Part shown: in pieces, positions 1-64,000 of the stretch
Layout: the number at the start of each line of letters is the position of its first letter
How positions within the stretch are numbered: the first letter of the stretch is position 1
Assembly (NCBI GenBank): GCA_963829055.1
Contig: CAWHHI010000004.1
Span: forward strand, 640,001 to 704,000
Reading direction: 5' to 3'
Origin: an uncultured Gemmatimonadaceae bacterium
GTDB lineage: Bacteria > Gemmatimonadota > Gemmatimonadetes > Gemmatimonadales > Gemmatimonadaceae
DNA length: 64,000 nt
Translations under genes and position numbers: made by a program
The notes under the pieces: generated by a model
The model's database searches: none
What the model was told of the DNA's origin: nothing
Seen by the model: only the letters and a program-made list of their open reading frames with translations

Positions 1-1192
1 CACGCGCCAGTCGGTGATTCAGCAGCGCGCGCGGATAGCGCCCGTACCCGGCGAACAGTTCGTCGCTGCCTTCACCGGTCAGCACGACCTTCACGTTCGC
101 GGCGGCCAGCTCGGACACGAAATAGAGCGGAATGCTGGCCGAGAACGTCAGCGGCTGATCACGGTGATGCGTTAGGCGCGGCAGCGCTTCGAAGAACTGT
201 CGCGCCGTGCACATCACCTCGTGATGATCGGTGCGCGAACGTCCGAGGCGACATCGCGGGCGAATGGGAGCTCGCTCGCCTCCGCTTCCGCGAAACCGAC
301 CGAGAAGGTGCGCAGCTCGTTGACGCCGCGCTCTCGCATCGCGGCCACGATGAGACTCGAGTCCACGTCCGCCGCTGAGAAAGACACCGAGCGGCACGTC
401 AGCTCATGAGTGTCACGTCGACGGCTTCGACGAAGCGCCGCCAGAACTCATCGGCGGCTTCCGATAGCGACATGACCGACCGCGTCCCTCGCGCCAACGG
501 ACTCGCGTCGTAGTCGGGCAGGTCCCAGTACCGATCCAGCCTAACGCTTCCGTCGCGCCATTCCAGCGTGTGGCCGGGCTGGCAGCTTGCGCACGCCGCG
601 ATAGAGCGTCCGCTCGCCCCCGAGGGAGCCGATGGCGAAGTACTCTGTCACCAGAGCGTCATCGAGCTCCGGCTCGATGAGCCCACTCGCGAAGATCGCC
701 TTGATCTCCGAGCCGAACACCAGATCGCCCGCGGCGGTGAGCGCGTAGAAGAGCGGCTTGATTCCGCTGCGATCCCGGGCGAGCAACAACGTGCGGCGCC
801 GCTCATCCCAGATGGCGTACGCGAACATGCCTCGCAGCCGATCGGGCGATTGCCGGCCGTGCTCCTCGTACAGGTGGATGATCGCTTCCGTATCGCAACG
901 CGCTTCGAAAAACGTGCCCGCCTGCTTCCAGCGGTTGCCGGTACTCGCTGTGGTTGTAGACCTCGCCGTTGTACGCGATCCACACCGTTTCGTCCTCGTT
1001 GGCCATCGGCTGATGCCCACCGCCGAGGTCGACGATCGACAGTCGTCGATGCCCGAGGACGACCGAACCCGAGCGATACACGCCCACGTCGTCCGGCCCG
1101 CGATGCTCGATCGACCGCGTCATCCGGTCGATTACATCGGGCGCGACCGAAGCTGCGCGATCGGCGAGCGCTACACCACAGATTCCACACAT
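1..1192 (-). CDS. asnB: Asparagine synthase (glutamine-hydrolysing)-type amidotransferase; runs off window start, frameshifted
   Basis: N-terminus MCGICG with the Ntn Cys; motifs HRGPDD, LGHRRLSIVDL, YNGEVYNH, LRGMFAYAIWD, LARDRSGIKPLFY; VKVVLTGEGSDELFAGY near position 1-100. Confidence 0.92.
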
Positions 1193-1198
1193 CGACTG

Positions 1199-3502
1199 TT
1201 ACCTGTCCTTCCCCGAAGAAGTAGAGCCATCGCGCGGAGTCTCCACGAGAACCGGACGATGCTCGGCGCGGAGCGTAATGGCGGCGTGCACCCCGGCGCG
1301 GCCGGCGTATCCGATGGAGCAACGGACTCCTGCCGCACCCTGGTCGACCGTCGACATCGATGAGCCAGGCTCCGCGAATGCGGTCAGCAGCCACGTTGGC
1401 GCGTCGCAGCGGTAGCGCAGTCGAAGCGTCTGCGATGACACCTCGCGTCCGTAGCCTGGAGAGGCAACGCTGGGTTCGATCGTGGCGCTCTCGAGGGTCG
1501 CTGACGGCGCGTGAGCCCAGGTCGCGAGGTAGCGGTCAGCGCTCACCCCTGCGGCGGTCGATGCGCATGGCGCTTCGGCCAAGGGCCACTGGAGAGTCAC
1601 TCGCTCGCTGCCAGACGGCACGAGCCAGTCCGCGATCAGCACACCCCACCGCGGTACCAGCACGACCTGGCGTCGATGCGTTAGGCGCCCGACAGTTCCG
1701 TCCCGCTCGTACACGAGCGCGCACGACCACAGACCGGCCGAGTCGCCTTCATCGACCGTGGGAGTTGGTGCGACGCGAGTCCACGAAAACGATCCCGACG
1801 GGACAGCCAGCGGCACGTCATCGATGGCGAGACACGCGTGCGCCTGCTCGGAGCGATACCAGTCGCGGCGTTCAGGATCGATGGTGTAGCCACTGCATCC
1901 CGGATCGCTGACGATCCGAGTGCTGCCTCGCGAGATCTCGACATGCCCGAGGTCCGTGTGCGCGTGGCCAGTTCGGTCACCGCCGTGCGGCCCAGCGTCG
2001 ACCACACAGTGCCATGGGTCCGGGACGCCATGCTCTCGCGCGATGTAGTACCCGGCGGCTGGAAGCCGCGTCGCTTCTATCGCGTTGGCGCGCGGCGCGC
2101 TTGCCGATGCCATGTGAGAGCTGAGCGTGGTCCAGGCCGCATCGTCGACGAGCCACCACGCACCGGACAACGCCGACTCGCGCACGTGTTCGAGCCACGC
2201 GCGATTTCCGAAGTACGCGGCGCCGGTCGCGAGCAAGGGACCGTGGTCCTGAGCATGTGAAGTCGCCAGGAGTAACGTCGACCCACTGTCTTCGTCCCCA
2301 ATCACCGGCCAACTGCCGTCAGGGCACTGGAACGCCGCGCTCGCATCGAGCATTGCCCGCAGTCGAGCCTCGAGTCCACTGGGAGCCGGGATGGCCGACG
2401 TCCGACAGAGCAACCAGAGGTGTAGGTAGAACTCCGCGGTGTATCGGTGATACCCAACGGAGCGCTCGAAGTGCATGCCGTCGTCCAGCACCTGGCGCGC
2501 GAGCTCGGACGAGAGGATCGCAGTGCCTCGCCTCGTCCACAACGCGCTCCGTCTGAACTCGGGAAACGATGCTCCGACGTAGACGAGCGCCAGCGCCTCG
2601 CCGGTCAGATGTGTGTTCGGGCTGTGGTGTGTCGAGTCGTACCGTTCGATGTGCCGAGCATGATGCCAGAGCGACGAGAGAAATCGCGTGAGCACGGGAC
2701 CATCCCATGCGCGCGACTCTCGGGTGAGTGCCCAGATCCAGCACCACGCAACCGCGCGGAACGCGACTTCGAGGCTGCTCGTCCAGTTGATTCCCCGAGC
2801 TGGTGGATTTTGCTCGATCCACCCTTCGAGCAACTGCACCGCGCGATCCGCGAACCGGTCGTCCTTGGTGAGAAAGTAGCCCTGTGCCAACCGGACGATG
2901 AGCGCGTGGCGGTTCAGCTCCCAGAGAAACTTGACATCGCCGCCATCGATGCCGCGCATGTACCGCACGCGGTGCCAATGGCGGCTGTCGGTCGACGCGC
3001 CGGTGATGGGGTGAACGGTCCATGCGTGAGTTGCATCGACGCGTACCTGCTGGCCAAAAAGGGACCAGTCCCCTTGGAGTGCCGAAGACGCCAGCTCGAG
3101 GAGTCGCTTCCGGTCGGGAAGCGTGTCCGGGTCCCGGTCCAGCAGATGCACGAGCGGGAATCGCCCAGCTGCCCGCTGTGCAAGCATCCGGCGAAGCTCG
3201 GACGGGTCTCGAGCCCAGGTGGCCGCGTCGGTCGTGAGGCGGTCAGCGAGGCGTCCGCGTACGGCATCGGTACGGACGTCGAGCACGACGTCGAGCCGCT
3301 TGGTCAACTCTTGCCGCAATCGAACTAGCGTCGCAAACGGCGGGCGTCGGGATGGAGGCAAAACCGGTGTGAAGCGTGGTGACGGGAGCGGGATCAGCGG
3401 TGCCGCAGGAGTCGCAGCCCGCTGACCACGAACAATAGCGGAGCGCCCGATCGCACGGCCCATCAGAGCGGGCTCGATGCAATCCGGTGCTCGATCTGGC
3501 AC
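1199..3502 (-). CDS. Heparinase II/III / alginate-lyase-like family protein (start uncertain)
   Basis: Motifs WELNRH, INWTSSLEVAFR, NTHLTGEA, DDGMHFERSVGYHRY, GHAHTD, typical of this family in polysaccharide loci. Confidence 0.85.
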   Translation of the reverse strand: MPDRAPDCIEPALMGRAIGRSAIVRGQRAATPAAPLIPLPSPRFTPVLPPSRRPPFATLVRLRQELTKRLDVVLDVRTDAVRGRLADRLTTDAATWARDPSELRRMLAQRAAGRFPLVHLLDRDPDTLPDRKRLLELASSALQGDWSLFGQQVRVDATHAWTVHPITGASTDSRHWHRVRYMRGIDGGDVKFLWELNRHALIVRLAQGYFLTKDDRFADRAVQLLEGWIEQNPPARGINWTSSLEVAFRAVAWCWIWALTRESRAWDGPVLTRFLSSLWHHARHIERYDSTHHSPNTHLTGEALALVYVGASFPEFRRSALWTRRGTAILSSELARQVLDDGMHFERSVGYHRYTAEFYLHLWLLCRTSAIPAPSGLEARLRAMLDASAAFQCPDGSWPVIGDEDSGSTLLLATSHAQDHGPLLATGAAYFGNRAWLEHVRESALSGAWWLVDDAAWTTLSSHMASASAPRANAIEATRLPAAGYYIAREHGVPDPWHCVVDAGPHGGDRTGHAHTDLGHVEISRGSTRIVSDPGCSGYTIDPERRDWYRSEQAHACLAIDDVPLAVPSGSFSWTRVAPTPTVDEGDSAGLWSCALVYERDGTVGRLTHRRQVVLVPRWGVLIADWLVPSGSERVTLQWPLAEAPCASTAAGVSADRYLATWAHAPSATLESATIEPSVASPGYGREVSSQTLRLRYRCDAPTWLLTAFAEPGSSMSTVDQGAAGVRCSIGYAGRAGVHAAITLRAEHRPVLVETPRDGSTSSGKDR

Positions 3503-3808
3503 GAACTGGTACGTGAACTCGTGCGGGAAACAGTCGTGCCCCGACTATGCAAATCCGCGACCTCGGCTCTTCGTGGAGGTTCGGCGTCGAATCAGCTGCT
3601 GCTGGCCCGGAAACACTGCCCAGGCCGATAGATTGACGATTTATCGGGTGACTCGTCGGCCTCTGCGGCGAGTTCAACACATACTGTAGGCCTCGTACAA
3701 CATGACTGCACGTGAGACCGCGACGAATGCCGTCTCGGGAGGCTTGGGATCTGCGCTGCGCGTTGGCTGACACCACCATGCGGATAGCCATTCAATGGTG
3801 GGGGTGCG

Positions 3809-3824
3809 TGGCCCATTTGCTGCT
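3809..3824 (+). promoter_or_regulatory. Candidate sigma54 -24/-12 promoter
   Basis: TGGCCCATTTGCTGCT has GG-N10-GC spacing; intergenic, upstream of a GT4 gene. Confidence 0.35.
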
Positions 3825-3854
3825 TGAGCCCTGGACGTCCCGGCACCTGTCCGG

Positions 3855-5117
3855 GTGCGGCGCGCTCCGTTCGACCGGAGTCGCGCCGTTGAGATGCTGT
3901 GCTCTCCCGTCAACATTTCTGTGATGACTGTTTCGCGCGCGCCCCGCGTTCGCGCTACGCCAATCGAGCATCCAACAACCGGGTCCGGTCCTATCCGACG
4001 GTCGCCGACGTCATCGGAGGCGAGGTCGGTGGTGAAGGTGTGTCTGCTCGCTCCGTCGATCGACGTGCTGGGCGGCCAGTCCCGGCAGGCTGAGCGACTC
4101 ATGATCGGCCTGAGTGCTGAGCCATCGGTCGAGCTCTCGTTCATCCCACATAACCCGCGCCTTCCCGGCCCGCTGCACTATTTACAGCGGATCAAGTATG
4201 TGCGGACCGTGCTGACGACGTTGCTCTACTGGGGACTCGTGGTGACCCGCTTGTGGCGCTGCGATGTCGTGCACGTCTACTCGGCCTCGTACATCTCGTA
4301 CCTGCTGTCGGTTCTCCCGGTGATCGTGATCGGGAAGCTGTACGGCAAGAAGGTGCTGCTGAACTATCACAGCGGCGAGGCAGCCGATCATCTGTCCAAG
4401 TGGCGCCGAACGGCCATCCCCTTCATCAAGAAGGCCGATCTCATCGTCGTCCCGTCCGGCTACCTGGTGGATGTCTTCGCCGAGTTCGGTCTTCGTGCCA
4501 GACCGATTTTCAACGTCGTGGAGCTGGACGTGTTCAGATATCGGGAGCGCTCGCCGATCGCGCCTCGGTTCTTCACGAGCCGTCTGCTCGAGCCGCTCTA
4601 TAACGTGCCATGTGTGCTGAGAGCGTTTCAATTGATCCAGCGGCGCTTCCCGGACGCGTCACTCGTCGTTGCGGGTGACGGCTGGATGCGACCGCAGCTC
4701 GAGCAGCTCGCGAAGGACCTCGAGCTTCGCAATACCACGTTCGTCGGGCGCGTCCCCTGGGGCGATATGCCCGACGTGTACGACGCCGCCGACATTTACC
4801 TGACGGCGACGAACATCGACAACATGCCCGGGTCGGTGATCGAGTGTCTGTCGTGCGGCTTGCCGGTCGTCACCACGGACGCCGGTGGCGTGCCGTACAT
4901 CGTGACGAACGAAGAAACGGCGCTGATCGTCCCTCGAGATGACCACGCTGCGATGGCCGCATCCGCGATCCGCCTGCTGGAAGACGATACGCTCGCCGTG
5001 CGTCTGGGCCGGAACGGCCGCGAGGCCTGTGTGAAATTCACGTGGCCGGCAGTTCGCGACTCGTGGGTCGAGGCATACCACGAGCTGGCCGCAGCCGGCA
5101 AATCGTCGGCGGATTGA
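3855..5117 (+). CDS. Glycosyltransferase family 4 (true start probably downstream, near VKVCLLAPS)
   Basis: GT-B motifs LNYHSGEA, SRLLEPLYNV, DNMPGSVIECLSCGLPVVTTDAGG. Confidence 0.9.
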   Translation: MRRAPFDRSRAVEMLCSPVNISVMTVSRAPRVRATPIEHPTTGSGPIRRSPTSSEARSVVKVCLLAPSIDVLGGQSRQAERLMIGLSAEPSVELSFIPHNPRLPGPLHYLQRIKYVRTVLTTLLYWGLVVTRLWRCDVVHVYSASYISYLLSVLPVIVIGKLYGKKVLLNYHSGEAADHLSKWRRTAIPFIKKADLIVVPSGYLVDVFAEFGLRARPIFNVVELDVFRYRERSPIAPRFFTSRLLEPLYNVPCVLRAFQLIQRRFPDASLVVAGDGWMRPQLEQLAKDLELRNTTFVGRVPWGDMPDVYDAADIYLTATNIDNMPGSVIECLSCGLPVVTTDAGGVPYIVTNEETALIVPRDDHAAMAASAIRLLEDDTLAVRLGRNGREACVKFTWPAVRDSWVEAYHELAAAGKSSAD

Positions 5118-5207
5118 ACGGCGTATGCTCCAGGCAATCCAGGCGCCGTTGAATGTCGAGCGGCGACGTTGCGCACTACTCTACGAACTACTCTCGGTGA
5201 AGCCTAC

Positions 5208-7443
5208 ATGAAGCAGGTCTTACGGAAGGGATTGAAAGAGATCGTTGTGGACGAAGTGCCGGACCCGGTGGTTGCGCCGCATCACGTGTTGGTGCGCCCT
5301 GCCCGGTCGCTCATCAGCAGCGGCACCGAGACCGCGAGCATCCATGCCGAAGGCGTGGTCCGTGGCGTCGCTGAGAATCCATCACATCTCAAAAAGGTCT
5401 GGGATGCGGTGAAGGTCGCAGGTCCCATGGGGACCTACGACGAGATCTCCGCGAAAATGAAGACGGAGTACGGCGTCATGGGCTACTCGGGTGCCGGGTA
5501 CGTCGTCGAGAAGCATCCGACCGTGACCGATCTCGAAGTGGGCGCTCGCGTCGCCTACGGAGGCGAGGGAACGGGCCACGCGGAAACCGTGCTCGCGGGC
5601 CGTTATCTCGTAGCCCGCGTGCCCGACGAGGTGTCGTTCGAGGAAGCATGCTTCACGACGGTGGGCAGCATCGCGCTGCATAGCGTCCGCGTGGCGAACA
5701 TCAGCCTCGGCGATGTGGTCGCGGTCATCGGGCTGGGACTCGTCGGCCAACTCGTCGCGCAGCTCGCGCGAGCGCATGGCGCTGTGGTCATTGCCATGGA
5801 TATCAGGGCTGACCGTATCGCGCTCGCTCGAACGTTAGGCGCCGACCATGGTGTGCCGGTTGGTGACGAGGCCGAACGTCAGGTGGCTGCCCTCACCGAT
5901 GGTCGTGGCGTCGACCGGGTCATCGTGGCGGCCGCGGCCAAGACATCCGCCCCGTGCGAGCTCGGCATCCGGCTGTGCCGCGACCGTGGCAAGATGGTCA
6001 TCGTCGGCGCGGTCGAGATGAACCTCTCACGCGACCTCCTGTATGCGAAGGAGATCGACGTGCTGATGTCGCGCGCCTACGGCCCCGGGAGCTACGACGC
6101 CGGATACGAACGCGGCGGCAAGGATTATCCGATCTCGTACGTCAGGTGGACCGAGAACCGGAACATGGAAGAGTTCCTCCGGCTTGATCGCGACAGGTCG
6201 CGTGAACGTCCGCGAGATGATCACGCACCGCTTCGCGCTGTCGGACGCACCGAGTGCGTACACCACCATCATGGACCCGTCGAAGAACAGCATGGCGGTC
6301 GTCCTGACGTACCCTGACCACGCTGACGGCGCGCCCGCGGCAGCGCCTGCGTTCCAGCCGCAGCGGAAGGTGTCGATCGCGACCTCGGCTCCGACCAACG
6401 ATCGCCTGCGCGTCGCGCTCGTAGGCGCGGGCAACCTGGCCAAGTGGGCGCATCTCCCGAATCTCCGCAAGCTGACGACCGCGCAGCTGCACGCCGTGTA
6501 TTCGGCCAGCGGTGCTCGGGGAAAGAGCTACGCCATGCGCTTTGGTGCGGCGTACGCCTGTTCGGAGTACCAGCAGATTCTCGACGATCCGCAGATCGAC
6601 GTCGTGCTCATCGCGAGCCGCAACAAGGAACACGCGGACCAGGCGGAGGCGGCGCTCCGCGCGGGGAAGCACGTCTTTCTCGAGAAGCCGATGGCGCTGA
6701 CCGAGGATGAATGCCGACGCCTAACGCGCGCGGTCGACGAGACGGGGCTCCAGTTGACTGTCGGTTTCAATCGGCGGTTCGCACCGTTCTACGTCGAACA
6801 GAAGCGACTCCTGTCACGACGAAGCGGTCCGGCGGTCATCAATTGTCGAGTGAACTCTCCGGGACTTTCCGGCGCCTATTGGGCCGCCGAAGCCGCGCAC
6901 GGCGGCGCGATCCTCGGGGAAGGGTGCCATTTCGTGGACCTCCTGTACTGGCTGCTCGATTCGGAGCCGGTGTCCGTCAGCGCTGTGTGCTTGCCCACCG
7001 AGACGCCTGACCCGATCGGGGAGCACAACCTCGCGGCGAGCATCGCGTTTGCCGACGGGTCGATCGCGAGCTTCACCTACTGCACTGTTGGCAGCAAGAC
7101 GTCAGGCGGCGAGCGGATCGAGACGTTCATCCCGGGGCTCGGCTCCGTCGTCGAGGACTTCAAGAATCTGCAGGTGCGCGGGGGGATGAGTCGTACGAAG
7201 TCGCAGTGGTGGCCGGAGAAAGGCTATGGGGCGCAACTCGAGTCGTTCATCGATTCCATTCGCACGCGGAAGGCGCCTGCCGTGACCGTCCGCGACGGCG
7301 CGCGCGCGACCCTCATGTGTCTACGCCTGCTCGAGTCCGCGCGCGATCGGCGGCCACGGGAAGTCGATCTGGACGCGTTCCTGAGTGATGGTCGCTCGTC
7401 GCCTAACGGCACGTCGTCACGGCTCACCGGCGTCGGGGCGTGA
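5208..7443 (+). CDS. Bi-domain oxidoreductase (Zn-ADH-like plus Gfo/Idh/MocA), one frameshift near 6185
   Basis: SLISSGTE, GYSGAG, VIGLGLVG, SRAYGPGSYD, YVRWTENRNMEEFL, then LVGAGN, HVFLEKP, VGFNRRF. Confidence 0.9.
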
Positions 7444-7565
7444 ACCGTCGACGCCGGAGCATGCGGCGAGATGTGTGAGATCGGGCGCCGCGCGATCGCG
7501 CGGCGCCCCATCACCCGACCACCGCGCCTAACGAGCGCAGTGACGCGCGTCGGCGCACGGTCCGT

Positions 7566-8774
7566 TTATCGGGGGCGCGCGGTAAGAAGCTCTTCGTACA
7601 GCCGCTCTACGGCGCCGATGACGGCGTCGGCACGGAATTCACGTCGCGCGCGATCCGCGCCCGCGTCACCCATGCGGCGGCGGCGCACCGGATCGGCGAT
7701 CAGTTCACGCATAGCGTGGGCAAATGCCTGCGGGTCCGACGGCGGCACCAACAGCCCGTTCTCACCCTGACGAACGGCGTCAGGAACTCCACCGACCGCC
7801 GTCGCCACGATCGGCCGCCCCGCCGCCATCGCCTCGACCAGCGAGTTTGGAAATCCTTCTGACGTCGACGAGAGGACCGACAGGTCGAACAGGAAGTGGA
7901 AGCTGGGTACCGTCGGCCGCAGCCCTGCAAACCGCACACGCTCTGCGATTCCGAGCTTCGTCGCGCGGGCGCGGAGTTCCTCGAGCAGCGGTCCCGTCCC
8001 CACGATGACCAGGCGAAGATCCGGCTGCTCCGGGGCCAGCAGCGCGATCGCCGCGAGTAGCGTCGCATGGTCCTTGATGGTGTTCAGGGACGCGATGATC
8101 CCGACCACGATGTCACCGTCGCCGAGTTGAAGCTCCCGCTTCCACTGTGCGAGCGTAGTGGCGTCCGGAGGCGTGAACGCTGCCTCATCGACGAAGTTCG
8201 GGATGACTTCGACCCGCGCGCTGGACAGCCGGTCATCCCTCACAAGGGACGCGGCGACCGCCTGGCTGTTGGCGAGGACCCGCGTCGCGACGCGGAATCC
8301 GATCCCGTTCGCGATTCGGTATCGCAGCGGCGAGTGCAGCCACCGCTTGCTCGCGATGATGCCGGGCACACCGGCGATTCGCGCAGCGACGACTGAGAAG
8401 AAGTTCGAGTACTGATCGTGGCAATGGACGATCGACACGCGTTCTCGCCGGAAAAACCGCGCGACATGGAGGGCCTGACGGATCGTCTGCGGGCCGTACA
8501 TGCTGTGGATCGGGAAGCGCGCGATCGGGATGCCCAGCTTCGCGTATCGCTCAGCCAGCGGGCCCTCGCCGCGAAGCGTGACCACCGTGACCCGGAATCG
8601 CTCGGGGTTCAGCCGCTGCGCCGTGCGTAACGCGTTCAGCTCGGTACCACCGACGCTCATGGTGTCGATCGAAAAGACGACGTGAATGAGCTCGCGGCCG
8701 TCTGGATGGCTGAGAGAGCCGGCCGACGCGGGCGTTCGAGGTGAGGATGCCAGCGGGGTAGGTGAGTGGGCCAT
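7566..8774 (-). CDS. Glycosyltransferase family 4
   Basis: GGTE, IPNFVD, EGFPNSLVEAMAAGRPIVATAVGG. Confidence 0.92.
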   Translation of the reverse strand: MAHSPTPLASSPRTPASAGSLSHPDGRELIHVVFSIDTMSVGGTELNALRTAQRLNPERFRVTVVTLRGEGPLAERYAKLGIPIARFPIHSMYGPQTIRQALHVARFFRRERVSIVHCHDQYSNFFSVVAARIAGVPGIIASKRWLHSPLRYRIANGIGFRVATRVLANSQAVAASLVRDDRLSSARVEVIPNFVDEAAFTPPDATTLAQWKRELQLGDGDIVVGIIASLNTIKDHATLLAAIALLAPEQPDLRLVIVGTGPLLEELRARATKLGIAERVRFAGLRPTVPSFHFLFDLSVLSSTSEGFPNSLVEAMAAGRPIVATAVGGVPDAVRQGENGLLVPPSDPQAFAHAMRELIADPVRRRRMGDAGADRARREFRADAVIGAVERLYEELLTARPR

Positions 8775-8792
8775 CGTGCGTGCCGCCCGTTG

Positions 8793-8808
8793 CGGCGCAA
8801 AGGTTGCG
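8793..8808 (+). promoter_or_regulatory. Candidate sigma54 promoter
   Basis: CGGCGCAAAGGTTGCG (GG-N10-GC with TTGC), about 105 bp upstream of the O-antigen ligase gene. Confidence 0.4.
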
Positions 8809-8913
8809 ACCTCCCGGGGACGCCGTCGTAAAGATATGATGCGCTGTCACAGCGCGTCCCGGACTGGGACTCGTGGCAAGGCCAGCGCCGCCGAATAACA
8901 TTCACCTCACTGC

Positions 8914-10315
8914 ATGGTTCCCCCTCAATCAGGCTGGCGCACCGCTCGACACGTTGCGCCGGTGCCCCAACCCCCTCGTCCGGACGCCACAGTTTCGGCG
9001 CCCTCGCCCCGCCCGACGGCGCAGGCGACGGGGCGTCGGTTGCCCGTCGGGGAACCTCAGCGACGCCGCCAAGTGGTCCATCAGCTTCGTCGCCATTCTA
9101 GGGTACGTGTACTCCGCGGTGACGTACGGTCTTCCGCTCGTCGGTCCTTCCGTGGTCGTGGCGCTGCTCGGGCTGTTTTTCGAGCGCGTCAGGATTGTCT
9201 TTCCGACATTTCTCGTGCTGTTCGCGCTGTGGGTTGTGTGGAGCGCCATCGGCGTGATGTCGAGCTACCAGCGAGATGATACGATCACGCAGGTCACGGT
9301 GCTGCTCAAGGTGCTCGTGATCGTGTTCGCGATCGTCAACGTGGTGCATAACGCGTGGCGCGTCCGGATGTTCATCATTTTTTTTCTGGGCTGTTTCGCT
9401 CTGTATCCGGCGCGCGGTACGCTGGTGAACTACTTCATCTCGGGCTACACAATGTTCGGCCGCGCGTTGTGGAACTTCATCTACGGAAACTCGAACGACC
9501 TCGCGGCGCTGACGTTTTTTCCGCTCTCGCTTACCCTCGCGCTGATCATCACCGAGAAGAAAGGGTGGGTGAAGAACGTGTCGTTCTCTCGGTGCGGGAC
9601 TGCTGACGCTCATCATATTGCTGACGCAGTCCCGCGGAGCCCTCATCGCGCTCGTGGCCACTGGGCTGATCTACTTTCTGAATCAGGCCCGCGGTAAGCG
9701 GATCAAGACGCTGCTGACCGCGATGGTCGTCGCTGTACTCATTGGCCCGTTGGTGCCGTCGAGCGCGTGGCAACGTTTCTCCGGTATATCGAAGCTCACC
9801 GACACGTCCACGATCGCCGAAGCCGACCCGGAAGGTTCAGCCGACGCGCGGTACAACATTTGGCGCGTTGCCCGACAGATCATCGCCGAGAACCCGGCTA
9901 CTGGCATTGGGCTCGGCGCCTACCCGCTCGCACACGCGACCTACACCGGGCGCATCGTCGTCCCACCGGCCGCTCGCGGCTTTCGTGACACCCACAGCAC
10001 ATACCTGAACGTCGCCGCGGAAACCGGTATTCCTGGCTTGATCCTGTTCATGGCGATGATCGGGGTGGTTGCGGTGGCGCCGAGATGACCCGGCGGCGAG
10101 CCATAGGGACGCCTCGTGCCGGGCAGCTATTCGCGATGGAGCTCGGACTCCTCGCGTTCCTGATGCACGGCATCTTCGGTTCGCTTGCAAAGCTGAGCTT
10201 CCTCTACATCCAGCTCGCGCTCATGTGGGCTGTGACGGAAGTCACCCGCCGCGAACTTGCCGGAGAGGGCTGCAGCGATCCCGATACGAGGTCGGCGCCG
10301 AGCGTAGGGAGTTAG
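8914..10315 (+). CDS. O-antigen ligase / Wzy polymerase family membrane protein, frameshifted
   Basis: Many TM segments; GNSNDLA, LTQSRGALIAL, ARYNIW, NPATGIGLG, HSTYLNVAAETGIPG. Confidence 0.85.
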
Positions 10316-10518
10316 CCCAGCGGAAACGTCGCCCAGCTCGGCTGCGCATTGACTCGGCCGCAAGCGATTCGTCAGCGTCATTCCTGTTGCGGCGCTTCCA
10401 CACTCACGGTCGCTCGCGCCGTCGTCCGCAGCTACGTCCAGCTCGCTGACCGAGCCGTAAGACGTTTCGCCCGTATCACATAACGACGAGCGCGCTACCG
10501 CGACAGAATCTCGGATCG

Positions 10519-10534
10519 AGGCGTCAACCTTGCA
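10519..10534 (+). promoter_or_regulatory. Candidate sigma54 promoter
   Basis: AGGCGTCAACCTTGCA (GG-N10-GC, TTGCA), upstream of the GT2 operon. Confidence 0.4.
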
Positions 10535-10684
10535 AACGGGATCGACGCGTTCGGTACGCTAACGATCGGGCTTGTTAGATTCTGTTCACACATGTCGTCT
10601 AGTAGCAGGCTGCTCGTCTGCGACTCGGCGGTCGTCTCTCGTGATCATGATTGGGTGACCCGGTGAACGTGGAGGGCCGCGCCG

Positions 10685-11621
10685 ATGTTCGATGTCTCCG
10701 TCATCATTGCATCGGTGGAGTCGTCACGATCGATCAAGGCATGTCTGGATTCGGTGCGTGCGGCGCTGCTGGGGACTCGCGCCGAAGTGCTGGTGGTCGA
10801 TGCGTCTCGCGACACGAGCGCGGACATTGCGGAGCGAGAGCTCGGGAGCGCGGTCGTTATACGCTGCGCGCCGGGAACGCTCACCCCGAGCTCTGGGCGG
10901 CTGGGATCGTTCGTTCGACTGGCCGTGTGATTGCTCTGACCACAGGGCACTTCGCGGTCGAGCGGACCTGGATGTCGAGTCTGACGTCCGCGTTGGAAGG
11001 AGGGACACATGGGCGCCGCCGGTCGAATCGATCTCGGCAATGAGACGTCGGTCACCGACTGGGCAGTGTTCTACCTGCGATACTCCGAGTTTTTGCACGA
11101 GCCCGAGCGAATTGAGTGCGGGGTGCCGGGAATTCCCGCCGACAACGCTGCTTACGATGGTGAGGCGATTCGACGATTCGTGATGACTTCCGACGACGGT
11201 TTCTGGGAAGTGGAATTTCATCGCCAGTTTCATGCGGCTGGCGGCTCACTCGCGATGGTGCAGGGTGCGACCGCGCTCGTACGGGCGATCGTTTCCGTTC
11301 TCTGACGATCGCCGGCCATCGCTACCACCACGGGCGCCACTCTGGCGCGTGGCGCGTCTCGCGAAAGGTCCGCTCGTCCAGCCATGTCGTCGCAGCATTT
11401 CCGCTCGTTCCGTTCGCCCTGGCCGCCGCGTACGTGGCGCCGCGTGCGGTCCACCGCCCGTGCACCGGAGTCGATTTCTGCGTGCGTTGCCGCTGTTCCT
11501 CGTGCTTGCATTCTGCTGGGCGGTCGGTGAAGCGGTCGGCGCCGTTGTCCGGTGCCCCGCGTCTCGCGTCGACCTTCTCCCGTGCCAGCCTGACCATGTC
11601 TTCTCCCAGCCGACTGGATAG
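10685..11621 (+). CDS. Glycosyltransferase family 2, paralog 1 of 3, frameshifted
   Basis: MFDVSVIIAS, EVLVVD, DWAVFYLRYSEF, DNAAY, FWEVEFH, C-terminal WAVGEAVG. Confidence 0.7.
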
Positions 11622-11639
11622 CGACGTGCCCCCTCTGCC

Positions 11640-12569
11640 GTGAAGCGTGGACCGCGCCGTGGATCCGCACCGACCGTGTCGGTCGTGGTTGCGTCCAATC
11701 GCGACAAGACACTCCTGCACGCCTGCCTCGGGTCGTTGCTCGGTCAGTGTCAGCGAATGAACGCCGAGTTGCTGGTCGCTCGTGCTGGTGCCCCGTCGAC
11801 GTCGCAGCGCTCGCGAAGACATACCCATCGGTTCGGTTCGTGACCGCGCCTGTCGACGCCTCGATTCCGCAGCTGCGCGCTATCGGAATGGCTCAGGCGT
11901 CCGGCGACGTGGTTGCGCTCACCGAGGATCACTGCATCGCCGACGAGAACTGGGTCGAGGCACTGACGCTGAGCGCGAGCGGCGACGCCGACGTGGTCGG
12001 CGGCGGAATGGACAACGCGCGTCGGTCGCGAGCCGTCGACTGGGCGGCGTACTTCGCGGAGTACGGCTTCTTCTCGCCCGAGCGCCCGGAGCGTGCCGAA
12101 GGTCCGCCGCTGCTCACGGGCGCCAACGTTGCGTACAAGCGTCACGTCATTGCCGACGTCATCGGGTGGGCGCAGGATGGCGAGTGGGAGAACGTCGCGC
12201 ATACGCGTCTCGTGGCGCGCGGCAGCATGCTTCGTTTCGCGCGGACCGCCGCGATCTATCAGAATCAGACCTACAGCGTCGCTGCGTTCTGCGCGGATCG
12301 CTACGAGCATGGGCGTGACTACGCCCGAAAACGGCTCGTCGAGGATCCAGAACGCCAGTCGCTGGTTTCTGCTGGCGGCGAGTCCGCTGCTGCCGGCGCT
12401 CCTCACCTGGCGCGTCGCGCGCGCCTCGGCACGTTCCCGCTGGGGCACGTTTCTCCGCGCGCTCCCGGCGACGGTGCTTTTCCTGACGGCATGGTCGGTC
12501 GGCGAGGCCGTCGGATATCTGCGCGGACCGTCGGATGGCTCCGCGCCGAAGCCGGCAGGCGATGACTGA
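11640..12569 (+). CDS. Glycosyltransferase family 2, paralog 2 of 3, frameshifted
   Basis: TVSVVVAS, VVALTEDHC, DWAAYFAEYGFF, GANVAY, EWENVAH, WSVGEAVGY. Confidence 0.8.
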
Positions 12570-13457
12570 ACCATCGCTGACGGTCGTCGTGCCGTCGGTC
12601 AACGGCCTCGGCGACCTGATGGACTGTCTTGCCGCCCTCTCGAAGCAGCGAAGCGACGTCGATCTCGAGGTGCTCGTCGCCGACCGATGCGGCGAGCCGC
12701 TTCGCGCTGAGGTGCGTCGATCGTACCCGTGGGTGCGCATGCTGGAAGCGCCGGCGGGGACGACGATTCCCGATCTTCGTGCGCTCGCGTTTCGCCAGGC
12801 GACAGCGCGGTCGGTTGCGGTCATCGAGGATCACGTGATCGTGCCGCCCGGATGGGCGCGGGCACTCCTCGATGCACAGGCCGGTGGCGACATCGTCGTC
12901 GGCGGGGCGATCGAGAACGCCGCGGTGGATCGCGTCGTCGACTGGGCGGCGTTTCTGTGCGAGTACAGTCACTGCATATCCCCGCTGCCCGAAGGGCCTG
13001 CCGACTGGTTGACCGGAAACAACGTCGTCTATCCGCGCGAGTTGCTCGGGCGCTACGAGGAAGTCCTTGGACGGGGACAGTGGGAGAATCGACTGCACGA
13101 CGCGATGCGTCGTGACGGCGTCTCGCTGGTCTGCCGACCGCAGATCGCCGTGGGCCACAAGAAGCACTACACCGTGGGGGAGTATCTGTCGCAGCGATAT
13201 CTGTACGCGCGGTCGTACGCCGGGGCGCGGGTTGCCGACGCGTCGCTCGGAAGCGGCTGGGCTATGGTGCCGCCGCGCTGGCGCTCCCGCCGTTGCTCAT
13301 GTTTCGCACGGTGTCGCGCGTCGTGGCAAAGCGCCGCCACCGAGCGGAGCTGGTGCGGTCGCTGCCGTTGCTCGCTGTGTTCGTCGTGTCGTGGGCGTTC
13401 GGCGAGATGGTCGGCTACGTCGCCGGCCCCGGCGATTCGCTGGCCAAGGTCTGCTGA
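12562..13457 (+). CDS. Glycosyltransferase family 2, paralog 3 of 3, frameshift near 13250
   Basis: MTEPSLTVVVPS, VAVIEDHV, DWAAFLCEYS, GNNVVY, QWENRLH, WAFGEMVGY. Confidence 0.8.
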
Positions 13458-13668
13458 GATGGCTCTGATGCCTTACACGGGTGACGTGGTGGTCGCGTTG
13501 ACGACGCCGGGGTCGGTGGCGAACATGGACGAAGCGGAGCACGATTTCTGTCCGGTCATCAGCGAGTTCGACACCGACGCACGGCAGCGCTTCGGCGCGC
13601 CGCATCGGTGGGCGCGTTCGTCAGCGCTCACCGCGCTGGCCGGCGCGCCGGCGTTCGTCTAGCGCGCG

Positions 13669-14852
13669 ATGCGCATCGGCGTCGATGCGACGTGCTGGGC
13701 AAACGGTCGCGGTTACGGGCGCTTCGCTCGTGAGCTGCTTCGCGCCATGGTCAGTCGAGGGTGCGTCGCACGAGTTCGTGTGCTTCGTCGACGACCGCGC
13801 GGCGCGTTGCTTCGATCTCACCGGCGCCGGTGTGCGCATGGTCGTCGTGCCGCAGTCGGCGTCGCCGACGACCGCGGCGAGCGCCACCGGCAGTCGTTCG
13901 GTCGGCGACATGTGGCGAATGACGCGAGCGGTCGCGCGCGAGGAGCTCGACGTGTTTTTCTCGCCGTCGGTCTACACGTATTTCCCGCTGCCGCCATCGC
14001 TCGCCGCGGTGATCACGTTTCACGACGCGATCGCCGATCGCTTTCCCGAGCTCACGCTGCCGTCGCTCGCGCGCGCGACTCTTCTGGCGCATGAAGGTGC
14101 AGATGGCGCTGGCGCAGTCACGCATCGTGCTCACGGTGTCGGACTACGCGGCGTCACAGGTGAGCCAAGACGTTAGGCGTCGACCGCGAGCGCATTCGCG
14201 TGGCGGTGGAAGCGGCGGCGTCGGTCTACACGCCGAGCGAGTCGAGCGCGAGGACATTGTCACGGCGGCGCGCGCGTGCCGGGGTGCCCGACGGTCGGCG
14301 CTGGTTCACGTACGTGGGCGGCTTCAACCCGCACAAGCACGTCGACGCGATCGTGCGTGCGCACGCGACGCTCGTGCGCGACGTCGCCGATCCGCCGACT
14401 GCTCGTGCTCGTCGGCGCGCTCGACGACGATCCGTTCTTCGGCTCGCAGCAGCGCATCCGCGACGAGATCGCGCGGTGCGGCACGGGCGACCACGTTCGG
14501 TGGGCCGGCTACGTGCCGGACGACGAGCTGCGCCACCTGCTGTCGGGCGCGCTCGCGCTGGTCCTGCCGTCGGAATCGGAAGGGTTCGGGCTGCCCGCGG
14601 TCGAGGCCGCGGCGTGCGGCATTCCCGTCATCGCCACGACGCGAGAGCCCGCTCCCGCAGCTGCTCGACGGGCGGCGGCATCTTCGTCGCGCCCGGCGAC
14701 GAGGCGGCGTTAGGCGCCGCGATGCGGCGCTCGCGACCGACGAGCCGCACCGCGCGCGCTCGCCGCGGGCGCGCTGGCGCGCGGCGCGCGCGCTGAGCTG
14801 GACGTCGAGCGCGCGGCGGCGCTCGACGCGCTCGACGGAGGCGGCCGCGTGA
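13669..14852 (+). CDS. Glycosyltransferase family 4, several frameshifts
   Basis: MRIGVDATCWANGRGYGRF, YVGGFNPHKHV, LPSESEGFGLPAVEAAACGIPVI. Confidence 0.85.
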
Positions 14853-16132
14853 CCGGCGCGCTCCGCTTCTGCATGTTCTCGACGTTCTACCCGCCGTACA
14901 GCTACGGCGGCGACGGCATCACGCTCCAGCGGCTCTGTCGCGCGCTCGTGCGAGCCGGCCACGAGGTGACCGTCGTGCACGACGCCGACGCGTACCGTCG
15001 TTAGGCTACCCGCAGCCCGACGGCGGCCGCCGCCGACGACGGCGTCGATGTCGTGACGCTGCGCAGCTCGCTCGGGGTCCTGTCGGTCCTCCTGACGCTA
15101 CCAGTTCGGGCGTCCGGTGGTGCACGGCGCGGAAATCGAGGCGCTGCTCGCCGCGCGACAGCTTCGACGTCGTGCACTTTCACAACGTGTCGCTCGTCGG
15201 CGGTCCCGGACTGTTCGCGTCTCGCCCGCGGCGTCCGCGACCGTCTATACGGCGCACGAGCACTGGCTCGTCTGCCCCACGCACGTGCTGTGGCGCCATC
15301 GTCGCGAGCGCTGCACGGGCCGCGAGTGCTTCCGGTGCTCGCTGCACTACGGACGTCCGCCGCAGCTCTGGCGAAGCACGGGGCTGCTCGAGCGATCGCT
15401 CGACGACGTCGACACGTTCATCGCGCTCAGCGAGTTCAGTCGCGACAAGCATCGCGAGTTCGGATTCCCGCGCGACATGGAAGTGCTGCCGCCGATCGTG
15501 TTCGACGCGGATGCGGACACGATCGACGCGCCTGCGGTGAGCCCGCATCCGCGCCCGTACTTCTTCTACGCCGGCCGACTCGAGCGCATCAAGGGGCTCG
15601 ACGACGTGCGTGCCGCTGTTCCGCGATGCCGACGCGCCGGCCGACTTGCTGATCGCCGGGGCTGGGTCGCACGAGCGCGCGCTTCGAGCGCTCGCCGGCG
15701 ACTCGCCGCGCATTCGCTTTCTCGGCCACGTCAGGCCGGAGCGGCTCGCGCCGCTCTATCGGCACGCGATCGCGCACATCGCGCCGTCGGTCTGCTTCGA
15801 GACGTTCGGCAACACGCTGGTCGAAGCGTTCCGCCAGAGCACCCCGGTCATCGCGCGACGCATCGGCCCGTTCCCGGAGATCGTCGCGCACGCCGGTGGC
15901 GGTGAGCTGTTCGACGACGCCGACGACCTTCGCACGGCGCTCGACGCGCTTCGCGTCGGACCGAGCGACTATCGCGACCGGCTCGGCGCCGCTGGACGGC
16001 GCGCGTACGAGCCGACGTGGTCGGAGGAAGCGATCGTTCCGCGATATCTCGAGATCGTCGAGCGGACCATTGCGCGCCGGCGTTCGCCGGCCACGCTCGG
16101 CCGCGCCGGCGGTCGCGGTCACGTAGGCCTGA
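14849..16132 (+). CDS. Glycosyltransferase family 4, several frameshifts
   Basis: STFYPPYSYGGDG, YTAHEHWLVCP, YAGRLERIKG, PSVCFETFGNTLVEAF. Confidence 0.8.
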
Positions 16133-16133
16133 C

Positions 16134-16885
16134 GTGCGCGCGATCCTCACGTATCACTCGATCGACGAATCGGGATCCGTGATCTCGATCTCCGAGAGCG
16201 TATTTCGCGGTCACGTCACGTGGCTCGCGCGGAGCGCCGTGCGCGTCGTCTCGCTCGATACGCTCATGCGATATGCCGAGCGACGCGAACGCGGTTGCGC
16301 TGACGTTCGACGACGGGTTCGTCAACTTCGGCGACGTCGCCGCACCGCTGCTCGCCGATCACGGGATGCCGTCGACGCTGTTCGTCGTGTCGACGCCGCC
16401 GGAAAGACGAACCGGTGGCCAGGGCGCGCCGACCGCGGCGTTCCGGAGCTGCCGCTGCTCGAACTGGGACGCGCTCGGTCGTCTCGGCGCCCAGGGCGTC
16501 GAGATCGGTGCGCACACGCGCACGCACGTGAACGTCGCGCGCCTAACGAATGCGGCATCTCCGGACGAGATCGTTGGCGGCGCCGAGCGCATCAGGACGG
16601 AGCTCGGATATGACGCCGGCGGCGTTCGCGTATCCGTACGGCGCCGTGAGCAACGCGGCCGTCGGAATCGTCGCGTCACGATTCGCGTGGGGTTGTACGA
16701 CCGACATGCGGTGCGGTGTCGGCGAACGAGGCGCGCGCGCTCCTGCCGCGCATCGACATGTTCTATCTCCGCGAGCCCGGGCAACTCGAACGATGGGGAA
16801 CGGCCAGATTCCGGTATCATCTGAGGCTGCGCGCCGGCGCGCGACTCGTGCGGCGGCGTCTTCCTCGCTGACGGGGGACCGATGA
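16134..16885 (+). CDS. Polysaccharide deacetylase (NodB/CE4), frameshifted
   Basis: ILTYHSID, VALTFDDGF, EIGAHTRTH, FAYPYG. Confidence 0.88.
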
Positions 16886-17998
16886 ACACGACGACGCCGT
16901 TCATGTCGGTCATCGTGCCCGTCTACCAGGGCGCGCGCGTGCTGCCACGTTGCCTCAGCGCGCTGCGCGCGAGCGACATGCCGCGAGGGATCGTGGGAGC
17001 TCATCATCGTCGATGACGCGAGCACCGACGCGACCGCGCTCATTGCGGCCGAGTTCGCGGACGCCGTCGTGCGTCTCCCGGACCGGCCGCGCGGGCCCGC
17101 CTACGCGCGCAACCGCGGCGTCGAGGTGGCGCGCGGCGAGATCGTGGTGTTCGTCGACGCCGACGTGTGCGTCCACACCGACACGCTCCGGACGCTTCAC
17201 CTCCGTGTTCACGAACGAGCCGGATGTGAGCGCCGTGTTCGGCGCCTACGACACGCAGCCGGAAGCGCCGCAGCTCGTGTCGCAGTACCGCAACCTGCTC
17301 CACCACTTCGTCCACTCGCAGAGTGCCGGAGAGGCGGAGACGTTCTGGGGTGGGTGCGGCGCAATTCGTCGCGAGGTGTTCCTCGAGGCCGGCCGCTACG
17401 ACGAATGGTCCTACCCGCGTCCGCAGATCGAGGACGTCGAGCTCGGGCACCGCGTCCGCGCGCTCGGACACCGCATCCTGCTGCGGCCCGAAATCCAGTG
17501 CACGCACCTCAAACGCTGGACGCTGCGCGGCTGTCGTGACCGGCGACTTCCGCGATCGCGGCGTTCCCTGGACGCGCATGCTGATCCAGCAGGGGCTCGC
17601 GACGAAGTCGCGCACGCTCAACCTGCGCACGGTCGAGAAGCTGAACACGGTGCTCGTCTGGGTCGTCGATGCTGGCGCTGCTCGGCGCGGCGATCTGGCG
17701 CATCGTGGATGCCGGCGATCTGGGCCGGCGTCGCGTTCTGCGATCGTGATCGATTCTCAACCGCGCGCTCTACGGCTTCTTCATCCGCACGCGCGGCGTT
17801 CTGTTCGCGCTCGCGGTCGTGCCGCTGCACACGCTGTACTACCTCAACAACGGGTTCGCGGTGCTGTACGGGTGGGCGCTCCATCACCTGTTCGGAGAGC
17901 CGATGCCCGACGCGACGACGCAGGCGTATGCGGAGGTCGGCGTCGACATGTGGCCACCGGTGCCATCGAAGAAGCCCGAGCGGGAGACGCAGCGGTGA
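16882..17998 (+). CDS. Glycosyltransferase family 2, frameshifted
   Basis: MSVIVPVYQG, IIVDDASTD, GPAYARNRG, VFVDADV, FWGGCGAIRR, IEDVELG. Confidence 0.85.
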
Positions 17999-18011
17999 GC
18001 GCCGCGATCGC

Positions 18012-19030
18012 ATGGCGGTGCACGGCTCGTTAGGCGTCGCCTGCCCGCGGTGTCGGGGCGATCTCGCGCGCGGGCCGACGCGTTCGACTGTGAGCGCTGC
18101 GACGCGCACTTTCCCGTGGTGCTGGGCATTCGCCGATTTCCGTCTCGATCCCGATCCCGTGGATCGGCCTCGAGGACGATCGCGAGAAGGCCCGCCGCCT
18201 CGAGGAGCGGTTCGCGCGGTGCGTCGCTCGAGGCGATGGTGCGGACGTACTGGTCGATGACGCCTGGCACGCCGGCGGCGCAGGCCGTCGCGCTTCGTGC
18301 ATCACGTCATGCACGGCGTACGCGCGATCGCGCGAGTGGGTCGAGCGTCTCGAGCCGCCCGACGGTCGACCGTCGGGGCCGTGGCTCGATGTCGGCACGG
18401 GGACAGGCGACCTGGCGTCGTGCGGTCGCGGAGCACGGCATTCGTGCCGTCGGCGATCGACATCGCCATGCGATGGCTGGTCGTCGCGCGCCGCCGCGCG
18501 GAGCTCGCCGGCGTCACACGTCGATCTCATCTGCTGCAACGCCGAGCACTTGCCATTCGCCGATCGGCACGTTCGCGCGCGTCGTCTCGGTCGGAACGAT
18601 CGAGCATTGCGCGACGCCGAGCGGGCGCTCGGCGAAGTCGACGACGCGTGCTGGCGCGCGGCGGCGACGTCAGGCTTCGGACGGTGAATCGCTTCACCAT
18701 GCTGACCGAGCCGCACGTCGGGGTGTGGGGCGTCGGCTTCGTGCCGCGTCGGATGGCCGATCGGTACGTGCGCTGGCGCGGCGGTCAGGGCTACGCGCAC
18801 CACCGTCCACTGTCGTCGCGCGAGCTGCGACGCGGGCATGCGACGCGCGGGATTCAGCGCCGTGCGCGTCGAGCGCGGCGTCGCTGCTGCGCGACCGAGC
18901 GCGCACGGCTAGGCGGTGCTGCAGTGGGCGCGTCGGCGCGTACGAGCGGCGCGACGGCATTCCCGCTCGTCGAGCGCGCGCTTCGCGGCGTCGGCGCCGC
19001 TGCTCGAAGCGCAGTGGGGTCGCGGCATGA
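18012..19030 (+). CDS. Class I SAM methyltransferase with N-terminal Trm112-like CxxC segment, heavily frameshifted
   Basis: ACPRCRGDL, CERCDAHFPVVLGI, WLDVGTGTGDL, CCNAEHLPF pieced across frames. Confidence 0.65.
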
Positions 19031-19854
19031 CTGCGCCACGCATCTTCACGCCGGAGTACTACGCGCGCATGCGCGAGCTCGAGGCTGGCAGCTGGTGGAA
19101 CGCCGCGATGCGCGACATCGCGGCAATGCTGCTCAACGACGTTCAGCTGCCTGCAGCGGCACGATACTCGACGTCGGATGCGGGTCGGGCCAGACGCTCG
19201 CGTGGTTCAGTCAGCGGTTCGGCGCATGGCGGACACTCGGCTGCGACATCTCGCCGGACGCGGTGACGGCCGCCGCGACGGCTCGGGGTTCGAGATCACG
19301 CGGGCATCGGCGCTCGCGCTCCCGTATCCGTCCGGCACCGCGGACGTCGTCATCTCGCTCGACGTGCTGCAGCACGTCCCACTTGGCGGCGGGGACGTGA
19401 CCGCGCTTCGCGAGATGCGCCGCGTCCTCAAGCCAGGTGGGTGGCTGTTCGTTCGGACGAACGCACAGAGCTTTCCGGCGACCGCGGACGATCACGAGTA
19501 CCAGTTCCATCGCTACGAGCCGCGCGAGCTACAGCGACAAGCTGGCGGCAGTCGGCTTCGAGGTGCGTCGTCTGAGTCGCGTGAACGCTCTGCTCGGGTC
19601 TGGCGGAGATTCCGCGTGAGCTGCGCGCGCGGCGCGTGCAGGCGGCGGACTATCATGGCATTCTCGCGACGAGCAACGGTCATGCGTCGTGGACGTCTGC
19701 GGCGAAGCGGGCGTGGGTTCGTCTCGAGGGGCGGCGGTTCGGCGCGGCGTTAGGCTTCCGGCCGGCCGCACCATTGTCGCCTTGTGCCAGGCGCCCGACA
19801 GTCGATGAATCGCACTTGCCCACGTGCGACCGGACGGAGATCCGAGCAGCGTGA
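19027..19854 (+). CDS. Class I SAM methyltransferase, frameshifted
   Basis: ELEAGSWW, ILDVGCGSG, SLDVLQHV, LREMRRVLKPGG. Confidence 0.8.
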
Positions 19855-21101
19855 CCGCCATCGCGAGGTCTCGCGACAACGACGGCCCGGCTGCTGTCGC
19901 GCACCCGTTGGCGCGACGCCTCGCGGTCGTCGGGCCTGAAGAGGAGCTGTTGCTGCTCACCGCCGGCGGCGTCGCCAATGACGATGCCATTCGCGTCGCG
20001 CGGTGGCGACATCAACTGGGCGCGGTTCCTCGGACTCGCACAGCTCGAGCGTGCGGTGCCGGTGATTTTCCCTCGTCTGCCGACCCTGGTTGGTGACGCC
20101 CTCCCGACGACCGTGCTCGATCAGATGCGCCGAGCTCGCGCTCGTCTCGGATTTCGCGATGCTGCACCTCGAGACGCGGCTGCGTGAGTCGTTGAGCGTG
20201 CTGCACGGCGCCGGCGTCCGCGTGATGCTGCTCAAAGGTGCCGCGCTGGCGCACACAGTGTATTCCGGCGTTCGACAGCGGCCGATGTCCGACCTCGACC
20301 TGCTGGTCGATGCCAGCAATGCGCGCCTCGCTCGCCGCGTGATGCTGTCCGCGGGATGGCGCGAGATCGTCGGTGGCATACCAGACAGCGTGTACGATCG
20401 CCATCACCACCTGCCTCCGCTTCACGACACGAGGTCGCCGGACCTGCAGCTCGAGATTCACACGGCGCTGTTTCCGGAGCGGCAGCCGTTCGCGTTCGAC
20501 GCCCGCGACCTCTGGGCCTCTGCTCACCCGTTAGGCAAGGGATTCCCCGAGGCATACACGCCGGATGCGATTCACTCGCTTCTCCACGCCAACCTCCACT
20601 TCCTGTGGTCGCACCAGGGACGGTTCGGCGTCTGGCGAACCATGCGCGACGTCGATGCGCTTACTCGCAGGCGACGCCATCGACTGGGACGCATTCGTCA
20701 GAACCGCGAAAGCCAGTCGTGGCGCGACGGCGTGTTACTGGACGTTTCGAATCGCGACACTGACTGCCGGTATTGCAATTCCCGACGTCGGTGATGGCGG
20801 CTCTCCGGCCCCCGCGAAGTCGCTACGTCCTTCAGGCGATCGAGCGACACTTCCTGAAGAACCTCTTCCCGGTCGAATTCGCGTGTCCTTCCGTCGCTCT
20901 GGATCACGCGCTGTGGGAGCTGGCGGTGATGCCCGGTTGGAGCGGACACGGCGAGGTCCGACCGTGGGACGAGGAACCCGACTTCGTGGTGCCGGGCGAG
21001 GCAGTCGGAAGCCGTCGCGCATTCTTCCGAAGAGGGAGCGAGTGCGTCGGCTGCTCGCCTCTCCTGGATACATCCGCACGCTGCTGCGCTCTCGTAGCTG
21101 A
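19851..21101 (+). CDS. Nucleotidyltransferase family protein (NTP_transf_5-like), frameshifted
   Basis: LLKGAALAHTVY, RPMSDLDLLV, LEIHTALF. Confidence 0.85.
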
Positions 21102-21297
21102 TTTCCGGGATCGAGAGTTCGTCGCACTCTGGCTCTCGCGGCACAACGCCACAACTATGGCGTATCGTCAACGGTTGTGTCGCGAGTGCGCAACTCTCCC
21201 GGAGAGACGTCGTGGCTGCTAGCGTAACTGCTGACGCGAAGTCTTCCCACGCGACGAGTTAGGCCTCTGCGCGACCGTCGACCGCAATGCCAGTCTG

Positions 21298-21313
21298 CGG
21301 CACGCACGCTGCT
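21298..21313 (+). promoter_or_regulatory. Candidate sigma54 promoter for the lasso cyclase
   Basis: CGGCACGCACGCTGCT, close to consensus TGGCACG-N4-TTGCW. Confidence 0.5.
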
Positions 21314-21515
21314 ATTACCGAGCCCGCGATGGGGCAGTCGCAACTCGCGTACTGAAGCTCCCCAATAGTCATAGTCGAGGCGGCCCGTCGGTCTGGTTCG
21401 TTCAGCACGCTCGTTCGGATCTGACGGTCAGCCGGCGCTGCTCACCAGCAGCGCTCCGTCTTTGTCTGCGCGACGCGGTGGCAAGGTGCACGCGTGATTC
21501 TAGCGTCGAGCGTCA

Positions 21516-23399
21516 ATGAGTGGATTTGTCGCGATCGTTGATCCGAGCAAGCGGCTCCTCGCGGAGGCGAGCGTCGCGCGCATGCTCGGCGCGCTGGCGC
21601 CGCGCGGTGATCGCTCAGAGGTCAAGCGCGACGGCGAGTGCGTGCTTGCTGTCACTCGATTCGAGTGGGAGCTCGCCGATGGGTTTTCCGGACCGACTCT
21701 TCTCGTCACCGACGGCGACCTGAGCGTGGTCGCGGACGCGAGCGTCTACTACCGCGATGACCTCCTGCGATCACTCCACGGGGCGGGCGTGCGCCCAGCC
21801 GGTTCATCGGTCGCCCACCTCATCGCCGCGGCCTATCGTGCGTGGGGCAGTGATTGCACGAAGTATCTCGAAGGTGATTACTCGTTCGTTATCTACGACC
21901 ACAAGCAGCGTCGAACGTTCGCGGCGCGCGACTTCCTGGGTCGTCGACCGCTCTACTTCGTCGAGATCGGCGACGCGCTGTTGGTGTCGTCGTCCGTGAG
22001 CGCGATCGTGGCGCACCCGGCCTGTTCGACGGAGCTCGACGACGTTGCGCTCGCCGAGTTCGTTTGTGTGAGTCTCGCCGGGGCCTCGACGCACACCATA
22101 TCGCGCGGTGAGCGCGGTCCCGCCGGCCACGTGGCTCGATCCGCGACGCGCTGGGGCACGCCCGGACGCACCAGTATTGGCGTCTCGACCTTAGCGACAG
22201 TGCAGACGCCGAGTCGTTCGATGCGGCGAGTGAAGAGCTCGGCGACCTGTTGGGTAACGCGATCGTCGAACGACGTGCGCTGGCCGGCCCCACGACGATC
22301 TGGCTGAGCGGCGGGTATGACTCGCCGGTGATGTTCGGCGTCGGCAATGCAGCACTCGACCGTCTTGGTCTCGGTCGACTTGGCCCCGGTGTCGTTCAGC
22401 TACCCTGTCGGCGATGCGGGGCGAGAGGACGAGCTGATCGAGGAGATCACGAATTTCTGGGCAACACAGCCGACGTGGCTGTCGATCGATGACGTTCCGC
22501 TGCTCGCCGAACGCAGCGCGAGACGCTGCCCGTGCCGACGTTCCGTTCCAGCACGCCTTCGAGAACTGGCTTCGTGCGTTGTTAGGCGCCACCGCACGCG
22601 CGGGCTCGCGCGTCGCGCTCTATGGCGACGGTGGCGACCAGCTGTTCGCGGTGTCGACGGTGTTTCTCCGCGATCTGTTCGGTTCGCTGAAATGGCGCGA
22701 GTTGCGGCGTGAGTGGCGGGCGTTCGGCGGCGGCGGGGCGCGGGCGCTGTGGAACTATGTGGCTCGACCGGTTGTTGCCGAGCGAGTGCGGGCGGTGCGA
22801 GGGAAGAGCGGGCCACAAACGTCGTTTCCGGATTGGGTCAGCCGTGAGTTCGTGGCGACGACATTCGTTGGAGCGGCTGGAGGCCGAAGCGGAAGCGGCG
22901 CTCGAAATGACGAAGGAGGACAGGCGGCCACCGAGACGCGCCGGTCGCTTGGCAACCCAATGGTCACGCGCGTGTCGCGGCTTTCTCGGGTCTCGGCACT
23001 GGAGCACGGAGTGGAGCTCCGGGCGCCCTTGTTCGATCGGCGCATCGTGCGAGTTCGCGCTGCGGCGTCCTCGTCGGGAACGCGCATCAGCGGGCGCTGT
23101 CAAACACTTGCTTCGACGCTGCGCGCGCGACGTCTTGCCGCCAAGTGTGCTGGCGCCCGCGTAAGGCAAAGACCGGAGTGCTCACGGACTATTTCGCGCG
23201 ATCTTTTCGCGCTGATCCGAACGGGCTAGTGAGTGACGTTCTGACGCGATCCATTCTTGCGCAGCGCGGCATTGTTGATGGTGCGGCAATGCAACAGGCG
23301 TGGCATGAATACAAGACTCGCGGGGCCGGCGCGGGTGGATATTTGTTCTTGCTTTTCAGATTGAACTTTGGCTTCGTGCCCGTGTTCCTAACGCGGTAG
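21516..23399 (+). CDS. Asparagine-synthetase-like lasso peptide cyclase (C protein), frameshifted
   Basis: Starts MSGF with no Ntn Cys; ARDFLGRRPLYF, WLSGGYDS (PP-loop), LYGDGGDQLF, ELRAPLFDRRIV; directly upstream of a lasso precursor. Confidence 0.82.
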
Positions 23400-23488
23400 T
23401 TACACCCGTAAATGCAGATCAATGGCTCAGAGTGCCAGCGGCAGGGTTCGTGCAGTAACCACTGTCGGTGTGGTTCACCACGTCCGGC

Positions 23489-23504
23489 AGGCCGCGGGCT
23501 TGCA
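23489..23504 (+). promoter_or_regulatory. Candidate sigma54 promoter for the precursor gene
   Basis: AGGCCGCGGGCTTGCA (GG-N10-GC, TTGCA), 66 bp before the ATG. Confidence 0.4.
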
Positions 23505-23569
23505 CCTACGGCCACACCGGTCGTAATTTGCCGGGAATTCCCGGAAAAACACCTCTCTTGGGAGGGTTC

Positions 23570-23689
23570 ATGTACCAGGCACCCAAACTCGAGCGTTTGG
23601 GCTCGTTCCGCGAGATCACTCTCGGCGGTGGCGAATTCAATCCCGGCGACGGAACGAACGCGTTTCATCGCTACTCGCCGAACGGCTAA
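23570..23689 (+). CDS. Lasso peptide precursor, 39 aa: MYQAPKLERLGSFREITL-GGGEFNPGDGTNAFHRYSPNG
   Basis: GGAGG RBS at 23561; leader YxxPxLxxxG with Thr at -2; core begins Gly with Asp at position 9; followed by a terminator. Confidence 0.9.
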   Translation: MYQAPKLERLGSFREITLGGGEFNPGDGTNAFHRYSPNG

Positions 23690-23697
23690 CGCTCTAG

Positions 23698-23737
23698 CGG
23701 CGGGGGAGGCTGAAAGCCTCCCCCGCCGGCCTTTTTT
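23698..23737 (+). terminator. Intrinsic terminator after the precursor
   Basis: CGGCGGGGGAGGC-TGAAA-GCCTCCCCCGCCG then a T6 run. Confidence 0.9.
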
Positions 23738-23787
23738 CCCACCTCGTCGCGCCCTAACAATTTCTGCGTTGCCCAGGCGTCTCTCCC

Positions 23788-24753
23788 TTGCGAGACCACG
23801 CCATATTCGGCGGCTGTCTCCGATCGGAGATTCCGCTCCCCGAACTCCCGCCCATTGACGCCGCCGAGCCTGACTGGTTCTTCCATCGCGCGTCGACGCT
23901 CGTCCCGGCGTTGCAGTACCTCGGTGACGACCCGTCGACGCCACCCTGCGGGTTCGGTGCAGCACAATCGCGTGACGGCTTTCGGTTCGATTTCGACGAC
24001 ACCGGAATCTTCGACATCACCAGCGGCGGCCGCGACATCGCCTGGACTGCCCGGCAGGCATCCGCCCTCGAGCTAGTGCGCGCCGATCTCGTTAGGCGGC
24101 GTGTTCTCGGTGGCGCTTCATCTGCAGGGCCTTCTCTGTCTGCACGGCAGCGCCGTCGCGGTCGCCGACTACGGCTGTCGGGTTCCTCGCCAACAAAGGG
24201 GCGGGCAAGTCGACGCTCGCGACCGCCCTCTGCGCTGCAGGCGGAACGCTGATCACCGACGACATGCTTCCAGTCGACCCGAAGGCGCCTGTGATGGCGT
24301 GGCCATCAATGCCCGCCGTGCGTCTTCTTCACGACTCGGCGTCGCACCTTCGTTACGCCAGCGGGTCGACGCATCCGGTGACGAACAAATACCACGTGAA
24401 CGAGCTTCCGTCGCACCAGGTCGAACGGCGTCGTCTTCGCGTTGGCGCCATCTACGAGCTCGCGCCGGTGCCTGCGGGTGCTGGGGTGCCGCCCGTGGAA
24501 CGTATTCGGGTGACGGGCACTGCGGCCGTTGGCACGCTGCTGCGTCATCATCGCGCGGGAACGCCATCGGCAAGGCGGAGACGATGAACCTGTTCCTGCG
24601 CGCCAGCGACATCGTTCGCGCGGTGCCCGTGTACCGTCTCCAGGTCGCGCGGGATTTCGATCGCTTGCCCGACGTCGTGGATCAGATCCGGCAGTGGCAT
24701 TCCGCAGCGCATCTCTGTCGACGCCGCTGGATCGCACACGACGGTCACCGTGA
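23788..24753 (+). CDS. HPr-kinase-like P-loop kinase (lasso tailoring kinase type), frameshifted
   Basis: SEIPLPEL, LCLHGSAV, ANKGAGKSTLA, LITDDMLPV, WPSMPAVRL. Confidence 0.8.
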
Positions 24754-25809
24754 CCGCGACTGCCAGTACCGTCGCCTTCGCTGCCTCCGCCTCGACCAGC
24801 ACCAATGCCGTCGTACTCGGGGGCTGACGAAGTCGTTCACGAAGCAACGCGGCTGGCGCGCCGTGGTCAGCCGGCAAAGCGCGCGAGTCGGTGCGGGCGC
24901 TGTCGGACGTCTCCGTGCGAGATACGCGTCGGGCGAGTTCTTCGGACTGCTCGGAGAGAACGGCGCCGGGAAGACGACGCTGTTCAAGATGCTCGCGACG
25001 CTGGTCACTCCCGACGCCGGTACTGCCATCGGTCAGCGGCTTCGACATGCTCAAGTCGCCGAATCGCGTGCGTGAGGTCGCTTGCCCCAGTCATCGCCGA
25101 CGAGCGCAGTCTGCACTGGCGCCTCTCCGCGCGGGAGAACATGCGCCTCTTCGCCTCGCTGCACGACCTCCGCGGCGCGGAGGCGACCCGCCGGATCGAC
25201 GAGCTGCTGAGCCTCGTCAATCTCGTCGAGGCCGCGGATCGCCTGGTGAGTGGCTTTTCGTCCGGAATGAAGCAGCGACTGCTGGTCGCCAGAACGTTGT
25301 TCGCGCGCCCGAGCGTCCTGTTGCTCGATGAGCCCACTCGAAGTCTGGATCCGATCTCGGCCCGTTCGTTTCGACGGTTCCTCCGCGAGGACGTTGCGCT
25401 GGCGCAGGGCTGCACGGTGCTGCTCGCGACGCATAACGCGGAAGAGGCATTCGAGCTCTGCGATCGTGTCGGGGTTCTGCATCGCGGCAATCTCGTCGCC
25501 GTCGGACAGACCTCGGAGCTCGCCCGCGAGGTCGGCGAGGACCGGTTCGCGCTCTGGATTCGCCCGGCTGATCAATCCGCGATCGATGCGCTCGTGGCCC
25601 GCGGCGTGATCAGGGACGCGAAAGCGTTCGGCGAGGCCGAGGAAGGGTGGTCGCGCATCGAGTGCGATTTGCGCGGTGGACTGGACGGTGCCGCCGAGGC
25701 GATCGCGTTTCTCGCAAGGCGGGAGTGAGCGTCGCGACGGTGTGAGCCCGTGAAGCTGTCCCTCGCGGATCTTCTCGAGCGCGTGCTGGCGCGCCACGTC
25801 AATGCATAA
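24750..25809 (+). CDS. ABC transporter ATP-binding protein, frameshifted
   Basis: GENGAGKTT, FSSGMKQRL, LLLDEPT, LATHN. Confidence 0.9.
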
Positions 25810-26610
25810 AGTCTGGGCGCTCATTCGCTCGAACTGGCTCGCCGCGACCAGCTACAAGCTGGGCTTCGTCTTCTCGTTCGGGTCGCTCGATTCTGAGCGT
25901 GTGCCGATCTTCTTCATCACGCGGCGCGCTCCAGACGACCATGGCGGACGTGATCCGCGGACAGGGCGATCAGTACTTCGCGTTCCTGGTCGTCGGCCTG
26001 ATCGCGTTCAACGTCGTTTCGTCGACGGTCTACGCGTTGCCCGGCGGACTGCAGACCGCGACATCGACCGGGACGCTCGAGGCGCTGCTCGCCACGCCGA
26101 CGTCGGTCACGGCGTTGCTCCCGGTCTGTCCGGCTACGAGGTGCTGCTCTCGGTGCTGCGCGAGCTGCGTCATGCTCGTCGCCGCCGGCTGTCTCGGAGC
26201 GCGTGTCGCGTGGCTGCAACTCGGCGCGAGCTTGCCGATCGTCGCGCTCATCGTGCTCGCGCACCTGCCGATCGCCATCATCACCGCCGGCGATGGTGCT
26301 CGCGTTCCGGACCCGCGGGCCACTGCCGCAGCTCGTGCTGCTGGCGTCGACGTTTCTCGGAGGCGTGTACTACCCGACGACGGTGACGGATTCCGGGCCG
26401 GATCAAGGTCGATTTCCGCGTTCCTCCCGCTGACGTACGGCCTCACGGCGCTGCGCGCGGTGCTGCTGGAAGGGAGACTCGATCGCCACCGTCTGGCGCG
26501 AGCTCTCGATTCTGCTCGCGTTCACGGTGGTCGCGCTCGTCGCCAGCGCCATCGGCGTTCCGGGCCGCGCTCCGCTACGCGCGCAGGTCGGGAACCTGGC
26601 GCAGTACTGA
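25802..26610 (+). CDS. ABC-2 type permease, frameshifted
   Basis: Hydrophobic; YFAFLVVG, GTLEALLATP, LGGVYYP, FLPLTYGLTALR. Confidence 0.85.
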
Positions 26611-26626
26611 GCCGGTGCCGGCCGGC

Positions 26627-28555
26627 CTAACGCGGCGGCTCACGTCGACGACTCTCGGCGGTCCGACGCCGCGGCCGGGATCGAAGAGCGGCTTCTCCAC
26701 CTCGGCGAACGGCGCGCGCACCAGCATGATGCGATCGAGCATGACGCCGTCGTGGTGCATCCAGACGTTGAGCACGTGCGGTCCCGGCTCCACGATGTTC
26801 AGCACCGCGAGCGTGGTGTCCGTCATCTGGAATTGAACATCCCACTCGAACGCGTCACGCGCCCAGCCCCACTGCGCCTACCGGAAACCGACCGAGTCGA
26901 TCGGCGAGCCGCACCTCTTCGTTGTCGAGCCCGACGTGAATGCTGCGACTGGCGCTATCGGGCGCCTGCTCCGCGAGCGTACACGACGTAGGTTCCGGGC
27001 TGGTCGAATCCAGATGTTGTATCGGAGCTCTGGCGCGTTCGCTCGAAACTCGCCGGCTCGCACGATCGTGCCGCGCTCTGGGACCGGCCACGACGTAGCC
27101 GTCGCCGGAGAATCCTGCGAGGTCTCGCGCGACGGTCCAGCTCTGCCCGTCGCGCGGCGTGTTGCTCACGAAGTGCTCGGCCTCGATGGTCGACGCGGCC
27201 ACCGTCCTCGACGAACTGTCCCTCGGCGGCAATGACGTTGACCCGCACACCTCGCGGGCCGGCTCGCCGACGTACTCGTGCGTCACCGTGAGCTCGAACG
27301 CGTGAGTCGGCGACGGTCAGTCGCAACGAACGATGCCGTCGCGCCGGTGTCCGACTGTCAGCCGAACGCGCGGCCCGTCCACCTGCCGCCATCGGTACCG
27401 GAGCGCCTGGCCCGCGTGCCGCATAGCTCGCCTCCCGTCGAGCGTGACCGTGTCGCCAACGACGTGCGTCGACGTGAATCCCGGGTGCGCGATGGGCGTC
27501 TCGTTCGCGTCGGCGCGCTCGAGCAAGCCGACGCGCGTTGCCGTGGTAGTACTTCGCCATCACGCTGTCCGGCAGCGGCCACTTCTCGGTGAACGGAAGG
27601 AACATGTCCAGCCGCTGGCGATACGACTTGAGCCAGCGGAACGTGTTCTCCATGTAGTCGGTGCCGAACATGACCTGGTCCTGATATCGATCGAAGAACG
27701 ACAGCTCCGCCGAGTCGAGCGTCGCGAACTCGACCTTCGGCTGATGGGCGCCACCCTCCGTGTACATGTTCGGGTACTTCTCGAGCATCTCTTCGAGGTA
27801 GGTGCGATCGCCGGCGGCGCCCGCCCAGTGCGCCGCGATCAGCTGGAGGCGCGGGTGCTTGCGCAGCACGCGCTCGCGCTGGAGCATGAGCGATCTCCCA
27901 GCGCACGGTCTCGGTTTGCCCCGTTAGGCGCCTGATGCTCGCCCTTGTACGCGCCGCCCAGGTGCACGAGCACCGGGACGCCCAGCCGCTCGGCGGTACT
28001 CCACAGCGGGTCGTACGCCGGGCGTGTCGAACGGGACGAGCGTTCCCGCTGTGTCGCGCGTCCAGTAGTTGACCGTTACCGGCGCCCGCCTGGTCCTTGA
28101 TCTTGAGGCCCGACGGCGCCGCGGCGCACGGCGTCCTCGAGCAGGCCGGCGACCCAGGTCGGGTAGTCGGCCGCTCGCTTCCGACGAAGACGTCGTTCGC
28201 GTCGTCGATCGGCACGTTGGCGAACAGCTTGAACCGAGCGGTGTCGGGGTACAGCGCGATCCGCTCGGCTCACGCGATCGCCGAAAATGCCATTTTCGAG
28301 CGAATTGTCCGGCGCCTTGAAGTCGACGACGAGCTCCACGTGCATCTCGTTCATCGTGCGCGTGAGCTCGTCGAAGTTCGGGCGCTTTCCCGGCCACGTC
28401 TCGACGCCGCCGAGGTGCGTGTGAATGTCGATGATGGAGAATCGCGGCGGCGGTGCGTGCGGCGGTGCGGCATCGCGGCATCCGCCGAACACGATGCGAG
28501 CAGGCAAGCCGCCGCCGTCACGGCCGGCCTAACGCGGACCGTCCGGCGCGCTCAT
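26627..28555 (-). CDS. Probable lipoprotein: amidohydrolase_2 domain, PKD-like domain and carbohydrate-binding-like C-terminus, frameshifted
   Basis: CLLASC lipobox-like; IIDIHTH, GLKIK, AAHWAG, VMFGTDY; TVTLDG, YRWRQVDGP; IEAEHF, GFSGDGY, DGVMLDRIML. Confidence 0.65.
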
Positions 28556-30097
28556 CGCGGACGCGCCGACGCCGGAGCCTGCCACGGCCGAAGTATCCAG
28601 CGGCGTTCGTCGGGGCGAAGACACAGGAAGCGCGATACCGCACGCGACGAGGTAGGCCGCCGCCCTCCACGCGATCGCGGGCCCGCCGGCGTGCGGCACC
28701 CACCATCCGCGCGGCCGCGGTTGCGACAAGCGCGAGTGCAGCAGCGGCCCGAGCGGTAGCGAAGAGCTCGGCGAGCGCCGTGCCTACGCAGCAACCGTGT
28801 CGCCGTCGCCAGGAGGATCACCGAGTTGCCCGACGAGAAACGCGATGCCGACGCCCATGCCACCCATGCCTGCGACGAGCCAGCGCGCGAGCGCGATCGT
28901 GAGCAATTGGCCGCTGACCGTGCATGACGAGAAATCCGGAAATGTCATCGAACCCGATCAGGAGCGCCTGATAGACGCCCGCAATCGAGCAGCACTGCTT
29001 CCGCCAGCACGAACACGGTCACGAGCGGACATCGCGTCCAGCGAACTCTGGCCGAGTACAGCAGCGTGAGCCACTGCGCCGGGAACAGCACGAACACCAG
29101 CGTCGACAGCACCACGAGCACGATCAGAATGCGCAGGTACTCCGCGACCGCCGCGATGCGTTCGGTCTTCGGAGTAGTGCGGTTGACGAGCGGCGTCAGA
29201 TACAAGCCCGTTCGCCTGGTTCAAGCACGAGCCGTATCGACACTCCGATGCCGTACGCGGCCGCGACGAATCCGGCCTCGATGGCGCCGTGCGTCGACAG
29301 CAGCATCGATCGCGCGAGGAGGTACGCGAACGGAGACGTCAGCGCGAGCACGTACATCGACGCCGCGAACGTCGTGAGTCCGGGTTGCGAACGCAGCGCA
29401 CGGACCGCCGACGCCGTGCTCAGGTTCGTCGATAGTCCGAGGCCGAGCGATCGCCCGAGGTACCACTGCATGCCCGACGATCGTGATGACGAGCACGATC
29501 GCGTTGGCGACGTACAGCCCGACGAGTCCATCGCTCCGCACCCCGATGGCCGCGCCGCCAACGGTCAGGACGGCGCCCAGGAACGCCGCGATCGCCGATT
29601 CGCGGTGACGTTCGAGCGCGGCCATCGCATTGCGAAGCAACGGTGCGATCGCGAATGGCGGGCACTCCCATCAGTGCCACCATCAAGGCGGATCGGTATC
29701 GCAGCGAGCCCCTCTCCGAAAAACGACGGCCACGCGCTGGCGATGCCGGTACCGATCGCCGCTGCCACGATGGAGGCGAGCACGAGCAGCATAACGAGTG
29801 CGTCGTAGATGCTGCGCGTCTCCTCCGCGCCACCATCGCGGGCTCGCGCAAGGAACTTGAGACCGACGAACGGAATGCTGAGCGATCCGAGCTGCGCGAC
29901 GAGCGACACCACCTGATCGATGACGCTCGCGACGCCCACGCCGGCGGGCCCGAGGAGCACAGCGAGCACCTTCGTGCGCGCGAGCCCGGCCAGCATGGTG
30001 AACGCCTGAATGCCACCAAGCGCGACGAATCGCCTGGAGGGGGCGGAATGACAGGCGTCGGAACCGGATCAACCGCCTGGGGCGCGCTTACCCCCAT
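28552..30097 (-). CDS. wzx: Wzx-type oligosaccharide flippase, frameshifted
   Basis: GLARTKVLAVLLGPAGVG is a WzxE-like opening; about 12 hydrophobic segments. Confidence 0.75.
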
Positions 30098-31350
30098 AAG
30101 TGCGCGAGCCCGCGCTCTCGCACATGATCTTCGATGTCGCCGATGAAGCGATCCGCGAACGCGTCCGGTGAGAACTGACGAAACTGGGCCGACGCGAGGT
30201 AGTCACGTCCGGCGACGCGCAGTCGTTCGTACTCCGCGTCGCTGATCGAGTCGAGGTAGCGCTGCATCTCGTGGTAGTCGGCGAAGCGCCGCGCATCGAT
30301 GTAGCAATTCGGGTCCACGGCCTCGCCGATGTCTGGTGCGCCAAGGTAGATCGGCACGACTCCGGCATACAGGCAGTCGAACAGCTTCTCCGTGATCCAG
30401 CCGTCGAGAATCATGTTCTCGTAGCAGATCGCGAATCGATAGCGGCTCATCGCCTCGTGCTTGTCATCGACGGGACCGCGCCACGTCTGCCGTACCGCGT
30501 CGCCGAACTCGGCCTCCATTTCGCCGAGCCCATTCTCCCACAGGCGGCCCCAGAGATCGATGCCGCCATTCGCCGCGAAATGTTTGAGCGCGCGGAGCCG
30601 CTCGGTGTACAACTCTCCCGCCGCGAGCACCGCCCGCTTGTTGCTGTTCACGATGATGATGCCGCGCCGATCACGGCGGCTCCAGTGCGGCTCGATCGTG
30701 TGGTCGAACGGCATCGGGATCCGGAACGGGCGCAGCGTCGGCACGTTAGGCACGAACGGGCGCAGCTGGTCGGCGGTCGTCCACGAGTAGATCGTCCGGA
30801 AATGGTGGGCGAGCTCCGGCGTCGCTTCGTACATGGCAGGATCGACGACGACGACCTCGAAAAGATAGAACGCGTTGATCAGCACGTCGTCGCGCTTGAG
30901 CAGCGACTGGTACCCGTCGTGGACGCCGAACGACACATACACGTTGGCGCCGGTGCGTGCGGTGGATGACTTGCTCGCGTCTGCGAGATAGTCCGCGGTA
31001 TCGATCGTCACGCCATGCGACGCGAGGCGCTCTCTCAGGCGAAGCCACGGGCAGCAGCGCACCGTCGCGATTGAACCGTGAGTGCGGATCGAACAGCTGA
31101 TTGCCGTAGAAATGCCGCGTGAATGGGTCGAGAAATACGCGGATGCGGGAGAGCGTCCATTCGCGCGCGGCGCGGTCGTACTCGCACCCGCTGTGTCGCC
31201 GTTGGCGGTTGCGCCGTTCACCGCAAGAGTCGCCGAGCGACTGTGCAGCGGACGTCGACGGCGGAGCGAGATCGCCGGGAGGGAAGCGGCGGAAGCGCGC
31301 AAAATGGACGAGCCGGCGCGCTGTCCTGTTCGTGCCACTCGCCGCGGCAA
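30088..31350 (-). CDS. Glycosyltransferase family 10 (alpha-1,3-fucosyltransferase-like); start likely near 31220
   Basis: YRFAICYENMILDGWITEKLFDCLYAGVVPIYLG GT10 motif. Confidence 0.88.
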   Translation of the reverse strand: MPRRVARTGQRAGSSILRASAASLPAISLRRRRPLHSRSATLAVNGATANGDTAGASTTAPRANGRSPASAYFSTHSRGISTAISCSIRTHGSIATVRCCPWLRLRERLASHGVTIDTADYLADASKSSTARTGANVYVSFGVHDGYQSLLKRDDVLINAFYLFEVVVVDPAMYEATPELAHHFRTIYSWTTADQLRPFVPNVPTLRPFRIPMPFDHTIEPHWSRRDRRGIIIVNSNKRAVLAAGELYTERLRALKHFAANGGIDLWGRLWENGLGEMEAEFGDAVRQTWRGPVDDKHEAMSRYRFAICYENMILDGWITEKLFDCLYAGVVPIYLGAPDIGEAVDPNCYIDARRFADYHEMQRYLDSISDAEYERLRVAGRDYLASAQFRQFSPDAFADRFIGDIEDHVRERGLAHLWG

Positions 31351-32305
31351 CCCGCACGAGCGTGCGGAGCGCGAGCACTCGCGCGACCTGCCCTCGACGC
31401 GACGAGCGAAGCAACGGTCGCACGAACGAGCTGTTGAGCAGCGCGAGCGCCTTTGAGCCGGTCGCCTAGCACGTACGCGTTCGCCGCGCGCTCTGCCTCA
31501 TCGCGCACGCGCCAGACGCGATAGCGACGTCAGCGCCTCGGCGCTGACGAGCGCACGGATGCCGGGGCGGGACAGATGCCGGTCCATCGCCGCGAAATAC
31601 ATCTCCGGTTCCGTGCGCATGCGCTCGTACTGCTTGGACCACTGCGCCGTGTAGTGGCGGTATCCCATCAGGTACTCGTGAACGAGACCGATACGCCACT
31701 CGATCGACAATCGCGTCCACATGTCGAGGTCCGCCGCAATGCCGAAGCGCGACTGATCGAACCCGCCGACCGAGTCGAACGCCGCGCGTCTGAACATCAC
31801 CGACGGCGTGCGCAGAAACGTGTTCTTGTGACGCAGCAGGCTCTCGGCGAGGAGCGCAGCGTCGAACAGGCGCGTGTCACGCAGCTCTGGCGGTAGCTGC
31901 AGTCGGCCGTACTCCCGCCCGGACTCATCGATGAATCGGTCGAGGCAGAACACCGCGCCAGCGTCCTGGTGTTCGAGCAGGAACGCCAGCTCGCGTTCGA
32001 CGATCCTCGAATCGTAGACGTCGTCCGCGTGATAGATCGCGACGTATTCGCCACGACTCTCGCCGCACGGCGCGGTTCATCGCTCCATACCCGCCGAGCG
32101 TCTGCTCGTTGCGCAGATAGCGCACGCGCGGGTCTCCTGTGCCTTGGGCGATCCTCGGCGTCGCGTCGGTCGAGGCATCGTCGCACACGATCACTTCGAT
32201 CGCGTTATGCGACTGCGCGCATACCGATGCGAGCGCCTCCGCGAGGAAGCGCTCGGCGTTATAGGCCGGGACGACGATCGAGACGAGCGGAGAAGTTGGG
32301 GTCAT
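31218..32305 (-). CDS. Glycosyltransferase family 2, frameshifted
   Basis: LVSIVVPAYNAERFL, VCDDASTD, YHADDVY, PSVMFRR, DLDMWTRL. Confidence 0.88.
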
Positions 32306-32658
32306 GCGCAGCTGTGAGCCTGACGAGCGACGGGCGGCCGCGCGCAACGGCCAGTTCCATGCCCTCGCCCGGGCTCGCTCGAAACGGCGCTATGTGACTG
32401 GGCGCACGGTCGCGAAGCAACGAATGTTACAGAGGCGCGTCGGCTGTTGCGATATCGCAACGATGTGTGCTTCGTGTGCTTCGAACCCCGGTGCCGCCAC
32501 AGCCCGGAACCGGCGTGCGAGACTGCTCAGCCGTGCACGCATCTTGCCCGCCGGGGGCCGAGTTGCAGGTCGCCGGCATGGACGAGCGGCCGCGTACATT
32601 TCTCGAAGTCCCTGCGCCCTCCGGTGCACAGGGTCGTCACCCATTGGAGCGAGCATCA

Positions 32659-33667
32659 ATGAAACGAGCGGTCGTGTGCGGAGCAGGCGGCTTCATTGCG
32701 GGCCACCTCGTCAAGCGCCTCAAGCGCGACGGTTACTGGGTCCGCGGCGTCGATATCAAGGAGCCCGACTTCGCACCCACCGCGGCGGACGAGTTCCGCC
32801 TCCTCGATCTGCGTGATATAGCCCAGTGCCGCGACGCCGTTTCGCCTGATGACGGATACCCGATCGACGAGGTCTACCAACTCGCCGCCGAGATGGGTGG
32901 AATGGGGTTCATCAGCACGGCCGAGTGCGAGATCATGCGGAACAGCGCTCTCATCAACGTCAACATGCCGCAGGCAGCCGCCGAGGCGGGCGTTCAGCGC
33001 TACTTCCTGTCATCGTCGGTGTGCGTCTACCGCGACATGGCCATAGGCGAAGCCGAGATGACGGAAGACGAGGCGTATCCGGCGCACCCGGACAATGAGT
33101 ACGGGTGGGAGAAGCTTTTCGCCGAGCGCGTCGCGCTGGCCTACGGACGCCGCTATGGCACCGCGGTTCGTGTCGCGCGATTCCAGAACTGCTACGGGCC
33201 CGAGGGCACCTGGACAGGTGGACGCGAGAAAGCACCGGCGGCGATCTGTCGCAAGGTTGCTGAGGCGGAGGACGGCGGCTTCGTTGAGGTGTGGGGGGAC
33301 GGCACGGCCGTTCGCTCGTACACCTACGTCGACGATCTCGTCGACGGGATCGTGCGGCTCATGCGGTCCGATCTCGACGTGCCCGCGAACATCGGGAGCC
33401 CCGAGTACGTGAGCGTCCGCGAGCTCGTGGAAACCGTGATCGAGTTGAGCGGCAAGCAGATCGAGGTGCGCTACGTTCCTGGCCCGGTTGGCGTTCAATC
33501 GCGGAACTTCAGCAACGCGCGGATCTACTCACTTGGCTGGCAGGCCGAGCACCACGCTCCGCGACGGCATTGGCGTCACGTACCGGTGGATCGAGCAACA
33601 GGTGCGTGATCGCCTTACCGTGGTCGGCGACAGCTCGTCGGGTGCGCCCGAAAGCGCGCGACGTTAG
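32659..33667 (+). CDS. GDP-mannose 3,5-epimerase-like extended SDR (frameshift near 33555)
   Basis: GAGGFIA, LAAEMGGMGFI, YGWEK, YGPEGTWTGGREKAPAAICRK match GME signatures. Confidence 0.82.
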
Positions 33668-33695
33668 GCAGCCGCTTCGGTCGCGAACGCTGTCG

Positions 33696-34970
33696 ATGCG
33701 AAAGCCGCGCGTGCTGGTACTCGCACGCAACTATCCCAACAACGCCTTCCCGACGCTCGGGCTCTGGACCGAGCGTCTGGTGACGGCATCGTCGGCAGTC
33801 GCGGAGCCGACGGTCGTCGCGCCTGTCCCGTATGCACCGCCGTTCGCGCCGCTCTCATCAATGCGCCGTTTTCGGTCCGTCGAGCGCGTTCGGACCGACG
33901 CTGGAATCACGGTCCATCATCCCCGCGTTCCGGCTGGGCCGGGGCAGTGGCTCCACGCGTTCGACGCGCAACTCGGGTACGCGACGCTTCGGAAGGCGAT
34001 CGTCTCGCTCCACCGCGTGCAGCCGTTCGATGTCATTCATTCACACTTCATCTACCCCGAGGGTGTGATTGCCAGCCGCATTGGCGCGGAGCTCGGCCTG
34101 CCAGTCGTGTCCTCTGAGCATGCCATGTGGCGTCCGTGGCTCGACCGCCATCCGTCTGTGCGCCGGCAGGTCCAACGTGCACTACCAGGCATCTCGCGCG
34201 TGACCGCCGTCAGTGAGGCGCTGCGTTCGAGTATCCGTGAGCTGTTCGGCGACACCGTCGCCGGTTGACGTCATCCCGAACGTGGTCGACGAGCAGATTT
34301 TCGTCCTCCCGCGAGCGGACGAAGTGCGAGACCCGAATCACCTGCTGTTCGTTGGTCTCATTCGCCACGTGAAAGGCCTCGACGTCCTCATTCGCGCGCT
34401 CGGCCATCTCCTCCCGGAGTTCCCTGAGTTGCGCCTGTCGGTCGCGGGAGGATCCTTCTACCGGGCGTATGAGCGCGACGCGGCCGAGGTTCGCTCGTTG
34501 GTCCAGGGGCTCGGGCTTCGGGACCGCGTGGCGTTCCTCGGAGAGGTGGCACCAACAGACGTGGCGACACTGATGCGCCGCAGCGCGCTGCTGGTCGTTC
34601 CGAGTCGGCGGGAGACGTTTTCGCTGGTGACCGCAGAGGCGTTGGCGTGCGGGACGCCCGTTGTCGCGACGCGGTGTGGCGGTCCGGAAGAGATCATCAC
34701 GCCGGAGACAGGTGAGCTCGCGGATGTGGACGACGCGGCGTCGCTCGCAATCGCAGTCCAGCGAGCGCTGGGCCGCTCGTTCGACGGCCCAGGCCTGCGT
34801 CGTTATGCAGTGGACCGCTTCGGCACCGCCGCCGCCGCTCAGCGACTCGGCGTGCTGTATGGTCGCGTCGCTGGCGTCGCGCCAGCGGGCGCTGGCGCTC
34901 GCGAACCAGAACGATCGCGCGACGCTAGACGCAGCGCGCAATCACCTCGAATCGGCGACCGCCGGCGGAC
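33696..34970 (+). CDS. Glycosyltransferase family 4 (TuaC-like), frameshift near 34260
   Basis: RNYPNNAFPTLG, IHSHFIYPEG, FVGLIRHVKG, PSRRETFSLVTAEALACGTPVV. Confidence 0.85.
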
Positions 34971-34977
34971 TACCGTG

Positions 34978-36093
34978 ATGCACTGGGGCGTTGACGCACA
35001 TCGACTTGCTGGTCAGCGACTCGGCGTTGGTCGCTACATCGAGTATCTCGTCAAACACTGGCGCTCGATGATGCAGACGGGCGACCGCTGCACGCTGTTC
35101 ACGCGGGAGCCGTACGACGGGACCGGGTGGGAGCCATCCCCAGCCATCGACGTGCGTGCATTTGCGTCGACGCTGCCGCCGAGCGTTTGGCAGCATGGCA
35201 TGCTGCCGCGATTCACGGGTGGAATCGACGTGCTGTTCTGCCCGAGCTACTCCGTGCCGGTTACGTACACCGGCAAGTGCGTCGTCGCGATCCACAGCAT
35301 GAACGAAGTCGAGAGCGGCACGCACCCGTGGTGGTACAAGCTGACCTACAGCAAGTTGTACCGCTTCAGTGCCGATCGCGCCGACCGCATCATCGTCCCG
35401 TCGGAAAGCACGCGACTGGATCTCGAGCGCTACTACGGCATCACGAGCGAGAAGGTCGACATCGTCGTTCAGGGCGCGGACGAATCGTTCCGTCCAATCA
35501 CTGACGAAGCCGTGAAGCGGGCTACCCGCATCAAGTTCCTCGGGACGGACAGGCCCTATATCGTGTTCGTTGGCAAACTCTCGACCCGACGCAACATTCC
35601 CACGTTGATCGAAGCGTTCTCGATCGTGAAGCGGCGAACGTCGTTGCCGCACGCGCTGCTGCTCGTGGGCCCGAACCACGTCGGCGTGCCGCTCGACCAG
35701 GTGATCGCCCAGCACGGCGTGCAGGGGGACGTGATCCAGACGGACGGCAAGTTCGCCAGCCATCTCGAGGTGCCGCCGGTGTACGCGTCGGCGGATCTTT
35801 ATGTGAACGCGTCGTCGTACGAAGGCTTCTCGATGACCCTGGTCGAAGCATTGTCATGTGGTACGCCAGTCGTCACCGTGAATCGCGCGGCCCTCGCCGA
35901 AATCGCGTCCGGCGCGGCAGAATTCGTGGAGGAGCCGACCCCCGAAGCGCTCGCGGACGCGATCGAGCGCGTGCTGACTGATCCTGTGCTCAGCAAGTCG
36001 CTCGGAGAGCGCGGGTACCGGCGCGCAGATGCGTTTCGCTGGGACGTAACGGCTCGTCAAACGCTTGACGTTCTGCGGCGGGTAGCCGCGTGA
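34978..36093 (+). CDS. Glycosyltransferase family 4
   Basis: MHWGVDAHRL..GVGRY, FVGKLSTRRN, SSYEGFSMTLVEALSCGTPVV. Confidence 0.88.
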   Translation: MHWGVDAHRLAGQRLGVGRYIEYLVKHWRSMMQTGDRCTLFTREPYDGTGWEPSPAIDVRAFASTLPPSVWQHGMLPRFTGGIDVLFCPSYSVPVTYTGKCVVAIHSMNEVESGTHPWWYKLTYSKLYRFSADRADRIIVPSESTRLDLERYYGITSEKVDIVVQGADESFRPITDEAVKRATRIKFLGTDRPYIVFVGKLSTRRNIPTLIEAFSIVKRRTSLPHALLLVGPNHVGVPLDQVIAQHGVQGDVIQTDGKFASHLEVPPVYASADLYVNASSYEGFSMTLVEALSCGTPVVTVNRAALAEIASGAAEFVEEPTPEALADAIERVLTDPVLSKSLGERGYRRADAFRWDVTARQTLDVLRRVAA

Positions 36094-36121
36094 CTTTTCC
36101 TGATCCGCGGGTGGAGGCACG

Positions 36122-36910
36122 GTGAAGACAGTCCTGCTCGCCGGAGGACTCGGTACGCGTCTAGCCGAAGAGTCCGAGTCGAAGCCGAAACCGATGGTCG
36201 AAGTCGGCGGACGCCCGATCCTCTGGCACATCATGCGCACGTACGCCGAGCGCGGTTTCAAGGAATTCGTTGTCGCGCTAGGCTACCGAGGCGACGTCAT
36301 CAAACGCTATTTCCTCGACTATTTCTACCTGCGGAACAGCCTCAGCATCGACCTGCGAACCAACCAGATCGAAGTGCAGGGGTCGGACTGCGAGGACTGG
36401 GTGGTTCATCTCCGGGATACCGGGCTCGACACACAGACCGGTGGCCGCCTGCGACGCCTCGCCGACATGGTTCGTGGCGAGACGTTCATGATGACGTACG
36501 GTGACGGCGTGTGCAGCGTCGACCCACGCGCCTTGCTCGAATTCCATCGGCGACACGGCAAGCTGGCGACGGTGACGGCGGTGCGGCCGCCCGCACGGTT
36601 CGGCGGACTGGTGTTCGATGGCGACAATGTGGCCGAGTTCTCGGAAAAGCCGCAGGTCGGAGAGGGCTGGATCAATGGCGGATTCTTCGTGCTCGAGCCG
36701 CAGGTGCTCGACTATATCGACACCGACGACACGATCTTCGAGCGCTCGCCGCTCGAGCGTCTCGCCGCGGACGGCCAACTCATCGCCCATCGACACGAAG
36801 GCTTCTGGCAGTGCATGGACACACTGCGCGACGTTAGGCTGCTGAACAGTCTCTGCGACGGCAAGCTCCCGCCGTGGGATCCCGCCTACCAGCCAACCTC
36901 CGCGACGTGA
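36122..36910 (+). CDS. rfbF: Glucose-1-phosphate cytidylyltransferase
   Basis: LAGGLGTRLAEE, KPKPMVEVGG, DTQTGGRL, TYGDGV, WINGGFF, FWQCMDTLRD. Confidence 0.95.
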   Translation: MKTVLLAGGLGTRLAEESESKPKPMVEVGGRPILWHIMRTYAERGFKEFVVALGYRGDVIKRYFLDYFYLRNSLSIDLRTNQIEVQGSDCEDWVVHLRDTGLDTQTGGRLRRLADMVRGETFMMTYGDGVCSVDPRALLEFHRRHGKLATVTAVRPPARFGGLVFDGDNVAEFSEKPQVGEGWINGGFFVLEPQVLDYIDTDDTIFERSPLERLAADGQLIAHRHEGFWQCMDTLRDVRLLNSLCDGKLPPWDPAYQPTSAT

Positions 36911-37885
36911 CACCGCCCGATTTCTGGCGCGAACGGCGAGTCGTTCGTAACCGGCGCCACCGGGATCGTCGGATCATGGCTGGTCCGCGAGCTTCTGGCC
37001 AAGGGCGCCAACGTGGCCGTGCTCGTCCGCGACGCTGATCCGCAATCGGAGCTCCTTCGCAGCGGCGATCTCCAGCGGTGCACAGTATTCAACGGAAGCG
37101 TCGAGGACCTCTGGACGCTCGAGCGCGCGATCAGCCTGCACGAGGCCGAATGCGTGTTCCACCTCGCCGCGCAGACCATCGTCGGCGTCGCACACCGCAA
37201 TCCGTTCACGACGTTCGAGACGAATGTGCGCGGGACGTACAATCTCCTCGAGGCGTGTCGCATTCACAGCTCGGTCGTACACAGCGTTGTCATTGCGTCG
37301 AGCGATAAAGCCTACGGAGAAGTCGAGGCGTTGCCGTACGTCGAGACGATGCCTCTGAACGGAAAGCACCCGTACGAAGTCTCCAAGAGCTGTACGGATC
37401 TCATCTCGACGTCGTATTGCCACAGCTACGGCGTGCCGGTCACGATTGCTCGCTGCGGCAACATCTACGGCGGCGGTGACCTCAACTGGAGTCGCATCGT
37501 TCCGGGCACCATCCGCGCGTTCCTCCGCGGCGAACGACCGACGCTCCGCAGCGACGGAAGCTTCAAGCGCGACTACATCTACGTCAAGGACGTCGCGCAC
37601 GCGTACATGCTCCTCGGCGAGCGCGGGCGCGAACCGGCAGTGAAGGGTCAGGCGTACAATTTCAGCGACGAGTCGCCGCTGACTGTGCTCGACATCGTCG
37701 GCACGATCCGTCGGCTGATGGGCTCCGATCTCGAGCCCGACATCCGCAACGTCGCGCAGGGCGAGATTCGTGACCAGTATCTCTCCGCGGCGAAGGCGCG
37801 CGACAGCCTGAGCTGGCGAGCCACATACGATCTGGAAACCGGACTCGGCGAGACGATCGCGTGGTATCGCGCACTGCTCGCCTAA
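36907..37885 (+). CDS. NDP-sugar 4,6-dehydratase (CDP-glucose 4,6-dehydratase-like), frameshift near 36940
   Basis: [42 protein letters not shown]; lies after rfbF. Confidence 0.85.
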
Positions 37886-37886
37886 C

Positions 37887-38860
37887 GTGGACTCGCTAGC
37901 GGGACGCCGCGTTCTCGTCACCGGCGCGGCCGGGTTTCTCGGATCCCACCTCGTTCCTCGGCTCATCGATCGCGGAGCCGCCGTCTGCGCCCTCGACCAC
38001 GCCGGCGCGCGCGGGTGGAGGCTGATCGAGCGGGCCGGTATCACCGCTGCGGTCCGCGCGGACGTCCGGACGCTCGCGGACGGAGCCCACGATCGCTTGC
38101 TCGGGCGTATCGACACCATCATTCACCTCGCCGCAATCGGTGTCCTGGGCGAAGTGCCTGACGTTCGCGACATGGTGACGACCAACGTCGACGGGACGGT
38201 CGCTGTGCTGCTCGCGGCGCAGCGGTCGCGCGCGCGAGTCATCTACTGCGGTTCGTGCTTCGAGTACGGCTCGGGTGCCAGGTGGACGGAAGATGCGCTG
38301 CCGGCGCCGACGAGCGAGTACGGCGCCGCGAAGGCCGCCGGTTGGCTCATTGCGCAGGCATTCGCGCGGCGAACGGGTCTGGAGCTCGTCTCGCTTCGAC
38401 CGTTCACGATGTACGGCCCGATGGAGCCACCAGGGCGATTGATACCGTCCGTCGTTAGGTACGCCCTGGCGGGACGACAGATCGACCTCACGCCCGGCGA
38501 TCAGGCCCGTGACTTCGTGTATGTCGAAGACGCCGCGGACGCGTTCGTCGCCGCGGCCACGACCGACGCTGCCATCGGCGGTACGTTCAACGTGTGCACG
38601 GGGAACGCGGCGACGGTTCGCGACATCGTCCATTGCGTTCTGCGGCGGACCGGCAGCACGTCAACGGCCCGCTTCGGCGCACTTTCGTACAGATCGACTG
38701 AGCTTCCGGTACTTTCCGGTGACACGTCACGCGCGGAGCAGATTCTGGGCTGGCGCGCCCGTGTGTCACTCGAAGAAGGGCTCGACCGAACGATCGCCTG
38801 GTTCCGTGCTGTCGGCGCCGGGCTTCCCGAATACCAACTGGCTGACGCTGCCGCTGACCG

Positions 38861-38864
<4 letters not shown>
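37887..38864 (+). CDS. NAD-dependent epimerase/dehydratase (possible CDP-dideoxysugar 4-reductase)
   Basis: [37 protein letters not shown]. Confidence 0.85.
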
Positions 38865-40195
<1,331 letters not shown>

Positions 40196-40241
40196 CGATC
40201 ACGTCGTGCGCGGCCGCATCATCTGACCTGAATTCGACTCA

Positions 40242-41355
40242 ATGACTTCTCCGTTCCGCGTCGCGGTCGTCGGCCTCGGTAACGCCGGGCACACGCTTCA
40301 TCTTCCTGCACTCGCGGGCATGACGGACGTGCACGTTGTCGGCGCATGCGACATCGATGCCGGTCGCCGAGAGCGTGCTGCGACGACGTGGAAAGTGCCC
40401 GTATTCGATGACTTCGAGGACATGCTCGCCCGCGCGAACGCGAACGTCGTGATCATCGGGACTCCGCCCGACTCGCACGCGAGCTACTGCCTCAAGAGCT
40501 TCGCCGCCGGCGCTCACGTGATCTGCGAGAAGCCATTCGTGTCGAGCCTCGACGAGGCTGACCGCGTGATCGCGGCAGGCGATGCGGCTGGGAAGCGCAT
40601 CGCGCTGAATCATGAGTTTCGTGAGATGCCCATCTTCCGCGCGCTTCGCGATGCCGCCGCGCCGAAGGACATCGTGTTCGCCCAGGTGTGGCAGCTCATG
40701 GACCTGCCGCCGTGGGCCGAGCCGGGATGGCGTGGGCAGATGTTGCAGCGAACGCTGTACGAGGCTGGCGTACACCTCGTCGACTTCCTGATGGCGTCTG
40801 TTTGGTGAAAAGCCACGCGCTGTGTCGGGGACTGTGTCGACGTGCGGGGTTCGTGAAGGTGATACCGACGCCGTGGCGCTCGTGACGCTCGAGTTCTCGC
40901 GTGGCCGACTCGCGCAGGTCGTGCAGAATCGGCTGTGCAAGGGCGAGACGCAGTACTTCGAAGTGCGCGCCGAAACGCTGAACGCGTCCCTCCGCGCGTC
41001 GTTCGGAGGACGTGCTCGCGTGACGGCCGGACTTCATCGCAGCACCCGCCCCCACGTGCGGCTCGACTATGGCGTTTCAGGGATGGCGTGGCGCGAGGTC
41101 GGGAACAACCGCACGTTGTTGGCGAGAAACCCGAAAGAGCCCGGCATGATCGCGACGCGATTCGTCTTCGAGAAAACGCTGGCTGCATTTCGAAGCGGCG
41201 GAGCACCGCCGGCGTCGGCGCAGGACGCGCGAGACGTGCTGGAGGTGATCGCCGCGTGCTACCACGCCGCGGCGACCGGGAAGCGCGTTAGGCTGGAAGG
41301 CAGCGCGCCGCCGGAGTTGTCCTCGATGAGAATGGGCGCCAGTCCGGCGGCATGA
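40242..41355 (+). CDS. Gfo/Idh/MocA oxidoreductase, frameshift near 40800
   Basis: VVGLGNAG, HVICEKP, LYEAGVHLVD. Confidence 0.85.
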
Positions 41356-42362
41356 CCCTGCACGGCGGCCCGCGCGCCGCGATCATTGGCGCGGGGCTGA
41401 TGGGCCGGTGGCACGCCGACGCCGTTCGACGCATCGGCGGTCGTGTCACCGTGATCGTCGACCCTGATGCCTCGGCGCGAGAAGCACTGGGGCGCCGTTA
41501 TCCGGAGGCCCGACTCGCCGCTGACGTCGATGCGGATTTCGTCGCGCGACATGCGACCGCCGCGCACGTCTGCGCTCCGTTGCCGACGCACGGGCCGATC
41601 GTAGCGGCACTCATAGACGCAGGCGTTCACGCACTCGTCGAGAAGCCGTTCTGTGAGACGGCGGAGACCACCGCCGAGCTGACTTCACGCGCCCATTCAC
41701 GCGGTGTGATGGTATGCCCCGTTCATCAGTTCCTGTTCCAGGACGGTGTTCGGCAGTTGGCGTTGTGGCTTCCTGAAATGGGCACCGTACGTCGGTTCGA
41801 ATTCTCGACGTGCTCCGCGGGCGCTGCAACGAACGATGCCGCGAGCCTCGACGCGCTGATTGGCGAAATTCTCCCGCATCCGCTCTCGCTGGTTCAGCTC
41901 GTGCTGCGATCCGAGGTCGCCAGCGCGATCTGGCAGATCGCGCATCCAACACCGGGCGAGTTCCGCGCGCTGTCGACTATCGGCGGAGCAATCGTCGACG
42001 TGGCGATCTCGGCGCACGGGCGCCCGACGGAGAACACGCTGCGTGTCGTTGCCGATGGCGGATCAGCCAGCGCGGACCTGTTCCATGGCTTCTCCGTTCG
42101 CGAGTCCGCGGATGTCTCACGCCGGCGAAAGATTGCTGCGCCATTCGTGAGCTCCGGCAAGATGCTTCGTAGCGCATCGGTCAATCTGCTCCGACGTGCC
42201 GTTCGTCGCGAGCCCGCGTACCCCGGCCTTCGAGCGCTAGTGGTGGCGTTCTACTCCACGATCGAGATCGGGGGACCCTGGCCCATCTTGTCCGATGCAA
42301 TCGTGGACGTTGCGGCCGCGCGCGATCATCTCGTGTCTCGGCTCCGAGAATCGACAACGTAA
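41352..42362 (+). CDS. Gfo/Idh/MocA oxidoreductase
   Basis: IIGAGLMG, HALVEKP, PVHQFLF, EILPHPLS. Confidence 0.85.
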   Translation: MTLHGGPRAAIIGAGLMGRWHADAVRRIGGRVTVIVDPDASAREALGRRYPEARLAADVDADFVARHATAAHVCAPLPTHGPIVAALIDAGVHALVEKPFCETAETTAELTSRAHSRGVMVCPVHQFLFQDGVRQLALWLPEMGTVRRFEFSTCSAGAATNDAASLDALIGEILPHPLSLVQLVLRSEVASAIWQIAHPTPGEFRALSTIGGAIVDVAISAHGRPTENTLRVVADGGSASADLFHGFSVRESADVSRRRKIAAPFVSSGKMLRSASVNLLRRAVRREPAYPGLRALVVAFYSTIEIGGPWPILSDAIVDVAAARDHLVSRLRESTT

Positions 42363-42884
42363 CAGGTAGCCCTGCGTCGTTCTCATTTTCGCGAGCGAGT
42401 AGCGACATGGACCCGCCGGTAGGTCCAACCGCTTCGCGCGGATACATCGTCTGTGGTCTCGACCGAATCGATGCGATGCGCCGCGCCGACTTGTTTTCGT
42501 TACGAACGGGAGCGAGGCGGGAATCCAACATCAGTTGGGGCACGTCCGCGACAGTCTCGGTCGGAAGGAGCGACTTTTCGTCCCGCGTCCAGCTCGCATG
42601 CTTCTCAGGCGGTTGTCAGAATTTCCGGGCAAATGTGGCATTTCTAACCAACCCATAACCGAAAACGTCGCGATACTTGGCAGTTGAAACGCTGCAATCT
42701 CCAGCGGTCCATCGGAACGCTTTGTGCCCACGGTCACGTCCACGACACCGCAGTTCGCACGTTTGCGCAGTGACTGCAAACTGGTTCGAATGTGTGACTT
42801 GCGTTTTCGTTAGGCACTTCTCATTATGCGCCGCCCGGTTGTTGGACCACGCCGGTGTTTGGGAACCACGCAAATGAAAGTGCC

Positions 42885-42979
42885 AGGATACTCGCGCTCC
42901 ATGTCACGGTCATGCGACGCGACGGAAAGACGTGTTTTTCGCCAACGCAGTAGTCGTGGGATCACAACGAGACTGGAGA
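42885..42979 (+). promoter_or_regulatory. Conserved upstream/leader element, copy 1
   Basis: Aligns with 44474-44565: AGGATACTCGCGCTCC(A/G)TGT(C/G)ACGGTCATGCGACGCGACGGAA...GACTGGAGA. Confidence 0.7.
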
Positions 42980-42990
42980 TTGAGACACAC

Positions 42991-43874
42991 ATGCAAATGA
43001 ACAGAGTCGCGCTCATCGCGAGCGCAGGGTTCGGACTGGCCTTCCTGGCCGCGTGTTCCGATTCGCCGACGTCGCCGTCCAACGCCGCGTTCGTTCCGAA
43101 GTCCAGCTTCGCCGTCGGCGACATTACCGACGCAGCACTCCGGCAGCTCGGGAAGGTCAAGATCTGCAAGGCCGGAAACATTGGCGGAAGCTTCGACGTT
43201 ACGCGTCAACGCCATCGGAGGGTCGACTGGGACTGTCTCCGGCCTGAACACGCTGATCACAAACGGTCAGTGCAAGATCGTCGCGGAGGACCAGAGCGGG
43301 TCCGGCGTCGGCTCGGAGGTTGATCATCTCGGAAGATGCAGCCGCCAACGTGGTTTCCAGCGTTACCGGGTGCGTCTTCATCGGCAATCCTGGCGGAATC
43401 GATGCCGCCCCGTGCGCATTCAACCCGACCAGCCGGTTCATCAACCAGTTCCACGGGTACGTGATCACGTACACCAACACCTTCACGCCGCCGCCGTCGA
43501 CCGGCTGCACGTACACGAAGGGCTGGTACCGGAACAACGGCTCGAACACGATCATCGCCGTCGATGGCCGGACGATTGGCCAGGAGCAGCAGATCTTCGA
43601 CGCGACGCCTGGCAAGCCGGGCAACGTGACGTGGGGCGCTGACAACAACAACCTCAATCTCTATCAGCAGCTCCTCGCCGCGCTCAACAACCTGGGTGGG
43701 AACGCCACCGCCGGTCCGGCGGCCGTTGACGCCGCCGTCGCGGCAGCGCTCGCCGCTACGAGTGGGTCGGGCACGACCATCGTCGTCGCTCCTGGGACGG
43801 ATGTGAGTGGCCTGATCGACGTACTGAGCGCCTTCAACGAAGGCACGTTCACGGGCTGGCCGCACTGCGATTGA
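42991..43874 (+). CDS. Uncharacterised lipoprotein, paralog 1 (frameshifted)
   Basis: Lipobox FLAAC-SDSP; KICK, FINQFHGY, GCTYTKGWYRN, LYQQLLAALNN, FNEG..WPHCD. Confidence 0.8.
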
Positions 43875-43905
43875 TCGCGCAGCCGGTGTAGTCCAGAATG
43901 TACGG

Positions 43906-43942
43906 AAGCGGGGCGGCCAAATTGGCCGCCCCGTTTTCTTTT
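43906..43942 (+). terminator. Intrinsic terminator
   Basis: GCGGGGCGGCC-AAATT-GGCCGCCCCGT then TTTCTTTT. Confidence 0.88.
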
Positions 43943-44473
43943 CAGTCGAGAGCTGAGCATTGGAAGGAGCGGGGCACATTGCCTCGCTCTTTTTTTGTCC
44001 GCACTCTCTGGCCGCGCCGCTTGCGGCTTGTTCCAGTCGAACAACCTGAGGGCGTGCCGCAACGGTTGCGTTAGGCCTTTCCACACTTGTATGAGCCACG
44101 GCGTTCGTGCGCGCGACGCCCGGCGCCTAACGGCCCGAATCGCGTCCGTGTGGGGCAGTCATTCCGACCGCCTCGCCGGCTATCCGGAGCTCGTGAATTG
44201 GGGCGCGCGGGAGGTGTGTCAGCGGTATCGCCGCTCCGGTCAGACATATTGGCCTAACCTCGCCGCGCTCTCCCGCCCAGCCCAACCTAACGGCCCATCC
44301 CGGCGGAATACTTCGTGCTTTTCCTCACCCTCACGAGGCGGCAAATCGCACGAGTTCTTGCGGAATGCGTGCAGCGTTGACGCAGTGACTTGTGCTCTTG
44401 TTAGGCGGTTGTCGTGATTTGCGCCCGTTGGACTGTCGGCCCACTCGCGTTGTGGCCGCCGACTGGTTGGATG

Positions 44474-44565
44474 AGGATACTCGCGCTCCGTGTGACGGTC
44501 ATGCGACGCGACGGAAGAATGTGGTTTCGCCCCGCAGCAGCCGTTCGATCACTACAGACTGGAGA
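44474..44565 (+). promoter_or_regulatory. Conserved upstream/leader element, copy 2
   Basis: Homologous to 42885-42979; ends in a GGAGA RBS. Confidence 0.7.
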
Positions 44566-44575
44566 CTCGGAAAGA

Positions 44576-45511
44576 ATGCGAATGAACAAGCAGGTTGCGC
44601 TCATGGCGGGCGCTGGGCTCGGAGCAGCGTTCCTCGCAGCATGTTCGGATTCACCGATGGAGCCGAGCGCGTCATCGGCGTTCGTGCCGAAGACGAGCTT
44701 TGTGGTCGGCGCAGTTACCGCCACGCCGGCGCCGGAAGCGGTGACGGGCAAGATCGTCGTTTGCAAGACCGGTAACGCCGGCGGCTCGTTCACGTTCACG
44801 CGCTCGACCGAAGGGCCGAACATCGTTGCCAGCAGTTATGTCGGCGGCGGTGCCGCTAGCGTCTCGGGCGTCAACATCGCCGTGAACACGTGCCTCGAGA
44901 TCGCCAACGATGACAGCCCGAGCGGCAGCGGCTCGCACATTACGGTAACGGAAGCCCCCGCGGCCAACACGGTGCAGACGATCACGGCCTGCCGCTTCCG
45001 TGGCTATGCGCTCGACGGCGTCACGCTCAACGCGCCGGAGAACTGCGTCTACGTCAACGGTGGCGATCTGTTCCTGAACCACTTCCACGGCTACGTGGTC
45101 ACGTACAACAACGTGTTCACCCCGCCGCCCCCGCCGCCGTCCGGCTGCACGTACACGAAGGGCTGGTACCGCAACAATGGCAGCGAGACGGTCAAGGCGG
45201 TCGACGGTCGCTCCAAGGCTGAGGCGCAGAAGATCTTCGATGCGACGCCTGGCAAGCCGGGTGGCGTGACGTGGGAGGGCAGCAACGACGTTCTCAACCT
45301 CTACCAGCAGCTCCTCGCGGCGCTCCTGAACGGCGGCGCGACGTCCGGAATCACCGCGGTCACCGACGCTATCACCGCTGCCCAGAATGGCACGGGCGGT
45401 ACCGGGCTGGCCATCACGACGAACCTCTCGCAGGCGCAGGTCAGTGCCCTGATCAACACCCTCAGTTCGTTCAACGAGGGCTCGTTCGAGGGGTTCCCTC
45501 ATTGCGACTGA
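44576..45511 (+). CDS. Uncharacterised lipoprotein, paralog 2 (intact)
   Basis: Lipobox FLAAC-SDSP; VVCK, FLNHFHGY, poly-Pro linker, GCTYTKGWYRN, LYQQLLAALLN, FNEG..FPHCD. Confidence 0.88.
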   Translation: MRMNKQVALMAGAGLGAAFLAACSDSPMEPSASSAFVPKTSFVVGAVTATPAPEAVTGKIVVCKTGNAGGSFTFTRSTEGPNIVASSYVGGGAASVSGVNIAVNTCLEIANDDSPSGSGSHITVTEAPAANTVQTITACRFRGYALDGVTLNAPENCVYVNGGDLFLNHFHGYVVTYNNVFTPPPPPPSGCTYTKGWYRNNGSETVKAVDGRSKAEAQKIFDATPGKPGGVTWEGSNDVLNLYQQLLAALLNGGATSGITAVTDAITAAQNGTGGTGLAITTNLSQAQVSALINTLSSFNEGSFEGFPHCD

Positions 45512-45533
45512 TCTCGGAAACGAATTGATGACC

Positions 45534-45567
45534 AAGAGCGGGGCGGCCATATGGCCGCCCCGCTCTT
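45534..45567 (+). terminator. Intrinsic terminator
   Basis: AAGAGCGGGGCGGCC-ATAT-GGCCGCCCCGCTCTT. Confidence 0.85.
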
Positions 45568-45638
45568 CGTTCGTTCCTCCTCTACTCGCACAACCTGGCG
45601 TGCGAGGTGGCGCGTCAGCGGTCCCGGTTCGTCATGCG

Positions 45639-45815
45639 CGTTGCCTAACGTTGCGCGGCATCCTGCGGAGCGCTGGGCCGGGGATGCTCGTCGGCGCCCA
45701 GTCCACCGTAACCGGCAGAATGGTAATCGCCCGAGGCCGGGTGATTACGCCGGCGCGGACACAAGGTCCGACCCTGCACCATTTGAGCGGCTCCGGCGCC
45801 TCACGTTAGGCAACG
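45639..45815. repeat. 13-bp perfect inverted repeat enclosing 177 bp
   Basis: CGTTGCCTAACGT at 45639-45651 and ACGTTAGGCAACG at 45803-45815. Confidence 0.7.
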
Positions 45816-46125
45816 TGCTCGGCGCTCGACCATGCCCGGGCGTCGGCACACGTGCGGCGGCCAGCCACCTGGTGGCGCCAGAGGTCGGCAGCGGAGCGGG
45901 TCCCGGAGCCCTGAGAGGGAAGCCGCAGACGGCTTGTGCTTTCATTCGACAATTTTCATAATACCGCGCCTCCAGGGCCGGGTGCATTGCGCCTGGTCTC
46001 GGCAGTCGAGCGATAGTGCGCCGTTGCCACGGTGCCTGCGGCTCCGGAGGAAAACCCCTACCCAAGGCGGTGCGGCATTCTCAGCCGTTTGGTAGCACGA
46101 TCACACCCGTAGCGAGAGGTACAGG

Positions 46126-47083
46126 ATGCAAATGACTCAGAAGGTGGTGCTCGCAGCAGGGGCCATGACGGCCATGACCATGTTGGCAGCATGCTCGGAC
46201 TCGAGCACAGCGCCACAGACGCCGTCGCCGACGGTTGGCAAGCCAAGCTTCGTGGTCGCCGGTGGCATCAGTGACCATACAACACCCCGGAAGTCGGGAA
46301 GGTCGCGTCTGCAAGACCGGGAACATGGCTGGCAAGCTTCGACGTGACGCGCAGCAGCCGGCACGGATCGCTCGACTGGTTCACTGATCGTCCGGCCTCA
46401 ACGACTCAGATTGCAGCCGAACACGTGCATGCGTCGTCGTCGGAAGACGACAGTCCGGCGAACGTGCGGGCTCCAACGTCATCCGTCACTGAGACGAATG
46501 CAGCGTCCAACGTGGTATCTACCGTTACGGGATGCGTATTCATCGGCGGCGAGCCCCCTGTTATCGACGTCGTCCAGTGCGAGTTGGCGCCCGTTAGCCG
46601 CTTCATCAACCACTTCCACGGCTATGTGCTCACGGTTAACAACACCTACACGCTGCCCCCGTCCGCTGGTTGCACGTTCACGCAGGGCTATTATAGGAAC
46701 CAGGGCGAGCAACGATCGTCGCCGTCGCGGACGCACGAACGGCGAGCAGGCGATTGTCGACAACAGGCTTGTGGTAAGCCAGGGACGGTGTCATTCGGCG
46801 ATGACACTGCGGCTCCGATCGACGCGATCTATGGCACGCCGCCAAAGGGCGGGAATGCTGAGATCAATCCTCGTGCACCGGCAATCCGACGGCCGGTCTG
46901 ACCATCAGGGTGGTGCCGTCGGTGCCCGCGCCTGTCCTCGCAGGCAATCAGACGCCGCGCGGCTCATCATGAATGGCGGCATCACACGCCAGCAGAAGAG
47001 CGACCGATGCGACGTCCTCGCGGAGATTCTGGATGCCTACAACGAGGGTCGTTCACGGGCCGGCCGGTCACTGCGACGACTGA
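46126..47083 (+). CDS. Uncharacterised lipoprotein, paralog 3 (more diverged, frameshifted)
   Basis: Lipobox MLAAC-SDSS; VTGCVFIG, FINHFHGY, GCTFTQGYYRN, LDAYNEG, ends HCDD. Confidence 0.75.
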
Positions 47084-47110
47084 TCGCCGTAGCACGGCTA
47101 CCATACGCTC

Positions 47111-47149
47111 GAGCGGGGCGGCGATCCGGCCGCCCCGCTTTTCTTCTTC
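47111..47149 (+). terminator. Intrinsic terminator, same stem family as the previous two
   Basis: AGCGGGGCGGC..GCCGCCCCGCT then TTTCTTCTT. Confidence 0.8.
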
Positions 47150-47171
47150 GTCGCTCGTGACCGCGCACTCC

Positions 47172-47789
47172 TCAAGCGTCGTTGAGCCAGTCCTCTTGTT
47201 GAAGTCTGCGGGCACGATCGCGCGGGGCGAGGGTGGAGACAGCGAACAGCGCGCAAAGGAACGACGAACGTCCACGGACGCGCTTCTCGATCCACTGATA
47301 GGCCACGCCGTGGAGCAGCGTCAGCGGACCAGGCCCAGTGGTCGCCAGAGCGTGGACCCACCGCCACCTGTCGACGCCCAGACGCCTCAGAGACAGCGTC
47401 GTTCGACGTCGCGAGCAGGAGCGACGAAGATCAGGGTCGCGGCAAGGCCGGTGTAGTTCGCCAGACCAAACGGGTCCAGTCGAGGAAGCAGGATCAGGCC
47501 GCTGACGAGCCTGCGCGAAGTACTCCCACATCTTGCCGCGCATGTGCACCTGCAGCCCGATAACCACGTGCACCACGGCAAGCATGCCGCTCCAGATCCC
47601 GAAGTCGCGCCTGATGTCTGTGCTCAACGGATAGCGCCGTCCCTGTAGCTCCGCGAACGGGCCGAACGCGAGCGTGACAGCGAACAGCGCGAGCCCGACG
47701 TACGCCGTCGCCATGCTCGCCCGGAACATGGCGTCGTCGGATTCGACTAACGCGAAAATCGAATCGCCGTGGCGGCGACACTGCCGCAC
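47172..47789 (-). CDS. Ferric-reductase-like transmembrane (MsrQ-like) protein, frameshifted, start uncertain
   Basis: IRRDFGIWSG..VHVVIGLQVH, ANYTGL, LRRLG..WRWVH, LTLLHG. Confidence 0.65.
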   Translation of the reverse strand: MRQCRRHGDSIFALVESDDAMFRASMATAYVGLALFAVTLAFGPFAELQGRRYPLSTDIRRDFGIWSGMLAVVHVVIGLQVHMRGKMWEYFAQARQRPDPASSTGPVWSGELHRPCRDPDLRRSCSRRRTTLSLRRLGVDRWRWVHALATTGPGPLTLLHGVAYQWIEKRVRGRSSFLCALFAVSTLAPRDRARRLQQEDWLNDA

Positions 47790-47898
47790 CTGACCAAGTG
47801 CGGGTGGGTCGTCGCAACTGGCGTGATGCGTCGCTGGTATGGCTGCTCCTCGTCAACACGCGACTACCCTCTGCGGGACAACAGGCAACGAAAGAACA

Positions 47899-47928
47899 AC
47901 GCCCGCGTGGCAATTGCCACGCGGGCGT
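47899..47928 (-). terminator. Terminator of the wza-sugar transferase operon
   Basis: Perfect palindrome ACGCCCGCGTGGCAATTGCCACGCGGGCGT with a T-rich tail on the minus strand. Confidence 0.75.
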
Positions 47929-47964
47929 CCTGCAATCTATTCGAACGCCGAAGACGCGTCGCCG

Positions 47965-48780
47965 CTACCAGCCGCGAATCTTCAGCACCATCGTCGGGAC
48001 GGTCTTCGCCATGATTGCAATGTCCGTCATCAGGCTCTGGCACTTCAGGTACTCGAGGTCGTAGCGGACTTTCGCCCGCACGTCGTCCAGGCATGAGTCG
48101 TAGCTCAGATTGATCTGTGCGAGGCCGGTGATACCCGGCTTCACGCGCTGACGCAGCGGGTACTCGCGAATGTCCTCGCGCAGACGGGCGACGATGCTCG
48201 GGCGCTCCGGGCGCGGGCCGACGATGTTCATGTCGCCACGCACGACGTTGATCAGCTGCGGCCATTCGTCGACGCGGAACTTGCGCATGAAACGGCCAAG
48301 CGGCGTCGCACGCGGGTCGTTCACCGTCGCCCACACGGCGCCCGACTTACCCTCGGCGTTCACATACATCGAGCGGAACTTGTAGATCGTGAACGCGGCG
48401 CCACCGAGGTCCTGCAGCCGGCGCTCGCGGATCGCGAGCTCACGACGGCCACGCCGATCGATGCCGACGCGGGTTTGCGTGTAGAAGATCGGGCCGCGCG
48501 ACGTGAGCTTGATCGCGATGGCCACGAGAACGAAGAACGGCGAGAGGATCGCGAGCGCGATCACGCCTAGCGTTAGGTTCACGGCCCGGTTGAGACGATC
48601 CGATCGCTCTCGCGGGACGACATCGATCAACGGCTCCTGAGCTTCGACCTCCCGAACGGTCTCGATCTGGCGCGGGCGCTCGATCGTGCGACCGTCGGCC
48701 GTTTCCGGTCGACGAGTGCGACGCGCGCCGGAAGGCACGCGAACACTGACGTGGTCTGCAAGGTGCGGGTAGGACTCCAT
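47965..48780 (-). CDS. Priming sugar transferase (Bac_transf, undecaprenyl-phosphate phosphoglycosyltransferase)
   Basis: IYKFRSM, DPRATPLGRFMRKFRVDEWPQLINV, GPRPERP, VKPGITGLAQ. Confidence 0.95.
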   Translation of the reverse strand: MESYPHLADHVSVRVPSGARRTRRPETADGRTIERPRQIETVREVEAQEPLIDVVPRERSDRLNRAVNLTLGVIALAILSPFFVLVAIAIKLTSRGPIFYTQTRVGIDRRGRRELAIRERRLQDLGGAAFTIYKFRSMYVNAEGKSGAVWATVNDPRATPLGRFMRKFRVDEWPQLINVVRGDMNIVGPRPERPSIVARLREDIREYPLRQRVKPGITGLAQINLSYDSCLDDVRAKVRYDLEYLKCQSLMTDIAIMAKTVPTMVLKIRGW

Positions 48781-48827
48781 ATCCTCTCGAGGGTGCCGCA
48801 GGGTCAAGGTTCGGCCAGCGTGTTCGT

Positions 48828-49674
48828 TCAGCGTCCGGTGATCCAGAAGATAGTAAACGCAATCGAACTGGCAGCTGCAGCTACGGTGGCGATCTTCTGC
48901 CACTTCGAACCGGACAACTTCGCAGGAATAAACAACTCATCGCCAGGTCGCGCTCCGATGTCGCTCAGCGTGTACTCGGATCGGATAGCAGCCTGAATCC
49001 CATCGCGGCTCACGACAACTGTTGAACCGCGTCTCAACTCGGTCTTGTTGATGTCCGCCGAGGTCGACGGACCCCCCGCATTCATGATCACATCACTGAC
49101 AGGCGTGTCGGTGCGAACCGAATAGAAGCCCGGGCTCGCCACGTCACCACTCACTTGTACGCGGAGCATGGTCTGCGCGCGCACAGAAGGGTCCCGAATG
49201 TACTGGGCCAGCTTCGTCTGCAGATAGCCCTGTAACTCGGAATCCAGAATGCCGGCTAACGAAATTTCCGGAAGATTAGGCAACTGCAACTTCTGATCCG
49301 ACCGAACCGTGAACGTGTCCGAAAGCGCGCTGTCTCCGGTCACGAACAGCAAAATGCGGTGGCCCGCCTGGAAGTCGCCCTCAACGAGCCGCTTTCGGAT
49401 CGTCCTCGCTTGTCCCAGATACCCGGCGCGTTTGCCCGCATCCTTTTCGGAGGCGGCGAGCCGTTCGAAGTTCTTCGCTGCCTCTTCGAGAGTCGAGCGC
49501 CGCGCGCTGATCCTCTCCGGAGTCGCGACGGGGGCCACGGGCGTCGACGTCGTTTGCGCTGTTGCCGAGCCAACTAGCCAACGGGCACGCGATAGCGCTG
49601 ATGACCAAGGTGACAAGACGCGAGAGGCGGATCGAACCAATCCGCCTGGCGGAACGAATGAAAGTAGAAATCAT
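48828..49674 (-). CDS. Polysaccharide export protein (Wza-like, SLBB domain); 5' frameshift
   Basis: DFQAGHRI, LQLPNLPEISLAG, YIRDPSV, VSGDVASPGFY, AGGP, PGDELFIP. Confidence 0.8.
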
Positions 49675-49867
49675 GTGTGAAACCCTCGTTGCAGCCTTCG
49701 TGCTACTGGGTGCCTGTCGCACCGGATGCGTAAGTCGCTGCACCCCAGTGCATTGGCATTTCAGTGGTGGCTCACGGCCGAGCTGAGACCGCCCAAATGT
49801 CGTGTGGACACTACACCCTTAGGCAGCGCTCCTACACTCGCGGCCGCACGATCGTTCGTAACGTGAG

Positions 49868-49883
49868 TGCCAGCACCGTGCCG
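49868..49883 (-). promoter_or_regulatory. Candidate sigma54 promoter for the wza-like operon
   Basis: Minus strand reads CGGCACGGTGCTGGCA (GGCACG, GG-N10-GC). Confidence 0.45.
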
Positions 49884-50180
49884 TTCCCATCCGTGGAGTC
49901 GATACTCACCCGTTCCTTTCCAAACGCCTCACCAAGATAGAGCAGACGAAAGTACCGACTGCTGTGGCTTGAGTAACGCAATTTTACCGAAACTGTAGCG
50001 ACCGATCCTCAAAGCGAGCGAGAGGCCACCCGCGGATATCAGCGTAACCCGCTGCTGTAGCGGTGCTTGAGAATAGGTGGCCTAGCTGCACGAGTCCTGC
50101 AATGATCTACGGACGAAGTGAGCTAGCTCACATTTCCAAGCACATGCTGGTTACCGCGATCGACCGACGCCCGAGGGCGC

Positions 50181-51131
50181 ATGCTCGACCCAGAAAAGCA
50201 CTCCGCCCCTCCGCTCGTCCTGATAGCCAACGACCAGGAATGGTCTGCGCGTTCCCTCGAAAGCATTCTCGGCCCGCAGGGATACGCCGTTGTCCGCGCG
50301 CACACGGGTAGACAGGCGATCGACCTCGTGTGGCGTACGCACCCCGACGCGATCGTCATCGATTCGGGGATGCCTGACATTGGTGGCGTCGAAGTCTGCC
50401 GATTGCTGCGTCGAGACCCGCGCTTCCCGGCGAGTACACCAGTCATCGTGACCGCGGCAGGGCCCACCGCCCGGTCCGAGCGTCTGGAAGCATTCCGCGC
50501 TGGAGCGTGGGAGTACTGCCCCGACCCGATCGATGCGGAGTCGCTGCTGTGCAAGCTCGAGACCTTCATCGCATCGAAGCGGGAGCTGGATCAATGCCAC
50601 GACGAGAGTCTGCTCGATCGCGTCACCGGCCTATACAACGTGCGCGGACTGACACGGCGCGCACAGGAGCTTGGCGCCGACGCCTCTCGTCGCCAGGCGC
50701 CCCTGTCGTGTGTCGCGCTGTCCGCGATGCCTAACGTCGATGTCGGCGACGCGGACGGTGACGAGCTCTCGCAGCGGATTGGGGAGCATCTCGGCGGGAT
50801 CTTCCGCCGGGCCGCTCGCGTGTCTGACATCGTCGGTCACCTCGGTCGATCGGAGTTCGGTATCATCGCGCCCGCGACAGCGGCCGGTGGCGCCGTGCGG
50901 CTGGTCGAGCGTATTCAGGAAATGGTGCGATCGACTCCGCTCGTCGCCGACGGCGGCGACCACCCGCTACAACTTCGTGCGGGCTATTGCGCTGTTCCGA
51001 ACTTCGCGGAGTCGTCGGTGGATGCGGTCGAACTGCTGCTGCGTGCTGCGACCGCGCTGCGCCACGTGAAGGGAAGCGAGGCGCGCGGTATTACCGCGTT
51101 CGAGGACGTCCCTCTCCGGTTCGTGCACTGA
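50181..51131 (+). CDS. Response regulator: REC plus degenerate GGDEF domain
   Basis: VLIANDQEW, IDSGMPD; DRVTGLYNVRG; active site reads GRSEF. Confidence 0.85.
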   Translation: MLDPEKHSAPPLVLIANDQEWSARSLESILGPQGYAVVRAHTGRQAIDLVWRTHPDAIVIDSGMPDIGGVEVCRLLRRDPRFPASTPVIVTAAGPTARSERLEAFRAGAWEYCPDPIDAESLLCKLETFIASKRELDQCHDESLLDRVTGLYNVRGLTRRAQELGADASRRQAPLSCVALSAMPNVDVGDADGDELSQRIGEHLGGIFRRAARVSDIVGHLGRSEFGIIAPATAAGGAVRLVERIQEMVRSTPLVADGGDHPLQLRAGYCAVPNFAESSVDAVELLLRAATALRHVKGSEARGITAFEDVPLRFVH

Positions 51132-51180
51132 CCCAACGCTGACCGAAAGCGCCTCGCCGACTGCGCGCACTGCACAAAAG

Positions 51181-51220
51181 AGAGAAGGGCCGGGCGATTC
51201 GAATCGCCCGGCCCTTCTCT
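51181..51220. terminator. Probable bidirectional terminator between convergent genes
   Basis: Perfect 40-bp palindrome AGAGAAGGGCCGGGCGATTC/GAATCGCCCGGCCCTTCTCT. Confidence 0.85.
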
Positions 51221-51268
51221 CGTGCTGGAACTTCACGCCGACGTTAGGCGAATGAAGCCAAGGCAGTC

Positions 51269-53698
51269 CTAGTTCCGGCGCGCCGGCAGCGACGAGCCAC
51301 CGCCACCCGCCTGAACGAGTCGCGGCTCCTCATCCTCGTCGAGCGTGCCGTAGCCATCGAGGTAGGCGTAGTACTTGTACATCCCCTCGGCCTGAATGTC
51401 GTTCAGCACCGCACCGATGAGACGGACCGGGAGTCGGTCCAACGTCGTCAGCTTCGCCTGTGCGAGCTTGCGATCGGTCTGTCCGGTGCGCAACACCAGC
51501 AGCATGCTGCCCGCCGCGGCACCTAACGCGTATGGGTCGATGCCGGCACCGAGCGGTGCGGTATCCACAATGATCGCGTCGAACCGCGAGCGAAGCCCAC
51601 GGATCGTCTTCACCGTCGCGTCGGCCGCCAACAACTCGGGGCCGCGATGACGCCGTGTGCCGCACGGGATCACGAACAGATTGCCGTGCGACGTCTCGCG
51701 GATGACATCCTCGATCGCAACGTCGCCCGTCAGGTGGTCGACGAGCCCCGGACGCTGAGGAATCGAGAACGTCGAGTGCAACTGGCCCCGACGAATGTCG
51801 CCATCGATCAACAGCGTGCGGTATCCCGCTTCGGCGAATGCGAGCGCGAGGTTCGACGAGATGAGAGACTTGCCGTCTCCGGGCCCAGGGCTGGAGATCG
51901 CAAGCATCACCGGCCCAGTGCCTTCGGCCGCGTTGCGTACATTCAGGCGGAGGCCTCGGAAGGCTTCGACAAGCTGCGCCTCGTCCTCCATGCGCGTGGC
52001 GCCGTTCTTCCCGCGACGGATCGTGGGAATGGTACCGAGAATGTCGAGTCCCAGCTCGTGCGTCGCCTGCTCGGGATAGCGGAATCGCTTGTCGAGCAGG
52101 TCGAGGATGATCGCGAGTAGAATCGCGAAGCCCAGGCTCCCACCGATGACGAGCAGCAGGATCATCGGCGCGGTGTTGCTCGCGGGCTGTGACGGCGCGA
52201 CGGCCGAGTCGAGCACGCTCACGTCGGGAATCGCGCTGGCTTCAGCGAGCTTCGCGAGGTTCCACCGACCCTGAATATCCGCGTAGAGGTTCGCCGCCTG
52301 ATCACGCTCGCGAATCAGTCGACCTTCCTCGATCGCCGTCGCGGGTATCTGCTTCATGTCACTCGATGCGGCCGCGATGCGCCGATCGAGCTCGGTTTCC
52401 TCGCTCTTCAGCTGCTCGAGCGTCTGACGCGTGATTGCCGGAATGGTCTGCGTTTTCATGCGCTCGACTTCCGCCTTCTTTGCAATCACGAGCGGCGCGG
52501 AGTCGGTGTACTTCGCGCTCAGGGTGCGGAGATCGGCCTCTGATTTCGTCAGCTCGTCGACGGCATTCTTCAGATTCGGCGACCCGCCCAGTACGCCCGG
52601 AATGCTCAACAGCTGCTCAGGCGTGACTGCGGTGTTCGGTCCTGAGTTCGCCAGGGCCTGGACCGCCTCTCGATTGCGACGCGCGACCTCGGCCTTGACG
52701 CGGAGGTCGAGGAAGCTGAGGATGCCCGGGTTGTCCGTGATTCCGACGCCCGGTTGCACCGTCAACTGGCGCGTCGGCTTCAGAGCGTTCGCGACCTGGA
52801 AATCCTTGAGCTGACGTTCGAGGTTCTGCAGATTGCCTAACGACTGTTCCAGCTGCTCACCGAGCGCAACCCTCTGGTCCGTGAGGTTCCGCTTCTTGAG
52901 CGCGGCGGCCTCGCCAACGAACTCCTCGAGCACGGCGTTCATCGTCCGCGCGAGCTCCTGCGAGCGCTGACCCCGAAGCGACAGTTTGATGAAATTGCTG
53001 TTGGGCGGGGTGAAGACGTTCAGTCGGTTTCGCAGGTCGTTCGCCGCCTCACGCGGCGTGCGGACCGCGAACTTCACCTCCTGACGGGCCGAGAGCTGGT
53101 CAGTCGGCGGAAGCCACGCGAAGCCAACTGTGCGGCCAATGGAATCGCCGAGCGCGCCGCTCTCGACTGTCGCCTTCGTGCGGCCTCGCTTGACTATGAG
53201 GTCGTACTTCTTCGACGCGCGGTTCACCGTCAGGGTGTAGTCGCCCGTCTGCAGGTCGGACGTCGGTTGAAATTCGCGGAACAGCAGCGAGTCGCTGTCG
53301 GATCTGGGCGTGACGTACATCCCGATCTTCCGCGCGACGGGATCCAGAATGGCGAAGCTCTTGAGGAGCTCGCTCCATGCCTGATCGTTGAGCACTACTT
53401 GGGGGCGTACCGGCCCTTTTGGATCAGGCGATTCGCCGACGACGATCGTGGTGTCGACCTGGTAGGTTGGCTTGATGAACCGCGTTGCTACGACCCCGCC
53501 AATGCTGCCCAACAGGACGATGACCGCAATGAGCCACTTGTAGCGTTTCAGCGCCGAGACGTAACGGCCAATGTTGATGGCACCGGGAGCTGGCGGCGTA
53601 GGCGATGCGGGCGGACCCCAGTTCTGACCTGCAAGCGCGCCCCCATCAGGAGCGAGCTCCAATGACGGAGGCGTCGACGGGACGAGAGATCCAGACAT
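51269..53698 (-). CDS. wzc: Polysaccharide co-polymerase / tyrosine autokinase
   Basis: Two TM helices, coiled coil, EAFRGLRLN, SSPGPGDGKS, LLIDGDIRR, IIVDTAP, C-terminal Tyr cluster YKYYAY..Y. Confidence 0.93.
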   Translation of the reverse strand: MSGSLVPSTPPSLELAPDGGALAGQNWGPPASPTPPAPGAINIGRYVSALKRYKWLIAVIVLLGSIGGVVATRFIKPTYQVDTTIVVGESPDPKGPVRPQVVLNDQAWSELLKSFAILDPVARKIGMYVTPRSDSDSLLFREFQPTSDLQTGDYTLTVNRASKKYDLIVKRGRTKATVESGALGDSIGRTVGFAWLPPTDQLSARQEVKFAVRTPREAANDLRNRLNVFTPPNSNFIKLSLRGQRSQELARTMNAVLEEFVGEAAALKKRNLTDQRVALGEQLEQSLGNLQNLERQLKDFQVANALKPTRQLTVQPGVGITDNPGILSFLDLRVKAEVARRNREAVQALANSGPNTAVTPEQLLSIPGVLGGSPNLKNAVDELTKSEADLRTLSAKYTDSAPLVIAKKAEVERMKTQTIPAITRQTLEQLKSEETELDRRIAAASSDMKQIPATAIEEGRLIRERDQAANLYADIQGRWNLAKLAEASAIPDVSVLDSAVAPSQPASNTAPMILLLVIGGSLGFAILLAIILDLLDKRFRYPEQATHELGLDILGTIPTIRRGKNGATRMEDEAQLVEAFRGLRLNVRNAAEGTGPVMLAISSPGPGDGKSLISSNLALAFAEAGYRTLLIDGDIRRGQLHSTFSIPQRPGLVDHLTGDVAIEDVIRETSHGNLFVIPCGTRRHRGPELLAADATVKTIRGLRSRFDAIIVDTAPLGAGIDPYALGAAAGSMLLVLRTGQTDRKLAQAKLTTLDRLPVRLIGAVLNDIQAEGMYKYYAYLDGYGTLDEDEEPRLVQAGGGGSSLPARRN

Positions 53699-54159
53699 TA
53701 GAGACGGTAGGAGCGTGAGAAGGCCTAGCCGAAGTCTACCACAAAGTAATACCGCGCCGTGTGTCGAACGTCGCACGTGAGCGCGGTGGAAGACTGAACG
53801 AGAGCCCTTTCCGCAAAATCAGGCCCACGGTCGAGGGCGTCCACTCGCTCTTCGGCACGGCTATTCCGGGCACTGCAGGGACTCCCAAGAGCTGGTATTC
53901 AGAACCCGTTGTCGTTGTGACGCACCACACGGTGTCGACGGTGATACACAACCACTGTTGCCAACCCGCTATGCTGTAGCTTCGTGGCAGCATTTTTTCG
54001 TTGTGGTTACACACATTTGGTCGTCGTAACGGATGAGTCGCGCGGGCCCCGTCGATGAACTGGGGGCGGCAGTCCCGCTACAACTGATCCAATCCTGATG
54101 AATCGGCGCGACGGCCGGCATGAATGGGCCGCGTGTCTCATACCTCAAGGAGTTAGTCG

Positions 54160-55698
54160 ATGTCGTCTTCGGCCGCGGTACTAGGTGACTCGGGGCGCTC
54201 ACTCGCCGCAGCGGATGGGGAAGCCGCGCGAGATCCGCTGTCCATCTCCGCCGAGGTCAAGTCGAGCCTCAGCCTTCTGATCGTGGACGACGACAGGACG
54301 TTGCGCGAAGGCTGCGCCAGCGTGCTGCAGATGGATGGGTTCAACGTCACGACACTCGGTCGGGGTGACGAAGCGCTCGAGTTGGTCCGGCGTCGGAAGT
54401 TCGACATCGTGCTGGTCGATCTCTATATGACCCCTGTCTCGGGCATGGAGATCCTGCGGGCGACGTTGTCGGCGCACAAGGAAACGATCGTCGTCGTCAT
54501 GACCGGCAATCCGAGTGTGACGACCAGTATCGAGGCGTTGCGGGCAGGCGCGTGGGACTACCTGCCCAAGCCGTTCTCAGCGACCCACCTCCAGGTGCTG
54601 ATCGGCCGTGCCTCACACGCGGTCATGGTCGCGCGCGAGACGCGCGACCTGCGTATCCAACTGCTCAAGCAGAACGGGAACAGCGACAAGCTGACTCTGC
54701 TTGGCGTGTCGCCCGCATTCAGGAAGGCGGTCGATCTCGCGCGGCGGGTTGCGAGCACGGATGCGTCCGTGATGATCATGGGCGAGAGCGGAACCGGTAA
54801 GGAAGTCATCGCCCAGTTCATCCATCAGCACAGCCGCCGCGCGAGCCGACAGGTCGTGCCGATCAACTGCGCAGCGCTTCCGGAAGGGCTGCTCGAGAGT
54901 GAGCTCTTCGGGCATCGAAAGGGCGCTTTCACGGGCGCAGACCGCGATAAGCCCGGCCTGCTCGAGATCGCGAACGGGGGCACGTTGTTTCTGGATGAGC
55001 TGACTGAGATGTCTCTCCCCATCCAGGCCAAGCTGTTACGCGTGCTCCAGGATGGTGTCGTACGACGAGTTGGGAGCGAGCAGCAGGACGCCGTCGTCGA
55101 CGTGCGCTTCATCTCTGCGACGAACCGCGATCCCGCCGAGTGCGTGGCCAAGGGTACGCTGCGCGAGGATCTGCTGTACCGGCTTCGCGTCGTCCCGATC
55201 AAGCTGCCGCCGCTGCGCAAGCGCCTCGAGGATATCCCGCTGCTGGCGAATCACTTCCTGACGCACTTCTGGGAGCGCCATCGCCAGCCCGGCGAGCCTG
55301 CCCCGCGCCTCACGGAGGCGGCGATCGAGTTCCTCCGGTCGCGCCCATGGCGGGGCAACGTGCGTGAATTGCAGAACGTGGTGGAGCAGCTTGCTGTGTT
55401 GGCTGAGCCCGGCCAAGGTGTTCAGCCTGATGATGTGCCCCAGTACGACGACGCGACCGTCGCGCCCGCGACCGCGACGGGGTTGCCCGTGAGCATCATG
55501 ACTGAGAGCTTCCACCTGGCCAAGGAGAAGCTCGTGGCGCATTTCGAGAAGGAATATCTGACGCAGCTCATCGCGCGGGCCGGGTCGAACATGTCGAAGG
55601 CAGCACGGCTCGCGAGCATTGATCGAACGACGCTCTACCGCCTCATGGAGAAGCACGGTTTTCGTCGCGACGAATTTGGTGGCACTGTCGACGAGTGA
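54160..55698 (+). CDS. Sigma54-dependent NtrC-family response regulator
   Basis: REC (IVDDD, VDLYM, LPKPF), [27 protein letters not shown], Fis HTH. Confidence 0.95.
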
Positions 55699-56858
55699 GC
55701 CCCAGATCCGATCAGGGACGAGTGTCGCCGCAGCGCACGCAGAAGTCCGCCTCTCGCGCGAGCGCCGTCATCGACCAGGTCGACAGCGAATCTGACGTGT
55801 TCGCGACGAGCCCGGTATGGCGCGCCGTCACGGCGGCGGCTCAGGACGTCTGTGCCGAGTGGCCGCACACGGAGCATGGGGCGACCTCACCGGCCGACGT
55901 CCGTGTCACCGTCAGCGCACTGACCGAGAGCGTTAGGCAGGCGTGCGTCGGCGACTCCATCACGTTCGGATCGTTGCCGCCGTTCGTGCCGGTGCGGAGG
56001 GCGCTCGAGCTGCTGCGGCGTGCCTTTCTCGAGCGTGCCGGCTCCCCCGACGTCGCTTCTGCGGAGCCTGGTAGCGTGCTGGAGGTCGTCAAGGCAATGG
56101 AGCGCGTGCAGGACGCGCTCGATGACGACGCCGCGCACCGTTTCGCGGCCCGACTCTCAGGCGAGGATGCGCAGCAGCTCGTCGTGGAGATGGCGCATGA
56201 CATGCGCTCGCCGCTCGGCTCGATCCTCATTCTCGCCGAGCGTCTTCGCTACGGGTCGGGTGGAACGCTGACGCCCATTCAGGAGCGGCAGCTCGGGCTC
56301 GTGTACTCGGCTGCGTTCGGGCTGAGCGCGTTGGCCGGCGATGTGATCGAGCTGGCGCGTGGCGGAACGACGCTCATGGACCAGCCGCCAATGCCGTTCC
56401 TGGTTTCGGACGTGCTGCAGTCGATCATGGACATCCTCAGGCCAATGGCCGAGGAGAAGCGCCTCGTGGTGCGTTGTGTAGGACCTGAGGCGGATCTGCG
56501 CGTCGGATACCAGGCGGCGTTGAATCGGGTACTGCTCAACCTCGCTACCAACGCGATCAAGTTTACGAATGTCGGCTCGGTGGACGTGACGTGTCGCCAG
56601 CTCGACCGGAGCCGCGTCGAGTTTTCCGTGAAGGACACGGGCCGCGGGATTCCGACGCACGTGATGTCCAACCTCTTCGAGGCGTTTCGCCAGCGGCAGG
56701 TCACGGGCGACTACGCGTTCTCGAGCGCGGGGCTCGGCCTCTCGATCTGCAAGAAGCTCATCACCGCCATGGGTGGCGAGCTCGGAGTGGACACGGAGCT
56801 GGAGAAAGGGCACGCGATTCCACTTCGTGCTCGATTTGCCGCAAGGATCGAGATTGTA
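55695..56858 (+). CDS. Sensor histidine kinase without evident TM segment; 3' frameshift near 56810
   Basis: MAHDMRSPL, NLATNAIKFT, VKDTGRGI, GLGLSIC. Confidence 0.9.
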
Positions 56859-56990
56859 GGGAACGGGGAACCGGGAACGGGGAACCGAGGCTGGACGTTC
56901 GCTGCTACGTGGCTGCAGTTTGGCTGTGCGAGGTCGGCTTCGCGTCGAAGCGGAGTCTCCCGGTTCCCAGTTCCCCGATCCCGGTTGCCC
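56859..56990. repeat. Inverted pair of tandem heptamer arrays (GGGAACS)n ... (GTTCCC-like)n
   Basis: GGGAACG GGGAACC GGGAACG GGGAACC at 56859-56886; TCCCGGTTCCCAGTTCCCCGATCCCGGTTGCCC at 56958-56990. Confidence 0.7.
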
Positions 56991-56994
56991 GCTC

Positions 56995-58290
56995 ATGTCC
57001 CATCGTCGCGACTTCATCGCCACACTCGCCCGCGCAGGGCTGGCAGTCCCGGTCTTTCGTTCCACCGCGCTGGGCTCTGTACTCCGTGCGGAAGTCGTTG
57101 CCGGTGGGCGCGCAGCGGCGCCGCTGGCGGAGGACGAGAGCTACTGGGGCGAGATCCAGCGCGCATTCGACGCGGACAGAACGCTCATCAACCTCAACAA
57201 CGGCGGCGTCAGCCCTACGCCGTCACACGTGCTCGAGGCAATGATCCGCGACCTTCGCTTCTCGAACGAAGTGCCGGTCGAACACATGTGGGGCGTGCTC
57301 GAGCCGCGGATCGAGAGCGTTAGGCGGGAGCTGGCCAAGGAGTTTGGCTGCGACCCGGAGGAAATGGCGATCACGCGCAATGCCTCTGAGTCGAACGAGA
57401 CGATGATCTTCGGCCTCGATCTCAAACGAGGCGACGAAGTCATCGTCACGACGCAGAACTACGGCCGCATGATCACGTCGTGGGATCAGCGTGCGCGCCG
57501 TGAAGGCATCGTGGTGAAACAGATCAAGTTCACCGTGCCGCCACCATCGGACGACTACATCGTCGACCGATTCCGCGAGGCGATCACGCCGCGCACGCGC
57601 GTCATCGAGATCACGCACATCACGAATCTCACGGGGCAGATCCTCCCTGTGGCGAAGGTGGTGGCGATGGCGAGAGCGAAGGGCGTCGAGGTGTTCGTGG
57701 ACGGGGCCCATGCCTTCGCTCACTTCCCATTCACGCGCGACGAGCTCGGATGTGACTACTACGGCACGAGTCTCCACAAGTGGTTGTTGGCGCCGATCGG
57801 AACCGGATTTCTGTACGTTCGCAAGTCGAAGCAGAAGTCGCTCTGGCCGCTCATGGCGGCACCGGCGAGCATGGATGAGAACGTACGGAAGTACGAGGAG
57901 ATCGGCACGCATCCGGCCGCGAACCACAACGCAATCGCCGCGGCCCTAGCGTTCCATCGCGCTATTGGTGGAGAGCGGAAAGTCGCGCGGCTTCGCTACC
58001 TTCGCGACCGGTGGGCCAAGCGACTCATGGCGGAGAGCTCGCGTGTACGCGTGCTCACGCCATTGGACGGGAAGCAGGCTGGAGGTATCGCACTCTTCAA
58101 CGTCGACGGCATCGACAGCGCGAAGCTGCAGGGCTGGCTGTGGACGAAGCACCGAATCATCACGACGCCGATCATCCACGCGGAGTTCAACGGGCTCCGC
58201 GTCACACCTAACGTCTACACCACGCTCGACGAGGTCGACCGGTTCGGCGAAACGGTGCTCGAGGCGGTCGCGCGTGGTGTGAACGCCTAA
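56995..58290 (+). CDS. Class V PLP aminotransferase (isopenicillin N epimerase-like) with Tat signal
   Basis: MSHRRDFI; LNNGGVSP, VDGAH, SLHKWLLAPIGTG. Confidence 0.9.
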   Translation: MSHRRDFIATLARAGLAVPVFRSTALGSVLRAEVVAGGRAAAPLAEDESYWGEIQRAFDADRTLINLNNGGVSPTPSHVLEAMIRDLRFSNEVPVEHMWGVLEPRIESVRRELAKEFGCDPEEMAITRNASESNETMIFGLDLKRGDEVIVTTQNYGRMITSWDQRARREGIVVKQIKFTVPPPSDDYIVDRFREAITPRTRVIEITHITNLTGQILPVAKVVAMARAKGVEVFVDGAHAFAHFPFTRDELGCDYYGTSLHKWLLAPIGTGFLYVRKSKQKSLWPLMAAPASMDENVRKYEEIGTHPAANHNAIAAALAFHRAIGGERKVARLRYLRDRWAKRLMAESSRVRVLTPLDGKQAGGIALFNVDGIDSAKLQGWLWTKHRIITTPIIHAEFNGLRVTPNVYTTLDEVDRFGETVLEAVARGVNA

Positions 58291-58930
58291 CGTTCGGCAA
58301 GCGCCGGCGTCCGGGGCATATGTGTGCCGTCCTGTTCGCTGGCGATGTTCACCGTGCCCCCACCACTCAGTTTCGCGGCGTAGAGCGCCGCATCAGCGCG
58401 CTGCAACCACGAGATCGCGGAGCCGCCACGCGCGAGCTCGGCGACGCCAACGGACAGGTTCAGGGAGAGCGTTGCCGCGCGTTCTGGAAGGCGCGCCTCG
58501 CGCACGACGCGACCCGGTCTCCAAGCGTCGCTGCCTTGACGCTCGGCGTTTCCGTCAGCAGCACCGCGAACTCGTCGCCGCCGTAGCGACACACCAGATC
58601 ACCGCGACGCAGGAAGACGCGAGCGAGGCAGTCGCCGACCGTCCGCAGCGCGGCGTCGCCGATGTCGTGGCCGAACGTGTCATTGGCGACCTTGAACTTG
58701 TCCATGTCGAGCATGGTCACGTGCCGCATCCAGTCCCTGACTTTCGCCTTCGACGCTTCGGCATCCAGCGTCTCAGTATCGAGTGCAAACCGCGCGCACG
58801 TCTGCAGCACGTTGCCCAAGGCGTCGAGGACGATGGACGCGTCACTGGATGCAGGCGTCGACGGTGGGGGCGCGTGCGCAACTATCGACGCGCGGGCTAC
58901 GGGCTTGGCTGGCTTGCCTGTGAAAAACAT
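58287..58930 (-). CDS. Diguanylate cyclase (GGDEF), frameshifted, possibly internally deleted
   Basis: [24 protein letters not shown]-site, [23 protein letters not shown]. Confidence 0.8.
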
Positions 58931-58997
58931 AGCCGAGGTGATGGGTTGACCCTCAGTGTCGACACAGCCCTCGCGAAACTAGAGGATTCCAATCGAC

Positions 58998-59816
58998 TCA
59001 AACTTTGGTCACAAGCCACAGCGAGCTCGCGAGCCCGATCACAATGATCGCCTGACGAATGCGCTCTTGAGAGACGCGTTGCGCGACACGTGATCCACCA
59101 TAGCCGCCTGCTGTGGCGCCGATGGCCATCGCGCCGGCGACAGGCCAGCTGACAAGCCCGCTGAACGCGAACGTTCCGGCAGCCATCGCGTTCGCGCACA
59201 GCCCACCCCAGTTCTTGAGCCCATTCATGCGGTGGATGTTCCGAAAACCCATGAACCCCAGGGCCGCGAGCATCAGGATGCCGATGCCGGCGCCGAAGTA
59301 TCCGCCGTAGACGGCCACACCGAACTGATAGGCCAGCACTTTCGCGTCGGGTCGCACGGCTCGATCGGCCTCGTGGTCGTCCGCAATTGCGGACCGTGCT
59401 GGAGTCTCGCTGCGACGCACCAGGCGATCCGCCAACGGCTTCTGAACCATGAACAGCACCGTGGCGCCGAGGACAAGCCACGGGACGATCGCATCGAAGC
59501 GAGCGGGTGGGGTGTGGATCAGCAGGACCGCACCGAGCAATCCACCGAGCAGGCTTGGGATCGCGAATCGCGTGACCCACGATCGCATCCCGACGAGGAG
59601 GTCACGGTATCCCCACATGCTGGCAACCGCGCCAGGCCAGAGCGCAACGGTACTGGTCGCGTTCGCGATGACGGCCGGGATCCCCAGACCGATCAGCGCC
59701 GGGAACGTCAGGAGCGTGCCCCCGCCAGCGATGGAATTGACCGCTCCACCAACGACCGAGGCGACAAGGATGAGCGCGAGTCGCAGTGGGTCGATGTGCA
59801 CAGAAGCGGGCGCCAT
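58998..59816 (-). CDS. Sulfite exporter TauE/SafE family protein
   Basis: NSIAGGGTLLTFPAL, ANATST, YGGYFGAGIG. Confidence 0.92.
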   Translation of the reverse strand: MAPASVHIDPLRLALILVASVVGGAVNSIAGGGTLLTFPALIGLGIPAVIANATSTVALWPGAVASMWGYRDLLVGMRSWVTRFAIPSLLGGLLGAVLLIHTPPARFDAIVPWLVLGATVLFMVQKPLADRLVRRSETPARSAIADDHEADRAVRPDAKVLAYQFGVAVYGGYFGAGIGILMLAALGFMGFRNIHRMNGLKNWGGLCANAMAAGTFAFSGLVSWPVAGAMAIGATAGGYGGSRVAQRVSQERIRQAIIVIGLASSLWLVTKV

Positions 59817-59977
59817 GGCGGCGGAAGAAAGCGACGCGAGCCAGGCGCGGCAATCCCTGATCCGCGTGGGTCAACTCACGTCGCGAGTTGCAGATCGGTA
59901 ATGCCGTTCCGGGAAGCGGCTCGCTACTTTTCAGCGCACGTGAACCGAGCCTCGAGATCGATCAGGGAGAACGCGGC

Positions 59978-61321
59978 ATGACGAAGACGGATACGGTTGG
60001 TGCTCCTGCGGCTACCGACGCGCTGGAGATTCGCGATACGCGAACGGGGAAGTCATACACGGCACCGATTGCCGACGGCGCGATTCGCGCCAATGACCTC
60101 CGACAGATCAAAGTCGATGCCGATGACTTCGGCCTGATGAGCTACGACCCGGCGTTCATGAACACGGCGTCGTGTCGGAGCGCCATCACGTTCATCGACG
60201 GCGACAAGGGTATCCTCCGCTATCGAGGCTACCCAATTGAGCAGCTAGCCGAGAAGGCCAGCTATCTCGAGGTCGCGTGGCTGCTCCGGAATGGCGAGTT
60301 GCCTAACCAGGAGCAGTACGACCAGTGGGTGCACGACATCACGTTCCACACGTATGTCCACGAGAACATCAAGCGCTTTCTCGAGGGGTTCCGCTACGAC
60401 GCGCACCCGATGTCGATGTTGTGCAGCAGCATCGCGGCGCTCTCGTCGTTCTATCCGGAAGCGAAGAACATCTTCGACCCCGATCAGCGCTACATCTCGA
60501 TCATTCGTCTGCTCGCAAAGCTCCCGACGTTGGCGGCGTTCATCTACCGACACAACAAGGGGCTGCCGTTCATCTATCCGGACAACGATCTCTCGTACTC
60601 GGAGAACTTCCTCTCCATGATCGCTCGCATGAGCGAACCGAAGTACGAAGCGAGTCCGGTGTTCGCGAAGGCGATCGAGATCCTGTTCATCCTGCACGCC
60701 GATCACGAGCAGAATTGCTCGACGAATGCCGTGCGTGCCGTCGGTTCGTCGCATGTCGATCCGTTCTCGGCGGTCGCGGCGGGTGTTGCGGCGCTGTATG
60801 GACCGCTGCATGGCGGCGCGAACGAAGCGGTGCTGCGAATGATTCAGGAGATCGGCTCGGTCAAGAACGTGCCGGCGTTCATAGACGAGGTGAAGGGAGG
60901 GAAGGGCGGCCGGTTGATGGGCTTCGGCCACCGGGTGTACAAGAGCTATGACCCGCGCGCCAAGATCGTGAAGCAACTCGCGAACGAGGTGTTCGAGTCG
61001 GTCGGGATGGATCGCGACCTCGAGATCGCGCTCGAGCTCGAGCGGATCGCGCTGAGCGACGACTACTTCGTGTCGCGCAAGCTCTACCCGAACGTCGACT
61101 TCTACACTGGGCTCATCTACCGGGCCATGAAGTTTCCCACTGACTTCTTCACCGTGCTGTTCGCGGTGGCACGAACGTCGGGCTGGCTCGCGCAGTGGGA
61201 AGAGATGCTGCTCGACAAGGAGCAGAAGATCGCCCGCCCGCGTCAGATCTACACGGGCTACGACGAGCGCGAGTATCGGCCGTCGGTGGACTTCCGCAAG
61301 AAATCCGGAAAGCGTGCGTGA
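59978..61321 (+). CDS. gltA: Citrate synthase
   Basis: YDPAFMNTASC, LRYRGYPIEQL, HADHEQNCST, GPLHGGANE, MGFGHRVYK, YPNVDFY. Confidence 0.97.
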   Translation: MTKTDTVGAPAATDALEIRDTRTGKSYTAPIADGAIRANDLRQIKVDADDFGLMSYDPAFMNTASCRSAITFIDGDKGILRYRGYPIEQLAEKASYLEVAWLLRNGELPNQEQYDQWVHDITFHTYVHENIKRFLEGFRYDAHPMSMLCSSIAALSSFYPEAKNIFDPDQRYISIIRLLAKLPTLAAFIYRHNKGLPFIYPDNDLSYSENFLSMIARMSEPKYEASPVFAKAIEILFILHADHEQNCSTNAVRAVGSSHVDPFSAVAAGVAALYGPLHGGANEAVLRMIQEIGSVKNVPAFIDEVKGGKGGRLMGFGHRVYKSYDPRAKIVKQLANEVFESVGMDRDLEIALELERIALSDDYFVSRKLYPNVDFYTGLIYRAMKFPTDFFTVLFAVARTSGWLAQWEEMLLDKEQKIARPRQIYTGYDEREYRPSVDFRKKSGKRA

Positions 61322-61956
61322 GCGGGGCTGCTACGTCGGAGTGGGCCGACTTCATCCTCGATGAGTTCAGTTTTTCCGCGTTCCCGCCCGGCTCGCGCGT
61401 GCTCGACGTGGGGTGTGGCAGTGGCGATCAACTCAGGATGCTCCGAGAGGCGGGGCTCGACGCAATAGGCGTCGAGCCCCGTCGCGAGTTGGTCGACTCG
61501 CTCGTCGCCGAGGGATACGACGTTAGGCAGGGCGTAGCCGAGCAGTTGCCATTCGACGACGCGTCCTGCGACGGGCTCATATGCAAGGTGGTCGTGCCGT
61601 ACACGGACGAGCGCAAAGCTGTCGCCGAATGGGCGAGAGTGCTCCGTCCGGGGTCAGTCGCCCGCGTCAGCTATCACGGCGCTGGATACTACGTTCGTTA
61701 TGTGGTCGACGGGCCGGGCGCCTTGCTTCGCATCTACGGCCTGCGCGCGCTCGTGAACACCTGGTGGTATGCCACCACGGAGCAGCGGTTGCCGGGATTC
61801 ATCGGCGATACCCTCTACCAATCGACGAAGCGGCTCTCAAGGTACTATCGCGAGTTCGGCCTCGCGCTCGAACGGGCAGCGCCGGCGCCGCTCTACCGAG
61901 GCAAGCCGGTGTTCATCTACCACGAGCTTCGGCGATTGCCGACACCCGCGCGTTAG
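61318..61956 (+). CDS. Class I SAM methyltransferase
   Basis: VLDVGCGSG, AEQLPFDDAS, EWARVLRPG. Confidence 0.85.
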   Translation: MSGAATSEWADFILDEFSFSAFPPGSRVLDVGCGSGDQLRMLREAGLDAIGVEPRRELVDSLVAEGYDVRQGVAEQLPFDDASCDGLICKVVVPYTDERKAVAEWARVLRPGSVARVSYHGAGYYVRYVVDGPGALLRIYGLRALVNTWWYATTEQRLPGFIGDTLYQSTKRLSRYYREFGLALERAAPAPLYRGKPVFIYHELRRLPTPAR

Positions 61957-62713
61957 TTGCCGTCTCACGTTCTGCGTGGGGCTCGTCGGCAGCACGGGTC
62001 GCGCAAAGCCGCGCCACCGGACAGCGGTCGCAGTGCCTAACGCGCGCTGTACAGATGAGCGCGCCGAGCTCCATCAGTGCCTGGTTGTGCACCCATGCGG
62101 TGCGACCAGTTCGCGGCAGCAGCTGTGCGGCGATGGTCCATCCAGCGCGCTGGCCAAGCGTCGATTTCGGATCGATTTCGGGCAGGAACGCGCGATGCAG
62201 CACCCGCGCGACGTTCGTGTCGACCAGCGGGGCGCGTCGCTCGTACGCGAACGAGGCCACTGCACCAGCGGTGTAAGCGCCAATACCTGGAAGCTCTCGT
62301 AGCGCGGTGGGGTCGGCGGGTATGGGAGTGCCGTCTCGCGTGACACGCCGCGCGAGTGCGTGGAGGTTGCGCGCACGGGCGTAGTAGCCGAGACCCTCCC
62401 ACGAGGCCACGACGTGCCGCTGCGGCGCTTCGGCGACGTGCTGCAGCGTGGGGAAGCGGGTGAGGAATCGTTCGTAGTAGTCGATGACCCGAGAGACCTG
62501 CGTCTGCTGCAGCATGAGCTCAGAGACCAGAACGCGATACGGATCGCGTGTGCGGCGCCACGGAAGGTCTCGTCCGTGCTTTCGAAACCACGTGCGAAGT
62601 CGCCGTGAAAACTCACGAAGTCGGGCCGGGTCGAGCTCGGGCTCCACGGGTGAGTGCTGCTTGGCGCGTGAACGCGGTTGTCGTGAAACGCGTTCGCTCA
62701 CCGCGGGACCCAC
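61913..62713 (-). CDS. mutY: A/G-specific adenine glycosylase, short form
   Basis: RDLPWR, VSELMLQQTQV, WEGLGYYARARNL, LPGIGAYTA, VDTNVARV, 4Fe-4S Cys motif. Confidence 0.9.
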   Translation of the reverse strand: MGPAVSERVSRQPRSRAKQHSPVEPELDPARLREFSRRLRTWFRKHGRDLPWRRTRDPYRVLVSELMLQQTQVSRVIDYYERFLTRFPTLQHVAEAPQRHVVASWEGLGYYARARNLHALARRVTRDGTPIPADPTALRELPGIGAYTAGAVASFAYERRAPLVDTNVARVLHRAFLPEIDPKSTLGQRAGWTIAAQLLPRTGRTAWVHNQALMELGALICTARVRHCDRCPVARLCATRAADEPHAERETATNARVSAIAEARGR

Positions 62714-63336
62714 ACGGGCGAAGCGGAGAAGAGACCGTTACCGGCAAGTTGTACGGCGATCAAGGTCCCCGCGATCACGCTTGCCGCGCCGGATGCCAGC
62801 ACGAGGTATCGCCGCAGTGCGGTGACACGGGTCGCGGCGTAGGCCGCCGGCACCGCGATAGCCGTCGTCACGGCAATCATGCCGACGATCGTTCCGAGTC
62901 CGAACAGCATCAGATAGCCGATCGCCCAGGCAGTGTCGCGAACGGCGGCGAGTACAAGCAGCGCCACGGCAGCCGATCCTGCGAGGCCATGTACCATCCC
63001 CACCACGACCGGGCGCGCCGAGTTCCTTGGCGGCGTCACCTCGGCGCGCGAGAGCAGATTCGCCAGTCCGAGCACGATCAGTACGATGCCGACGGCAAAC
63101 TCGAACGCGAGGCCGAGCCGCGGCGGAATGGCGATGCGGAACACGATGATCGCGCCGCCGACGAGCAGAATGGTGAACGTGTGCCCGACGCCCCACATCG
63201 CGCCGATCATGCCGGCGTTCCGAACCGACCGTTGGCCGGTGGCGATCGCGGTCACGGCGACGACGTGGTCAGGGTCGACCGCGTGTCGAATACCGAGCAG
63301 GAGACCGAACAGGCTGAGCCCGAGGGCGGAGAGCAT
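62698..63336 (-). CDS. High-affinity nickel/cobalt transporter (NiCoT/UreH-like)
   Basis: RHAVDPDHVVAV, WGVGHT, GMVHGLAGSA. Confidence 0.88.
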   Translation of the reverse strand: MLSALGLSLFGLLLGIRHAVDPDHVVAVTAIATGQRSVRNAGMIGAMWGVGHTFTILLVGGAIIVFRIAIPPRLGLAFEFAVGIVLIVLGLANLLSRAEVTPPRNSARPVVVGMVHGLAGSAAVALLVLAAVRDTAWAIGYLMLFGLGTIVGMIAVTTAIAVPAAYAATRVTALRRYLVLASGAASVIAGTLIAVQLAGNGLFSASPVWVPR

Positions 63337-63404
63337 CGCACAATATACAGCGGACGCTTCTCGCCTCGGGCGGCCCTTCTCGCACGACGATTCGTTGCCG
63401 CTGG

Positions 63405-64000
63405 TCAATACTGCGGAATGTCGGGGTCGACCTCGCGCGCCCATTGCAGAATACCGCCGCTCACGCTCCATACCTGATGGAATCCAGCCTCCTGGAGATC
63501 GCGGACGGCGAGTGCGCTTCGTGTGCCGCCCTTGCAGTAGACGGCAACGGGGGCGTTGGCGTCGATGGTCGCGATCGCCGACTGAATACGATGGAGCGGG
63601 ATGAGTCGCGCGCCGTCGATGTGGCCGATCTCCCATTCGTGTGGCTCGCGGACGTCGAGGAGCTGAATCGCCTCGCCAGCCGCGCGTCGAATGGCGAGCT
63701 CGCGCGGCTCGATCTGTGGCACGGCGTCGAGGCCGGCGCCAATGCCGCCACTCGCGGCACAGAACTGGTCGTAGTCGATCAGCTCCTTGATCTCGCCGGT
63801 GGCGCATGCCGGGCACGTCGGATTGCGGCGCACTGTCACCGAGCGGAACTGCGCATCGAGCGCGTTCACGAGCAGCAAACGACCGACGAGCGGCGTGCCG
63901 ATACCGAGAATGAGCTTGATGGCTTCGGTGGCTTGAACGGTGCCGACGAGCCCCGGCAAGACGCCGAGCACTCCGCCCTCCGCGCAACTCGGGACGAGGC
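63405..64000 (-). CDS. moeB: MoeB/ThiF adenylyltransferase with C-terminal rhodanese (partial)
   Basis: PSCAEGGVLGVLPGLVGTVQATEAIK, CPAC, LDVREPHEW, YCKGGTRS. Confidence 0.92.
   Translation of the reverse strand, partial: LVPSCAEGGVLGVLPGLVGTVQATEAIKLILGIGTPLVGRLLLVNALDAQFRSVTVRRNPTCPACATGEIKELIDYDQFCAASGGIGAGLDAVPQIEPRELAIRRAAGEAIQLLDVREPHEWEIGHIDGARLIPLHRIQSAIATIDANAPVAVYCKGGTRSALAVRDLQEAGFHQVWSVSGGILQWAREVDPDIPQY

Follow-up and report, generated by a model that had tools for sequence, protein, structure and literature searches.

Why should a single short word be written over and over into one stretch of a bacterial chromosome? The stretch in question covers 64,000 nt (hereafter the window) of G000, a Gemmatimonadaceae MAG of 7.78 Mb that is 86% complete and represents a soil bacterium. 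A reading of the sequence alone had proposed that a non-palindromic octamer, CGTTAGGC, is over-represented throughout the window and could be a signal that selection or drive acting on the DNA itself maintains. Here, we followed the word through the window, the source genome, its relatives, phages and public sequencing runs, and weighed the functions that could account for it.

Copies of the octamer in the window

The window contains 36 exact copies of CGTTAGGC, 22 on the + strand and 14 on the - strand, each at the position previously reported by eye. In 100 dinucleotide-preserving shuffles of the window, the octamer occurred 1.15 times on average and at most 4 times (0/100 reached 36), confirming that its over-representation is real. 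The GC content measured along the window (0.63-0.70) is close to the value of about 67% assumed earlier. The seven one-mismatch copies listed by the sequence-only reading are present as well (positions 21257, 22580, 38453, 44252, 48571, 51521 and 60301). However, the one-mismatch class is only mildly enriched (60 occurrences vs about 46 expected from shuffles), and many of its members, CGTTCGGC for instance, are unremarkable words of high GC content.

Within genes, the word is read in different ways, and the codons previously given for the copies at 5833, 6719 and 57318 were right. CGC CTA ACG is read at 170..177 (+; R-L-T in a gene on the - strand), 1679..1686 (+; within a heparinase II/III-like gene on the - strand), 6719..6726 (-; GFO/IDH/MocA oxidoreductase gene) and 16541..16548 (-; weak ORF call). 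Copies that supply TTA GGC are found at 5833..5840 (+; ACG TTA GGC, T-L-G, ORF 5169-6317), 20529..20536 (+; CCG TTA GGC, P-L-G), 52835..52842 (-; TCG TTA GGC, S-L-G, in a Wzz/tyrosine-kinase-like gene and in this species only) and, by eye, 14708..14715 (+; GCG TTA GGC, ...GDEAALGAAM..., in a glycosyltransferase gene broken by assembly indels). GTT AGG is read at 26625..26632 (-; CGC GTT AGG CCG, R-V-R-P), 36832..36839 (+; GAC GTT AGG CTG, D-V-R-L, nucleotidyl transferase gene), 41286..41293 (+; CGC GTT AGG CTG) and 57318..57325 (+; AGC GTT AGG CGG, S-V-R-R, in a class-V aminotransferase gene and in this species only). CCT AAC is read at 7401..7408 (-; TCG CCT AAC GGC, S-P-N-G, GFO/IDH/MocA oxidoreductase gene), 30744..30751 (+; GTG CCT AAC GTG, V-P-N-V, GT10-like gene on the - strand), 37880..37887 (-; TCG CCT AAC GTG, S-P-N-V, epimerase gene junction) and 50729..50736 (-; ATG CCT AAC GTC, response-regulator/GGDEF gene). 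The last of these is kept in two congeners (G001 and G006) and carries one mismatch in a third (G005).

The copy at 14171..14178 (+) lies in a glycosyltransferase region full of frameshifts, those at 27922..27929 (+) and 28527..28534 (-) at ORF edges, that at 58285..58292 (-) at the end of the aminotransferase ORF, and that at 61521..61528 (+) 3' of the citrate synthase gene. The copy at 55931..55938 (+) is kept in 4/6 congeners (G001, G002, G005 and G006), and the intergenic copy at 51242..51249 (+) is kept in none. Relative to crude ORF calls, the copies at 14999..15006, 18028..18035, 19748..19755, 24090..24097, 33662..33669, 42808..42815, 44069..44076 and 45804..45811 (all +) and at 539..546, 7526..7533, 45643..45650 and 62035..62042 (all -) fall outside called ORFs. 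The copy at 44125..44132 (-) lies 56 nt from the one at 44069, forming a rare close pair.

Genome-wide abundance and anatomy of the word

G000 carries 5,004 copies of CGTTAGGC, about one per 1.5 kb, making it the 14th commonest canonical 8-mer of the genome. An order-3 Markov model predicts 257.5 copies (19-fold fewer), and no other 8-mer has a higher z-score. We also compared 3,549 confident ORFs with ten synonymous shuffles that preserved each protein and the codon usage of each gene; the real ORFs contain 2,652 copies and the shuffles 111.7 +/- 12.3 (24-fold fewer). The reported excess thus survives both null models. Ranking by a maximal-order Markov model fails to single out the word because the 7-mer subwords of the octamer are equally inflated; we therefore used the other two.

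The word is exactly 8 bp long, as its flanks are uninformative (no outside position exceeds 0.13 bit). Substituting T at position 1 or 6, or either T or G at position 8, yields variants that are enriched 3.5-7 times, and variants at positions 2 and 7 show no enrichment. No specific depletion of one-mismatch variants was seen in G000.

Genome-wide, the two strands are balanced (2,547 to 2,457). The leading-strand fraction of the word is 0.533 (1,099:963), compared to a median of 0.526 for 2,640 frequent 8-mers, and the two arms of contig C16 carry 146:99 and 185:209 copies. We found no strong skew switching at the terminus of the KOPS/FtsK type in G000, and the earlier view that the lack of strong polarity makes a Chi or KOPS role less likely holds. 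Furthermore, the copies are evenly spaced, with too few neighbours less than 200 bp apart and too many at 400-1,600 bp. They avoid one another below about 300 bp: we counted 11 neighbours less than 25 bp apart (81 expected), 17 at 25-50 bp (79 expected), 41 at 50-100 bp (155 expected) and 144 at 100-200 bp (295 expected).

Pressure at the DNA level

The word occupies all four stop-free reading frames as well as non-coding DNA, and avoids the two frames that would create a stop (17 stray cases vs 3,214 in open frames). It contains 45% of all TTA codons and encodes 23% of [SPTA]-L-G, 47% of P-N-[VADEG], 21% of [SCRG]-L-T and 10% of V-R-[LPHQR] contexts. The earlier proposal, that the DNA itself is under selection or drive, is borne out by this overriding of codon usage, and the word serves 10-47% of the peptide contexts able to encode it.

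Copies occur in rpoB, rpoC and other ordinary genes. At permissive Leu-Gly sites of rpoC, word-poor genomes use CTC or CTG and several rich lineages use TTA; the same sites were recoded synonymously at Leu to the word in several lineages. No one-step intermediate was found at column 1067 among the 25/27 aligned rows that cover it. Comparison of G000 with the congener G001 (77.6% nucleotide identity) revealed 18 shared sites, 16 sites specific to G000 and 15 specific to G001. Of the G000 sites, 53% are kept in G001, three times the 18% observed for control 8-mers. The word is thus both maintained and turned over between congeners.

Independent assemblies

An error of basecalling or assembly has practically no chance of accounting for these copies. 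G000 does contain single-base indels relative to independent contigs, as well as broken reading frames, as such an error would suggest. However, six other genomes of the genus carry 2,501-5,112 copies each, in assemblies fragmented into 260-1,170 contigs. Contigs from four public runs of four studies (2017-2025, platform not named) also cover positions 50001-60000 of the window, completely in three runs and over 24/30 bins in the fourth, the longer pieces being about 99% identical to the window. Among the 40 differences listed, one falls inside a copy (T>C at 51244, in run X2). The word is not an artefact because these congener assemblies and independent contigs carry it too; moreover, its copies conform to the reading frames, and none of the words one change away is common enough to have given rise to 5,000 copies.

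Phyletic distribution

Only 22/401 Gemmatimonadota genomes contain at least 170 copies, and motif-poor relatives contain 6-50 copies per genome. In a single-gene RpoC tree (FastTree, 27 rows from 26 genomes), rich genomes belong to scattered genera and are interleaved with poor ones, G305 (4,469 copies) being sister to G096 (17 copies). This tree omits G003, G007 and G016 (no match at E <= 1e-100), G020 (partial pieces only) and, for G324 and G293, the second partial piece of each. Four relatives from other genera were sampled, and in these the identical word, not a dialect, is the first or among the highest-ranking 8-mers. Enrichment is likewise seen in 4/61 genomes of one lineage of Acidobacteriota, the phylum sample that includes G479. 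A set of 80 citrate-synthase loci contains 4 copies in 1.34 Mb, and five genomes of other phyla are word-poor. DUS and USS are distributed vertically and family-wide, with dialects; no such distribution was found among the 401 Gemmatimonadota genomes or in the RpoC tree.

Foreign segments and phages

Three stretches of G000, 31-50 kb long, lack any copy. We considered these deserts as possible mobile elements and rejected the idea, as Pfam reveals housekeeping genes that are second, distant copies, including aroC, rpe, folD and DAHP synthase (48-59% identical). In our reading, these segments are not islands but chimeric or foreign DNA.

A search requiring two copies of the word recovered two phage contigs, which are as word-rich as the hosts or richer. 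The first, encoding portal, terminase, scaffold and head proteins, carries 31 copies in 17 kb (1.83 per kb) and is the densest carrier seen. The second, encoding portal and TerL, carries 7 copies in 15 kb (0.46 per kb). Eight proteins of the denser phage had no match in G000 (tblastn, E < 1e-5). According to PMC6776037, co-evolving temperate phages of the Pasteurellaceae likewise accumulate USS, and USS are likewise scarce in foreign DNA.

Candidate readers

G000 encodes components of an uptake machinery, namely ComEC, a secretin and four prepilin-like N-termini; a pilin candidate on contig C16 was rejected, its reading frame being broken. HHH_3 gives a weak, truncated match in an 81-aa frame of G000, and congeners have ComEA-like ORFs. 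In a set of 45-46 genomes hand-chosen to contain rich and poor members, and hence not a random sample, HHH_3/ComEA-like matches occur in 45/45 genomes and secretin matches in 46/46, rich and poor alike. ComP_DUS (PF16732) was found in 0/7 genomes of the genus and exceeds the cut-off in 2/46 genomes, G016 (poor) and G479. FtsK occurs once per genome in the 44 genomes with a match; G000 has a second match, located within a foreign segment, and that of G293 is an adjacent piece of the same gene. Therefore, none of HHH_3/ComEA, secretin, ComP_DUS and FtsK/TraB separates rich from poor among these chosen genomes. We found no Vsr, PF00145, PF01555 or PF02384 in the 86% complete G000. RecC is absent from G000, and two adjacent PDDEXK_1 matches (C15:11673 and C15:15303) suggest an AddAB-like enzyme. 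Our literature searches returned no report of natural competence in Gemmatimonadota and nothing joining this phylum with uptake sequences; among the matches listed for the word itself, none concerned a genomic signal. Of the functions proposed earlier, an uptake-type signal fits best, whereas a modification target is unsupported by the genes found.

Relation to integron attC sites

The octamer can be written as C followed by GTTAGGC, so that seven of its eight letters constitute the core site of an integron attC, a feature that the sequence-only reading had missed. An attC is an imperfect inverted repeat of 57-141 bp, made of an inverse core RYYYAAC and a core GTTRRRY (PMC3053210). The full octamer forms the R' end of attC repeats in the cassette arrays of relatives, and G000 has an integron integrase. 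The copies could thus be integron-related sites, either attC remnants or landing sites of the integrase, a reading that we consider very improbable and largely refuted as a direct explanation. A regex and folding screen identified an attC-like inverted repeat end at only 38/5,004 copies, both strands counted, so that less than 1% of the copies lie in attC-like hairpins. Unlike attC sites, with their paired half-sites and hairpin, more than 99% of the copies have neither and lie in ordinary genes. Only 25/1,197 neighbour pairs in -/+ orientation lie 50-150 nt apart, and these distances together with the screen exclude attC sites for more than 99% of the copies. Furthermore, the integrase exceeds the cut-off in 31/45 genomes, rich and poor alike, and was rejected as a determinant of abundance, with which it shows no correlation. 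Finally, known genomic integrase sites have only GWT in common (bioRxiv 10.1101/2022.09.11.507474).

Discussion

Starting from the demonstrated anatomy, DNA-level pressure, phyletic pattern and uptake machinery genes, our tentative reading, to which we give somewhat less than an even chance, is that CGTTAGGC serves throughout the genome as a DUS/USS-like self tag that biased DNA exchange has accumulated, resembling the tags by which Neisseria and Haemophilus tell their own DNA during uptake. We infer that uptake, or else a different step of DNA transfer, reads the word and that bias plus recombination writes it. Some component of DNA exchange, most likely uptake during natural transformation, would favour word-bearing DNA, and preferential import followed by homologous replacement would spread word-containing alleles. 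The word would then gradually fill the positions tolerated by proteins, on both strands, up to the density seen in G000. A fragment that already bears one copy would gain little from a second nearby, and lineages losing the reader would lose the word. The scale and sharpness of the signal, comparable to DUS and USS, argue for such a tag, as do its balanced strands, its even spacing, its use of all four open frames, its maintenance and turnover between congeners, its absence from foreign DNA and its host-like density in two phage contigs. Against it, the competence genes do not separate rich from poor genomes, and no reader was found, ComP_DUS included, in the genus. The distribution is patchy, rich and poor genomes being interleaved and the same word recurring in Acidobacteriota, and the literature searched contains no report that Gemmatimonadota are naturally competent. 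The identity of the word with the integron attC core and its preceding C is likewise unpredicted by an uptake model.

USS occur about once per 1-1.5 kb and are evenly spaced. Those of the Pasteurellaceae (9-bp core, Hin and Apl dialects) are, like our octamer, short non-palindromic words that occupy both strands, inside coding sequence and outside it. However, USS have an AT-rich flanking consensus and are family-wide, whereas our octamer has no such flanks, is patchy and is identical in a second phylum. The DUS of the Neisseriaceae, read by the minor pilin ComP, is likewise a hyper-abundant self word of the same density class, and type IV pilus parts are present in G000 too. In contrast to the Neisseriaceae, the genus lacks a ComP_DUS homologue, the word has 8 bp instead of 10-12 bp, and terminator-type close inverted pairs are not in excess (4-5 opposite-strand pairs less than 50 nt apart).

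Several other functions would also produce an abundant short word. It could protect DNA as Chi does, by attenuating a nuclease that degrades broken DNA, either of AddAB type or a mobile defence nuclease; chromosomes and the phages surviving in these hosts would therefore be selected for frequent copies in both directions. Chi, read by RecBCD or AddAB, is likewise an over-represented, non-palindromic 8-bp word in which phages can be enriched. The putative AddAB-like pair, the word-rich phages and the word-free foreign segments fit this reading, and a mobile defence gene would account for the patchy, cross-phylum distribution. We nevertheless hold it to be unlikely. Every Chi known to us is co-oriented with replication, whereas our word lacks replichore polarity; its enrichment far exceeds that of Chi, neither RecC nor another specific reader gene was identified, and the enrichment of phages is equally expected for USS. 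Distinctly unlikely, in our view, is a drive by repair or gene conversion of the HIP1/VSP type, in which a nicking, mismatch or editing activity would convert near-cognate sites in any replicating DNA. Such a drive would affect coding, non-coding and phage DNA alike, as observed, a mobile enzyme gene would suit the patchiness, and the switch between CTC/CTG and TTA in rpoC, with no one-step intermediate among the rows examined, is consistent with it. The cyanobacterial HIP1 is likewise an 8-bp word imposed on coding sequence roughly once per kb; however, it is palindromic and linked to methyltransferases, whereas our word is asymmetric, and neither Vsr nor the three main DNA methyltransferase families were found in G000. 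Mutational drive does not predict that close neighbours avoid one another, and the one-mismatch variants, its would-be substrates, are not specifically depleted.

A sharp 8-bp word with a defined tolerance, evenly spaced and conserved at sites shared between congeners, could also bind an abundant chromosome-organising or regulatory protein and be kept at regular intervals by selection. We regard this as improbable, since phages could hardly be expected to carry copies at host density and sister lineages manage entirely without the word; moreover, we know of no such protein whose exact sites within coding sequence number about 5,000. FtsK, SpoIIIE and TraB read DNA through 8-bp non-palindromic words, and our octamer could by analogy be read by a DNA-transfer machine other than uptake. 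The word could then be a pac-like site, used by a gene transfer agent or a transducing phage, or a clt/TRS-like site of an FtsK/TraB-type translocase, and the same bias plus recombination would apply. The phage contig that is the densest carrier favours such a machine, and a mobile reader would suit the patchy, cross-phylum pattern. KOPS, SRS and TRS are likewise asymmetric 8-bp words but are strongly polar or clustered, and our word is neither. With a single FtsK per genome, no additional translocase gene and no match in G000 to the proteins of the dense phage, a transfer machine appears quite improbable.

To our knowledge, uptake-type self words are established in two proteobacterial families only. 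A self tag read during uptake would provide a third case, in an abundant and little-studied soil phylum. Unlike the known uptake systems, it would involve one word in two phyla, switched on and off between sister lineages and sharing its identity with the integron core. The on/off pattern offers natural experiments for a search for the reader by comparative genomics. The word is also a cheap marker of foreign or chimeric DNA in these MAGs, where it flagged three segments, and a cheap marker for linking phages to their hosts and testing selective DNA exchange in soil bacteria. A doubtful but far-reaching extension is that a mobile factor, passed horizontally between soil phyla, reads the word, whose choice would be due to its identity with the universal integron attC core. 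If so, the chromosomes, temperate phages and integron cassettes of a soil guild would share one exchange signal, and word-rich lineages would preferentially import or spare cassette-carrying DNA. DNA uptake or self-recognition would thereby be coupled directly to the integron gene pool, and, if the link to integrons is causal, the specificity of transformation would be tied to cassette capture.

The octamer is enriched throughout the source genome

The octamer, the attC core GTTAGGC with a preceding C, is a real and strong signal that acts at the DNA level. The 36 exact copies reported for the window by the sequence-only reading (22 on the + strand, 14 on the - strand) were recovered at every listed coordinate, and its listed one-mismatch copies and three codon readings were equally correct. 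In 100 dinucleotide-preserving shuffles of the window, the mean was 1.15 copies and the maximum 4. The window corresponds to C4:640001-704000 of the source Gemmatimonadaceae MAG, G000, whose assembly (7,784,024 bases, 20 contigs, GC ~66.6%) contains 5,004 copies, which makes the octamer the 14th commonest canonical 8-mer despite its three A/T letters. The two null models that had been proposed as checks bore out the enrichment: an order-3 Markov model predicted 257.5 copies, giving the octamer the top z-score among all 8-mers, and ten gene-by-gene shuffles of synonymous codons predicted 111.7 +/- 12.3 copies, compared to 2,652 found in 3,549 confident ORFs. The latter null is conservative because the rare codons contributed by the octamer itself are retained. 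Furthermore, flanking positions carry at most 0.13 bit anywhere beyond the eight letters and are thus nearly uninformative, indicating that the octamer is the word itself, not a piece of a longer repeat. No description of it was found in the portions of the literature available to our search.

The enrichment is not an artefact. It had been suggested that absence from other assemblies would betray a basecalling error, and we found 2,501-5,112 copies in each of six congeners, which are assembled in 260-1,170 contigs each and share only ~77% DNA identity. Window positions 50001-60000 are present in 20 public runs from 15 studies, and contigs from four runs of four studies cover this segment, the longer pieces being ~99% identical. 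Among the 40 differences listed, beyond which there are 147 further ones, a single one falls inside an octamer copy (51244 T>C, run X2). The same comparison revealed single-base indels in G000 relative to the independent contigs (window 50034, 53888-53892, 54089, 56805 and 56985-56988). Such assembly indels account for broken reading frames in G000, and its small-gene calls are unreliable.

Most of the window (1200-53800) is occupied by a large polysaccharide gene cluster encoding several GT1, GT2, GT4 and GT10 transferases, sugar epimerases, dehydratases, a DegT aminotransferase, a Bac_transf priming transferase, a Wzz/tyrosine-kinase-like protein and a heparinase II/III-like protein. Frameshifts are visible in a glycosyltransferase gene (window 14640-14720) and in a pilin gene (L189:2580-3095).

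Reading frames, strands, spacing and variants

Using crude ORF calls (5,958 ORFs, 76% of G000), we observed that the octamer is read as xCG TTA GGC in 1,226 copies, xxG CCT AAC G in 898, xGC CTA ACG in 601 and xxC GTT AGG C in 489; the two stop-containing frames hold 17 copies, while 530 lie at ORF edges and 1,243 outside ORFs. In the confident ORFs, the octamer encodes 47% of P-N-[VADEG], 23% of [SPTA]-L-G, 21% of [SCRG]-L-T and 10% of V-R-[LPHQR] tripeptides, and 45% of all TTA codons fall within it.

The absence of strong polarity, as the sequence-only reading held, was confirmed: in the 3.44 Mb that could be assigned by GC skew, the leading to lagging ratio was 1,099:963 (0.533), compared to a median leading fraction of 0.526 for 2,640 frequent 8-mers and 0.62-0.66 for the most skewed words. 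The arms of contig C16 on either side of a skew switch gave 146:99 and 185:209. At this terminus-like switch (C16 ~500000-550000), GC skew and gene-strand bias change sign, and a XerC/D-type recombinase is encoded nearby (C16:541077-541592).

Octamer copies avoid one another at short range. Neighbour distances below 25 bp were seen 11 times (81 expected), 25-50 bp 17 times (79 expected), 50-100 bp 41 times (155 expected) and 100-200 bp 144 times (295 expected), with an excess at 400-1,600 bp.

The one-mismatch words TGTTAGGC, CGTTATGC, CGTTAGGT and CGTTAGGG are enriched 3.5-7x, unlike the words in which the second or seventh letter differs. CGTTATGC occurs 583 times in G000, a 7x over-representation, and lies in the window at 9346, 25431, 29789, 32203, 34801 and 40075. 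CGTTTGGC is the top enriched 8-mer in a 100-kb sample of the relative G010 (28 vs 5). CGTTATGC in G000 and CGTTTGGC in G010 may be tolerated variants or dialects.

Patchy distribution among genomes

The window citrate synthase shares 76-80% identity with MAGs of Gemmatimonadota, Gemmatimonadales and Gemmatimonadaceae. Among 41 relatives counted, all seven genomes of the genus of G000 are rich in the octamer, as is G014 of another genus (6,360 copies in 5.1 Mb, with a preceding T favoured); eight others have 173-605 copies each, and the remainder stay under 70 and under the reversed-word control. In DNA sampled from four relatives belonging to other genera, the same octamer ranked first or high among enriched 8-mers, as the identical word and not a dialect. 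In a sample of 401 genomes drawn evenly across the phylum, 22 have at least 170 copies and eight at least 1,000; the threshold of 170 is reached by 15 of the 94 family members, by 7 of the 166 genomes of a second family and by none of the other 141. Within one genus, three genomes carry 3,479-4,141 copies each and another carries 66. G294, the poor member of genus g46, has rpoC twice, in nearly identical form on separate contigs (L154, L166), and at 5.2 Mb exceeds the three rich congeners in size; the bin may be mixed. On a FastTree phylogeny of a single gene (RpoC, 27 rows), rich genomes are intermixed with poor ones, G305 (4,469 copies) being sister to G096 (17 copies); their 100-kb samples hold 31 and 0 copies, respectively.

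Of 331 Acidobacteriota genomes, one, G479, carries balanced copies (148+151), other raised counts being one-stranded and array-like. Its RpoC shares 58% identity with that of G000, within the 56-60% of other Acidobacteriota. A 146-kb sample of G479 contains 16 copies (1.43 expected; rank 14 of 24,191 canonical 8-mers), mainly in the xCG TTA GGC phase, and 4 of 61 relatives of G479 have 233-780 balanced copies. In G595, G489, G734, G459 and G709, also Acidobacteriota, the strongly one-stranded octamer (e.g. 168:6) suggests large integron cassette arrays. The tallies of 41, 401, 331 and 61 genomes include the word-poor unpublished G013, G086, G204, G125, G575, G447, G472 and G774, which underlie none of the individually named results.

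Between G000 and its congener G001 (69,779 aligned bases, 77.6% identity), 18 octamer sites are common, 16 are specific to G000 and 15 to G001. G000 sites were kept in 53% of cases vs 18% for control 8-mers, and four more congeners provided smaller samples of this kind. At column 1067 of the rpoC alignment, most genomes, G000 among them, read CG CTC/CTG GGC, and eight genomes of four separate clades read CG TTA GGC, with no one-step intermediate seen; column 645 behaves likewise in five genomes. Therefore, the same permissive Leu-Gly sites underwent either parallel synonymous recoding or parallel loss.

The octamer and integrons

The few copies present in poor relatives are grouped on a single strand, 0.4-1.4 kb apart. 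One of these genomes, G027, carries arrays of a ~110-nt repeat that opens with a RYYYAAC-type sequence and closes with the octamer, as expected of attC sites, which these are by sequence (consensus from the available part of PMC3053210). Cassette arrays of poor relatives (G027:C95:1-24000, i.e. L081/L082, and L083-L088) have this repeat every 0.4-2.3 kb on one strand, with 24 copies in 20 kb, and a GC content below the remainder of the contig. G000 encodes an integron integrase (C20:208041-208958, - strand; TIGR02249, 265.7 bits, barely over the cut-off of 265) and an integrase fragment (C4:2862-3170). A few attC-like hairpins with the octamer at both ends lie on the - strand of C20:163000-207000, unlike those of relatives, in which the inverse core ends in A.

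The match between octamer and attC core is unlikely to be due to chance. Nevertheless, only 38 attC-like inverted repeats ended by the octamer exist in G000, both strands counted, integrases over the cut-off occur in 31 of 45 genomes, both rich and poor, and known genomic integrase sites reportedly have only GWT in common (bioRxiv 10.1101/2022.09.11.507474, seen in part). These observations argue against a direct integron role. We rejected the copies as a set of attC sites given the 38 repeats; integrase presence does not track the octamer.

Copy-free stretches and phage contigs

At or near contig ends of G000, three stretches that span 31-50 kb each (C6:5440-55037, C11:1-46789 and C6:591808-623330) are free of copies and encode housekeeping genes, including second copies of the single-copy genes aroC, rpe, folD and DAHP synthase with 48-59% identity to the other copy. 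These stretches probably represent foreign DNA or joins of a chimeric assembly.

A viral contig scan requiring two octamer copies 400-430 nt apart yielded 80 loci with DNA, 37 of which had the seeding pair only. Phage contig L266 (16,975 bp) bears 31 copies on both strands and encodes a major head protein, scaffold, portal and both terminase subunits; a second contig bears 7 copies in 15.3 kb, with portal, TerL and tail protein. Since they were chosen by octamer search, these contigs demonstrate no more than the existence of such phages. In L266, the TAG within the octamer (CGT TAG GC) is the stop codon of at least four - strand ORFs (8502, 9448, 15260 and 15980).

Discussion

Several less likely explanations of the octamer were weighed in the search for a reader. 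Chi-like protection is one: RecC was not found in G000, and a PDDEXK_1 AddAB-like pair is present on C15. Another is a repair drive generating the word; Vsr, PF00145, PF01555 and PF02384 were not found in G000, which is 86% complete. The octamer could also be a structural binding site or the site of a transfer machine. FtsK occurs once per genome, the second FtsK of G000 sitting in one of the three copy-free stretches.

Regarding uptake, G000 encodes ComEC and four prepilin N-termini; a secretin is present in 46 of 46 genomes, G000 included, and HHH_3/ComEA-like matches in 45 of 45, that of G000 being weak. ComP_DUS (PF16732) exceeded the cut-off in 2 of 46 genomes and in none of the seven of the genus. 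The octamer differs from known DNA uptake sequences (DUS/USS) in that the genomes of the genus bearing it are without ComP, its distribution is neither family-wide nor vertical, one word is shared by two phyla, and this word matches the attC core. In Vibrio, transformation supplies cassettes to the integrase, according to the available part of PMC12614218. The octamer resembles uptake sequences in its sharp word, strand balance, even spacing and frame use, and in being scarce in foreign DNA and accumulated in phages, as Pasteurellaceae temperate phages build up USS (PMC6776037, available in part). Because this anatomy agrees point for point with that of uptake sequences, we tentatively favor, at somewhat less than even chances, an uptake-type self tag that would have been written into these genomes by biased exchange and recombination.
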